Assembly: GCA_032718475.1 (NCBI GenBank) | Contig: JAUCBJ010001254.1 | Coordinates: 29,275 to 93,274, forward strand | Reading direction: 5' to 3' | DNA length: 64,000 nt | Source of the DNA: Nemertoderma westbladi | Taxonomy: Eukaryota > Animalia > Xenacoelomorpha | Shown: positions 1-64,000 of the stretch, piece after piece | Numbering within the stretch: position 1 is the first letter of the stretch | How the letters are laid out: each line of letters starts with the position of its first letter | Position numbers and translations under genes: made by a program | Notes under the pieces: model-generated | Database searches by the model: none | Told to the model about the DNA's origin: nothing | The model's input: the letters and a program-made list of their open reading frames with translations, nothing else

Positions 1-1469
1 ATATGAGTTACTTGAGGAAATCGTTGACATAATTCACCAACCAGCTCTCGTCCTCGCTCAGGTGCTCCTACACTTCCTTCCTTTATTTGCTCCTGAATTT
101 GGCGGTGCCTTACCTCTATTCGGTCTAGATCGTGTCCGTCTCGAGATCTCATCGATCGATCGTGGGCTTTAAGATCCAGATCCTCCTTGGCGTTAGCTAA
201 TTCTCTCGCCTTCCTTTCGAGTTCGAAATGAAGTTTAACCTCTTTCTCGCGTTGTTCCGTTTGTTGTTGTTGCGCCTCGAACTCCGCTAGTCGTATAGCT
301 GATTGAGCCTTCATTTGCCGTTTTTTCATTTCGGCTCTCGCTTCTGAAACTAACCTTTGTCGCTCTAACTCAGCCGCTGCCGCTGCCGCCGCCTCTTGTC
401 GCTCTAACTCAGCCGCTGCCGCCACCGCTTGTCGCTCTAACTCAGCCGCTGCCGCTGCCGCCGTTTGTTGTGCAATGTCCAACTCTAACCTTTCCATCTC
501 GGCTGCTTCCAACTCGGCTTGTTCTTGCAGATGAGAGATTCTCGCAACATTCGCAACGCGTAGTTTCTCTTCCTCTACTGCTGCTTGTACCATTAGCAGT
601 AGAGTTTGTTCCTCCATCTCCTGTTGTTGTCTGTAGAGCTGCTGTTGTCGAGCAATTTCTGACGTTACCATACTCACCTCGCCAATTTCGCTGCAAATAC
701 TCACCAATGATTGATCCATTATTCCCGGTGCCAGTTCGATTTGTGCGGATGAAGTTTCCCTCGTAGCCTCCGGCATGGTTTCCCAATCTCCGACGTCTTC
801 GCCGCACATACGTAAGTGATCCGTCAGATGTTTCAATTGTCCATCCAGCCTATACAATTCCTGTTGTTCCTCGGGCTGTAATAACTCGTCGGAAACTGAC
901 TCACCTAGCAACTGGTCCACTTGTTCCTGTTGTATCTGTCTAACAGTCGTCTTAAACTGAATTAGTTTCTCCCTGGCGATTATTAATTTCTCGAGGATTC
1001 TAAGCTGAGTGTCCGCGTCCTGTCTTTGTCTAGCTAGATCTTGTAGACTGATTAGGTTATCTACGGACTTATGTACTTTACTTTGTACTCTAACCTGTAG
1101 GGTGTAAAACTCGAACCGAGACATCGGAGCGGTCAACTCGTCTAATATGCGTTGGCCTTCTCCAATACTCCTGGTAATATGCGCCATGTATCCTCCGACG
1201 CTTCTAACAATGCTCTCTTGGCTTCCTACTGAACTTACCATGTCCGTTTCCCTGTATCTAGGTTGCGGGACCGTTAGAAAATCCTCAGTCCTGCCGTCGC
1301 CTCGTACTACGGCATCCGGTACTCCCGTTGGATGTACTGGTGACGCGCACGGTGTAGGTTCGGTAGGCTTGCGAGTCTTCCCTTGTGGTTCTTCCGCTAC
1401 TGACTTATCCGCGTCACATGAGTCATAGTCGGTTTGTGTATTCTTCGTATAGTCCTGTTTGTCACTCAT
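1..1469 (-). CDS. Gag-like N-terminal region of LTR element E (5' part, runs off the window edge)
   Basis: Manual translation from ATG at 1469 (MSDKQDYTKNTQTDYDSC...) has no stop down to position 3, about 489 codons. It is missing from the ORF track because it has no stop. It is coiled-coil and Ala/Glu-rich (AAAAAAELERQ repeats), like the Gag N-terminus of element A, and lies about 2.1 kb downstream of a candidate LTR. Confidence 0.7.
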   Translation of the reverse strand, partial: MSDKQDYTKNTQTDYDSCDADKSVAEEPQGKTRKPTEPTPCASPVHPTGVPDAVVRGDGRTEDFLTVPQPRYRETDMVSSVGSQESIVRSVGGYMAHITRSIGEGQRILDELTAPMSRFEFYTLQVRVQSKVHKSVDNLISLQDLARQRQDADTQLRILEKLIIAREKLIQFKTTVRQIQQEQVDQLLGESVSDELLQPEEQQELYRLDGQLKHLTDHLRMCGEDVGDWETMPEATRETSSAQIELAPGIMDQSLVSICSEIGEVSMVTSEIARQQQLYRQQQEMEEQTLLLMVQAAVEEEKLRVANVARISHLQEQAELEAAEMERLELDIAQQTAAAAAAELERQAVAAAAELERQEAAAAAAAELERQRLVSEARAEMKKRQMKAQSAIRLAEFEAQQQQTEQREKEVKLHFELERKARELANAKEDLDLKAHDRSMRSRDGHDLDRIEVRHRQIQEQIKEGSVGAPERGRELVGELCQRFPQVTH

Positions 1470-3556
1470 TTTGGTAGTTGTAAGTCAAGTAAAGTGAGTG
1501 TCAAAGTATCAAACTTACCGTATTTATATCTAAACGGTATTAATTACAGTCATATAAAATGGATAATGGCAAATGGATAAAATTAGCCTAGCGGCCAATT
1601 TTACAACAAATAAATGTCACGGAGTAAGTATATAATAAAATTAGCCTACCGGCCAATTTTATAACAAATAAAATCGGATAACGATATACGTTATCAAAAA
1701 GGTAGATTAAACACAAATAATACAGACTAATTCAGCAATAAACAAAGAAATCGTACGGAATGCATAAATACTTGAGACAGTGGAACCCACAATAATTTTA
1801 ACTAATACGGTAATGCCTAACTGATTTATGCAACTTTTCGAACTCACCCCCTCCAATGATTCTCCAGAAAAACAGATTCCCAGATACAAACCGGACGTGA
1901 ACCTTTCCGTTTCCAGCGTTGTGGACGAAGTGCGATTTTCCCAACCAAAATTGTTGAGTTATCTATCTCCCAAACTTGCGAAACACGGTCTTGCTCTCGT
2001 TACAGTCTAGAAATGAGCTCTGAATCCTGAAAAACAAAAGAGTTCGGTTTTACTTTTACGAAAATTTTGTACCGGTACAATATGGTATTTAAACCCTTTT
2101 TAAACACCGGTATTCAATTCCAAATATTTTACACGCGGTTCAAATCAAAATTTTATTTCAAAATACTAGCACTTAGCTAATCAAATACAAATTTTACCTC
2201 AAAATACAAAATTTCAAATAATTTTAGTCCTACTGATCCGTAGTTCAGTAAAACATATTCCTACTGTGCGAAGAGACGTACCTGATATCCTGCAATATCT
2301 TACTGTAAAGTTTGTAAATCAAAACATAATCCGACCTTCTCACCAAAACAGTAAACTCTAAGCAAGCAAATCGATTGCAGTATCGGTCTCTTATAACCGG
2401 TGAGGCAGAAAACAGTCTACGAACGGACAAACTTCGATGAAACAAAATCCCGCGCAGCGAATCCTAAAATCGGGCTGACTCACTGACGGACTAAGGGCGC
2501 TCGTATACTTTGCCGCGGTGTGATTTATATGGGTGAGAGATAGAGGCGCTAGCTAGATGTCTTACTAGCGGGCAAAGTGCAGTATGGACAAAAATTATTT
2601 TATATATTTTGAGGTGTAAATAATTTCTAACGCGTGTGTGTCTTGATTCTAACAGTCAAAATCAGTTTTAGATCCTTCATATATATAATTACTGGGTCCG
2701 GTGTACATTTTACAAATATTCTAATTTTATAGCTTGTAGGTCCAATACTCACGAATGATGAGGCTCCTTCCCCTTTTGTGTATTTCCAGGACTCAAATTC
2801 AGGCATAAGGTTAATACTACGCCCAGAATTCGGCAATTTAATTTACCAGGTCCCTAATACTAAGAAGAAATGTGTTAGTTTACTACAGTAGGCGTACAGT
2901 TACAAATAGCTAGCCTGGTGTTCTATCTTGAATTTTGGTTGCCTAGGTGGGCACGGCAACTCCCTATCAGAATGTCGGCGGGGACACGGTAGATGTTAGT
3001 ATCCCTAATAGCCTCAATTTATATGCACCTAGCAGTAAACTGCCTTACCGCCTGAACGGTACAATCCCAATTCAGGTAAAAACACAGTAACCCTTCCTGG
3101 CCTACAAGTTCTAATGCAAATGGACACCGTTGCACTACAAACAAGCCACCGACGCACCTATACCTGGCAAATGAGTTAGGCGTACAGCTTGCTGCACCCT
3201 AATAATGTGTATGCCTTGTACTGGTGTGCCTGTGTTCTATCTGTGTACTAGTATCTCTCTGCCTGATCTCCTCCTCCCCCGTAGGAATATGAAGGTCTAC
3301 TGTGGGTTTTTCTGAATTAAGACAGTACAGTCCCTAAATGTAATTTTAGCGCACAGCGTGTCAGTACCTCTACCTTCGATCTTAGGTCTTACACTTAGGT
3401 AACGAGGCATCGAACGCTGTCTAACCTTTCAGGCGATGGGCGAATAACTAAGAATGGGTATTGCGGGTTGTCTCCTTTCTACATTCCTCCGATGTTCCCG
3501 TCTATTGCCGCGGTCCGCTGTCTAGCCAGCCATCTGTCTCTCAGTGGTGTTCACCA

Positions 3557-3859
3557 TGGTGAAACATAGTAAAAGCAGATGTAACAAATACTTTCTAACT
3601 TTATTACAAATAAACGATAACTAATATACAATAAATCGAATGTAACAAGTGAATGAAGATATATAACTAATGAACAAAATCGCACCTTTTATAGCAAATT
3701 AGTGCTGCTAACAATCTAGATAAATCTCGATTGTTCTATGAGTTCTACTAGGTTTTTAAAGATAATCATTGGTCCAGCAAACACGTACGTATCTTACACG
3801 ACATTGGTTGCTATCTAATAACTGCAATCGCATTGGTTAATCTACCTTAAGCAGATACA
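3557..3859 (-). mobile_element. Candidate 5' LTR of element E
   Basis: Minus strand starts TGTATCTGC and ends ...TGTTTCACCA. It contains GCTATAAAAGG (~3685-3695) and AATAAA (~3600-3605) and is followed by TGGTGAACACC, which looks like a PBS. The partner LTR is outside the window. Confidence 0.5.
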
Positions 3860-3913
3860 ATTAAATCGTAGCGGTTAATTCAAATGAGTTGAAACTTAGC
3901 ACAAAAAATAATT

Positions 3914-3990
3914 CACACTTGCAAGGATTCGAACACGATACCTACTACACGATTTTCTAACGCTTAACCGACTGAGCTACTGAACCACTT
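3914..3990 (-). mobile_element. tRNA-derived SINE head or tRNA pseudogene
   Basis: Minus strand has an A-box (TAGCTCAGTCGG) and a B-box (GTTCGAATCC) at tRNA spacing, but no clean cloverleaf. Confidence 0.55.
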
Positions 3991-4239
3991 GAATAATCGT
4001 TGCACAAATAGATATAGTAAATACGAATGAGGACTTAATGTAATCTTTATAGCAAATTAATTCGAATGAAATAAAATTTTGAAAATCCACGGCTTTTATG
4101 AGGATATAATTCTATATGTTTATTTGTTGTGTATTTTTATTTTTTTTGTATCAATTCTGCAATTTTACGGAGTTGTTTTATAGATTAACTTAAACAAAAA
4201 AGGAAGAGCGGAGCTAACAGAAGGGCCAAGCTAAATCTC

Positions 4240-4435
4240 TGAATGGTCCAACTGGTTGACCAAAGAGGTGGGTTACACTGAATGGTCCAACTGGTGGACC
4301 GATGAGGTGGGTTACACTGAATGGTCCAACTGGTGGACCGATGAGGTGGGTTACACTGAATGGTCCAACTGGTTGACCAAGGAGGTGGGTTACACTGAAT
4401 GGTCCAACTGGTGGACCAAGGAGGTGGGTTACACT
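4240..4435. repeat. 39-bp tandem repeat, about 5 copies
   Basis: Unit TGAATGGTCCAACTGGTGGACCGATGAGGTGGGTTACAC, with an internal imperfect hairpin GGTCCA...TGGACC. Confidence 0.95.
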
Positions 4436-4882
4436 AAAAGGTTGATGTTCGTTCAGCTTTATATTTCACAAAAATTGAAAAGAGAAGATGTAATCGGGCA
4501 ATGCATCCTTTGCATACGACAACAGTAGTGCCGAAAGTAATTACGACTGTCTTATTCTATTCATTGAGCCGAGCCTCAAAGGAATGCTGCGAGGTATTAT
4601 CAATCGACTAATTGGTTACCAGAGATTACGTATCATGGGACAGATCCGTCGCTAGTATGACTGCTATCAAGTTATCAAGAGTTATCTGATTTTAGAATGA
4701 ATTAATTATAATTTATTTATTATATAAGCTTTACATATCAGCGGGTAATGTTAATTGTGAAAATTTAAGTACTTGTAAAATGGCAATTGCGTAAATTAAA
4801 GAGATTTTGCTCTGATAAATAAATCTTGTTGTATTATAAAAACACAATGTCAAATAGAATTAACAATTATATATATTATATA

Positions 4883-5293
4883 CACAATGACCCGTAATAT
4901 AGTGTCATTTTCTGATGACACGGACCCCCCCCCCCCCCCCCCCCCCCAAATTTTTCTACAAATCTTTATCATATTGCTTGAAATTTGAAACACAACTAGT
5001 TCAACTCACCGTGGTTGTTACCATGAAGCCGGAATTTTCGATTTCGCCTTTAAATTTTATTTATAAGCGTTTTAAAAAAGTGTCTTTTGCGAAATCGCAC
5101 CCTCTGTATCATTGCCATTCTTCACTTTAGTCGTAATTTTTTCTTATCATTAGAAAGCTTGCGTTGCAAGGATTCCAAATATGTAGCAATATTTGAATTT
5201 CGTTGAGAAACAGCTGAGATATAGGCGTTCAAAGATTGCAAGAATTATTGTCACTATTGGCAGAAAAATGACACTATATTACGTGTCATGGTG
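4883..5293. mobile_element. MITE with TA TSD (Tc1/mariner-like)
   Basis: TIRs CACAATGACCCGTAATATAGTGTCATTTT / AAAATGACACTATATTACGTGTCATGGTG flanked by TA. A truncated copy lies at about 42523-42750. Confidence 0.85.
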
Positions 5294-5341
5294 TATATAT
5301 ATTATATATATGTATATATATTAGAATTACCATTTCGCTTC

Positions 5342-6066
5342 GGATAGTTATAAATCCCGAAAATAACGAAAACAGCGAAATTATCAACGAAACTATCGAA
5401 ATCATAAAATCTACAAAATCTCGCATTCTAATAAGATCGGTATTATTATTAGAAGGCACACTTTACATTTTTTAATTAATAAATTCCGATAATTTCGCCC
5501 CATTTTCGACCTTAAAAGTAATTTAATACCAAATGCTTGGATGAATAAATTCAGCATCAGCAGGCAGTGGTAGAACCTGGTCAACTGGTGTATTACAAGC
5601 ATTCTACAGCCTGTAGGGTAAGGTTAAAGGAACCGGTCTGGTCAGCCGGTACCCTAACCAAACACTGCATACGCATTACGGCGTACTGTACCTTCGCGTT
5701 GCAGGTTCACACTGTACAGTGACTGCCAGGCAAGTGGCGCAGCGCGGCTAGTGTGTATTTGGATTATAATTATATTCTATTATTATATTCTGAGGTTGCA
5801 GTCGTGCAGTCGCAATGCAGTATAACTGCTAGCAGTAGGCCTACACTCTGACTGTACTGTCCTAATTTGATCGCCATCTTGTGGTGTTTTGACATCATTG
5901 GATTACCCCTAATAACCAAGTACTAATAATAATAATAATAATAATTGATAATCTAATAATAATACCGATCTGAATGGAAAGTGAGATTTTATTTAAAGTT
6001 TTATAATTTCGATATTTTCGTTAATAATTTCGTGTTTTTCGTTATTTTCGGGTTTTATAACTATCC
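5342..6066. mobile_element. Mutator-like MITE with 9-bp TSD
   Basis: Imperfect TIRs of about 110 bp (GGATAGTTATAAA...TTTATAACTATCC) and a perfect TSD TTTCGCTTC at 5333-5341 and 6067-6075. Confidence 0.9.
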
Positions 6067-6131
6067 TTTCGCTTCGCATTGCTACAGTAATTAAATATTT
6101 TGACTTAAAAGACAAAGTTGAAACTACATTT

Positions 6132-7295
6132 TTACAAATTGAATTCTTCAATAACTCTGTCTATCCATATTATCATTTCCGGTTCCCGGATTATCATATT
6201 CGAATTCTCCCACATCATCTGAGTTGTAAATTCTGTTTGTCGTTTTATATCAATTTCTGTCCAATGCAATTTGTTTTCCAGCACAAACCCAATAACCTCT
6301 TCCAATTTTTCTATCGGGACATATTGCACATCTTCTTGACTAAAATGCTTTAGTTTATCATAAATTAGTTCATCGTCTCTCATCATTTGCTTCAATTTTT
6401 TCACAACGAAGAAATAACTAATTTTCATCTGATTTTCATCGGACCATATATCGAAACTTCTTTTCACGCAGGCTGAATTATCAGAAAGGAATTTTATCAT
6501 TTGTTGATCGTCTAGATTGTCTTCTAATAGTAAAAGTAACTTATCGCAGATGGTACCATGTACATGCTTTGTATTCTCAACTAACATTTTTGTTACATAA
6601 CTTTCCTGCAATTTATCATATTTATCAACTTGGGATTTCATTTTATCTTCCAATATATTTACTGCAACATTAACTATAATACCAACCCTCCCCACAAATT
6701 GTACTATTTCTGCTTTTGTGTTTTCCAGATATTCTTTATTTAAATTTCTCAACTCTTCCATTTGTTTTCTCATTTGAATATTAGTTTCCATGACCATTGT
6801 CGTTTTATTTTGGATCATTATATTTTTAACGCAAGCTGTAAGGCTGGCCTTAATTTGGTTACTTCTAAAATTAGGTTGATATAGAGAAGGGAGCCGATCC
6901 CGTTCTTCTTGAAACAGAAGCCGTCGCAACCTCCAGTAGCGATTCACGAGTATCATCTTATTGCAAAAGCGCTTATTATCAGAATAATAATGAAATTCTA
7001 CTCGAATCCCCTCTCCATGCCAACCATTATTATAAATGTCAGTGTATTCACATCTGAATTTCCTTCCGAAATTGGAAGTATCATTTTCGCAGGTGACGAA
7101 ATGATAATAGTTTTGAGTAACCATACTATCCTCATTCACATTCTTGAATATTATTGTTTCTATAGAACTGGCAGATCCCTGTAATTTTTTCGTGATCGTA
7201 CCATCCTCTGTAATCATGATAGAAAATTGTTGTTGATAATTGGGAATATAACGCTGTACCAGTGCAGGCACCCCAGTTACTTTGGGACAATTCAC
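6132..7295 (-). CDS. Orphan 387-codon ORF (possible large exon or intronless gene), function unknown
   Basis: 1164-bp stop-free frame in AT-rich, non-repetitive DNA. The central part looks coiled-coil. No motif recognised. The start is uncertain (non-ATG in the track; a CACAG acceptor-like site is just upstream). Confidence 0.45.
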   Translation of the reverse strand: MNCPKVTGVPALVQRYIPNYQQQFSIMITEDGTITKKLQGSASSIETIIFKNVNEDSMVTQNYYHFVTCENDTSNFGRKFRCEYTDIYNNGWHGEGIRVEFHYYSDNKRFCNKMILVNRYWRLRRLLFQEERDRLPSLYQPNFRSNQIKASLTACVKNIMIQNKTTMVMETNIQMRKQMEELRNLNKEYLENTKAEIVQFVGRVGIIVNVAVNILEDKMKSQVDKYDKLQESYVTKMLVENTKHVHGTICDKLLLLLEDNLDDQQMIKFLSDNSACVKRSFDIWSDENQMKISYFFVVKKLKQMMRDDELIYDKLKHFSQEDVQYVPIEKLEEVIGFVLENKLHWTEIDIKRQTEFTTQMMWENSNMIIREPEMIIWIDRVIEEFNL

Positions 7296-7539
7296 ACTGT
7301 GATAATGCGGCGTATGATTTCAAACTATAGTTCTATCTATATAATTGTTAACTTTCACAAAAAAAACTGCAATTATCCCAGGGCTTCCTTCCAAATGCCC
7401 ATGTGTGGGGTGTAGTGTGAAAAAGACACTACACTTACGACACATTTTATGGCTTCTTACACAGACACATGAGTGAGGCCCGCAGTAGCCAACCTAGAGC
7501 CACGGACACACCCCACAGACATTTGGAAAACTTTTTTAT

Positions 7540-7645
7540 AACTTTTTCGTTGGGGACAGCTTAGCAAAGTCGGCAATGAGTTCCAGGTGGGATTGAACTC
7601 GTGACCTCAGGGTTGGAAGTCTGACGCTCTAACCTAATGGATAAG
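7540..7645 (-). mobile_element. tRNA-derived SINE fragment
   Basis: Reverse complement resembles 35965-36080 (GGTTAGAGCGT.AG..TTCCAACCC.GAGGTC...TCATTGCCGA.TTTGC.AAGCT). Confidence 0.65.
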
Positions 7646-7912
7646 GTAAAGGGTAGACCTGGAAATACTACCTGATACCTTGTATGTCCGTAATTTACCT
7701 CCTCATGACCTCCCATCTGTCAATACCACAATCTGCTGCCATTGTGCTCAACCCTACAGTACCGGGCCGTCAATAACCACACGCTGCAATGAAAGGAAAG
7801 GGTAGTATATTGAAACCATGAACCATCACGGCCATAATGATTAATTACACACTCTAACTATTTAGGTAGGACAGTTACACCCATAGAGAAATGCGAGCGG
7901 TATATATTTTTC

Positions 7913-8486
7913 GGCTAGAGTTCCGTAAAGTACTACATTTTTAAAACTTTAAATCATTGTTACTAGGGCAACGTTGAAGAGTTCTAGAACAATAGAAAAG
8001 TATTACATATTATTCTAGAACATAAATCAAATTAAAAATGTAATGTTCTAGAACATTTTTAATTTCAAAATAGCTAGTAAATTAATAAAAATTTATTTTT
8101 AAATAAATTTCTGAATACATTTAAATAAATATTGATCATTATAGTGTTTGTATACCGATATAACTGATTAGTTTATATATTTCCATTGGGTATTTTGTTG
8201 GCCTTTAAAATCTCATGGAATCCGTTCAATTATCCTTTTCTTATCTGTCGCGCCTCTATATGTTATTCTGTCAGATTTTAGGATAATTTATCTTCATAGT
8301 TAATGCACTCATAAGACATAGCTCTGGCGTCGTATATATTTATATTATTTTTGCACGTACCTGTCTTTTAAATGCCTTAATTTGACTTGTGCATTTCGTA
8401 CCCCAAAAAGGATTGAATAATCTTTTTAATCACTGGCAATTTTAAATTTGAAAAATAACTAGCTATATTTTCTAGAACATTATATT
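7913..8486. mobile_element. Truncated MITE of the GGCTAGAGTTCCGTA family
   Basis: Same terminus and TTCTAGAACA-rich body as copies at ~36727-37390 and 41129-41856. Cut at 8486 by the LTR fragment of element D. Confidence 0.7.
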
Positions 8487-9181
8487 TGTAATGGGATCCG
8501 AGTTGGCAAGAGATCCCGACCGGTATTTGTGTCGTGGTTGATACGCGTCGCCGCGTCCGCTAATGTGGTTTTCACTGAAGGCTTGGGGCTGAAAGGCCGA
8601 AGGCCGGTATAATAAAGTTCTGAGTTTAAAGCTTGTGGATATTGATAATCTCTGATGTATGAGTACCGGTAATATAGCACAATCAGTATTGTACAGTGAC
8701 AGCAGTACCGACGACGGTTTAAACCGTTTAACATCTACTCTGAATATTAGTAAACTGAATCATAATTAACACTGGATAACATCATCCATCCCACTAACTT
8801 AATCCCCCGCGCATCTACTAGATAAGGCCCTATGTACACTACACCATATGGCATTATCCCCGTTCACCACAATTCAAACAGTTCTGTGGCGACCTCTCTC
8901 GCCCTCTCATTCACCAATTCGCCCTTCCCAAATCGGACTAAGTAGTGAAAATGTTTATTGCACTCACCGAGTCTGTGGCATAACTTGGGCTTGTCTACCT
9001 TTCCTCCTTTCTTGGCGTCATTGGGGATCTTTCTCGTGGCGATGTACCCACATCGTAGGTGATCGCTCGTCCCAACGTCCTCCTCCTGAACTTTCTAACC
9101 TCCTCTCCTCGCCTGGCGTGGCACCGTCGGCCCCACCATTGCTGTTCTGGTGGGCCACTCGCCGCCTGTAGCCACTGGTTG

Positions 9182-10358
9182 TATAAAGGCTTTTGCGGAT
9201 CTAGCTAGTTATTTTCCCCGCAAAGTACTCTGTAGGTGTTTTAAAGGACATAAAAAGCCGTTTCCTTACTGTACCGGTGTTTTAGTGGACATAAAAAGCC
9301 ATTTCTTCTGTATGTGTACTTTAGCGGACATAACTAGCGATTTTATGTCGCAATAAGCCAAAATCCTCTTGATACAGTGTAGTTACGATGACGACATCTA
9401 TCAGCTGATATGTACAGGTACACGTGTAATTTTTCCCTTGTTCTTTGTTCGGTCGACCAATCAGAGCGATTTTCTTTGTGTTGGACAGTGCATATATAAA
9501 CTCACGCAATTCAGTCAGTATGTATCTTTCTAAGCCCAGAACACCGGCTTAGGATTCTTCTGTACTTCTGTGGAAGTTTCAGACTTTAGCCAAACATTAG
9601 AACGGCTTTGATCATAGAAACGTATAACTGTTATCCTGCCATACCTGGCATACCAGACTCACCTAACCTTTCACCGCATTATTTTACTGCTATTTGCTGT
9701 CGATTATTAATTGTTAGAAGTTGATTGATATGTTGTTATATTTGGAGAATATCGATGAATAATCATAAAACCCCAATCTTCTTGATATACTGAAGGTTAG
9801 AGAGACCGGTTACATATAGCAATTGCGACTTACATTAAAGTGGTTTTGGAGTGAATCTAATGCTATTTAATAGGCCCTACATGTGTCGGTTGCTATTCTC
9901 CTTATGTATGATCAAATTCAGTGAAGGTCGGCAGATCAGTGTGCAGCAGTGTGAGGTAGTGTGCATGAGTGTGACAGGTAACAAAGCATTTCCTAAAGAA
10001 TGCGCCTTATACGTAAATCATTAGCCATCCTGTTGTGCTTAGTGTAAGTCATAACTCTGTTTACATACTTAGAGCGCCACGTCCTAAAGGAACTGTTGAT
10101 ATTTCCCGAAAGTGAATAATATTTGTCAGAGATTATATATTAACGATCAATCGAATAATACAGTAGGCCTACACCGCAATAAGGTCAGAGCTTCCGAATC
10201 CAGTCTCCCGGGTATATCCAGCGGGTGAATGGTCGCGCATAGGCTGGCTTCGGCTAATGTAGTGTATCCAATACTCGTCATAGGCTAAAGTCGATTTATA
10301 ACCTAGAAGACACCTAAATTTGGAAGGTTAAACTGCTAAAGGTCTGAAAGCGCGAACA
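9182..10358 (+). repeat. 5' LTR of element A
   Basis: Direct repeat of 32103-33274. Begins TATAAAGG (TG mutated to TA) and ends GCGCGAACA. CCAAT box at ~9457, TATATAAA at ~9493, TCAGT initiator-like motif at ~9511. Confidence 0.95.
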
Positions 10359-10704
10359 ATAACAGTTATTAATTCTGATTGCAGTGTAGGCAATAAATAC
10401 AGTTTACTATTGTTCTGGTAAGAACAATAACAGTTATAGGATCTTTATTGCGACGTAGGCAATAAAGACTAAAGTACCAGTCGATCGGTAACTAGTAGGC
10501 CTAACTACCTAACCACCCGAACCGGTACTTACAGCAGTACAGGTACCAGTATTATTTCGATTGTGATATATTGTATATTGTAGGCTGTTAGGGGATTAGG
10601 GATTGATCACCCCTTATTCCTTTGTATGGTTTACTTATTTCTGTCAGTTTTATTTATTTGTAGGTTAATATTGAGCAGAAGACGTGTAAGCCTGCTCAGA
10701 TTGT

Positions 10705-11285
10705 ACAGATAATTTGTAGGCTGGACTGTTGTCTGACTGTTGTTAAGTCTGAAGGGATTGCAGTGTGTGTAGAGTGTATGTCCGATAAAGTACTAGTTAG
10801 GAAAGTGGTGGGCATCCAGTGCTGTAAGGTAAATCCCCGTGAAAGAATAAGTCGTACTACTCGGTTAGAACGCATACTAACTAACCATTTCGGAGTCTGC
10901 ATATACTGTAGTTTGTTTAGGCTTGATAGTAGTCTGCCAGCGTTTGGTCTGTATTTTGTTTGTGTAGTCTGTACGGGTAGCGTAATATTTCTTATTTAGA
11001 TAATTTGTAGGCTGGATTGTTGCCTGGCTGTTGTTAGGTCTGAAGAGATTGCGGTGTGTGTAGAGTGTATGTCCGATAAAGTACTAGTTAGGAACGTAGG
11101 GGCTTCCAGTGCTGTGAGGTAAATCCCCCCGAAAGAATAAGTCGTACTACTCGGTTAGAACGCATACTAACTAACCATTTCGGAGTCTGCATATACTGTA
11201 GTTTGTTTAGGCTTGATAGTAGTCTGCCAGCGTTTGGTCTGTATTTTGTTTGAGTAGTCTGTACGCGTAGCGTAATATTTATTAT
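10705..11285 (+). repeat. Two tandem copies of about 290 bp in the 5' leader of element A
   Basis: AGATAATTTGTAGGCTGGA...GTAGCGTAATATTT occurs twice. A homologous dimer lies in element B at about 25790-26360. Confidence 0.85.
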
Positions 11286-12681
11286 TCAGAGTTTATGCGA
11301 TTATTCGCAACATTCATACCCCAAGTTTATTCCTACAGTAATTGTGCTTGTTATAAACCCATAATATTTCCCCTGAACAAACCCATAATATTACACCTTG
11401 TTATACATACCGTTATAGTTAAATTAACCCCGGTACTACATCAGGGCTGTTTGGCGTAGGTAAAGACTGGAGATTTTATGCTTTGGTCACTCCGGCAGAT
11501 ACCGTGGTTCCTTTAGCTGTACAAGTATTTCTAACTGCTGGTTATTTGTTGTATAAGTACTTGTACCTAATTTAGGGTTTAGTGTACAGTGCTTTCCGAA
11601 AGTAATTAGTATGTAGGCAGTATATTTGTGTTGTAAAGTGGTTAATAGGCACGTTGGCTCTGGTAGGCCGCGGTAATTAACTTCTAGGTAGGAACACTCC
11701 GTGAAACATAACGTAGTACTTATAGCGATACGGCTATAAGTCGTCAGACGGTGGTATTTTTCCTATCTGGACAACGCAGTATATTTACTACTGCTTTGTT
11801 ATTTTCAAATACCGTAGAATCCTGTCTGTTAGTAATAACCAGATATTCTAACCCTTTGTTAGGCTGGTTTGTAGACTTCTTGTAAAATTACCCTAAAAAT
11901 TTCGTACGTGTAATTTTTGTGTTTGTTTAGAGATTGTAATCTCACCCCGAATTGTACGTAATTTGTAGTATTAAGTAACTTAGGTAAATTAGAATTATTT
12001 GTTTTAGTGTCCAACAAGTAGCACTTCACTGAGAGCGTACAGCTTCTGTGCGGTGACTCTTCCCCAGAAATAATAACATTTATTTCAAATATTGACAAAA
12101 ACCCATTAAACGGGTATATATATATTATAAATCAACTCAAACCGATTTATAAAATAGTAGGCCTGTCATACAACAATTAGGTCTTAATATCAGTTGGACT
12201 ACCTACTGCTTAAATAACGGTAATAAGGTAAAGTAAAGTAACCAAGTAACCCCTAAAATTCAGAAATTCAATTATTCTAAAATAATTGACATACCGGTAT
12301 TTACAATAGGCTTATTATATTTATTTCTATAAATTTGAGCTGAAATTATATACCGCTATTCTGTAATTAATTATAGTCCATAATTATACTTATATATACT
12401 ATAAGTGTAAGCTGTATACCGGTATTCACGATAGGCTTATTATATATTTCTATATATTTGTGCTGAAATTATATACCGGTATTCTGTGACAAACCTAGTC
12501 TGTAATAATACTTATATATACTATAAGTGTATACCGGTACTCTAATATATTATATATATATCACGTTACACTGAGTAACAGTATCGGTAATTAATTAATT
12601 ACTAGGCTAACAGTTGATACTGAATTACTAGACTTGCTTTAACTGTAATATAGCAGTAGGCATTCAACTGTACCAACAAAC

Positions 12682-15600
12682 ATGTCTGACACAAAGCAAA
12701 ACCTGTCAGACAGTCTCCTAGATACAACCATCTGTGACCCAGACAGGAGTGTGGAACGTGTGAGACCGAAGTTCAACTCACCTCCTACTGTAAGAAAGAT
12801 CATCCCTCCAGTAGTAGTATCAGACCCTAGGCTAGTCCAACACCGTAGGTCTATCATAGGCACTCGAGCTCAAGTCAAGCGAGACCAAGAAGCAGCTGTT
12901 GAACAGCAGCAACACTCGAGCCGAGAACTTATTTCTCAGCGGCCCGACAGCTCCAGTAGTGCGGATACTGTAGAGCTGACACCCGAGCGCGGAGTAAAGA
13001 TGGCAGATGCGGTTTATTCGGATCCCCTTCTCATCCTTCCTGCAGCCGTACTCACTAGGGTATTGATTGCGGTGGAGGAACACCAGATTGATTGGGCGAG
13101 AAGTAAGCGATCGACCAAGGATAGTTATGCGGGATACACAAGGGAAGAACTGAAGTCTATTGTCGAGTCGCAATGGAACTTCCCCGGACCCGGACTCCCG
13201 TTTGACTTATCGGAAGCTGCCTGGGAAGACATACACAGGATGGGAGTGACAAAAGACACCAGTGATCCAGCTGTATGGAAGAGGTCGGCAGCAGGATACG
13301 TACAGGGATTCTTCAGCTCTTTGGAGCGATTAGAGGAACAACTGTTTCGACAACCCCAAGGACCTCAAGAGCAGGGACAGCTGCTTTATCAAGTTAGAGA
13401 AAGAATTCTAAGAATCAGACTAATCCTATCGGCCTTTGAGGAAGCTTCGAAAAGAAGACAAGACACGTCGTTGCAAGTTGCTGTAAAGACTTGGTTCCAG
13501 CGGGTGAGTCTCAAGGTTCAAGGAACGGCCCAGTGGAAATCTCAGCTGGCTGAGCGCTCAACCCATGGAGAATCAACAGATGCTACATTTTCTCAAGTGG
13601 AAAGCAAAGCGACAGCAGAGAAACCTCATAAGAGGGATGCTATTGACATCTATCTGTCAGACTATCAACGCTTTCTAGGTGATGAAGAGTTGAGGAGAAG
13701 GCTGGATGGACTTCGCCCTAATAGTGAAGGAGCCAAGCTTGTGTTGGACGCAATAGATGTGGAAATGTTAGCTGCGAACCAAGCTAAATTTGATGAAAGC
13801 AGCCGCATCGCTAGGGTCCAAGAAGAACAAGTAAAGAAAAAACGTATAGAAGACAGAAAGACAGCAGCAGCGGCAATGGCAGCGGCAGAAGCGGAAAGAA
13901 AGGCGGCAGAGGCAGCGGCAGAGGCAAAAGCAGCAGCTGCAGCAATAAAAGCGGCAGCGGCAGAGGCAAAAGCGGCAGCTGCAGCAGTAGAAACGGAAAG
14001 TAAAGCGGCAGCGGCAGAAGCGGAAAGAAAGATAGCAGTGGCAGAAGCAGAACGAAGAGCATCTGAAGAGACCACCCAACTAGAGTTGGAAATCTGCAAG
14101 AGAAGCAAGACTACATAGATAAACAGAGAACAGCTACTCAGTGGCAGCTGATAAGTCGATCCACCCCCAAGCGACAGGGCTTTACATCATCGGATGAAGG
14201 CGATACCAGAGATCCTGAAGGCGGAGGAAATAGATCTCGTCTCAGCAGGCATAGAAGAATGTCCCACCGTCAGAAATTGCCTGATTTGTCCCCAGCTGTG
14301 AGAAGGCAACTAGCTAGCACAGACTTAGGTAGTACAGAACCCACAGACCAAATTATTAAAGTAGAAAGACTCCCTACTATAGTAGATGAACCTGAAATAA
14401 TTAGGCCTGTTCTCGAAGCCACCCCTTCGGTGATAGAGACACCTTTACTCCCAGAACCTACCTCTAAATTCCCTTTGCACAGCACTAAACTACCTGTGCC
14501 CAGCAGAACCGCCCCTGAGACAGTTCCTGTCCTGGACTCCGAGCGAAATATCAATGATTTGTCGCCCTTGGTCCCTCGTCTGCCCGCTACTATGTTGGCG
14601 GCTCCCGCTTCGGCGGTCGAGTGGGTGGATGAGGGGCGGCAGGGGATGAATCTCCTGCTCAGGCAGATGCAGGAGACTGTTCATCAGTTTAAAGGAACAG
14701 TAAGGGAAAGTAGGTTAGAGTTGCAAGAAGTGCAGCAGAGTATCGCGTTAGAATGCGATAAATTAGTAAATACACAAAAGGGTATACCACCACCCCCTGT
14801 AACAATGTGTCAACCTGTTAGGTCTGAAGTATTTCATGCGCAAGGTGTGGAGCCTACACGCATCTATACTGCTAGTGAAGTAGAAACTCCTATAGTAAAC
14901 CCTATTCAGGGTGATTATAAACCTGTTGATAATAATATTCCATATAGACCTGATCATAATGAGAGAAATTTATATACCGATAACTCGATATTAAATAATA
15001 CGATGGCCCAAGAAAGTTTTACGCGTCAAATGGCTAGAACCGAAGCCCGTCAAGCGGTAAAAGTGGGAGAGATCGTCAAGTTCAATGGAGATGAGATGAA
15101 ATGGTTACCTTTTAATGAATATTACAAAGATAACATACAGAACTCTGTGCTATCTAACGGAGAGAAACTTAGATTCCTCATCGAGTGCTTGGAAGGATCT
15201 CCCAAGTTAATGGCGTTAAAGTTTATTGGACATCCAGATGGATTAAGACAAGTTTGGGATACACTAAACATCAGGTACGGTAATAGGAATAACATAGCTA
15301 GGTTTGTATGCAAAATTGGTAGCCCCCCGAAAGTTCATTAGCAGCGGGATTATAGAGTTTTCCGATGAGATTCAGGAGATCTGTAGACAATTAGATTGGC
15401 TAGGTAAATCTCATGAATATCAGAGTTCTATGGTTATTGGAGCCGTGGCCTCTACTTTACCGAAGGGTGGAGTAGGTACACGCTGGGATAAGAAAGTGTT
15501 ATATATCACAACAACGGCGAGACCCTACCATGGCTGATCTCATGTCATTCTTAAATGGAGAAGTGAAATTACAGCTCCTAAAGCAGTCCAGAGAGAAGAC

Positions 15601-16709
15601 ACCGGAAAACAAGGTAAGTGAGAAACCCGTTTCTAGGAGAAAGGTAACACCAGTGTGTTATACCGACGACGGCGAAAGCCAGGCTTCTCAAGAAGAAGAC
15701 AGCGGGAAAGACACTGAAAGATCTTATTATGTCAACAAAACGCCTAAAGACGTAAGTAAATTCAAGTCTCGAACCAATGACAGGAGAGAACAGGTAAGAA
15801 AAACTCCTCCTACGTCTCCTAAGAGAATTCATGTAAGAAAGCCCGAAGAAAGAACGAGTGTGCACATCGTTACTCAAAATAAGGTAAGTAACATCAAACC
15901 GAAATGTGCGCTGTGTGACGGGCCCCACCGTTTAAATGTGTGTGATGAATTCCTAAAGAAATCATTAAAGGATAGACGGGAAGTCATGTGGGATAAGCGG
16001 TTGTGTTATAATTGCCTCAGACAAGGACACCAACGGCGAACCTGTTACTCCGATGCAAGGTGTGCGAAGTGCAGCGCGAAGCATCATATCTTGTTGCACA
16101 CTGAATTCGAACGAAACAGCCAGAGTCAGGTAAGTGAGTCCGAACTACATGTCCAATTCAGTGATGTGAACGACACCGACCAAAGTTCTGAGATGGAAGG
16201 ATTCTATACGGACGAATTCTCCGACGAAAACGAATCCTGTTACCTGATAAATACCGCAGTGTATTGAGCACTTACGTATGAAAAAGACACCGACAGCGAG
16301 CTCCCCCTAACTAATTCTGACCAACAACCATCTTGGAAAGCATCAACTTCCAATGTAGGAATCCGAGAATTTCCCGTAGTGCAGTTGAGGGTCCACGGAC
16401 CTAAAAGGAGTTATATAGTGAACGCCCTCCTTGACTCCGGTAGCACAGGAACATTCATCGACAAAGAACTAGCCGAAGACATCTTTGCTGGACAACCCAA
16501 GTTCCGAACTAAGTTAAACATGTCAGGAATTATGCAGGTTTGGAAATCTACAGTAATAACAGATTATTATGTAGGTGCGTTGTCCACCCCCCAGGATGAA
16601 CTAGGAGAACACAGTATAAGGTCAGTAAAAATGGTGGCGATAAAGAACTTCGCTACCAGCCAAGTAGAACCTTATAACTGGGATGAGGACGATTTCACCC
16701 AGCAGCTTA
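12682..16709 (+). pseudogene. gag: Disrupted gag-protease of element A (BEL Gag DUF1759-like domain, three Cys-His boxes, aspartic protease)
   Basis: ORF pieces 12682-14118, 14259-15341, 15304-15537, 15530-16267 and 16379-16709; from ~14430 on they are colinear with the intact 1142-aa ORF of B. Motifs: KFNGDEMKWLPF, CALCDGPHRLNVC, CYNCLRQGHQRRTC, CAKCSAKHHILLH, LLDSGS. It has frameshifts, a TGA at 16265 (CGA in B), and is interrupted by B. Confidence 0.92.
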
Positions 16710-17919
16710 TGTTCGCGCTTTCAGACCTTTGGCAGTTTAACCCGCCAAATTAGGATGTCTTCTAGATAATAAATCACCTTTAGCCTATGACAAGTATTTA
16801 ATTCACTACACTAGTCGAAACCAATCTGTGCGCGATCATTCACCCATTGGATATACCCGGGAGATTGGGTTCGACGGCTTAATTTTATTGCTATGTAAGC
16901 CTAATGTATTATTCGACTGACAGTATTATATAATCTCTGACAATATTATTCACTTTCGGGAAATATTAACAGTTCCTTTAGGACGTGGCGCTCTATTTAT
17001 ACAAACAGAGTTATGACTTAAACTACTCACAACGATATGGCTTAGTTATAATTCACATATATGGCGCATTCTTTAGGAAATGCTTCGTTATCAGTCTCAC
17101 TCATACACAATGCTGCACAATACTGCACACTGATCTGCCGATCTTCACTGATTTTAGTCACATATAAAAGGAACACGGACCGAATCATGTAGGGTCTATC
17201 AAATAACATTAGATTCACTTCAAACCACTCAACATAGGTCGCAATCATTTATCTGTAACCTTTCTCTCTTACCTTCGGTATATCAAGAATATTGGGTTTT
17301 CGGGGTTATTTGTCGTTATTCCAAATATAATAATTCATCAACCATATTATGAAGAACTGACAGTAAATAGCAGTATAACAATATAAAGTATGCACAGTGT
17401 TACACAGTATGCAGTGTATGCAGTACTGCAGTATGCAGTATGCAGTGATCAGACATCAGACATCAGATAACGGATATATGTCCTTATAATTAAGCCTACT
17501 AGTGTAGGACTAAAAACTGAAAACACGGAGGTGCCAAAAGCCGGTTCTTAGGCTCTGGGCAAAAAATAACACTGAACTACTGAGTTTCTGTATACACCTC
17601 TAACACAGAGACAACAAACGCTCTGATTGGTCAACCTGAACAACGAGAGAACAAAGAAACAAAGAAACGTCGACGTGGCAATATCAGCTGCTAGCCGTCG
17701 TCATGGTAGCGACACTGTTTTCAAGAGTATCGAGCTTTTACGTCACGGAATTACGGATTATGTCCTCTAAAGTACAAATACCGAAGAAATAGCTTTTATG
17801 TCCGCTAAAACACCAGTACAGCAAGGACACGGCCTTTTTATGCCTGGTAAACCAACTACAGAGTATTTTACGGGAAAAATAAGGAAAAATAACCGGACAA
17901 TTCAGCAAAAGCTTTTACA
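16710..17919 (-). repeat. 3' LTR of element B
   Basis: Direct repeat of 26728-27937. Confidence 0.97.
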
Positions 17920-18977
17920 CCGCTCCCAGAAAATGGGATTTTCAGTCTATAAAATATAAAAATCACAGTTTCTAAAACATAAAGATACTCTAAACAGTTA
18001 GTCTTTCTTACGCAGACGGCGTTTACGCAGTTTTTTGAGGCTAGCAAGAGTCTTTTTCTCTTTGGGGGGAGCCACTTTACTAGGAGGGCCATAACTCCTG
18101 GGTGAAAGGTGCAATATGATTGCATCAGAAGGTGTAGGATTGTGGTCGAGGTATCTGCCGTTTCGATATGCTTCTCCTCGAGCTGATTTTCCTCCGCTCG
18201 TAGCTGGATACGTTCATCCAAAAACTCTCGCAGAGAATAGGATCGTCCAAGTTCGATAACTTCTTAGAGATTCTGGATTTCCCAATCGAATTGAGATAAG
18301 GCCAATTCGTTTATCGATTGGACTTACTGTTATAACTTACGTTTATCTGAACAAACGCAGGTTTCCCTTTTGATCTTTATAGAATAGCGTTTAACTCGTT
18401 TCGTACAACGCTCTCCTTCACCTTGATGAGGGGTTGTATCGCGTTAAACGTGGACGACCATACGGTTGGATAGTGATATTAGGTGTCCGCGTCACAATCC
18501 GGCTAGGTAAGATGGGCGGCTAGCTAGAAATCACTGTCGGAGTGTTACCGATTAATTGTTAGGGTAGCACTAGATCTTTGAACAGTGAATACAGTCCGCG
18601 AGGATCCGCGACACCACCAGGATCGCAGGTCTGAGGTCCAACTAAGGAATGAGGAGGTTTGACCGAGTATTCCGGGACTCTGATCGTAGGTTTACTCCAG
18701 GATCGTTCGAGCCGAGTGAGCATAGGTGATACGTCAACAAGTTTCGGTTTACGTGGATGTTTATGTCTTTCCGTTTATTAGTTGGGTCTAGGGCATTTAT
18801 CGTAATAATACCAAAGACGCACGTCTGGTAGGGTAAACGCGGGTGATATTTATTTGTTGTTACAATGCTTCTATCAAGAATTCCAAATATACGTTGGAGT
18901 TACCGCGTCCATTTGTTTCTTTAGTGTCTTTTCTTTCGAGTCGATTTCGAATAGAATTTTCGCATTCGAATTTCAGT

Positions 18978-19331
18978 TTATGGTTCCGACTCCGCTGGGC
19001 AGGATATATAGTCGACATAGTCCGTATTGTGTAAATCGATAGGATGACCAGTAGTTAAGAAGCCCATATACATACCATTACGCTGCGTATATCGAGCAGC
19101 AAATTTTCTATAGTCCAACTCACGCGTGAGCTGCTCTTGGGACATTGGCGGTTCGATATAACGACCATCGTCCTCCGCAGCAGTTGGACTAACGTCGCCG
19201 CGTATTAAGCTATCAACAAACGCTTGTAAAAGTAGAGTATATCGCTCCCCGATACCAAGACCATCTTCTATCAACTCCGTCATATCTGCTATATATGAGT
19301 TTATCCATATTATAATGAGTTTATATTTAGG
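18978..19331 (-). pseudogene. Small 3'-region ORF of element B, homologous to 30474-30920
   Basis: MTELIEDGLGIGERYTLLLQAFVDSLIR...EDDGRYIEPPMSQEQLTRELDYRKF, truncated relative to the copy in A. Confidence 0.4.
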
Positions 19332-20929
19332 CGAGCGGGCGTCGCTGCCTACCCCAATCAACCCCCGGACAGTACGAGATCCTCAGCGCCGATGTGTCGT
19401 CGCCGCTGTACTTTCGCCAACGACGTAGCCGCACAACGACAACGACAACCGGCACAAGTCACTCAACTGTCCGTCCCAAAGGCTTAGATGTACTTCAGGT
19501 TTTCCTTGGAGAGTTAGGTTACTTTTACGATTGCGACTAGCTACTGTAAACACACCTTAGCAGTAACATTCACCTATAAACTCACAAATACCACACAACT
19601 GGTCACAACTACGCACATTCGGGCCATTTGTCCGTTAGTCAATGCCTTCCAGAATGTCACTGTATTATTATGTATCCTTGGATACTAGTAGTGCGCTATT
19701 TATTCCCTATGCTATTCAATGGGACAAGCTTTCTATTGTTCGTTTAACTCAATTCTAATTCTAGCGTGGTTGTTGCTATGGTGACATTATGCAAAGCTAG
19801 CGGTAGAATTAGGGTAATTCCAATGCATACAGATCTGGGATGTTATTTAATAGTATTCTTTAATAGTCAATGTTCGGTTTTATACATGACTTTATGAATT
19901 TTATCGGCTATTGACTATGTTTGGGAGACTTTCGCACACTCATATGCATAATAAGATAAATCTCCGCTCCCTTGATCTATTAATTAATGGAAATTTTGGG
20001 AATGTTATAAATTGTGTAAAAATGGCAATTTATTAAATTCATTAAAAGGCATGAATTTAAATTATTCCCTGAAATTTTATTATTTGATAATTAAATGGAC
20101 ATGTTTTGATTCTAGAACATGGCTGGGGACACAAGATCCTTAATTCTATGACAATTGTCTTTTTAAGAATATCGGTAAATGCTATGATATCTTAATTGAC
20201 TAGAATTGTTGAAGGATCTGAATTTTACAGATTTTGACTTATTAGATTTGCAAATATTAAATAATTAATATTTGAGATGGGCACCGATTTATTCCAGAAC
20301 TTGCCTGGGGACGTTAACCACTGATTCTAGAATTTGTCTTTCAAGTATATCGGTGGGTGCCGCGATATCTTAATCGACTAGAATTACAGATGGTCAAAGG
20401 GTTTAACAGATTTATTTTGCGTTATACGCTACTGTTAAAGGGACATCACGCTACTATATGTATTATTTAATATACGGTATGAGAGCAATATCGCACGAAG
20501 CAATGTCAGTGTGAAGAGGCAAGTCGTTTCCAAGGTCTACCCAGAGCTTGGTTTAGCCGAGACACGAGGATCTGAACTTTGCATTCCTAATACTCTGCCT
20601 ACCAATAATACTTAAATATAGTAGTGGCTTTATTGTACTTTAATAAGTACGGATATGTCATCTTACTGTAGTTACGTATTTATAATATAATACGGACAGT
20701 AAGGAAAGAAGAAAAGAATTATTTCTTGCCGTCGCACTAAATATAATATAAGTAATTACGTACGCAATAAACACGAATATATTGCACTATTCTACTAAAT
20801 AATCGCTAAATAATATTCTACTAAATTAAATAAAACGATTATAATAAAATTACATAGTAATACATACATAAATATAAAAATAATAAAATAATATAAAATA
20901 ATAGAGTCACACACCCACTCCATATGTTG

Positions 20930-23900
20930 TTACGTTATGGAGTCCCTAGATGTTTGAAGGATTAGGGAGGTGGTCGTGGGAAGAGAATCTTGCCTTCCAC
21001 AGTTTCCGGAGAGTCCTCCATTCCCTTCCGATAAACACAAACGACCGACTGGGTGATTGAGTCGCTGCATCCTGAATACAATTCCAGGTTTCCTCTTCGT
21101 CCTGGAATAGTGACGATAGAAACATCGCTCAAAGTATATGACGGCGTCACAAAGCCGATTCCAGGAGCTATAGTGGTCCGTCGCTCTCTGCAGGAGAGGT
21201 GAGAGTCCCTGCGAGACGTCTGATGTTCCAGAGCTCCAATCGCTCTCTCTGATCTTCATGAAGGATCCACTCGCGGTGGGGAGGCCCAGATCCACGGCGT
21301 CGTCCCTGGCAACATGTAATACCGACAGATCTATCCCGGGTTCAAATAACTCCGATCCACCCGTCCGGGTTTCAGGTTCGACTTTCTCCGCTCCCTTGGC
21401 TGGTCTAATCTCAGTCGGAGTAAGATGGGGAGGCCATTCATTCTCCTTACTCAGGAAGTCGGGTTCACTTAACCGGTCTATAGTATCTGTCAGTTCTTGA
21501 GGAGTTGCTCCTCTGGAAGCGATGTCCGTTGGATTAAACTTCTTGGGGCAATATCTCCATTGATCTACATTGGAGCTAAGATTGTCATTATCTGAGGAGT
21601 GTGGTGTTCCCTCAGTTGGGTCGTCTCCCTCACTAGTATCATCTTCCCATTCACTCACCTGGCGGACGCGATCTTGAAGCAGTCTTTCTCTGAGCGTTCT
21701 TCGGGAAGGTCCAGTAAGGTACCAACCTACTCTAGTTCTTACCGCATAGGTCTGTAGTGGCTGCGGTTGAGCAGGTCGTTTCTCTAATGTCTCCAGCGCC
21801 TCATGCGCGTTTTGGCCGATGAGTATTTGCACTCCAGGATAATCAGTCTGGAATCGAGGTATGTTAAGATGTTGGATGCTCTCATCCTCGTCCCAATTAT
21901 AAAGGTCTGCTTGAGTAGTAGCGAAGTTCTTTATAGCCACCATTTTCACTGACCTTATACTGTATTCTCCTAGTTTATCCTGTGGGGTGGACAACTCACC
22001 TATATAATAGTCGGCAGCTACAGTAGAATTCCAAACCTGCATGATCCCTGACATGTTTAGCTTGGTTCGGAACTTGGGTTGTCCAGCAAAGATGACTTCG
22101 GCTAGTTCTTTATCGATGAATGTTCCTGTGCTACCGGAGTCCAGGAGGGCGTTCACTATATAGCTCTTCTGAGGTCCGTGGACCCGTAACTGGACTACAG
22201 GAAATTCTCGGATTCCTATATTGGAAGTTGGCGCTTTCCAAGATGGTTGTTGATCGGAAGTAGTTAAGGTAAGGTCGCTGTCTGTGTCTTTCTCGTACAC
22301 GAGTGTTCGATACACTGCGGTGGTGTTTATTAGGTAACAGGATTCGTTTTGGTCGGAGAACTCGTCCGTATAGAATCCTTCCATCTCAGATTGATCAGTG
22401 TCGTTCACATCACTGAATTGGACATGTAGTTCGGACTCACTTACCTGACTCGGGCTGTTTCGTTCGAATTCCGTGTGCAACAAGATATGATGTTTTGCGC
22501 CGCACTTTGCACACCTTGCGTCGGAGTTACAGGTTCGCCGTTGGTGTCCTCGTCTGAGGCAATTATAACACAACCGCTTATCCCACATGACTTCACGTCT
22601 ATCCTCGAGTGATTTCCTCAGGAATTTATCACACGCATTTAAACGGTGGGGCCCATCGCACAGCACACATTTCGGCTTGATGTTACTTACCTTAACCTGT
22701 GCTATGTGGTGCACACTTGTTCTTTCCTCGGGCTTTCTCACCTGAATTCTTTTAGGAGACGTAGGAGGGGTTTTTTGTACCGGTTCCCTTCTGTCATTGG
22801 GTCGAGACTTGAATTTACTTACCTGGTCTTTAGGCGTTTTGTTGTCGTAGTAAGATCTCTCAGTGTCTTTCCCGCTATCCTCTCCTTGAGAAGTCTGGCT
22901 TTCGCCGTCGTCTGTATAACACACTGGTGTTACCCTTCTCCTAGAAACGGGTTTCTCACTTACCTTGTTTTCCAGTGTCTTCTCTCTGGACTGCCTTAGG
23001 AGCTGTAATTTCACTTCTCTATCTAAGAATGACATGAGATCAGCCATGGTAGGGTCTCGTCGTTGTTGTTCCATCATATATAACACTTTCTTGTCCCAGC
23101 GTGTACCTACTCCACCCTTGGGCAAAGTAGATGCTAGGGCTCCTACAACCATAGAATTCTGGTATTCATGAGACTTACCTAACCAATCTAGTTGTCTACA
23201 GATCTCCTGAATCTCGTCGGAAAACTCTATAATCCCGCTGCTAAGAAACTTTCGGGGCGCCATTAATTTCGCATATAAATACCTAGCTATGTTAGTCCTA
23301 TTACCATACCTGATGTTTAGGGTATCCCAAACTTGTCTTAATCCATCTGGATGTCCAATAAATTTTAATGCCATTAACTTGGGAGATCCTTCCAAGCACT
23401 CGATGAGGTATCTAAGTTTCTCTCCATTAGATAGCACAGAGTTCTGTATGTTATCTTTGTAATATTCATTAAAAGGTAACCATTTCATCTCATCTCCATT
23501 GAACTTGACGATCTCTCCCACCTTTACCGCTTGCCGGGCTTCGGTTCTAGCCATTTGACGCGTAAAACTTTCTTGAGCCATCGTATTATTGAATATAGAA
23601 TTATCGGTATATAAGTTTCTCGGATTAGGATCAGGTCTATATGGAATATTATTATCAACAGGTTTATAATCACCCTGAATAGGGTTTACTATAGGAGTTT
23701 CTACTTCACTAGCAGTATAGATGCGTGTAGGCTCTACACCTTGCGCATGAGATACTTCAGACCTAACGGGTTGACACATTGTTACAGGGGGTGGTGGTAT
23801 ACCCTTTTGTAAATTGACTAATTTATCGCGTTCTAACGCGATACTTTGCTGCACCTTTTGCAACTCTAACCTACTTTCCCTGACTGTTCCCTTGAGCTGC

Positions 23901-24358
23901 TGGACAGTCTCTTCCATTTCCCGGACCTGCTGAGAGGAGCACAAACAGTGTTCCCTCAGCTGCTCGAGCAGGAGACCCATCTCCCGTCGTCCCTCAGCTA
24001 CCCACTCAACCGCCGAAGCGGGAGTCGCCAACGTTGTAGCGGGCGAGCGAGAGACAACGGGAGATAAATTCTTAATATCTCGCTCGGCGTCCAGGATGGG
24101 TTCGGACTCGGGAACAGTCCTACTGGGCACAGGTAGTTTAGTACTGTACAAAGGGAATTTATAGGCAGGTTCTGGGAGTACAGGTGTCTCTATCTTTCTT
24201 TCCGCTTCTACTGTTGCCATTGCCTCTGCCGCCTTTCTTTCCGCTTCTGCTGTTGCCATTGCCTCTGCCATCTTCCTTTCAAGACCCTGTCCAAGTCTAA
24301 GACTCATTCTAACACCTTCCAAAAGACTATCTGACAGTGCCCGTTTTGTGTCAGACAT
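20930..24358 (-). CDS. gag: Gag-protease polyprotein of element B (1142 aa) with a short RNase H-distal remnant; no RT or integrase
   Basis: BEL Gag core, three Cys-His boxes, protease LLDSGSTGTFI and RTRVGWYLTGP. It then jumps to QWRYCPKKFNPTDIASRG...FL...EWP and YSSWNRL, the BEL motifs that follow RNase H. No YxDD or DDE motif. Confidence 0.93.
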   Translation of the reverse strand: MSDTKRALSDSLLEGVRMSLRLGQGLERKMAEAMATAEAERKAAEAMATVEAERKIETPVLPEPAYKFPLYSTKLPVPSRTVPESEPILDAERDIKNLSPVVSRSPATTLATPASAVEWVAEGRREMGLLLEQLREHCLCSSQQVREMEETVQQLKGTVRESRLELQKVQQSIALERDKLVNLQKGIPPPPVTMCQPVRSEVSHAQGVEPTRIYTASEVETPIVNPIQGDYKPVDNNIPYRPDPNPRNLYTDNSIFNNTMAQESFTRQMARTEARQAVKVGEIVKFNGDEMKWLPFNEYYKDNIQNSVLSNGEKLRYLIECLEGSPKLMALKFIGHPDGLRQVWDTLNIRYGNRTNIARYLYAKLMAPRKFLSSGIIEFSDEIQEICRQLDWLGKSHEYQNSMVVGALASTLPKGGVGTRWDKKVLYMMEQQRRDPTMADLMSFLDREVKLQLLRQSREKTLENKVSEKPVSRRRVTPVCYTDDGESQTSQGEDSGKDTERSYYDNKTPKDQVSKFKSRPNDRREPVQKTPPTSPKRIQVRKPEERTSVHHIAQVKVSNIKPKCVLCDGPHRLNACDKFLRKSLEDRREVMWDKRLCYNCLRRGHQRRTCNSDARCAKCGAKHHILLHTEFERNSPSQVSESELHVQFSDVNDTDQSEMEGFYTDEFSDQNESCYLINTTAVYRTLVYEKDTDSDLTLTTSDQQPSWKAPTSNIGIREFPVVQLRVHGPQKSYIVNALLDSGSTGTFIDKELAEVIFAGQPKFRTKLNMSGIMQVWNSTVAADYYIGELSTPQDKLGEYSIRSVKMVAIKNFATTQADLYNWDEDESIQHLNIPRFQTDYPGVQILIGQNAHEALETLEKRPAQPQPLQTYAVRTRVGWYLTGPSRRTLRERLLQDRVRQVSEWEDDTSEGDDPTEGTPHSSDNDNLSSNVDQWRYCPKKFNPTDIASRGATPQELTDTIDRLSEPDFLSKENEWPPHLTPTEIRPAKGAEKVEPETRTGGSELFEPGIDLSVLHVARDDAVDLGLPTASGSFMKIRESDWSSGTSDVSQGLSPLLQRATDHYSSWNRLCDAVIYFERCFYRHYSRTKRKPGIVFRMQRLNHPVGRLCLSEGNGGLSGNCGRQDSLPTTTSLILQTSRDSIT

Positions 24359-26727
24359 GCTTATGTGTACAGTTGAATGTCTACTGCTGTATTACAGTCT
24401 GAGCAAGTCTAGTAACTCAGTATTAACTGCTAGCCTAGTAATTAATTACCGGTACTGCTACTCAGTGTAGCGTGATATATATAATATATTAGAATACCGG
24501 TATGCTTATAGTATATATAACTATTATTACAGACTAGGTTTATCACAGAATACCGGTATAATTTTAGCACAAATATATATAAATATATAATAGGCCTATC
24601 GGAATACCGGTATACAGCTTACAGTTTGTAGTATATATAATTCTGGACTAGAATTAATTACAAGTACCGGTATAATTTCAGCCTAAATTTATAGAAATAA
24701 AGATAATAGGCCTATCGTAAATACCGGTATGCAGTTTACACTTATAGTGTATATATATAAGTATAATTACAAACTAGAATTAATTACAAGTACCGGTATA
24801 ATTTCAGCCGAAATTTATAGAAATAAAGATAATAGGCCTATCGTAAATACCGGTATATCAATTATTTTAAATAATTGAATTTCTGAATTTTAGGGTTACT
24901 TGGTTACTTTACTTACTTTATTACCGTTATTTGAGCAGTAATCCAACTGATATTGAGACCTAATGGTTGTATGGTAGGCCTACGATTTATAAATCGTTAG
25001 ATTTGATTTATAATATATATATACCCGTTTTAATGGGTGTAGTCAATGTTTGAAATAAATGTTATTATTTCTGGGGTAATTACTACACAAAGCGGTACGC
25101 TTTCAGTGAAGTGTTACGTATAGGACACTAAAACAAATGATTCTAATTTACCTAAGTTACTTAATACTACAAATTACGTACAATTCGGGTGAGATTACAA
25201 TCTCTAAATAAACACAAAAATTTACAAAAACACAAAATACGAATTTTTAGGGTAATTTTACAAGAAGTCTACAAACCAGTCTAACTAAGGGTTAGAATCT
25301 GGTTATTACAACGGACAGGGTACTACGGTATTTGAAATAATAAGTAGTAGTAAGTACACTGCGTTGTCCAGATAGGAAAATACCACCGCCTGACGACCTA
25401 TAGCCGTATCGCTATAGGTTCTACGTTATGTATCACGGAGTGTTCCTACCTAGAAGTTAATAGAGCTAATCGAACGTGCCTATCAACCACTTTACAACAC
25501 AAATATAATGTCTACACTAATTACTTCGGAAAGTACTGTACACTAAACCCTAAATTAGGTACGAGTACTTGTACAACATATAATCAGTAGTTAAATATAC
25601 TTGAACAGTTAAAAGAACCACGGCATCTGCTGGAGTGACCGATGCACAAAATCACCAGTCTTTACCTACGCCAAGCAGCCCGTGTAGTACCGGGGTTAAT
25701 TTAACTATAGCGGTATGTATAACAAACACAATTACTGTAGGAACAAACTTGGGGAATGAATGTTGCGAATAATCGCATAAACTCTGAATAATAAATATTA
25801 CGCTACGCGTACAAACTACTCAAACAAAATGCAGACCGAACACTGACAGACTACTATCAAGCCTAAACAAACTACGGTATATGCAGACTCCGAAATGATT
25901 AGGGAGTATGCGCTCTAACCCAGTAGTGCGACTTATTCTTTAGTTGGGGGTTTACCTTACAGCGTTCGCTGCCCCTACTTCCTAACCGTACTTAATCAGA
26001 CAAATGATCTACACACACTGCAGTCCGTTCAGACCTAATAACAGCCGGACAACTATCCAGCCTACAAATTATCTAAATAAAATTATACGCTACCCGTACA
26101 GACTTACACAAACAAAGTACAGACTAAACGATGGCAGACTACTCTCAAGCCTAAATAAACTACAGGACATGCAGACTCCGAAATGATTAGGGAGTATGCG
26201 TTCTAACCCAGTAGTACGACTTATTCTTTAGTTGGGGGTTTACCTTACAGCATTCGCTGCCCCTACTTCCTAACCGTACTTAATCGGACAGGTGATCTAC
26301 ACACACTGCAATCCGTTCAGACTTAACAGCAATCAGACAACAGCTCAGCCTACAAATCGTCTGTACAATCTGATCAGGTTTACACGCCTTCTGTTCAATA
26401 CTGACCTACAAATAAATAAAACTGACAGAAATAGGCCTAAGTAAAATCCCAATAAAAACCAGGCGTCCCCGATTAATTATTAAGACCTACCGGCATATAT
26501 AATCAAATCGAATAATACTGCTGTACTTGTACGGGAAGTACCGGTTAGGACAGTTAGGCCTACCGACCTACTGAAGTACCGGTTCTGGCAGTTGGACCTA
26601 CGGGCCTACGGCAGTACCGGTTCTGGCAGTTGGGCCTACTGACCTACAGATGGACCGTTCAGGTTTACCGGTTGACCGGTACTTTCAACTTTATTGCTTA
26701 CTGCAATAAAGAAGCTATATCCGTTAT

Positions 26728-27937
26728 TGTTCGCGCTTTCAGACCTTTGGCAGTTTAACCCGCCAAATTAGGATGTCTTCTAGATAATAAATCACCTTTA
26801 GCCTATGACAAGTATTTAATTCACTACACTAGTCGAAACCAATCTGTGCGCGATCATTCACCCGTTGGATATACCCGGGAGATTGGGTTCGACGGCTTAA
26901 TTTTATTGCTATGTAAGCCTAATGTATTATTCGACTGACAGTATTATATAATCTCTGACAATATTATTCACTTTCGGGAAATATTAACAGTTCCTTTAGG
27001 ACGTGGCGCTCTATTTATACAAACAGAGTTATGACTTAAACTACTCACAACGATATGGCTTAGTTATAATTCACATATATGGCGCATTCTTTAGGAAATG
27101 CTTCGTTATCAGTCTCACTCATACACAATGCTGCACAATACTGCACACTGATCTGCCGATCTTCACTGATTTTAGTCACATATAAAAGGAACACGGACCG
27201 AATCATGTAGGGTCTATCAAATAACATTAGATTCACTTCAAACCACTCAACATAGGTCGCAATCATTTATCTGTAACCTTTCTCTCTTACCTTCGGTATA
27301 TCAAGAATATTGGGTTTTCGGGGTTATTTGTCGTTATTCCAAATATAATAATTCATCAACCATATTATGAAGAACTGACAGTAAATAGCAGTATAACAAT
27401 ATAAAGTATGCACAGTGTTACACAGTATGCAGTGTATGCAGTACTGCAGTATGCAGTATGCAGTGATCAGACATCAGACATCAGATAACGGATATATGTC
27501 CTTATAATTAAGCCTACTAGTGTAGGACTAAAAACTGAAAACACGGAGGTGCCAAAAGCCGGTTCTTAGGCTCTGGGCAAAAAATAACACTGAACTACTG
27601 AGTTTCTGTATACACCTCTAACACAGAGACAACAAACGCTCTGATTGGTCAACCTGAACAACGAGAGAACAAATAAACAAAGAAACGTCGACGTGGCAAT
27701 ATCAGCTGCTAGCCGTCGTCATGGTAGCGACACTGTTTTCAAGAGTATCGAGCTTTTACGTCACGGAATTACGGATTATGTCCTCTAAAGTACAAATACC
27801 GAAGAAATAGCTTTTATGTCCGCTAAAACACCAGTACAGCAAGGACACGGCCTTTTTATGCCTGGTAAACCAACTACAGAGTATTTTACGGGAAAAATAA
27901 GGAAAAATAACCGGACAATTCAGCAAAAGCTTTTACA
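26728..27937 (-). repeat. 5' LTR of element B
   Basis: TGTAAAAGC...GCGCGAACA; a diverged homologue of the A LTR. Confidence 0.97.
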
Positions 27938-27942
27938 GCTTA

Positions 27943-28840
27943 AGATACCTAGATTCAACACAGACTACCCTGGAGTGCAAATACTCATCGGCCAAAATGC
28001 GCATGAGGCGCTTGAGACATTGGAGAAACGGCCTGCTCAACCGCAACCACTACAACTGGCCCTTCCCGTAGAACTTTCATGGAAAGGTTACCAAAAGAAC
28101 GGGTATACCAAGTAAGTGAATGGGAAGCGGAGAGCAGTGAGGTAGACGACCCAACTGAGGGAACACCATACTCCTCAGATAATGACGATATTAACTCCAA
28201 TGTAGATCAATGGAGACATTGCCCCGAGACGATTAATCTAGCCGACATCGCTTCCAGAGGAGCAACTCCTCAAGAACTGACAGATACTCCAGACTGGTTA
28301 GGTGGACCCTACTTCCTAAGTAAAGAAGATGAATGGCCTCCCCATCTTACCACGGCTGAGATTAGACAAGCCAAGGGAGCGGAGAAAGTCAAACCTAAAA
28401 CCCGGACGAGTAAATCAAGGTTATTTAAACCCGTGATAGATCTGTCTGTACTACACATTGCCAGGGACGACGCTGTGGATCTAAACTCCCCCACCGCGAA
28501 CCGATCTGTTGTGGAGATCAGAGAGAGAGACTGGAGATCTGGAACACCAGATGTCTCGCCGGGACTCTCACCTCTCCTGCCGGGAGCGATGGACCACTAT
28601 AGATCCTGGAATCGGCTTTGTAAGGCCGTCGTGTATTTGAAGCGATGTTTTTATCGTCACTATTCCAGGACGAAAAGGAAACCTGGAATTGTATTCGAAA
28701 CACAACAACTCAATCGCCCAGTTGGTCGTTTATGTTTACTGGAAAGAGACCGAGAACTGTCCGGAAACTATGGAAGGCAAGATACTCTTCCCACGACCAC
28801 CTTCCTAATCCAACAAACATCTAGGGACTCCCCAGCGTAA
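27943..28840 (+). pseudogene. 3' continuation of the element A polyprotein (protease end plus RNase H-distal remnant)
   Basis: KIPRFNTDYPGVQILIGQNAH continues the protease across the B insertion. QWRHCPETINLADIASRG...WLGGPYFL...EWP follows. Frameshift or deletion near 28060. Confidence 0.9.
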
Positions 28841-30473
28841 CAGCGTCTGGAGTGGGTGTGTGACTATATTTTATATTTGTTTTTATTATTTTATATTTAT
28901 GTATGTATTATTATGTAATTTTATTATAATCGTTTTCTTTAATTTTATTTAGTAGAAGGTTATTTTAGCTATTATTTAGTAGATTAGTGCCATATATATT
29001 CGCGTTTATTACTTAATTACTTATATATTATATATTTAGTGCGACGGCGAGAAATAATTATTTTTCTCTTTCCTTACTGTCCGTATTATATTATAAATAC
29101 GTGACTACAGTAAGATGAAATATCCGTACTTATTAAAGTACAATAAAGCTCCTACTATATTCAAGTATTATTGGTAAGTAGAGTATTAGGAATGCAAAAT
29201 TCAGATCCTCGTGTCTCGGCTAAACCAAGCTCTGGGTAGACCTTGGAAACGACTTGCCTCTTCTCACTGACATTGCTTCTTGCGATATTGCTCTCATACC
29301 GTATATTAAATAATACATATAGTAGCGTGATGTCCTTTTAACAGTAGCGTAAAACGCAAAATAAATCTGTTAAACCCTTTGACCATCTGTAATTCTAGTC
29401 GATTAAGATATCGCGGCACCCACCGATATACTTAAAAGACAAAATTCTAGAATCAGTGGTTAACGTCCCCAGACAAGTTCTGGAATAAACTGGTGCCCAT
29501 CCTAAATATTCACTATTAATATTTATAAAATCTGTCAAATTTTAGATCCTTTAAAATTCTAGTCTATTAAGATATCGTAGCACTTACCGATATTCTTAAA
29601 AAGACCAATTTCCTAGAATCAAGGATCCTAGTCCCCAGACATGTTCTGGAATAAAATTGTGTCTATTTAATATTAAATAATAAAATTTATGGGAATAAAT
29701 TTAAATTCATATTTTAATGAATTTGATAAATTGTCATTTTTATACAATTTATAACATTCCCGAAATTCCATAAATTAATAGATCATGGGAGCGGAGATTC
29801 ACCCTATTAAGTGTATTAGTGTGCGAGAATCTCCAATATATAGTCAATAGCCAATAAAATTCATAAAATCATGTATAAAGGGGATATTGACAATTAAAGA
29901 ATTACTATTAAATAGCATCCCAGATCTGTATGCATGAGAATTACCCTAATTCTACTGCTAGCTTTCCATAATGTCACCATGGCAACAACCACGCTAGAAT
30001 TAGAAGTGAGTTAAAAGAACAATAGAAAGCTTGCCCCATTGAATAGCATAGGGAGTAAATAGCACACTGCTAGTATCCAAGGATACATAATAATAACGTG
30101 GCATTCTGGAAGGCACTGACTAACGGACAAATGGCCCGAATGTGTACGGTTTGTGACAGTTGTGTGGAATTTGTGCGTTTATAGGTGAATGTTACTACTA
30201 AAGTGTGTTTACAGTAGCGAGTCGCAATTGTGAAAGTAGCCCTAACTCTCCAGTAAGAACCTGAAGTAAATCTAAGCCTATGGGACGGACGGTGGAGTGA
30301 CTCGCGCTGGTTGTTGTGGTCGTTGTGCAGCTACTACGTTGGCGATAGGCACATCGGCGAAAGTACACCAGCGCTGAGGATCTTGCGCTGTCCGGGGGCC
30401 GAGAGGGGTAGGCAGTGACACCCGCTAGCCTAATTATAACTAATTATAATATTGATAAACTCATATAGCAGCT

Positions 30474-30920
30474 ATGACTGAGTTGATAGAAGATGATCTT
30501 GGTATCAGGGAGAAATATACTCTACCGTTGCAAGCGTTTGTTGATAGCTTGATACGCAGCGACGCTAGTCCAACTACTATGGAGGACGATGGTCGTTATA
30601 TCGAACCGCCGATGTCCCAGGAGCAACTTACGCGTGAATTGGACTATCGAAAATTCACTGCTCGCTATACGCATCGTAATGGTACGCATATGGACTTCTT
30701 AAATACTGGTCATCCTATCGATTTACACGATACGGACGATGTCGACACCGAAAGGGAAATGGTACTATTTAAATATCCTACCCAGCGGAGTCGGAACAAT
30801 AAACTGAAAATCGAATGCGAAAATTCTATTCGAAATCGACTCGAAAGAGAAGACGTTAAAGAACCGGATAAACGCGGTAACTCCAACGTATATTTGGAAT
30901 TCTTGAGAGAAACATTGTAA
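30474..30920 (+). CDS. Small 3'-region ORF of element A (148 aa), unknown; possibly a decayed pol remnant
   Basis: ATG-initiated, with a homologue in B. DDGRY and M.D(F)L..GH only weakly recall the BEL RT N-terminus. Confidence 0.35.
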   Translation: MTELIEDDLGIREKYTLPLQAFVDSLIRSDASPTTMEDDGRYIEPPMSQEQLTRELDYRKFTARYTHRNGTHMDFLNTGHPIDLHDTDDVDTEREMVLFKYPTQRSRNNKLKIECENSIRNRLEREDVKEPDKRGNSNVYLEFLRETL

Positions 30921-31607
30921 AACCGAATAAATATCACCCACGTTTCCCCTACAAGACGTGCGTCTTTGGTATTATTGCGATGAGTGCCCAAGACCCAACC
31001 AACGAGCGGAAAGACGTGAACATCCGTAGAGACGTTGCTTTAAACACGGTTTTACTCGCTATATTTACGGGAGTTTCGAGCGAAACTTGTTCGATGTATC
31101 ACCTACGCTCATTCGATTCAAACGATCCTTAAATAAACCTATGATCAGAGTTCCGGAATACTTGGTCAGGCCTCCTCATTCCCTAGTTAGACTTCAGACT
31201 CTTGATCCTAATAGTATCACGGATCCTCCCAAACTGTACTCACTGTTCAAAGATCTAGTGTTACCCGAACAGTTAGTCGGTGGCACTCCGGTTGTGGGCT
31301 CCCTAAATATTCGCCCATCTTACCTAGCCGGATTGGGACACGGACATCTAATATCGCCATTCAATCGTATTATCGTCCTGGTTTAACCCGATACAACCTG
31401 TCACCGAGGCAGAGGAGAGAGTTGTACGAAACGCGTTGGACACTATTCTTCAAAAGATCGGAAAAGGAACCTACAATTGTTTAGAGAAATGTAAATTGCA
31501 GCAACAAGTCCAAGCGGTAAACGAATTAGCTTTATCTCAGTTCGATCAGGAAATCCAGAATCTCTAAGAAGATATCGAACCTGGATGGCTCTACTTTCTG
31601 CAAGAGT

Positions 31608-32024
31608 TTGGATAAATGTTTTCAACGACAAGCGGAGGAAAATCAGCTCGAGGAGAAGCATATCGATCCCGATAGAGCCCGAGAACGCAAGTTGGAAAGA
31701 ATCATCAAACCGAGGAAATTTCTCACTATACACAGTCCACCTACCGCTATCGTTCAGACGACCCGTCAGGGACCAGTAAGAGCTGCTGTCTCAAAACACG
31801 CTCTCAAGGTTGTTCGACCTCGTTCCACTGAGGTTGATACCGATCAACCGGGTACCTCGACCGGCGGATACACCGACCGTAACCCTAAACCTTCTGATGC
31901 AATTGTATTGCACCCTTCACCCAAGGGTTATAGCTCTCCTAGTAAAGTGGCTCGCCCCAAAGAGAAAAGGACTCTTGCTAGCCTCAAAAAACTGCGTAAA
32001 CGCCGTCCGCGCAAGAAAAACTAA
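31608..32024 (+). CDS. Small basic 3'-region ORF of element A (138 aa)
   Basis: ATG-initiated, ends KKLRKRRPRKKN about 80 bp before the 3' LTR. The B homologue (~17997-18221) has an internal deletion. Confidence 0.3.
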   Translation: MDKCFQRQAEENQLEEKHIDPDRARERKLERIIKPRKFLTIHSPPTAIVQTTRQGPVRAAVSKHALKVVRPRSTEVDTDQPGTSTGGYTDRNPKPSDAIVLHPSPKGYSSPSKVARPKEKRTLASLKKLRKRRPRKKN

Positions 32025-32102
32025 CTGTTTAGAGTATTTTTATATTTTAGAAACTGGGATTTTTTATATTTTATAGAATTAAATCCCATTTTCTGGGAGC
32101 GG

Positions 32103-33274
32103 TGTAAAGGCTTTTGCGGATCTAGCTAGTTATTTTCCCCACAAAGTACTCTGTAGGTGTTTTAACGGACATAAAAAGCCGTTTCCTTACTGTACCGGTG
32201 TTTTAGTGGACATAAAAAGCCATTTCTTCTGTATGTGTACTTTAGCGGACATAACTAGCGATTTTATGTCGCAATAAGCCAATAATCCTCTTGATACAGT
32301 GTAGTTACGATAACGACATCTATCAGCTGATATGTACACGTGTAATTTTTCCCTTGTTCTTTGTTCGGTCGACCAATCAGAGCGATTTTCTTTGTGTTGG
32401 ACAGTGCATATATAAACTCACGCAATTCAGTCAGTATGTATCTTTCTAAGCCCAGAACACCGGCTTAGGATTCTTCTGTACTTCTGTGGAAGTTTCAGAC
32501 TTTAGCCAAACATTAGAACGGCTTTGATCATAGAAACGTATAACTGTTATCCTGCCATACCTGGCATACCAGACTCACCTAACCTTTCACCGCATTATTT
32601 TACTGCTATTTGCTGTCGATTATTAATTGTTAGAAGTTGATTGATATGTTGTTATATTTGGAGAATATCGATGAATAATCATAAAACCCCAATCTTCTTG
32701 ATATATTGAAGGTTAGAGAGACCAGTTACATATAGCAATTGCGACTTACATTAAAGTGGTTTTGGAGTGAATCTAATGCTATTTAATAGGCCCTACATGT
32801 GTCAGTTGCTATTCTCCTTATGTATGATCAAATTCAGTGAAGGTCGGCAGATCAGTGTGCAGCAGTGTGAGGTAGTGTGCATGAGTGTGACAGGTAACAA
32901 AGCATTTCCTAAAGAATGCGCCTTATACGTAAATCATTAGCCATCCTGTTGTGCTTAGTGTAAGTCATAACTCTGTTTACATACTTAGAGCGCCACGTCC
33001 TAAAGGAACTGTTGATATTTCCCGAAAGTGAATAATATTTGTCAGAGATTATATATTAACGATCAATCGAATAATACAGTAGGCCTACACCGCAATAAGG
33101 TCAGAGCTTCCGAATCCAGTCTCCCGGGTATATCCAGCGGGTGAATGGTCGCGCATAGGCTGGCTTCGGCTAATGTAGTGTATCCAATACTCGTCATAGG
33201 CTAAAGTCGATTTATAACCTAGAAGACACCTAAATTTGGCAGGTTAAACTGCTAAAGGTCTGAAAGCGCGAACA
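32103..33274 (+). repeat. 3' LTR of element A
   Basis: TGTAAAGG...GCGCGAACA followed by TSD GGTTG. Confidence 0.95.
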
Positions 33275-33554
33275 GGTTGGCTGGAGACCTCGGTCCTCGA
33301 CTCACGTTCCTCTTCACCTCGTGCTCGTCCATTTTCATCCTCTCCAACCAAACCGCCATTCTTCAGCGAATCCGGTGTGGCGGGCCGGTAACACCTTATC
33401 GCCGCCTCCCGAATCGTTGCGTCTCTGTCACTGGGAGTGCGCTGCAGACTTCTTCCCTTCTCCGAACCCTGGGACGTTGTTGGTTAGCTCATTGTTGTTG
33501 GCATGATCTAAACTTGTTGTGGGTGTTAGTCACAATCTCGAAGTCGGTTTAAAC

Positions 33555-34182
33555 TGTGACGGGATCCGAGTTGGCGAGGGATCCCGCCCGGTGTGTGTTT
33601 CGTGGTTAATACGCGTCGCCGCATCCGCTAATGTGGTTCTCACTAAAGGCTTGGTGCTGAAAGGCCGAAGGCCAGTATAATAAAGTTCTGAGTTTTAGGG
33701 TAAACCCAATTATTGTTGTTAATAATCTCAGAAGTATGAGTACCGATAATATAGCACAATCAGTATTGCACAATAATAGCAGTTACAACGACGGTTTAAA
33801 CCGTTTAGCTTCCACCCTGAATAATAGCCAACTGAACCATAATTAACACTGGGTAACATATTTAGTTATATGGACATTACATGGGAGGTTACACACATTG
33901 CTTACTGTAATACCTACCAGTAAATGCGCGCTAATTGATGGTGTACCGCCCCGCTATTGGTTGGTTTACCTCCCCTAGCCACTCCCTGTCTTTCCTGGCC
34001 CTATGTCGGCTTCCCCTTGAGATGTGCTGGCATCTCTCTCTCTCTAGCTGGCAATGTATATTGCCTCGTTCCCTCTAGTATGCAATATTGCGTTGGGCAA
34101 TATTGCATATCTAATCGTGATTCGTAAATCACGACTTTCCCCATTCTCCGCTGGGTGGTGCAGCGGATTGGATCCGCTAACA
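33555..34182 (-). repeat. 5' LTR of element D
   Basis: Termini match the C LTR (plus strand TGTGACGGGATCC...GCTAACA). 33555-33858 aligns with 8487-8780. Confidence 0.85.
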
Positions 34183-34319
34183 CCAAATCCAGGTGCTATA
34201 TTTAAGGATTCAGCAATCAGCAGCCAACCAAATCTATCTACAAACAAAAATTAATCATATCCCCAAACTAACAAGATTAAGAATAAAAACCAAAACTGCA
34301 CCACTATCAACACCAATAT

Positions 34320-34600
34320 TAATATCATTACTTTCAATAGTCGGGGTTTATTAAATAATTATGAACTCATACAAGATCTTCTCAGGAAGATGTCCTTATG
34401 TCCTTATGGTGCAAGAGCACTGGCTGGATGGACAGGAAGCAATCAAGATATTTGGAGGACTACTAGATTGTATAATTTTATACCACCTCTATAGACCCTG
34501 ATTCCTAACTTTTTGGACAATCAACTACTGGATTTATAAGAGCTGGTGTTGCAATTTTCATCCGCAGAAATATAGTTGAGGAAGTTGAACAAGTGATAAG
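34320..34600 (+). pseudogene. Decayed LINE apurinic-like endonuclease N-terminus
   Basis: Broken frames give IITFNSRGL, VQEHWL and GVAIFIR, typical APE motifs. Confidence 0.65.
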
Positions 34601-34679
34601 TGGGGATAATTTCTAACACGTTTAAAATCCCTTCAGCAGCTCAATGGGAATGCAATTCCTTTTATAGTAGTAGACTGTG

Positions 34680-34768
34680 TCAGAATTGTCCGGGTCGGAA
34701 TTGTCCAGCTCGGAATTGTCCGGGTCGTAATTATCCTGGTCGAAATTGTCCGGGTCGGAATTGTCCTA
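34680..34768. repeat. 15-bp tandem repeat, about 6 copies
   Basis: Unit GGAATTGTCCGGGTC. Confidence 0.9.
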
Positions 34769-34770
34769 AC

Positions 34771-35160
34771 TTCGTCGATGACGTATTTAGCGTTGGCAGT
34801 AACGACACCACTGAGAAGCTGAGTGAAGTCAATGCCAAACATCCTAATCTCAAGTTTACCCTTGAGATGGAGGTAAAGAGCCGCTTGTCTTTTTTTGATT
34901 TGGTTGTCACACGGGTTAACTATGCTCTTTCAACAGCGTGGTATCGCAAGCCTTCAGATACTGGGCTCGTTCTCAATGCCACTGCGTATGTGTGTCCCTG
35001 AGTCTTACAAACGCGGTGTAGTTCGTGGTATATTCCATCATATCTTTAACGCCAGTAAGGGTGGGGATGGTTTCCAACTCTATACCGCTATTGGGGATGC
35101 TAAGAATATTCTTAGCAATAACCAATATACTGATACGATGGTCGAGCATGAGCTAGCCGT
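34771..35160 (+). pseudogene. Penelope-like element RT C-terminal fragment
   Basis: FVDDVF...HPNLKFTLEME...LSFFDLVV.R...TAWYRKPSDTG..L, continuing after a frameshift as PESYKRGVV. These match PLE RT motifs 5-7 and the thumb. Confidence 0.85.
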
Positions 35161-35964
35161 GGTTCAAGGCGCTAGGGGGCGTGCAATTAGTGGTTCTGGG
35201 GGCGAAGCACCAGCAGCTGTCCCCACCAAGGTCAGTGACCCGGTCGACCAGGCAGCTGCTGATGATTCAAAGAACTATCTGTGAGTTTGACTTGAGTTTG
35301 AGGTCAGGCAACCGATCTGTTTGTTTATACCCAGGTCTTGCACACGGCCAGTTCAACTGAAGTTTCAACTTAAACATTATACTATATTTGCTGATCACTT
35401 TTGCACGTCTTGCCGGAACTATAATTCGTGCTTATATTTTCAATTTAATCGTTATATTATACAGTATTTGCTGATCACTTTTGCACGTCTTGTTGTTTTT
35501 GGAGACTTACCTCACTAGCTTTCACCCCACCATGACGGCATACACTATTTCACCCAACCTTGACGACTTGAACTATAATTCGTGGAACATTTTCAATTCA
35601 AACATTACAATATATTTTCTACTCACTTTTGCACGTCTTACCGAGAACTATAAATTTTCAAGTTGGCAATATTATATTAGTATTTAGTTAATATTATTAT
35701 TAGTTATATTTTTGTTGACAACCTTTAAGACAGATTTCGATTCATAATTTGACACACTTATATAGTAGACCTTCATTACGTTCTTTGCTGTTGGAATTAT
35801 GTAATAATGCGGTCAAGGGAAAATGGAAATGCTCAATGGAAAGTACAACGTTATTCCCGTGCTCTGCCAGAAATGGCAACCATGCCTCAAAGAATAACTA
35901 TTATACAGTGTTGTAGAAACCCCGTATGCCTGGCTTGTTGTGGGTATTGTTGTGGGGTGAAGAC

Positions 35965-36080
35965 GGTGAATGAGCCGCTATCTGAATGGTTAGAGCGTTA
36001 GCTTTCCAACCCGGAGGTCTTATTTCGATCCCTTCTGGGCGTCATTGCCGATTTGCAAAGCTATGCCCAACAAACAAGTT
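35965..36080 (+). mobile_element. tRNA-derived SINE fragment
   Basis: GAATGGTTAGAGCG...TTCGATCCC; same family as 7540-7645. Confidence 0.65.
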
Positions 36081-36450
36081 CTAATATGAAACCGGCATTG
36101 TTATGGGTACCCACTTTTGAACATTTTTATTTGACCATGTTAATGGATATTATCATGATGTTTTTTGTTCTAGAACATACATTTCACCTTCTGATAGAGG
36201 TTAGCTATTATATTTAATTATATGGTAGCTAGTGTTTCTAAAGGTAGCTACTGTAGTGATCTTGACGTTACAAAAGAAAATTTGTAGTGCCCCTTTTATT
36301 TCGACAATTTCCATATCATCACTATATTCTCGAAATGACTAGTAAAAAGATAAATAAATCAATAATTTTTTTTGAATGCTATGGAAAAGATCAAGAAAAA
36401 ATATTATTAAACACGATAAGCACAGGTACTGTTCTGACAGAGTATAGTAA

Positions 36451-37581
36451 GGATAGTACTTAAGTCATATCTGAACCTATCTGAACCCAATCTGAAGCCA
36501 ATCTCGAGAATTATACCAAATCTGAACCCAATCTTAATCAGAAATAGAAAGAGGGGTAAATTATAAATTTTTGCATTAACAATTTTTAAATTTGAAGAAA
36601 TTTTACATATCTTTTTTCATATTTGAATTTACGGGCAGTCGTAGCACTACTGCTGTATTAGGGACCGCAGTTACTGCTGTATTGTACTGCTGTGCAGTCG
36701 TTAACGGCTGCCCGCAAATTTAAAGACTAGAGTTCCGTATAGAACTGCATTTTTAAAACATATGTCATTGTTACTATGGCAACGTTGAAGAGTTCGAGAA
36801 CAATAGACAAGTAATATATACTATTCTAGAACATAAATAAAATAAAAAATATTATGTTTTAGAACATATAGCTGGTTTTTTTAATTTAAAATATCTAGAA
36901 ATAAAAAATAATTTTTTTAGATTTTAAAATCGCTAGTATATTTAAAATAATATACAATATAAAGTATGTTAAAAAAATTATACATTTAAATAGTTTGCAT
37001 TAGTTCGAATACATTTAAATTGACATGAATAAAAATGTTTTTGACTACAAAATATGTTTTTAATTAGTTTGTTAATCTATTGGGTATTTGCATTTGATTG
37101 CCTTAAATAATTCAATGAATCCATTCAAATTTCCCTTACGTATCTGACGTCTCCACAAGTATTCGATAAGTTTTTCAGAGAATTTATATTTCTATCACTA
37201 CATACGCTTTGCTACCATACATTAAAAAAAATTATTACTAGCTATTTTAAATTTAAAAAATTACTAGCTATATGTTCTAGAAAAACAATTTTTTTATTTT
37301 ATTTTTGTTCTAGAATAGTGTATATTATATATTTTTTGTTCTAGAACTTTTCACTGTTGCCATATTAACAATGATTTATGTTTGTTACCAATTTAAATAT
37401 GAAAAAAGATATGTAAAATTTCTTCGAATTTCAAAATTGTTAATGCAAAAATTTATAATTTTCACCACTCTTTCTATTTTCGATTCAGATTGGGTTCAGA
37501 TTTGGTATAATTCTCGAGATTGGGTCCAGATTGGGTTCAGATTGGGTTCAGATAGGTTCAGATATGACTTAAGTACTATCC
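36451..37581. mobile_element. MITE with long TIRs (GGATAGTACTTAAG...) enclosing a MITE of another family
   Basis: TIRs of about 175 bp with ATCTGAACCC subrepeats. The interior ~36727-37390 matches the CTAGAGTTCCGTA family. TSD not clear. Confidence 0.85.
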
Positions 37582-37844
37582 GTTAATAAAAATATATATA
37601 CAGTAGTTTACATTTTTGAATAGTAAAAGCTGTATTTTGCATCTTCCTATATTTTGTATAAAAAACTAGCTAGTTAATAATTACTAGCTACTACTTTGAC
37701 AACCGGTATCAAATAAAAATTACTAGCTACCGTGAGTCATAAATTATTCCAAGCAAATATATAATATAATTGAGAATAAAATTATATCTTAAATTTTTTT
37801 ACTACCTAATAAATAGTACTAGCAAAATCAAAATCAAAATTGTT

Positions 37845-38115
37845 AATAATAATAATAATTGTACTTATATTTGTTATAGAAGGCGCCTTTAGGGGTCTTA
37901 CGACCGACCTTATCAAAGCGCTTGCTTTTTATTATCATTACCCCATCAAAGCCAGGTTTCCATTATACCGCTGGGTTGGCGTAGGCACCAAGGTCTAAAG
38001 TGTCTTGCCTAGGGACACAACAGTGCGAAATTTATACAACCTTTAGTCGGATTCTAACCTGAGCCACCAACACTATCGTGTAAGCAGTTCAGGCGCCGTA
38101 TCCACTCGGACACTG
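37845..38115 (-). mobile_element. tRNA-derived SINE with conserved core and (TTA)n tail
   Basis: Minus strand: GTCCGAGTGG A-box, GGTTAGAATCC B-box-like, core GTTGTGTCCCTAGGCAAGACACTT, and a (TTA)n tail. Confidence 0.75.
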
Positions 38116-38734
38116 TGACATTGTTAGCTACCATCTTACTGAGAGAAGGTTAAATATTTGTTCTAGAACAAAAAACCTCATGATAAAAGCCATTTTCATA
38201 TAAAAATTTTGTTTTTAAAATTTTAACGCACTATCGTAGTGGTAATTGTCGCCATCTTACGTGTTCTCCTTATTGGTAAAGGTTCGCTTATTTCTATGGC
38301 TTTACGCGTTAGGCAGTAGTACGGAAAATTGAGATGATCCATCGGGACTTGACTCACAATGCTACTATTAGTTACTTGCTGTAAACCAATCTCTGGAACT
38401 GTCTCATACTACAAAAGTCCTGAAACATAATGTCTTAATTTTGCTTCACAACATTCACAACCCACCCCTAATGTTTTAGAATTTTATTTAAAATAAATAG
38501 CTAGCTATCAATTTAAATGTATGAAGTATATGAAGTATATTAGTTACTGTATAATAAAAAAAATTTGCGAATACATGAACGGCACAACTATTTAATTTAT
38601 TTATTCGGAATTGGCACTAATATACTGTAGTACCGGTTCTAAAATTTTGAATTTTTTTAATGAATAAAACACACTAAAACACATTTATTTCTATAATAAT
38701 TTCGATTCTAGAATATTCTATAATGTTTTGAGTA

Positions 38735-39667
38735 CACCATGTCCTGGAATATAGTGTCGTTATTCAGGTATCTGCCCCCCCCCCCCCCCCCCCCCAAAAA
38801 AAAAGAATTTCTACAAATCGTGATGAGATTGCATGAAATTTGAAACAGAGATAGTTTCACTTCCCTCCTCCTTGTTGGGTGAGCCAGAATTTTTATTTTG
38901 GCTTTCATTCTTTAGCTACAAACGTTTAAAAAAGATGTCTGATTGTGTGATATTTCACCAGTTACACTCCTGTTATTCTTCAACCTTATAGTGATTTCTT
39001 GGTACTGATGGAAAGCTGGCCATGTAAGGATTCCAAATATGTAACATAATCTGAATTTGGTTGGGAAATAGCTCAGATGTGAGCTTTCAAAAGTTGCATG
39101 GTTTTGCATCTGCATGAGTTTATTTTATTCTATTAAATAAAAATACCATATTCTAGAACATTTTGTTTATTTATGAATAGCTACGTAATAGTATAATTAA
39201 AGAGGTATTGCATTGTTGCCCAGCTACGTATGGAATAAACAAAATGTTCTAGAATATGGTACATTAATTAAATAGAATAAATGGCCTGCTGCAGGGGAAG
39301 CAAATACATACATCATTCATCATCATTCAGCAACATATCTCAGGTGTTTCCCAACCAAATTCAAAATTTTTTACATATTTGGAATCCTTGCATGGGCAGC
39401 TTTCTATTGGTACCATCAAATCACTATAAGGTTGAAGAATGATTGCACTGTGACCTGTGAAATATCGCCGGAGACACCTTTTTCAAATACTTGTAGCTAA
39501 AGATAGAAAGCAAAAATAAAAATTCTGGCTCACCCACCACGGAGTAGGAGGGAGGTGAAACTATCTCTGTTTCAAATTTCATGCAATCTCATTACGATTT
39601 GTAGAAAAATTGGGGGGGGGGGGGGGGCAGGTACCTGTATAACGACACTATATTCCAGGACATGGTG
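38735..39667. mobile_element. Foldback MITE with TA TSD
   Basis: TIRs CACCATGTCCTGGAATATAGTGTCGTTAT, with inverted arms of about 350 bp plus an inner inverted repeat. The terminus is related to 4883-5293. Confidence 0.9.
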
Positions 39668-41128
39668 TATATTTTGACACAAAAACATTATATTATTAAA
39701 GTTGTTACTACCTCCAAGTGCAGTTTTATATACTGTAATCTATTGTGAGAATGAGTGGTGACATTAAATCTAAACGTAACGTACTTAAACACACTTATTT
39801 GTCCTAATTAATCAGACAGAGCGTTGCATAACAAAAAAAGAATTATCTAGAACAATTATATTTTTAAATTGACAATCAAAATATTCTATAACAATAACTG
39901 CCCATAATAAAATATCAACTAAACTTGTTAAAAGAAATGGCAAGATGGCGCCAAAATTTCGGAGCTAAAACTACCAAAAATAAGTATAAAAACGTACGCC
40001 TTTGTTATAGAACAGAACATATTTTTTTGGGAACAGTTCCTCCCGTTCCAACAATTTCGTTGTTTTTTTTCCAACAAATTTTCAAGCTTTTCTGTCAGTT
40101 TTTTTTATAAATGTTCTAGAACGTATATTAGGTGTTCTAGAACTTTGAAAAAAGTTCTAGAAAATTTTGATTATTAAAATTTTTTCTTTAAAAGAGAAAA
40201 TTATTTAAAAAATTGTTAAATTTTATTATTTTTATGCAATTTTGCCTGTTTTTTTTTCTATTGAAAGGAGTTCTAGAACATTTATTAAATGTTCTAGACC
40301 ATATACCAAATTAAAAATGAAATAAAAGAAATATACGATGAACGTTCCAGTTACGACAAATGTAACGAATACGCCGACAAATTCGCGTCAAAGGTGATCG
40401 GATATCTCTGGCGACGCGTAATTAATGAAAGAATGCCTTCTTGGAAATTATACACTCAATTAAAGAACAATACAAATTTGTAAAAAATAACAATACGTTA
40501 TTTTTAAAAATAAAAAAACTACTGTACGTATATAACTCAGAAGCCAAATAGAAAATAATAGCTATAGATATAAATTACTAGCTATAATGTATTATATTTT
40601 TTATCATATTTTTTATGATCTATTAAACTGCATGTTTAAATTGTCCAAATTTCCATATTATTTCCATAAATTTCCAATTCTGAAAACCGCTATTTAATAG
40701 CTCTTTGAGTTTTCAAGTTATAACAATTTCCATTTAGGGAGACCTACAGTACTACTCCTACAATTTTAGAGCAATTAGTCTAAAAATATCTGTGGTTGTC
40801 TACATAGCCATCCTACAAAAAAGTTATATCAGACAACTTTTTGAATTTATAACAAACCTAAAAAATTAGCATAAATATACAGCGCCACCTAGCGGTGCAG
40901 ATTTATTTTCACAAAATTTCGCCAGATACTTTAGTTATGTTTCCCAATCTTTGATCTATCAAATAAAAAAACTTTCATGTGATTAGGTTCAAAACTGTAA
41001 AAGCCTTAGGGTTTTAAGCGCAACCAAGTTTTTTTTATTGTTAACTAGTATTAACTAATATTAAATAGCGAAAAATAAAATTTTTCTAACCTGTCATTCC
41101 AAGTTATAGCCAAAACCAAACAAATTTG

Positions 41129-41856
41129 GGCTAGAGTTCCGTAGGCAGTCGCAGTTGATATTTTGATTTTAATTAATGAAATTAATTAATTTTTTCCATA
41201 GTAATGCATAACTGACTTCATTGCAACATTTTTCAAAAAAATATTGTGCTCTAGAACATTAGCTAATTGACTAGCTAGTAATTTTTCAAAACATGATTTA
41301 TTATAAAATAAAATAAATATTTTTTTTTTGAAATTTCTAAAAATACTGCAATTTTTTTGTGTTTTAGAACATTAGTAGATATGTATTTTATTGTAGCTAG
41401 TGTTTTTTTACTAGCTAGTATTTTTTGTAATTATAAAAAAATGTGAAAACACTTATATTTCAAGTTTAAACTCTTGCAGGATATATTAATGACCAATATT
41501 GATGTTATTATAGTAGTTTACATTTCTTGCATGGTAACAATGACTTATGCTATAAAAATGTAGTTTTTTTGTTAATTACTAGCCAATTTAAAGTTGAAAA
41601 ATAACTAGCTATATTTTCTAGAACATTATATTTTTTTTAAATTTTTTTTTTTTTTTAAATAAATGGAACTGTAACCTTTTCATTAGCTGTAGCTAATGTT
41701 CTGAAAATAGCTAATTGTATTCTGGAACACAATATGTTTTTAAAAAATGTTGTGAGGAAGTCAACTGAGTAATTTAGTACTAAATCAGCCATTATATGTG
41801 CCTATACATTTCATAAGATATTTTTAGAAAATGTGACTGCATACGGAACTGTTCCC
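41129..41856. mobile_element. MITE with 8-bp TSD
   Basis: TIRs GGCTAGAGTTCCGTAGGCAGTC / GACTGCATACGGAACTGTTCCC, flanked by CAAATTTG on both sides. Confidence 0.8.
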
Positions 41857-42522
41857 CAAATTTGAAACGCTGAGAGTTGACCGAAAATGGTGTAGACCGA
41901 CCACCCCCCCCCCCCCCCCCCCCTGTAGCAATACAAGTACAAAAAATAAAAGTACGGTTCCGTGTTTACGTTAAATAATACCTTTATTTTAACTTTTCAC
42001 TTCTCCACTTTTCCAGCTATATACCAAAAATCCCCAAAATAGCTAGAACAGGGTCTGGCTCATTATTTGAAAGTGGTGGAAGAGAAAAGTTTTTCAAACG
42101 CTTGTAGAAAAAATAAAGGGAAGTTCTAAATTTCCTACAAGAAAGTCAAGTGTAAATTGTAGAAAAATTAGTAGGTTGGGCTTGGGGGGGTGTGGTGGAG
42201 ACATGTGACAGAATTAAGACATTACATTCCAGATGTATTGTCATTATTATTACATAATACACGGAATCATTGGTCTACACAGTACAAGACATCAGAAACC
42301 TATGTTAGTTACCTACTTGACGCACATGTACAGTAGTTTTAAAGAAATTAAGTTATTTTTCGTGTTACGCTAAATTAATTTAGATGTTATATTCATTAAT
42401 ATTTAAACGTTCGGAATGTGTAAATTAATAAAAAATGTTCTGGAACAATTTATTTCCCAGTAAACTTAATATACCGTATACAACTATCTATTTATTTATT
42501 ATTATTATCTATTATTTATATA

Positions 42523-42750
42523 CACCATGACCCGTAATATAGTAGCATTTTCTGATGACACGGACCCAGATTTTTCTACAAATCTTTTATCATATTGCTT
42601 GAAATTTTTGAAACACAACTACTGTAGTTCCACTCACCGTCGATGACCCCATGAAGCCGGAATTTTCGATTTTGCCTTTAAATTCTTTTTATAAGCGTTT
42701 TAAAAAAGTGACTTTTGCGAAATCGTACCCTCTGTATCGTAGCCATTCTT
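42523..42750. mobile_element. Truncated copy of the 4883-5293 MITE
   Basis: CACCATGACCCGTAATATAGT...GAAGCCGGAATTTTCGATTT...CCCTCTGTATC aligns with 4883-5120. Confidence 0.85.
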
Positions 42751-42799
42751 GTAGTCATTGTAGTCCTCCATCGTAGCCATTGATAATAATGGCATAAGC

Positions 42800-43275
42800 T
42801 CCAGGGATGGTTGTAGCATGTGGATAACTTCTGCTACACAGGATCATGTGAAAACCTTCGGATATGTAAGGGGAAGTCATGGGCAGCGTTGAGTAGTCTG
42901 CCCAGGATTTAGAAGTCCCATAGAATAAAATGGAACCTCAAGGTTCGATTATTTATGGCAGCACTATTGTAATACCAGTACTCTTATATGTGATTACATT
43001 CTGGGCTCTAACTGTTGCGGATACGCTGAGGATGCTATTATAAGAATTATACGCCGGGTTCACTGTGTCAAGTACAATGAACACATCTCCAATCAGATTC
43101 TATACAACATTGGAGGTGTTTCATTAGTCTCCCCTATCTTTACACTTGAACGGATCCGCCTCCGCTTTGCAGGACATTGCTTTCGCCGTGAGGACCAACC
43201 AGTGCATAATCTTGTGTTTTGGCGGCCTCATGCAGTGAATAACCTTGGTGGACACGCCATGACTTTTACAAGATG
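42800..43275 (+). pseudogene. Decayed RTE-like LINE 3' region, interrupted by element C (continues 51263-51360)
   Basis: Broken frames KGKSWAAL, LKVRLF, FAGHCFR, and after element C LLKDTGLE, in the order typical of RTE-clade C-termini. Confidence 0.7.
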
Positions 43276-43812
43276 TGTGACGGGATCCAGGAGGGATCCC
43301 GATTTATCCGATGTGGTATTTAGTCCACGCGTCCCCGCCGTGTATAAGAGTGAAATAAAGATAACTGAGTTCTGAAGTTCGGTGTATAATAATAGGTTAT
43401 AGGATATAGATATATTGTGAATGTGTACAAGGCGGGATACGGTAACTAAAGTCCCGTGATCCCCTAACTAAACTAATTGGCTGTACCCTACGCTAGCACT
43501 GCTGCACTGAGGTAACTGAATCACTGATTAATAGGTTATTGGTTATATTGCACGGTGGCCTTACTGCTACTCAATCGATGCCATTCCCCCCTCTGATTGG
43601 TTAATACCCTTGTTGGCGCCCCGTGGAGTATTCCCGTTCACTCCACCTGTTCTCCTTGGGTTAGGGGTTTGGCCCCTGACCTTCTGTTGTGTGCCTCCTT
43701 CCCACTCTTATTGGGATGGCACGAGTTGGTTAATTGCCCAATCTCGTGGCTCCCAATATTGCTTATCGGCTAATAACTTTATGGGGTGTTGGCGGGATTG
43801 AATAAGCTAACA
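43276..43812 (-). repeat. 3' LTR of element C
   Basis: Direct repeat of 50721-51257 with TG...CA ends. Confidence 0.97.
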
Positions 43813-44389
43813 CTCCCCCCCATGCTATCTTCCCGGTAAGAAGATAGCATCAACCAAAAAGTGCGTTACAATCCCGCTGGATCCCGATCTAGTATCGGGT
43901 GTGGGGTGGAGTTATTTTCTTTTCGGAGCCGGCTTTCCGGGCCGCTCCCTATGGGTATGATGTCACTACCCTCTGGCGTCTCGTGTCGGGCCGATCGTGC
44001 GCTTCTCTCACACAATTTTTGTTTCCCCAACACTCTCACCACTCTAACTTCGCTCTCTAACTCAACTCGCTCTCTCCCCACTCTTACACTCTCCCCACAC
44101 CTGAATCGCACTCTAACTTCTCGCCAACAGCTCTTCTCACTATCTCCTCTCTAATCTCTGCCACTCTCTAAGGCCCTGACCTCTAATGCTACCCCTGTGC
44201 TATCATACTATCTACCTTATCTAACTTACTAACACTAACTATCTAACTCTACTAACTACTAACTCTGCTACTTCTAGCTCTAACTGAGAGCCTCTAACTT
44301 TCTACTAACTCTAACTAGAACTCTCTAACTTTCTGCTAAGTCTACTAACTCTTTTCTAACTCTAACTAAAATCCTCCAACTAACTTTAT

Positions 44390-44870
44390 CTCTATCTACG
44401 TGGCGCTAACGGTGCCCACAACCACAACCGGTACTACGTACCCTCTTACTAACTCTATCTCCATCTACGTGGCGCTAACGGTGCCCACAACCACAACCGG
44501 TACTACGTACCCTCTTACTAACTCTACCTCCATCTACGTGGCGCTAACGGTGCCCACAACCACAACCGGTACTACGTACCCTCTTACTAACTCTACCTCC
44601 ATCTACGTGGCGCTAACGGTGCCCACAACCACTCTACTACTGCTTCTACTCTGCTACTATCTTTCTAACTCTATCCTCCAACTAACTTTATCTCTATCTA
44701 CGTGGCGCTAACGGTGCCCACAACCACAACCGGTACTACGTACCCTCTTACTAACTCTATCTCCATCTACGTGGCGCTAACGGTGCCCACAACCACAACC
44801 GGTACTACGTACCCTCTTACTAACTCTACCTCCATCTACGTGGCGCTAACGGTGCCCACAACCCCACTAC
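44390..44870. repeat. 69-bp tandem repeat in the 3' UTR of element C, two blocks, about 7 units
   Basis: Unit CTACGTGGCGCTAACGGTGCCCACAACCACAACCGGTACTACGTACCCTCTTACTAACTCTACCTCCAT. Confidence 0.95.
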
Positions 44871-45066
44871 TACTACTCGTGGCATGACAATATGCCACAC
44901 TCCCTTGCCCCGCCGCCTTCTAACCCTACTTCTTACTATCCTCTACTAACTATTATTTAATTATTTTATTATTTATTATTTTTAATTAAATAATTATTTT
45001 TGTGGGGAGGGCGTCTCGCCCTCATTCCCACCCCCCTCAGTCCAAAATATTGGACGACTAAACCTC

Positions 45067-48000
45067 CTAACTAGGGCGATTCTTCCAACAGGCACTCTCC
45101 CACTGCTGCTCTTGTAGGTCCTGTAGGATTCGCCGCACTCTCTTTGCCAATTCCATCTCACCAGGAATTGGTTCTCCCTCTTCTGCCACCCTGAAATCGG
45201 GTCTCTCCGCCGCCTTCTTAACTAGCTCATCTCCTGGCATCAAAATGCCACCTCCCTCCTTGTTGTCTCCCGCCGGCAGAATGAATAGAAAGTGAAAGAA
45301 CAGGCAGAACAGAAGGTAGAATAATAGTCCTATCCCTTTCCATCCTGCCTTCCTTCTCGAGTTCCCCCTTGTCGGTATGCCTCCCAACCGGACCTGCGTC
45401 TCTTCCGGACACTCCTCTGGACACTCCTCCAGACACTCCTTCCTACACTCCTCCGGGCACTCCCCCGGAGTGTTGTCCTCCGGACACCTCGCCGTCCGCT
45501 CCGCTCCATCTCCATACCGATGCTTGTTGGGAAACCTACTCTCCTCTGCCCACTTTCTTACTGTCACCTCCCTATCTGGCTCTACTATCTCCTGTTTCTC
45601 CTCTTTGTCCACTGCGCCTGCGGTGCCTGGTAACATGCACCCTGATGTCTCTGTCACACTGCATGGGATCTTAGTTTTAACTGGGCCGCTAAGCATCCAT
45701 CCGAACGGCGTGAGGATTGCCGTCGGGTCCCGCTGCCTGTCTTCGCCGAAGACCGTCTTCATCCTCTCATGGGCCGTCGGGCAGTCCATTCCTACTATAA
45801 TGGAGACCTTCCTAACGTCCACCTTTGGTATTGAGAAATCGATACCGTCCAGGAATCTATACTGCTCGACCTCAGTGTTGGTTGGTCGCCTGGCGTTGAT
45901 GTTTATCGATTCGATGACGTGGATGGGGTCGATTGTCGCCCCATAGCCGCATCCCGGTGCAATCGCTGCTATCCTGCACCGCCCCGTCCTCGTCTCCAGG
46001 ACCTCATCTTTACTCGAGACGGTAGTCACCGCCATTCTATTCGGCCTTGTCTTTAGCCCTATCTCTTCGGCCACCCAGTTCTCCACCAGCGTGAAGGCTG
46101 CTCCGGTGTCGACCAGCATTAATGTCGTTACTGATCGACCGCCCTCTCCTGATATCTTTACTGGTACTACCCCGAGTAGTACTTTTCTCTTCTTCTCCTC
46201 TTCTGGCGTACTTGTAGCCATTGTTTGGCCTCCAGTCTCGGACTCTCTAACTGCTGTTTCTCCACACTCTCCGGACCTGTGTTCTTCTACCACGCATCGA
46301 TGACATAGTCCGTTTGCGTTTGTGTAGGCTACACGATCTTGTTTGGGCAACGCTTGCCAGTGCTTACAACTCCTGGTCTTATGTGTTCCGTCTCGATGTA
46401 ATTGACATTCGAATCCTGGATTATAGCGTTCCCTGTATAGTCCCTCACGTATCGCGCCTAGGTTTATATGTACCGATTTAGTGTTTTGGTTGTCTGTATT
46501 CGGCCTACTGGGTACATTGGGATTATGTTTAGTTATGGTGTTATTTTCTTTCTGTCCCCGCCATGGTGTGGCCCTGCTACCAGCTAACTGTGGACTAGCA
46601 GTCCCCTGTGTGGCCGCATGTGGTAGTGATTGTCCTACTCTCGGGAGTGGATCTGCAGGATCGTGTTCGGGTTTATGGCTTGTCCCCAAACTATCCTCAC
46701 TATAGACTGGGTCTGTTATTAATTCGGCTTCATAGTTGAGGAAGCTCGACATCTCTTCTAAGCCCGGTTCCGCACCCTTCTTCTCCCGTGTGGAGAAGGC
46801 GATCTTCCTCCATTTGTTGCGCAGCCAGCTCGGTAGTGCCTGCGCTATCGTGGTGATGTTATTGGACGCGTTGAGCTCGTATGGCGCGTCTAGCGTCTTC
46901 AGCACGATCAGCGCCTTCTCGACTTTGTTAGCAAACGTCTTAATGCTAACAGGATTATCCTGTAGGCCACCCGATGTTATGCCTCTCAGCGTTTGCCTGA
47001 TGATCTTGGCCGGGTGCCCGTATTCCCTATCCAGTGCCCGCCATGCTGTCGTGAAGCCGCCCTCTATTCCCTGATATTGCCTCACGATGTCGTATGCTGG
47101 GCCTCCCGTGTACACTTGTAGATACTTTAGGCACTCCGCCTGCGTCAAGTTTTTTGTTAGTATTTCGTTACTATACATTCGCCGAAACTGTAAGTATTCT
47201 TCCGGCCTGCTCCCATCGAATTTGAACGGTTCCACGGGTGGTAATTCGATCCTCGTTTTCAACGCATCGATCAACGTGGCCATCCCCATTGCCTGCGCTT
47301 CTAATGGATTCGACGGGTGCTGCATAGTTTCCCCTGTCTGGTGCGGTTCGTCCGTCCTATTTCTTGATCTTCTCTGACTCGGATATGTCATCGGGGGTAG
47401 CGGCCCCCTCCATATGTCTGTATCACACGACCTGTTTTCATCTAGGGGTCTCGTTGTTCTTGTTCCTGTCGGGGTATATTGTTGATATTGTGATGGGGGA
47501 ATGTCACCCTGTCCCCCCCCCACCGGTATGTCTGGTACTGGGGTTGATGTTAATATGTTGGGGCCCATACACCTATCCGCAATAATTCCCCCTTCCCCTG
47601 GGTATATGTTATGTCCCTGCATGCTGTAGTCATACTGCTGTGCTGGTACCGGTATAGGCCTATCAGCTTCTGGCCTACTCGCCGGTATGTATTCCGCGAC
47701 TTCCGGGTTTAATCCCGTTGTCCGCGCTATCCTATCGCCTACATTGCCTCTCTCAGTATGGCCTACGGTATGTGCAGTAAGACCTACAGTATGCCCTACA
47801 GTCTGCATGTGTTGCTCGGGATCGAAGTTTATTTTTCTCGAATAATCCTCCCCGCGGTTACCGTATTCTCGATCGGTAGGTATATTCCGTCGGAAAGTTT
47901 CTCTTCGACCCCCCTCTCCACTGTTTTCATCTTCGTACCGGTACATCGCGTACCCCTCTCTCGGCGTGTAATGCGTCTCACCGGATCGCATCCCTCCGGG

Positions 48001-50604
48001 GCGACGGCAATCTCCCGGAGTCCGACCCCACTGACTCTCCGTTCTCATCTCGACTACCGACGGCTCGCTGTCCGTCCTCGCTCTTCTATCTTTTGCGGCG
48101 ATACTTCTACTACTGTCTTCCTCTCTTCTCCTATCAGTGGAATATTCCCGCTCACGAGATCTCTCGTCGAACTCCCGGTTAAACCCCACTGTTCTTCTTT
48201 CCTCCTCTGATCGGGCTCGACGCTCCGTCTGCCCTCCCGCGACGTCAACCTGTCTTTCTCTGCTCGATCGCACGTCGCTGGGGATACTCGCAATCCCCCT
48301 ATTATTCTCCGTCGCCGGGTGTTGCGGTTTACCTAATTCGGCCCTCGCATTGTCCGCTGACGGCTGTGGGACACTCTCTGCCCCCCCCCCTCTCGCCGCT
48401 AACTCTCTGTTGTGGGGCCCTTGTAGCCCCCCCCCCCACCCGCTACATTCTACTTCGCTACCTCTCGCCCCGCTACTATATATCTCTCTAGTCGACACAT
48501 CAACCCTACCACAGTCGGGTCTATTCACCCCCGCCTCTCCCTCTGCTATTGCGTGGCCTTCCAGGCCCTCTACTCCCTGCCTACCAACTACGCGGCCTAC
48601 CAGGCCCTCTGCTCCCTGTCTACTAACTACGTGGCCTACCAGGCCCTCTGCTCCCTGTCTACTAACTACGTGGCCTACCAGGCCCTCTGCTCCCTGGTTA
48701 CGTAGGCCCGACGTGTTTACATTAATAGCACCCATATTGGAAACGGAATTAATTTGCTCATTTGAAACAAAATCATTTGTATTATTCTGCGCGACTACGT
48801 TATCTGAATTATTTTGTAAATTCGGGCTAAGATCATTATTTGAATTATTCGAATTATTCTGTGTAATTGCGTTATTTAAGTTATTTTGTAGGTCCGAATT
48901 CGAGTTATTATTTTGATTATTTGAATTATTTTGCGTAACTACATCAATATTAGGATCATTAACACTGGGATTGTTCTGATTTAAATTTAAATTACTACCA
49001 CTAGGCAAAGTATTTCCTGTAATAAAGGTTTGATTAGCGTTATCCCATACGGTACTATTAATATCAACAACGTACTGTACCATTATTATTACCCCCCCGC
49101 CCGTACGGTCGCACCAGTTTTGGGTCTGTCGTGCGGTCCCTGTCAGTGGAGTATTAATAAATATATCTACGGCCCTGGTTTCAGACGGCGTCGCTCGCAC
49201 GTATTCCAACTCGTGCTCCCCTCTAATTATATTTCCCGCAAACTCACTCTGCCGTTTCTCTAATTCCTTGCGCTCTTTTTCACTCTCTGCCATTTTCCCC
49301 TCACGCTCCTGGGTGTCCTTGATGGCCGAGTCTGCGGCACTCTTAATGCTCTCCCTTCGTCTCGCCTCACGCTCTTTGCGTTCCTTTTCCTTTCTCGTCT
49401 CATATTCCTTGCGTTCCTTTTCCCTTTTTGCCTCACGTTCCTTGCGTTCCTCGTCCTCCCTTGCCTCACGCTCTCTGCGTTCCCTTTCCTCTCTCGCTTC
49501 ATGCTCCCTACACTCCCTTTCCTCCATCTCATCATACTCCCTTAGGCTTTTCAAAGCCCTTTCGGCCCTTTCTCCGGTTTCTCTAAGCAATACCGTTTCC
49601 CTCTCTAACCGCACTCTTCCCTCCTCTAGCCGTTCCTTCATTTCTCTCTGACCTTGCTCTGCCATGCTGAGACGGTATGCAGCTCCTATTTTCCTCACCG
49701 CTCTTTCTTTCGCGGAGGATGTAACAGACTTATCGGTTACGACGGACTTCCCCCGCCTTCCCGACCTACTAACTTTCTCCCACTTCCCGGAGCTTTCTCC
49801 GACCGACGAGGCCGAATCCTCGGTGTTAACCTCGGATTCGCCCCCTTCGAGTCCCCTCCAACCCACCGGTTTTACTCCCCGGGCATCGATTAAGTATGGC
49901 CCTATGTACACTGACGCTATGCTAGGTCCCATACTCCCACACTCCCATAGTTCAAACAGTTCGCCTGCAATTCCCTTTGCTCTCTCCCCGGCTAGTTCTC
50001 TCTGCCCAAAACGTATCAGGTAATTTAAGTGTCTATCCGACTCACCTAGTCGCTTTCTCAGTCTCACCTCGTCTACCTTCACCCCTTCCTTCTTGGCGTC
50101 GTTTATCAGCTTCCGGGTCGCGTTGTAGGCCCGTCGAAGTCGCTCAGAAACCCCGACGTCCTCGTCGCCGACCTCTCCTCCGTCCCTCCGGGTTCGACGT
50201 CGTACCGGCGGCTCCACCGTCGCCGTTCCGGTGGGCCGTCCGTCGCCCTCGGCCTGTAGCTGGCCGGCGACATCGGTACCAATCTCTCCTCCGTCTCTTC
50301 GCGTCCGGCGTCGCACCGTCGGCCCCACCGGTTCGGTGGGCCGCTCGTCGCCCTCGGCCGGTAGCTGGCCGGCGACATCGGCGCGCCGTCCTCCGTCCCG
50401 TGTCGACTCATCTCCTTCTCCCTCCGTCTCGCTCTCTTTCTCTCTTGGCTCGACTTCGGGTTCCAGGCCCTCCTCGTCCTGTGCTTCCGGTTCGCCCGTT
50501 ATCGATGGCTCCGGCGTCGTGGGCCTGTATCGTTTGGTCGCGGCCTCGCGGATCGTTAGGTCTTCGTCCGGGGTCCGCGGTGGTGTCTCGCCCGACTCAC
50601 TCAT
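45067..50604 (-). CDS. gag: Gag-protease polyprotein of element C (1845 aa); no RT, RNase H or integrase core
   Basis: LPPVEPFKFDG..EEY..F (DUF1759-like), CQLHRDGTHKTRSC, CHRCVVEEHRSGEC, protease MLVDTGA, and TPFGWMLSGP. Very long low-complexity N-terminus. Confidence 0.93.
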   Translation of the reverse strand: MSESGETPPRTPDEDLTIREAATKRYRPTTPEPSITGEPEAQDEEGLEPEVEPREKESETEGEGDESTRDGGRRADVAGQLPAEGDERPTEPVGPTVRRRTRRDGGEIGTDVAGQLQAEGDGRPTGTATVEPPVRRRTRRDGGEVGDEDVGVSERLRRAYNATRKLINDAKKEGVKVDEVRLRKRLGESDRHLNYLIRFGQRELAGERAKGIAGELFELWECGSMGPSIASVYIGPYLIDARGVKPVGWRGLEGGESEVNTEDSASSVGESSGKWEKVSRSGRRGKSVVTDKSVTSSAKERAVRKIGAAYRLSMAEQGQREMKERLEEGRVRLERETVLLRETGERAERALKSLREYDEMEERECREHEAREERERREREAREDEERKEREAKREKERKEYETRKEKERKEREARRRESIKSAADSAIKDTQEREGKMAESEKERKELEKRQSEFAGNIIRGEHELEYVRATPSETRAVDIFINTPLTGTARQTQNWCDRTGGGVIIMVQYVVDINSTVWDNANQTFITGNTLPSGSNLNLNQNNPSVNDPNIDVVTQNNSNNQNNNSNSDLQNNLNNAITQNNSNNSNNDLSPNLQNNSDNVVAQNNTNDFVSNEQINSVSNMGAINVNTSGLRNQGAEGLVGHVVSRQGAEGLVGHVVSRQGAEGLVGRVVGRQGVEGLEGHAIAEGEAGVNRPDCGRVDVSTREIYSSGARGSEVECSGWGGGLQGPHNRELAARGGGAESVPQPSADNARAELGKPQHPATENNRGIASIPSDVRSSRERQVDVAGGQTERRARSEEERRTVGFNREFDERSREREYSTDRRREEDSSRSIAAKDRRARTDSEPSVVEMRTESQWGRTPGDCRRPGGMRSGETHYTPREGYAMYRYEDENSGEGGRRETFRRNIPTDREYGNRGEDYSRKINFDPEQHMQTVGHTVGLTAHTVGHTERGNVGDRIARTTGLNPEVAEYIPASRPEADRPIPVPAQQYDYSMQGHNIYPGEGGIIADRCMGPNILTSTPVPDIPVGGGQGDIPPSQYQQYTPTGTRTTRPLDENRSCDTDIWRGPLPPMTYPSQRRSRNRTDEPHQTGETMQHPSNPLEAQAMGMATLIDALKTRIELPPVEPFKFDGSRPEEYLQFRRMYSNEILTKNLTQAECLKYLQVYTGGPAYDIVRQYQGIEGGFTTAWRALDREYGHPAKIIRQTLRGITSGGLQDNPVSIKTFANKVEKALIVLKTLDAPYELNASNNITTIAQALPSWLRNKWRKIAFSTREKKGAEPGLEEMSSFLNYEAELITDPVYSEDSLGTSHKPEHDPADPLPRVGQSLPHAATQGTASPQLAGSRATPWRGQKENNTITKHNPNVPSRPNTDNQNTKSVHINLGAIREGLYRERYNPGFECQLHRDGTHKTRSCKHWQALPKQDRVAYTNANGLCHRCVVEEHRSGECGETAVRESETGGQTMATSTPEEEKKRKVLLGVVPVKISGEGGRSVTTLMLVDTGAAFTLVENWVAEEIGLKTRPNRMAVTTVSSKDEVLETRTGRCRIAAIAPGCGYGATIDPIHVIESININARRPTNTEVEQYRFLDGIDFSIPKVDVRKVSIIVGMDCPTAHERMKTVFGEDRQRDPTAILTPFGWMLSGPVKTKIPCSVTETSGCMLPGTAGAVDKEEKQEIVEPDREVTVRKWAEESRFPNKHRYGDGAERTARCPEDNTPGECPEECRKECLEECPEECPEETQVRLGGIPTRGNSRRKAGWKGIGLLFYLLFCLFFHFLFILPAGDNKEGGGILMPGDELVKKAAERPDFRVAEEGEPIPGEMELAKRVRRILQDLQEQQWESACWKNRPS

Positions 50605-50720
50605 CTCGTCTGGTGGCTGATGGTTCGGCTAGCTAGGGTGGAGTTCTTTGTGTTTAACTGGGGCGGCAGCTCGTCTTTAGTTACTGAGTTTAGCTGGGGA
50701 AGCAACACCGTTTTAGTTAC

Positions 50721-51257
50721 TGTGACGGGATCCAGGAGGGATCCCGATTTATCCGATGTGGTATTTAGTCCACGCGTCCCCGCCGTGTATAAGAGTGAAA
50801 TAAAGATAACTGAGTTCTGAAGTTCGGTGTATAATAATAGGTTATAGGATATAGATATATTGTGAATGTGTACAAGGCGGGATACGGTAACTAAAGTCCC
50901 GTGATCCCCTAACTAAACTAATTGGCTGTACCCTACGCTAGCACTGCTGCACTGAGATAACTGAATCACTGATTAATAGGTTATTGGTTATATTGCACGG
51001 TGGCCTTACTGCTACTCAATCGATGCCATTCCCCCCTCTGATTGGTTAATACCCTTGTTGGCGCCCCGTGGAGTATTCCCGTTCACTCCACCTGTTCTCC
51101 TTGGGTTAGGGGTTTGGCCCCTGACCTTCTATTGTGTGCCTCCTTCCCACTCTTATTGGGATGGCACGAGTTGGTTAATTGCCCAATCTCGTGGCTCCCA
51201 ATATTGCTTATCGGCTAATAACTTTATGGGGTGTTGGCGGGATTGAATAAGCTAACA
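50721..51257 (-). repeat. 5' LTR of element C
   Basis: Direct repeat of 43276-43812. Confidence 0.97.
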
Positions 51258-51377
51258 AGATGCCTCTTAAAGGACACTGGCCTTGAAAATGCGGATGATC
51301 TATCAAATTTCAGGGGTGTTGGGATGGGAGATGTGGAACTTTGTCGACAAGCCGACACAGCATTCTTTATATATAAT

Positions 51378-54300
51378 GGTTGTTTATTCGAGACCCGGCG
51401 TTTATTCGATTCAAGGCATTTATTCATTCGATTCACGGTGTTTATACGGGGTGTTTATTCGAATCAGGGAGTTTATTCGAGCCAAGGTTACCGGTATATT
51501 CGAATCAGGGTGTTTATTCGAATAAGGGTGTTTATTCGAGCCAAGGTTACCGGTATATTCGAATCAGGGTGTTTATTCGAGCCAGAGTGTTTATTCGAGC
51601 TAGGGTGTTTATTCGAGCCAGGGTTTTATTCGCATCAAGGTGTTTATTCGAGCCGGGGTTTTATTAGAATCAGGGTGTTTATTCGAGTAAGGTGTTTATT
51701 CGAGCCAAGGTATTTATTCGAGTCAGGGTGTTTATTCGAGCCAGGGTGTTTATTCAAGCCAGCGTTTTATTAAAATCAGGGTGTTTATTCGAGTAAGGGT
51801 GTTTATTCGAGCCAGGGTTTTATTCGAGCCAGGGTGTTTATTCGAGCCAGGGTTTTATTAGAATCAGGGAGTATATTCGAATCAGGGTGTTTAATCGATC
51901 CAGGGTGTTTATTCGAGCCAGGGTTTTATTCGAGTCAGGGTTTTATTAGAATCAGGGTGTTTATTCGAGCAAGGGTGTTTATTCGAGCCAGGGTTTTATT
52001 CGAACCAGTGTGTTTATTCGAGCCAGGGTGTTTATTCGAACCAGGGTGTTTATTCGAGCCAGGGTGTTTATTCGAGCCAGGGTGTTTATTCGAGCCACGG
52101 TTTTATTCGAGTCAGGGCTTTATTCGAATCAGGGTGTTTATTCGAGCAAGGGTGTTTATTCGAGCCAGGGTTTTATTCGAACCAGTGTGTTTATTCGAGC
52201 AAGGGTGTTTATTCGAGCCAGGGTGTTTATTCGAGCCAGGGTGTTTATTCGAGCCAGGGTGTTTATTGAGCCAAGGTTTTATTCGAGCCAGGGTGTTTAT
52301 TCGAGCCAGGGTTTTATTCGAGCCAGGTTTTTATTCGAATCAGGGTGTTTATTCGAGCCAGGGTGTTTATTCGAGCCATGGTGTTTATTCGACCCAGGGT
52401 TTTATTCGAGCCAGGGTGTTCATTCGAGCCAGGGTGTTTATTCGAGCCAGGGTGTTTATTCGAGCCAGGGTGTTTATTCAAGCCAGGGTGTTTATTCGAG
52501 CCAGGGTTTTATTCCAGTCAGGGTTATATTAGAATCAGGGTTATATTCGAGTCAGGGTGTTTATTCGAGCCAGAGTTTTATTCGAGCCAGGATGTTTATT
52601 CGAGCCAGGGTTTTATTAGAATCAGGGTGTTTATTAGAATCAGGGTGTTTATTTGAGCCAGGGTGTTTATTCGAGCCATGGTGTTTATTCGACCCAGGGT
52701 TTTATTCGAGCCAGGGTGTTTATTCGAGCCAGAGTGTTTATTCGAGCCAGGGTGTTTATTCGAGCCAGGGTGTTTATTCGAGCCAGGGTGTTTATTCGAG
52801 CCAGGGTTTTATTCCAGTCAGGGTTATATTAGAATCAGGGTTATATTCGAGTCAGGGTGTTTACGTGAGCCTGAGTTTTATTCGAGCCAGGATGTTTATT
52901 CGAGCCAGGGTTTTATTAGAATCAGGGTGTTTATTAGAATCAGGGTGTTTATTCGAGCCAGGGTGTTTATTCGACCCATGGTGTTTATTCGACCCAGGGT
53001 TTTATTCGAGCCAGGGTGTTTTTTCGAGCCAGGGTGTTTATTCGAGCCAGGGTGTTTATTCGAGCCAGGGTGTTTATTCGAGCCAGGGTTTTATTCGAGT
53101 CAGGGTTATATTCGAGTTAGGGTGTTTATTCGAGCCAGAGTTTTATTCGAGCCAGGGTGTTTATTCGAGCCAGGGTTTTATTAGAATCAGGGTGTTTTTT
53201 AGAATCAGGGTGTTTATTCGAGCCAGGGTGTTTATTCGAGCCAGGGTTTTATTCGAGTCAGGGTTTTATTAGAATCAGGGTCTTTATTCGAGCAAGGGTG
53301 TTTATTCGAGCCATGGTTTTATTCGAGCCAGTGTGTTTATTCGAGCCAGGGTGTTTATTCGAGCCAGGGTGTTTATTCGAATCAGGGTGTTTATTCGAGC
53401 CAGGGTGTTTATTCCAGCCAGGGTGTTTATTCGAGCCAGGTTTTTATTCGAGCCAGGGTGTTTATTCGAGCCAGGATGTTTATTCGAGCCAGGGTGTTTA
53501 TTCGAGCCAGGGTTTTATTCGAGTCAGGGTTTTATTAGAATCAGGGTTATATTCGAGTCAGGGTGTTTATTCGAGCCAGGGTTTTATTCGAGCCAGGGAG
53601 TTTATTCGAGTCAATGTGTTTATTCGTGCCAGGGTGTTTATTCGAGCCAGGGTTTTATTCGAGCCAGGGTGTTTATTCGAGACTGGGTTTTATTCGAATC
53701 AGGGTGTTTATTCGAGCCAGGGTGTTTATTCGAGCCAGGATGTTTATTCGAGCCACGGGGTGTTTATTCGAGCCAGGGTGTTTATTCGAGCCAGGGTGTT
53801 TATTCGAGCCAGGGTGTTTATTCGAGCCAGGGTGTTTATTCGAGCCAGGATGTTTATTCGAGCCACGGGGTGTTTATTCGAGCCAGGGTGTTTATTCGAG
53901 CCAGGGTGTTTATTCGAGCCAGGGTGTTTATTCGAGCCAGGGTGTTTATTCGAGCCAGGGTGTTTATTCAAGCCAGGGTTTTATTCGAGCCAGGGTGTTT
54001 ATTAGAAACTGGGTTTTATTCGAATCAGGATGTTTATTCGAGCCAGGGTGTTTATTCGAGCCAGGGTGTTTATTCGAGCCAGGGTTTTATTCGAGCCAGG
54101 GTGTTTATTAGAAACTGGGTTTTATTCGAATCAGGATGTTTATTCGAGCCAGGGTGTTTATTCGAGCCAGGGTGTTTATTCGAGCCAGGGTTTTATTCGA
54201 GCCAGGGTGTTTATTAGAAACTGGGTTTTATTCGAATCAGGATGTTTATTCAGGCCAGGGTGTTTATTCGAGCCAGGGTGTTTATTCGAGCCAGGGTGTT

Positions 54301-55140
54301 TATTCGAGCCAGGTTGTTTATTCGAGCCAGGGTGTTTATTTGAGTCAGGGTTATACTCGAATCAGGGTGTATATTGAGTCAGGGCGATTATTCGAGCCAG
54401 TGTTTTATTCGAGTCAGGGTGTTTATTCGAGCCAGTGTTTTATTCGAGCCAGGGTTTTATTCGAGCCAGGGTGTTTATTAGAAACTGGGTTTTATTCGAG
54501 CCAGGGTTTTTATTCGAGCCAGGGTGTTTATTTGAGTCAGGGTTATACTCGAATCAGGGTGTATATTGAGTCAGGGCGATTATTCGAGCCAGTGTTTTAT
54601 TCGAGTCAGGGTGTTTATTCGAGCCAGTGTTTTATTCGAGCCAGGGTTTTATTCGAGCCAGGGTGTTTATTAGAAACTGGGTTTTATTCGAATCAGGATG
54701 TTTATTCGAGCCAGGGTTTTTATTCGAGGCAGGTTGTTTATTCGAGCCAGTGTTGTATTCGAGCCAGGGTGTTTATTTGAGTCAGGGTTATACTCGAATC
54801 AGGGTGTATATTGAGTCAGGGTGATTATTCGATCCAGTGTTTTATTCGAGTCAGGGTGTTTATTCGAGCCAGAGTTTTATTCGAGTCAGGGTGTTTATTC
54901 GAGCCAGGGTGTTCATTCGAGCCAGGGTTTTATTCGAGCCAGGGTGTTTATTAGAAACTGGATTTTATTCGAATCAGGATGTTTATTCGAGCCAGGGTGT
55001 TTATTCGAGCCAGGGTTATACTCGAATCAGGGTGTATATTGAGTCAGGGTGATTATTCGAGCCAGTGTTTTATTCGAGCCAGTGTTTTATTCGAGTCAGG
55101 GTGTTTATTCGAGTCAGGGTGTTATTCGTGTAAATAGGGT
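51378..55140. repeat. Minisatellite of about 3.75 kb, 18-bp unit with shorter variants
   Basis: Unit TTTATTCGAGCCAGGGTG with variants GAATCAGGG, GAGTCAGGG and GAAACTGGG, arranged in higher-order blocks. Confidence 0.98.
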
Positions 55141-57302
55141 TTTATATATGTTTATTAATTAAATTGGAATCGTTAATATCGAACAAACAGTTTATAATTA
55201 TTATAATAAATTGTATTTTTGCAATTTTACTATGTAAATAACGATGTCTAATAAACTTATTTTTGCTATTAAATGTTTAATTTAAACTGATATCTACTAG
55301 TGATGAGTTGGAAAATCGAGTAATTAATGGCAAGATAATGTAAATCATCGGTTGAACATTCGCTAATAACCGAAAGCATCTCAGTTTTTAGAACAATGGG
55401 GCATTTTAGATTATTTAATATATGTAAATAAACATGTTGGCCCTACCTGTATTATAAAGTAAAGCAGTAAAGTAATTAATTAAAATAGAGAATAATTGAA
55501 ATGTCTATAGAGTAGCAAATACTATCAACAGAAAAATTAATTAGTCACAAAAAATTAACTTTTGCTACATTATGTCAGCTTTCTGGTGAAACTTCGGTAC
55601 CCTAAAAATCCATTTTGTAGCGTCACTGCCTATAAATAGGTAGGAACACTAAAAGTAATTACATTAGACTTCTAGAATATGTTTGGAGTATTACTTATTT
55701 GTTGTTTTAAACTTGATGATAGCCACTGCATGCTAAGTGTAAGTTTATCGTAGAGCTGTGGTACCAGCTGAAATTAGGGCCACTATTTAGTTTGTTTAAT
55801 GAAGCGCTTGGAACTCCGATAAGTTGACATAAAGTAACAAGATTACATACATTATTATTGTAGAAAAATTGTACTATTCAGCCTTTATAACCCTTGTAAA
55901 GTATATTCCTCGCTGCGCTCGCTCGCTACATAAATACACTCGGCTCATAAACGCTGCAATGTACTACTTTTACATATCGTATCATTTTTTTAAAATATAA
56001 ATCAATGATATATCACATAAGTAAAGTGTAGGCCTTTATTTATGCAGCATATATGCAGCACAGTAAAGATAACAATAAAGGTTATACGTTAATACTTATG
56101 TTTTAGGATTCATGTTTCGTTTAGTTTAATAATATTATCGTGAACATCGCACGAACATTCGCCCCAGCAATTGGATAAAATACAAAGAGTAATATCTTTT
56201 TGGAGACAGGAGAGGGGGGGGGGGGGGGGGGACTGGACGCAAAACCCGCATTGGCGAATTAATATCCCGCCTCAATGTTAAATTCTGAATTTAGGGAAAG
56301 GAGAAGGTTAGTGGCACCTTATTTAACCAAAACAATAAAAAAGAATAAATAGAAACAATAAAAATGATGCTATGAAGAATAGAAAAGGTTACAGTTTTAT
56401 TTTTAAGAATAATCAGCTGTTATTTTCGTGGAATTTCCCCTGGAGAGGGATGAATTTTAATTGCGTCGAGTACCCCCCCCTATCTGAATTTTTGATAATT
56501 TTTGGTATATAGATTATTACAATACAAAAGACAATCTAGTCATATATTATATTCTCAATTATAGATAATTAAATTAAATACCTGGATTTATATTACACAA
56601 ATTAAATTTGAATTAAATTGTTCAATATTTATATTATTCAAGATGAAATAATTAGCCTAACTTTTGCACCATTAATCGCCTAACCAACTTATATTTACAG
56701 AGAAACTTATATTACTGAAATCGATACATCTTCGCAATACTTCTAACATCCACACAGCACATTAATTTTCAACCTTTATTTCATTATTAATTAACTTGGC
56801 CCTTAGCTTTAGAGGTTATAGTTGAGGCTACAACTTTAGTTGTCTAACAAATAAAATATTAGTCTAGGTGGGTTTAATATGAGAGGAAAATTCTTCGTAT
56901 AAATACGAATATCTTCATAGAATTGCAGAATTTCCACGAAATGACATACGAATATTTGATGTTATTTGACAAAATAAATCATCAGAATTAGCATTCGTCA
57001 TTACATTAATAGTTATTATCATACATCGGCGATGGAATTGTTTCAGAGCTATAAAAAGAACACCGTATATATTAGATATTAATTGCAATTGAAATGTTTG
57101 ATCGCGTAATTACATACAATAATAATTACAACTCTGAATAAATAAACCCCTAGAACTAATACGCAAAAGACCCTTGAGATTAGAACCAAAACCGAAATAA
57201 TAAAAATCGTATTTTTCAACCCACACCAATTAATTATGATAGGGTAGCGGTGCATGGAGACTGATGACAGCTGACAAACATGGGGAATTCCATGATGGGG
57301 GT

Positions 57303-60300
57303 ATATAGATCTAAACATACATAGATCCGGACATACATAGATCCGGACATACATAGATCCGGTACGGACATACATAGATCCGGACATACATAGACCCGGA
57401 TATACATAGATCCGAATATACATAGATCCGGACATACATAGATCCGGATATACATAGATCCGGTACGGACATACATAGATCCGGACATACATAGATCCGG
57501 ATATACATAGATCCGGATATACATAGATCCGGATATACATAGATCCGGACATACATAGATCCGGATATACATAGATCCGGATATACATAGATCCGGATAT
57601 ACATAAATCCGGATATACATAGATCCGGACATACATAGATCCGAATATACATAGATCCGGACATACATAGATCCGGATATACATAGATCCGGTCCGGACA
57701 TACATAGATCCGGATATACATAGATCCGGATATACATAGATCCGGACATACATAGATCCGGATATACATAGATCCGGTCCGGACATACATAGATCCGGAT
57801 ATACATAGATCCGGACATACATAGATCCGGATATACATAGATCCGGTCCGGACATACATAGATCCGGATATACATAGATCCGGTCCGGACATACATAGAT
57901 CCGGATATACATAGATCCGGACATACATAGATCCGGTACGGACATACATAGATCCGGACATACATAGATCCGGATATACATAGATCCGGACATACATAGA
58001 TCCGGATATACATAGATCCGGATATACATAGATCCGGTACGGACATACATAGATCCGGATATACATAGATCCGGACATACATAGATCCGGTACGGACATA
58101 CATAGATCCGGACATACATAGATCCGGATATACATAGATCCGGTCCGGACATACATAGATCCGGATATACATAGATCCGGATATACATAGATCCGGATAT
58201 ACATAGATCCGGATATACATAGATCCGGTACGGACATACATAGATCCGGATATACATAGATCCGGATATACATAGATCCGGACATACATAGATCCGGATA
58301 TACATAGATCCGGATATACATAGATCCGGATATACATAGATCCGGAGATACATAGATCCGGATATACATAGATCCGGATATACATAGATCCGGTACGGAC
58401 ATACATAGATCCGGATATACATAGATCCGGACATACATAGATCCGGACATACATAGATCCGGTACGGACATACATAGATCCGGACATACATAGATCCGGA
58501 TATACTTAGATCCGGACATACATAGATCCGAATATACATAGATCCGGACATACATAGATCCGGATATACATAGATCCGGATATACATAGATCCGGATATA
58601 CATAGATCCTGATATACATAGATCCGGATATACATAGATCCGGATATACATAGATCCGGATATACATAGATCCGGATATACATAGATCCGGACATACATA
58701 GATCCGGATATACATAGATCCGGTCCGGACATACATAGATCCGGATATACATAGATCCGGATATACATAGATCCGGATATACATAGATCCGGATATACAT
58801 AGATCCGGATATACATAGATCCGGATATACATAGATCCGGATATACATAGATCCGGTCCGGACATACATAGATCCGGATATACATAGATCCGGATATACA
58901 TAGATCCGGTCCGGACATACATAGATCCGGATATACATAGATCCGGATATACATAGATCCGGATATACATAGATCCGGATATACATAGATCCGGATATAC
59001 ATAGATCCGGTACGGACATACATAGATCCGGACATACATAGATCCGGATATACATAGATCCGGACATACATAGATCCGGATATACATAGATCCGGATATA
59101 CATAGATCCGGATATACATAGATCCGGATATACATAGATCCGGACATACATAGATCCGGATATACATAGATCCGGATATACATAGATCCGGATATACATA
59201 GATCCGGATATACATAGATCCGGACATACATAGATCCGGATATACATAGATCCGGACATACATAGATCCGGATATACATAGATCCGGATATACATAGATC
59301 CGGATATACATAGATCCGGATATACATAGATCCGGATATACATAGATCCGGATATACATAGATCCGGATATACATAGATCCGGATATACATAGATCCGGA
59401 TATACATAGATCCGGACATACATAGATCCGGATATACATAGATCCGGATATACATAGATCCGGATATACATAGATCCGGACATACATAGATCCGGATATA
59501 CATAGATCCGGACATACATAGATCCGGATATACATAGATCCGGATATACATAGATCCGGATATACATAGATCCGGATATACATAGATCCGGTCCGGACAT
59601 ACATAGATCCGGATATACATAGATCCGGATATACATAGATCCGGTCCGGACATACATAGATCCGGATATACATAGATCCGGATATACATAGATCCGGACA
59701 TACATAGATCCGGATATACATAGATCCGGATATACATAGATCCGGATATACATAGATCCGGTCCGGACATACATAGATCCGGATATACATAGATCCGGAT
59801 ATACATAGATCCGGACATACATAGATCCGGATATACATAGATCCGGTCCGGACATACATAGATCCGGATATACATAGATCCGGATATACATAGATCCGGA
59901 TATACATAGATCCGGATATACATAGATCCGGTCCGGACATACATAGATCCGGATATATATAGATCCGGACATACATAGATCCGGATATACATAGATCCGG
60001 TCCGGACATACATAGATCCGGATATACATAGATCCGGATATACATAGATCCGGACATACATAGATCCGGATATACATAGATCCGGTCCGGACATACATAG
60101 ATCCGGATATACATAGATCCGGATATACATAGATCCGGATATACATAGATCCGGATATACATAGATCCGGATATACATAGATCCGGATATACATAGATCC
60201 GGATATACATAGATCCGGTCCGGACATACATAGATCCGGATATACATAGATCCGGATATACATAGATCCGGTCCGGACATACATAGATCCGGATATACAT

Positions 60301-60503
60301 AGATCCGGATATACATAGATCCGGACATACATAGATCCGGATATACATAGATCCGGTCCGGACATACATAGATCCGGATATACATAGATCCGGATATACA
60401 TAGATCCGGATATACATAGATCCGGATATACATAGATCCGGATATACATAGATCCGGATATACATAGATCCGGATATACATAGATCCGGTCCGGACATAC
60501 ATA
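57303..60503. repeat. Minisatellite of about 3.2 kb, 16-bp unit with 21-bp variants
   Basis: GATCCGGATATACATA / GATCCGGACATACATA, interspersed with GATCCGGT(A/C)CGGACATACATA. Confidence 0.98.
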
Positions 60504-62984
60504 GTTAATACTGCAATTTATGACTCAAAGTCAATTAAATACGAAAGCACAAAATAGTACAATACAAAATTAAACATTCATGAAAATTACATCACCTATT
60601 TACATAGTATATTATTTATATTTATAGTCGCAGCTTGAAAGATATATAATTATTAATCTCTAACTATTTGCTAAAAAATATTGACCATTTTGCGGCGTTT
60701 GCAGCTATTATGACAAACAATAAATAAGTACAATTTACCAATATTAGCACGTAGATAGATAGATTTATTTATACATTATGTAAGCACGGATATTATATTG
60801 TTACGAAATACCACCAAAAATAATGATTTGAATATTAGATTGATTTTTTATTGATAGTGCGACTCTATGTTTTACTATAATGAAACATTAACTTACTTCA
60901 AGTTTCATCTACCCTAAATGGATTCTAATTATAATATTCACGATGGATGGAGTTTCCTGTAAATATCACTTTAATAAAATATTTGAAAAAATATTCCATG
61001 CAAATATAATATTATATTAAATTAATTAAACCAAGTTTTTTAAAGTAATTAATTATGCAAACAAAACTAATGTATATATTAAAGTAAACAGAATGATCAA
61101 ATCTGGAATCGATATAACAACGTGCTATATAATATGGAAAGTAGAACTTTTATTACCGGTAAATACGGAAGATCCTCGAAGAAGCGATTCGCGCTCCGAT
61201 CTCAAAACACAGTAATTTCGTGTTTCTATGGCAACCTGACGGGCGCTTATACGATCTTCGGTGCTGATCGATCGTTGGTTTGAGTTTTGCGGAGTTGGAC
61301 GGAGTTGAATGGATTCTGTGAGTTACTTCCCAATGACAGAGGCCTGTCCTGGTTTAAACCCTGCGACAGAATAGTCGGGTGTAAAAGGATCACGAAAAGA
61401 AAAGGTACAGCGATATTTAGGAAATAACAAATAAATATATTAATCAGAGTTTGGTTCTAGAACCACACATCCAAATATTATTCGGGCTTACCAATAAGGA
61501 CGATATAATAAATAACGGATAACTTTGTCAGGACGATAGTTTCAATGTAGTGCAGGGCATGTAGCACTCTACAGTTACCCTTAGGGTAACGACAACGTGC
61601 TTTACAAAAAAATATAGATCGATCTAGAAAAGGTACAAACAAACTTTCGAAAACCTATTGCACGGTGCGAGAAACTGCTACTAGTAACATAAAGTACTAC
61701 AATATGTTCTGGCTCCTGCTACCCAAAATAAACAATCACAGACCTCATCCAACCTACAATAAGACGTAAGTCAAAAGTTGTAAACATGGGACATCATCAC
61801 TTTCGACCCAAGGGTTATGACTAGCGACTTAGACTTGCAGTATAATTGTGTATTAACCAAAATGTTTTACGTTTAATTCAGCAACCTCTGTAAGAGTCCG
61901 GACCGGAAGGTAGTTCTGATATAATCGCGGTATCGGGAGAACCACTGAGCAACAGCAAATTAGTGCCAGCGCACCGCTATGATGCGAAACAGTACTTCCC
62001 AAAGTTTTCAGTTGTTCAGTCAGAGAGTTAAAAAACTTATGTTGTTCAAAAAAACTTGATCACATATCGACTAGAACTAATCGACATGACTAGAAACTTA
62101 TCAAAGATGTTACATTCTAAGCTAAATTTAACCCGAGAACCGAGCTGATTGTATGTGGGGCGAGCCACGAAAGTAAGCGAGTTCAGCATACGGGTACTAC
62201 TAACTCAATCGTGTCTGTCGTTCTGTTGTTTTCAATGTTAAACGTTAATAACTCAGCCAAATCATAATAAAATCTATCCATACTTGGTACATACTTTTGT
62301 TTTAAGAAATGTGTTTGTAATTGATCTAAACGTAATTAACTTATTAAACTGCCCTGTCTCCAGCTATAGCTCCCTCCTTCGTTAGCATGCTTGCAATAGC
62401 AAGCATGTCTAGCCTGACTTGGAAGGGGAACCAGTCCAACCACACCTCACCTCTACACAAAGGCAGCATTATAATGAGCCAGACTAATAAGCCAGCATGG
62501 TTATTGTGTTTAGCTTACAAAATGATTGGCCGAGTACTTACTTACTTCTCTTTGATTTACTGGTGTTTGGTTATTAAATTTCTTAGATACCAAGTTTGCG
62601 ATACAGTAGAATCGCTCAATATTAATAATTATCTCATAACTGAGCCTCGTGCTGCGCGAAGGCCCCACGAACGTGTATTCCTATATGTACATAGAAAAGC
62701 ATTACAAATGGTCAGTCTAGAAATAGAAACTCCCACCCATTGCTTATGCTCTATAAACTGTCGTTTTGACTGATTTCAGACGAAATTTCATTTAAATTAA
62801 TATGAAGAATTTGTATTTTTAAATATCTCCTTATTAAGTCGCCAAGTATTTAATGTAACTCGATTGCGGTATGATTGATTGTTTGTTTGTTTGTTTAGAT
62901 ATAATCTAGTTTTATATCACATTTATCTGTACAGACAGGTAATTAAACTGATCTATAGAATAGGGTTGGTGCGCGAAAAAATTG

Positions 62985-63965
62985 TAGAGCTAGAAACAAT
63001 TGTATAAGGGGTAACAAGGTGCCCTGAATTGAGTGGCGGGGTCAGTTTTTTTTTGTAAAAACACGAGGAAACGGTCGAAATGGCGGGTTTAAGTAAGCGC
63101 GGGAGGCCAATTTTGAAAATCGGCTGTGATTGGCTGCTACATATTTGACGTCATTACGCAGTGCTCTGATAATCTTATCTTGGTTTCTATGGAAGAGATT
63201 TTCGATCGATTCAAATACACATTTAATCTCAATCATTTCACACGTGGCTTATATCAATTGAAAGCGGAGAGTCTTGCGCGTCTTTTGACACTACAATTAA
63301 TTAAATTCATGAGAGGAAGATTGATAAAATGCTGTTCACAATTGCAAACTCGCCAGATTGCCTGACCGGTAAGCAGCACTTGCCTACCGGTACGCGACTC
63401 AGCCTATTGCAGTATCTGAGTATTGCAGATTTACTTCATTAAGTAGGGTTTACCGGTGACCGGTACACATTTTTAATATTCAAGTAGTAGCCTACTGCCA
63501 ATATTACTGTATTATATACCGGCTGACCGTTATTACAAGTTTAGTGTTATTTCAAATCTTAGGTCTTACCGTAATCAATACAGCTTGGAATGCATAGTAT
63601 TGCTGCTGGAAATACAGCTGAACACATTATCAATGTACTCATCATGAATTTAATTAATTAGTGTCAAAAGACGCGCAAGACTCTCCGCTTCAATTGATAT
63701 AAGCCACGTGTGAAATGATTGAGATTTAAATGTGTATTTGAATCGATCGAAAATCTCTCTCCATAGAAACCAAGATAAAAAATTATCAGATCACTGCGTA
63801 ATGACGTCAAATATGTAGCAGCCAATCACAGCCGATTTTCAAAATTGGCTTCCCGCGCTTACTTAAACCCGCCATTTCGACCGTTTCCTCGTGTTTTTAC
63901 AAAAACACACCCCGCCACTCGATTCAGGGCACCTTCTTACCCCTTATTCAATTGTTTCTAGCGTT
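62985..63965. mobile_element. Foldback or MITE element with about 320-bp inverted arms
   Basis: 62991-63312 is the near-exact reverse complement of 63642-63960. Exact ends and TSD not resolved. Confidence 0.85.
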
Positions 63966-64000
63966 GCAATTGTATTCAATGTGATTTTTCGGGATAGGGG

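Follow-up and report, generated by a model that had tools for sequence, protein, structure and literature searches.

How does a retrotransposon of the BEL/Pao type start reverse transcription when no tRNA can be recognised as its primer? The question is raised by a stretch of 64,000 nt of Nemertoderma westbladi DNA (hereafter, the window), in which a first-pass annotation had noted four elements (A to D) without a TGG-initiated tRNA primer-binding site (PBS) and had suggested that they prime from their own RNA, because the bases next to each 5' LTR are complementary to a segment of that same LTR. For the Belpaoviridae, the ICTV describes an 18-nt PBS for tRNA-Arg or tRNA-Gly (PMC8742986). In Tf1, as described in excerpts of PMC7175516 (also PMC4600332 and PMC5341516), the primer is formed by the RNA's first 11 bases, cut by RNase H, and the available part of PMC6317226 presents self-priming as described for Tf1/sushi and as predicted for Tcn1 and TAR. 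The features of the four elements on which our analysis is based are the following (window coordinates):

9182-10358, plus strand: 5' LTR of A, which begins TA, not TG; 98.7% identical to the 3' LTR of A
32103-33274, plus strand: 3' LTR of A
9624-9634, plus strand: predicted self-primer of A, 11 nt
10359-10369, plus strand: primer-binding position of A, complement of 9624-9634
10427-10437, plus strand: second PBS copy of A, in a duplicated 68-nt leader unit
26728-27937, minus strand: 5' LTR of B, 99.8% identical to the 3' LTR of B
16710-17919, minus strand: 3' LTR of B
27485-27496, minus strand: predicted self-primer of B, 12 nt
26716-26727, minus strand: primer-binding position of B
20930-24391, minus strand: ORF of B, 1153 aa, with DUF1759 Gag, a protease-like region and an RNase H tail remnant
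50721-51257, minus strand: 5' LTR of C, 99.6% identical to the 3' LTR of C
43276-43812, minus strand: 3' LTR of C
50887-50895, minus strand: predicted self-primer of C, 9 nt
50712-50720, minus strand: primer-binding position of C
50676-50684, minus strand: second PBS copy of C, in a duplicated 36-nt leader unit
45067-50628, minus strand: ORF of C, 1853 aa, with DUF1759 Gag and an aspartic protease
33555-34182, minus strand: 5' LTR of D, its start inferred from likeness to the start of C
33794-33803, minus strand: predicted self-primer of D, 10 nt, inside a 12-nt palindrome
33545-33554, minus strand: primer-binding position of D
8487-8782, minus strand: partial D-type LTR, 84% identical to the 5' LTR of D, in which no base of the primer segment (about 8717-8726) has changed

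The LTR ends of A, B and C were fixed by two LTR copies and by 5-bp target-site duplications (GGTTG, TAAGC and CATCT, respectively); that of D was fixed solely by the partial LTR of 84% identity, and a search for a target-site duplication of D found none. Three of the elements form a nest (8487-34182), with B lying inside A and A inside the gag remnant of D, while C is separate. The elements carry the BEL-type Gag (DUF1759) and protease by which BEL/Pao (Belpaoviridae) are recognised, and homologues (18-43% identity) bear PF05380 and PF18701, which are pol domains of BEL/Pao. A, B and C also have LTRs within the range of 0.2-1.2 kb and a polypurine tract, the second LTR of D being partial. A to D resemble Belpaoviridae in their Gag, protease, polypurine tract and TG..CA LTRs of 0.5-1.2 kb, but differ from them in lacking the 18-nt tRNA PBS as well as reverse transcriptase and integrase, neither of which was found in any of the four, A and B keeping just the RNase H tail remnant. 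They are non-autonomous BEL/Pao-type derivatives and not intact members of the family. Judging from the identity of their LTR pairs (98.7-99.8%), three of the four have been recently mobile with these sites. A and B are related elements of a family that is highly abundant and variable in sequencing runs. In the libraries searched there was no close protein relative (identity was mostly 21-38%), no fetched relative locus matched the window at the DNA level, and a 24-nt LTR-end pattern gave 0 matches among metagenome contigs. Elsewhere in the window there are two minisatellite arrays, one of about 208 copies of an 18-bp unit (51449-55128, beginning 190 bases from the 5' LTR of C) and one of about 190 copies of a 16-bp unit (57317-60489); a 940-bp imperfect inverted repeat (38733-39669, 77%), related to 4866-5240 and 42504-42750 and resembling a foldback or MITE-type element; and two open frames on the minus strand, of 494 aa (3-1484) and 395 aa (6132-7319), with no Pfam match. 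ARAGORN found no tRNA in the window.

The complementarity itself was confirmed in full. All eight segments lie where they had been placed and are perfect reverse complements over 11 nt in A, 12 in B, 9 in C and 10 in D, and no TGG occurs in the first 18 bases past the LTR in any of the four. When the LTRs were dinucleotide-shuffled and the match was required to be contiguous and without spacer, equally good pairing was obtained in 2 (A), 0 (B), 3 (C) and 2 (D) of 3000 trials; a looser test allowing a spacer of 0-4 nt and splicing gave p values of 0.003, 0.002, 0.013 and 0.005, respectively, and mock PBSs taken from the flanks of the 3' LTRs paired over just 5-7 nt. As had also been claimed, the letters differ within the homologous pairs A/B and C/D while pairing is kept: after alignment at the primer 3' end, which is AT in A/B and AC in C/D, A departs from B at two positions and C from D at six of nine, and every one of these changes is compensated. 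A to D count here as two homologous lineages and not as four independent cases. The segments of A and D are palindromic, as the first-pass annotation had cautioned. The leader duplications of A (10359-10437) and C (50720-50676) begin at the PBS, which is identical in both copies, the bases that follow being about 65-70% alike. An extended pairing of the primer surroundings with the U5 end or the leader, plausible by eye in A, was rejected (16 of 16 tests non-significant, p 0.056-0.97). On the basis of an exact complement that stands at the priming position with priming polarity in all four elements, we favour priming by the elements' own RNA.

Protein-guided scans provided 97 loci for comparison, 18 from prokaryote assemblies and 79 from metagenomes (from the best 80 of 497 confirmed stretches); viral contigs yielded no BEL locus. 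The loci in bacterial and archaeal assemblies (L001-L018), including L011, which is part of a Wolbachia chromosome record of 1.4 Mb, are probably host DNA binned in. We hand-picked ten loci in which the LTR end was fixed by two copies with different flanks, excluding L012, which belongs to the family already represented by L028, and also four repeats without clean LTR ends. The proposed check in other BEL families came out positive in nine of these ten, with pairing over 10-14 nt at 0-4 nt past the LTR. This pairing was contiguous in three loci, and in six it appeared solely once a predicted GT-AG intron (77-451 nt) was taken out. Each of the nine reached p <= 0.003 against 1000 shuffled PBSs given equal freedom, with a list of splice donor patterns that had been drawn up after some of the ten loci were inspected. 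The tenth, L011, is an insect element with a TGG site. In A to D, a primer assembled by splicing was also tried and rejected, since the contiguous match came out best in all four.

A cross matrix of PBSs and LTRs showed that the own LTR was the best match for each PBS, off-diagonal matches not exceeding 9 nt (10 for two sister families). The sister families L001 and L002 have the post-intron exon in common, but the first exon ends in TAA in L001 and in CAC in L002, and the PBSs differ to match. Moreover, the 5' LTR of L077 lacks exactly the 117-nt intron present in its 3' LTR, so that its 14-nt primer is contiguous, which is a mark of spliced RNA having been copied. The LTR copies of L058 (1-326 and 6694-7103) are 88% alike; in one of them a splice acceptor falls inside the primer position, and in the other the primer is contiguous. 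These comparisons bear on the suspicion that the complementarity arose by chance or merely reflects local duplication and palindromes. In favour of this, the PBS of D doubles as a direct repeat of the palindrome in that element, and C pairs over just 9 nt, with the highest p value of the loose test. We regard such an origin as scarcely credible, given the shuffles, the flank controls and the cross matrix, and because DNA duplication cannot yield matches across predicted splice junctions.

We also scanned blindly, with the LTR end taken as unknown, the 62 of the 97 loci that remained after dropping 35 in which the gag start was uncovered or had less than 150 nt upstream. With a cut-off of at least 10 nt and no more than 2 of 30 shuffles as good, which is loose enough for a few chance passes, 29 of 62 loci passed, 21 of them above all 30 shuffles. 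One pass (L027) was a wrong match, and the remaining 28 loci reduced to 21 distinct primers, 14 of which are 11 nt long; their 3' ends are AC (15), AT (4) and CT (2). In most pairing relatives a predicted GT-AG splice junction falls within the match. Among the 33 failures, one was the TGG element; five (L012, L025, L026, L042 and L092) contained matches of 11-15 nt on after-the-fact inspection, which had been missed because the acceptor filter was strict, the spacer measured 6 nt or the start codon was wrong; two (L082 and L096) were borderline, and many others were truncated contigs. The first-pass annotation had further stated that the segment is always followed by C and that its complement abuts the LTR end without spacer. 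Both points hold for A to D but not in general, since the next base is C in 10, G in 8, A in 2 and T in 1 of the 21 distinct primers, and the spacer of relatives varies from 0 to 4 nt. In reverse transcriptase trees all scored loci fell in a single clade (the aquatic clade), separate from the insect clade to which the TGG element L011 belongs, and ready-made primers were scattered among spliced ones. As for the window elements, C and P0003 formed a group (SH-aLRT 97) at the base of the aquatic clade in a Gag-protease tree, which placed B, a long branch, weakly beside an insect clade (83); of the 46 matches of B that bear a reverse transcriptase, 31 belong to the aquatic and 15 to the insect clade.

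Where the primer lies in the transcript was approached through promoter and poly(A) motifs. CCAAT, TATA-like and initiator-like motifs occur 32-113 nt upstream of the segment in A to D, the initiator-like ones at 113 nt in A, about 100 in B, 60-70 in C and 32 in D, and by these motifs alone the primer is predicted to lie 30-110 nt inside the RNA. A TATA-like motif was present upstream in only 8 of 28 loci, at 52-243 nt. In the spliced relatives, the exon before the intron supplies just 3-6 primer bases, which speaks for an RNA start well upstream and makes a start at the primer unlikely in these loci. Nevertheless, an RNA beginning exactly at the segment, whose untailed 5' end would then be the primer, deserves to be weighed, since that is the arrangement of Tf1 (first 11 bases; PMC7175516, in the excerpt available) and since 11 nt is the primer length in 14 of 21 cases. 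Folding also agrees with such a start: from the primer onwards, the duplex had a pair probability of 0.97 in B, 0.79 in C and 0.92 in D, and it was lost in B (0.00) and D (0.03) when 100 nt were added upstream. The duplex of A was not favoured (mean pair probability <= 0.01), and that of C is 9 bp with -7.3 kcal/mol. Folding, run without a control, further predicted that B, C and D form hairpins close to the end of the LTR; Tf1 is said to require a U5-IR stem-loop next to its PBS. Considering the motifs upstream of the segment in A to D and the short first exon of the spliced relatives, we think a start at the segment possible, yet clearly the less probable arrangement, and keep to an internal primer.

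The first-pass annotation had left two options for an internal segment, namely that it is cut out of the transcript or that it represents the transcript's 3' end in the 3' LTR. The former fared better. AATAAA or ATTAAA was found 1-49 nt downstream of the primer in eight of nine relatives, and a poly(A) signal after the primer fits a geometry of the Tf1 type, in which R is downstream of the cut, but does not fit priming from a 3' end; we infer the same geometry for A to D by carrying it over from the relatives. In the window elements themselves, a poly(A) signal follows the primer at 200 nt in A and 578 nt in B, C and D having no canonical signal, and neither AATAAA nor ATTAAA occurs upstream of the primer in any of the four. 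If the transcript, or a short LTR transcript, had the segment as its 3' end, the segment could prime without an RNase H cut, and in favour of this the segment is present in both LTRs and the poly(A) signal abuts it in L001 and L002. However, the signal in eight of nine relatives stands after the primer and not 10-30 nt before it, A to D likewise have none upstream, and a poly(A) tail would block a 3' end from priming, so that we give this option very little weight and retain internal cutting. The distance from primer to LTR end is 724-757 nt in A and B compared with 44-175 nt in relatives. B contains a candidate intron downstream of the primer (about 27291-26781), with a matching part in A; its donor is good in B and weaker in A, its acceptor is weak, and its removal would shorten the loop of about 750 nt to about 250 nt. 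This candidate intron includes the AATAAA of B, and run X5, taken as RNA by guess only, had no splice joint at it.

Not all observations agree with the proposal. Counting against it are the mixed folding, the long distance between primer and LTR end in A and B, the short duplex of C, the weak placement of B, the 33 failures of the blind scan and the scarcity of TATA-like motifs upstream of the primer. In runs X1 and X3 there were common changes at positions 1 and 5 of the B PBS (53-69% of contig depth, which is not copy number), and the matching primer change that had been predicted beforehand for these variants was not listed, the only substitution in 111 bases being outside the primer. This comparison is weakened by a table that omits differences near contig ends and by a homology that breaks a few bases past the primer; the depth at the B primer fell from 583,000 to 147,000 across it and to 16,000 just beyond, so variant copies may simply not align. 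In X3 and X4, a one-letter primer variant did turn up in loose ends of individual contigs. Unmatched PBS variants may be common in the B family, perhaps as a large subfamily. They would suit a different role for the pairing, as a structural element in packaging, dimerisation or a splice-state switch, with priming left to a tRNA fragment or another host RNA. The palindromic segments of A and D and the second PBS copies in the leaders of A and C would also be in line with this, and half-tRNA priming exists in copia lineages according to the part of PMC6317226 available. Against it, at least 21 different PBSs match their own LTR and not others, so that one host RNA cannot serve all, and the match is at 0-4 nt from the end of the LTR, the place at which priming has to start. 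We consider a purely structural role improbable, although less so than priming from a transcript's 3' end.

We believe that Tf1-like self-priming, as proposed from the outset and reinforced by the relatives, is the best reading of these data, and that A to D and their relatives probably prime reverse transcription from their own RNA. Transcripts would begin inside the LTR, at a point probably upstream of the segment, which would then fold onto the post-LTR bases as a duplex of 9-12 bp. The RNase H of a partner would cut at the 3' end of the segment, after AC or AT, freeing a 3' OH, by a cut of the kind demonstrated in Tf1, and minus-strand DNA would be copied back to the cut and jump to the 3' LTR, in which the poly(A) site would be downstream of the segment. 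All enzymes would come from a full-length partner not seen here. Plus-strand synthesis would copy the attached primer, so that the PBS would be rewritten from the primer in each cycle, which would explain the constant match between the two; in Tf1, the PBS is reportedly rewritten from the retained primer. In many full-length relatives the primer, split by an intron, would exist only after splicing, whereas A to D, like scattered relatives, carry it ready-made, possibly via intron loss. As to the broader scheme, in which a large BEL/Pao clade does without tRNA priming and uses an internal primer, mostly assembled by the spliceosome from two LTR exons, with reverse transcription made dependent on splicing and A to D derived from copies that had lost the intron, we find the arguments evenly balanced.

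The likeness to the Ty3/gypsy chromoviruses (Tf1/Tf2/Tj1, Tf1/sushi and Tcn1), as far as the excerpts cited above describe them, lies in the absence of a tRNA site and in a PBS of about 11 nt complementary to the element's own LTR-derived RNA. However, the proteins are BEL-type and not those of a gypsy chromovirus, so that the elements would work like Tf1 without being members of its group; moreover, the primer is predicted inside the transcript and not at its first bases, and many relatives would need splicing. In the TAR lineage of plant Ty1/copia elements (Houba, Osr-1), self-priming was predicted from an LTR complement of at least 10 bp located 0-5 nt past the LTR (PMC6317226, part available), that is, from evidence of the same kind as that for A to D. 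TAR belongs to another superfamily and another kingdom, and the same part of that paper describes no splice-built primer. The terms primer, PBS and tRNA are absent from a BEL/Pao survey (PMC3118150), as are PBS and tRNA from the Sinbad paper (PMC554778), and the portions of PMC6934838, PMC3601003 and PMC5443660 hold nothing on BEL priming. Within the part of the open literature covered, we found no report of BEL/Pao self-priming or of a splice-built primer. The new parts of the proposal are the internal primer and the splice-built primer.

If these conclusions are true, priming without tRNA would extend to the third superfamily of LTR retrotransposons and to a broad clade within it, contrary to the ICTV description, and annotation tools that demand a tRNA PBS would misjudge such elements. 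The elements would, we presume, also be free from control by tRNA fragments. In the relatives, a primer built by splicing would couple the initiation of reverse transcription to the RNA processing of the host.
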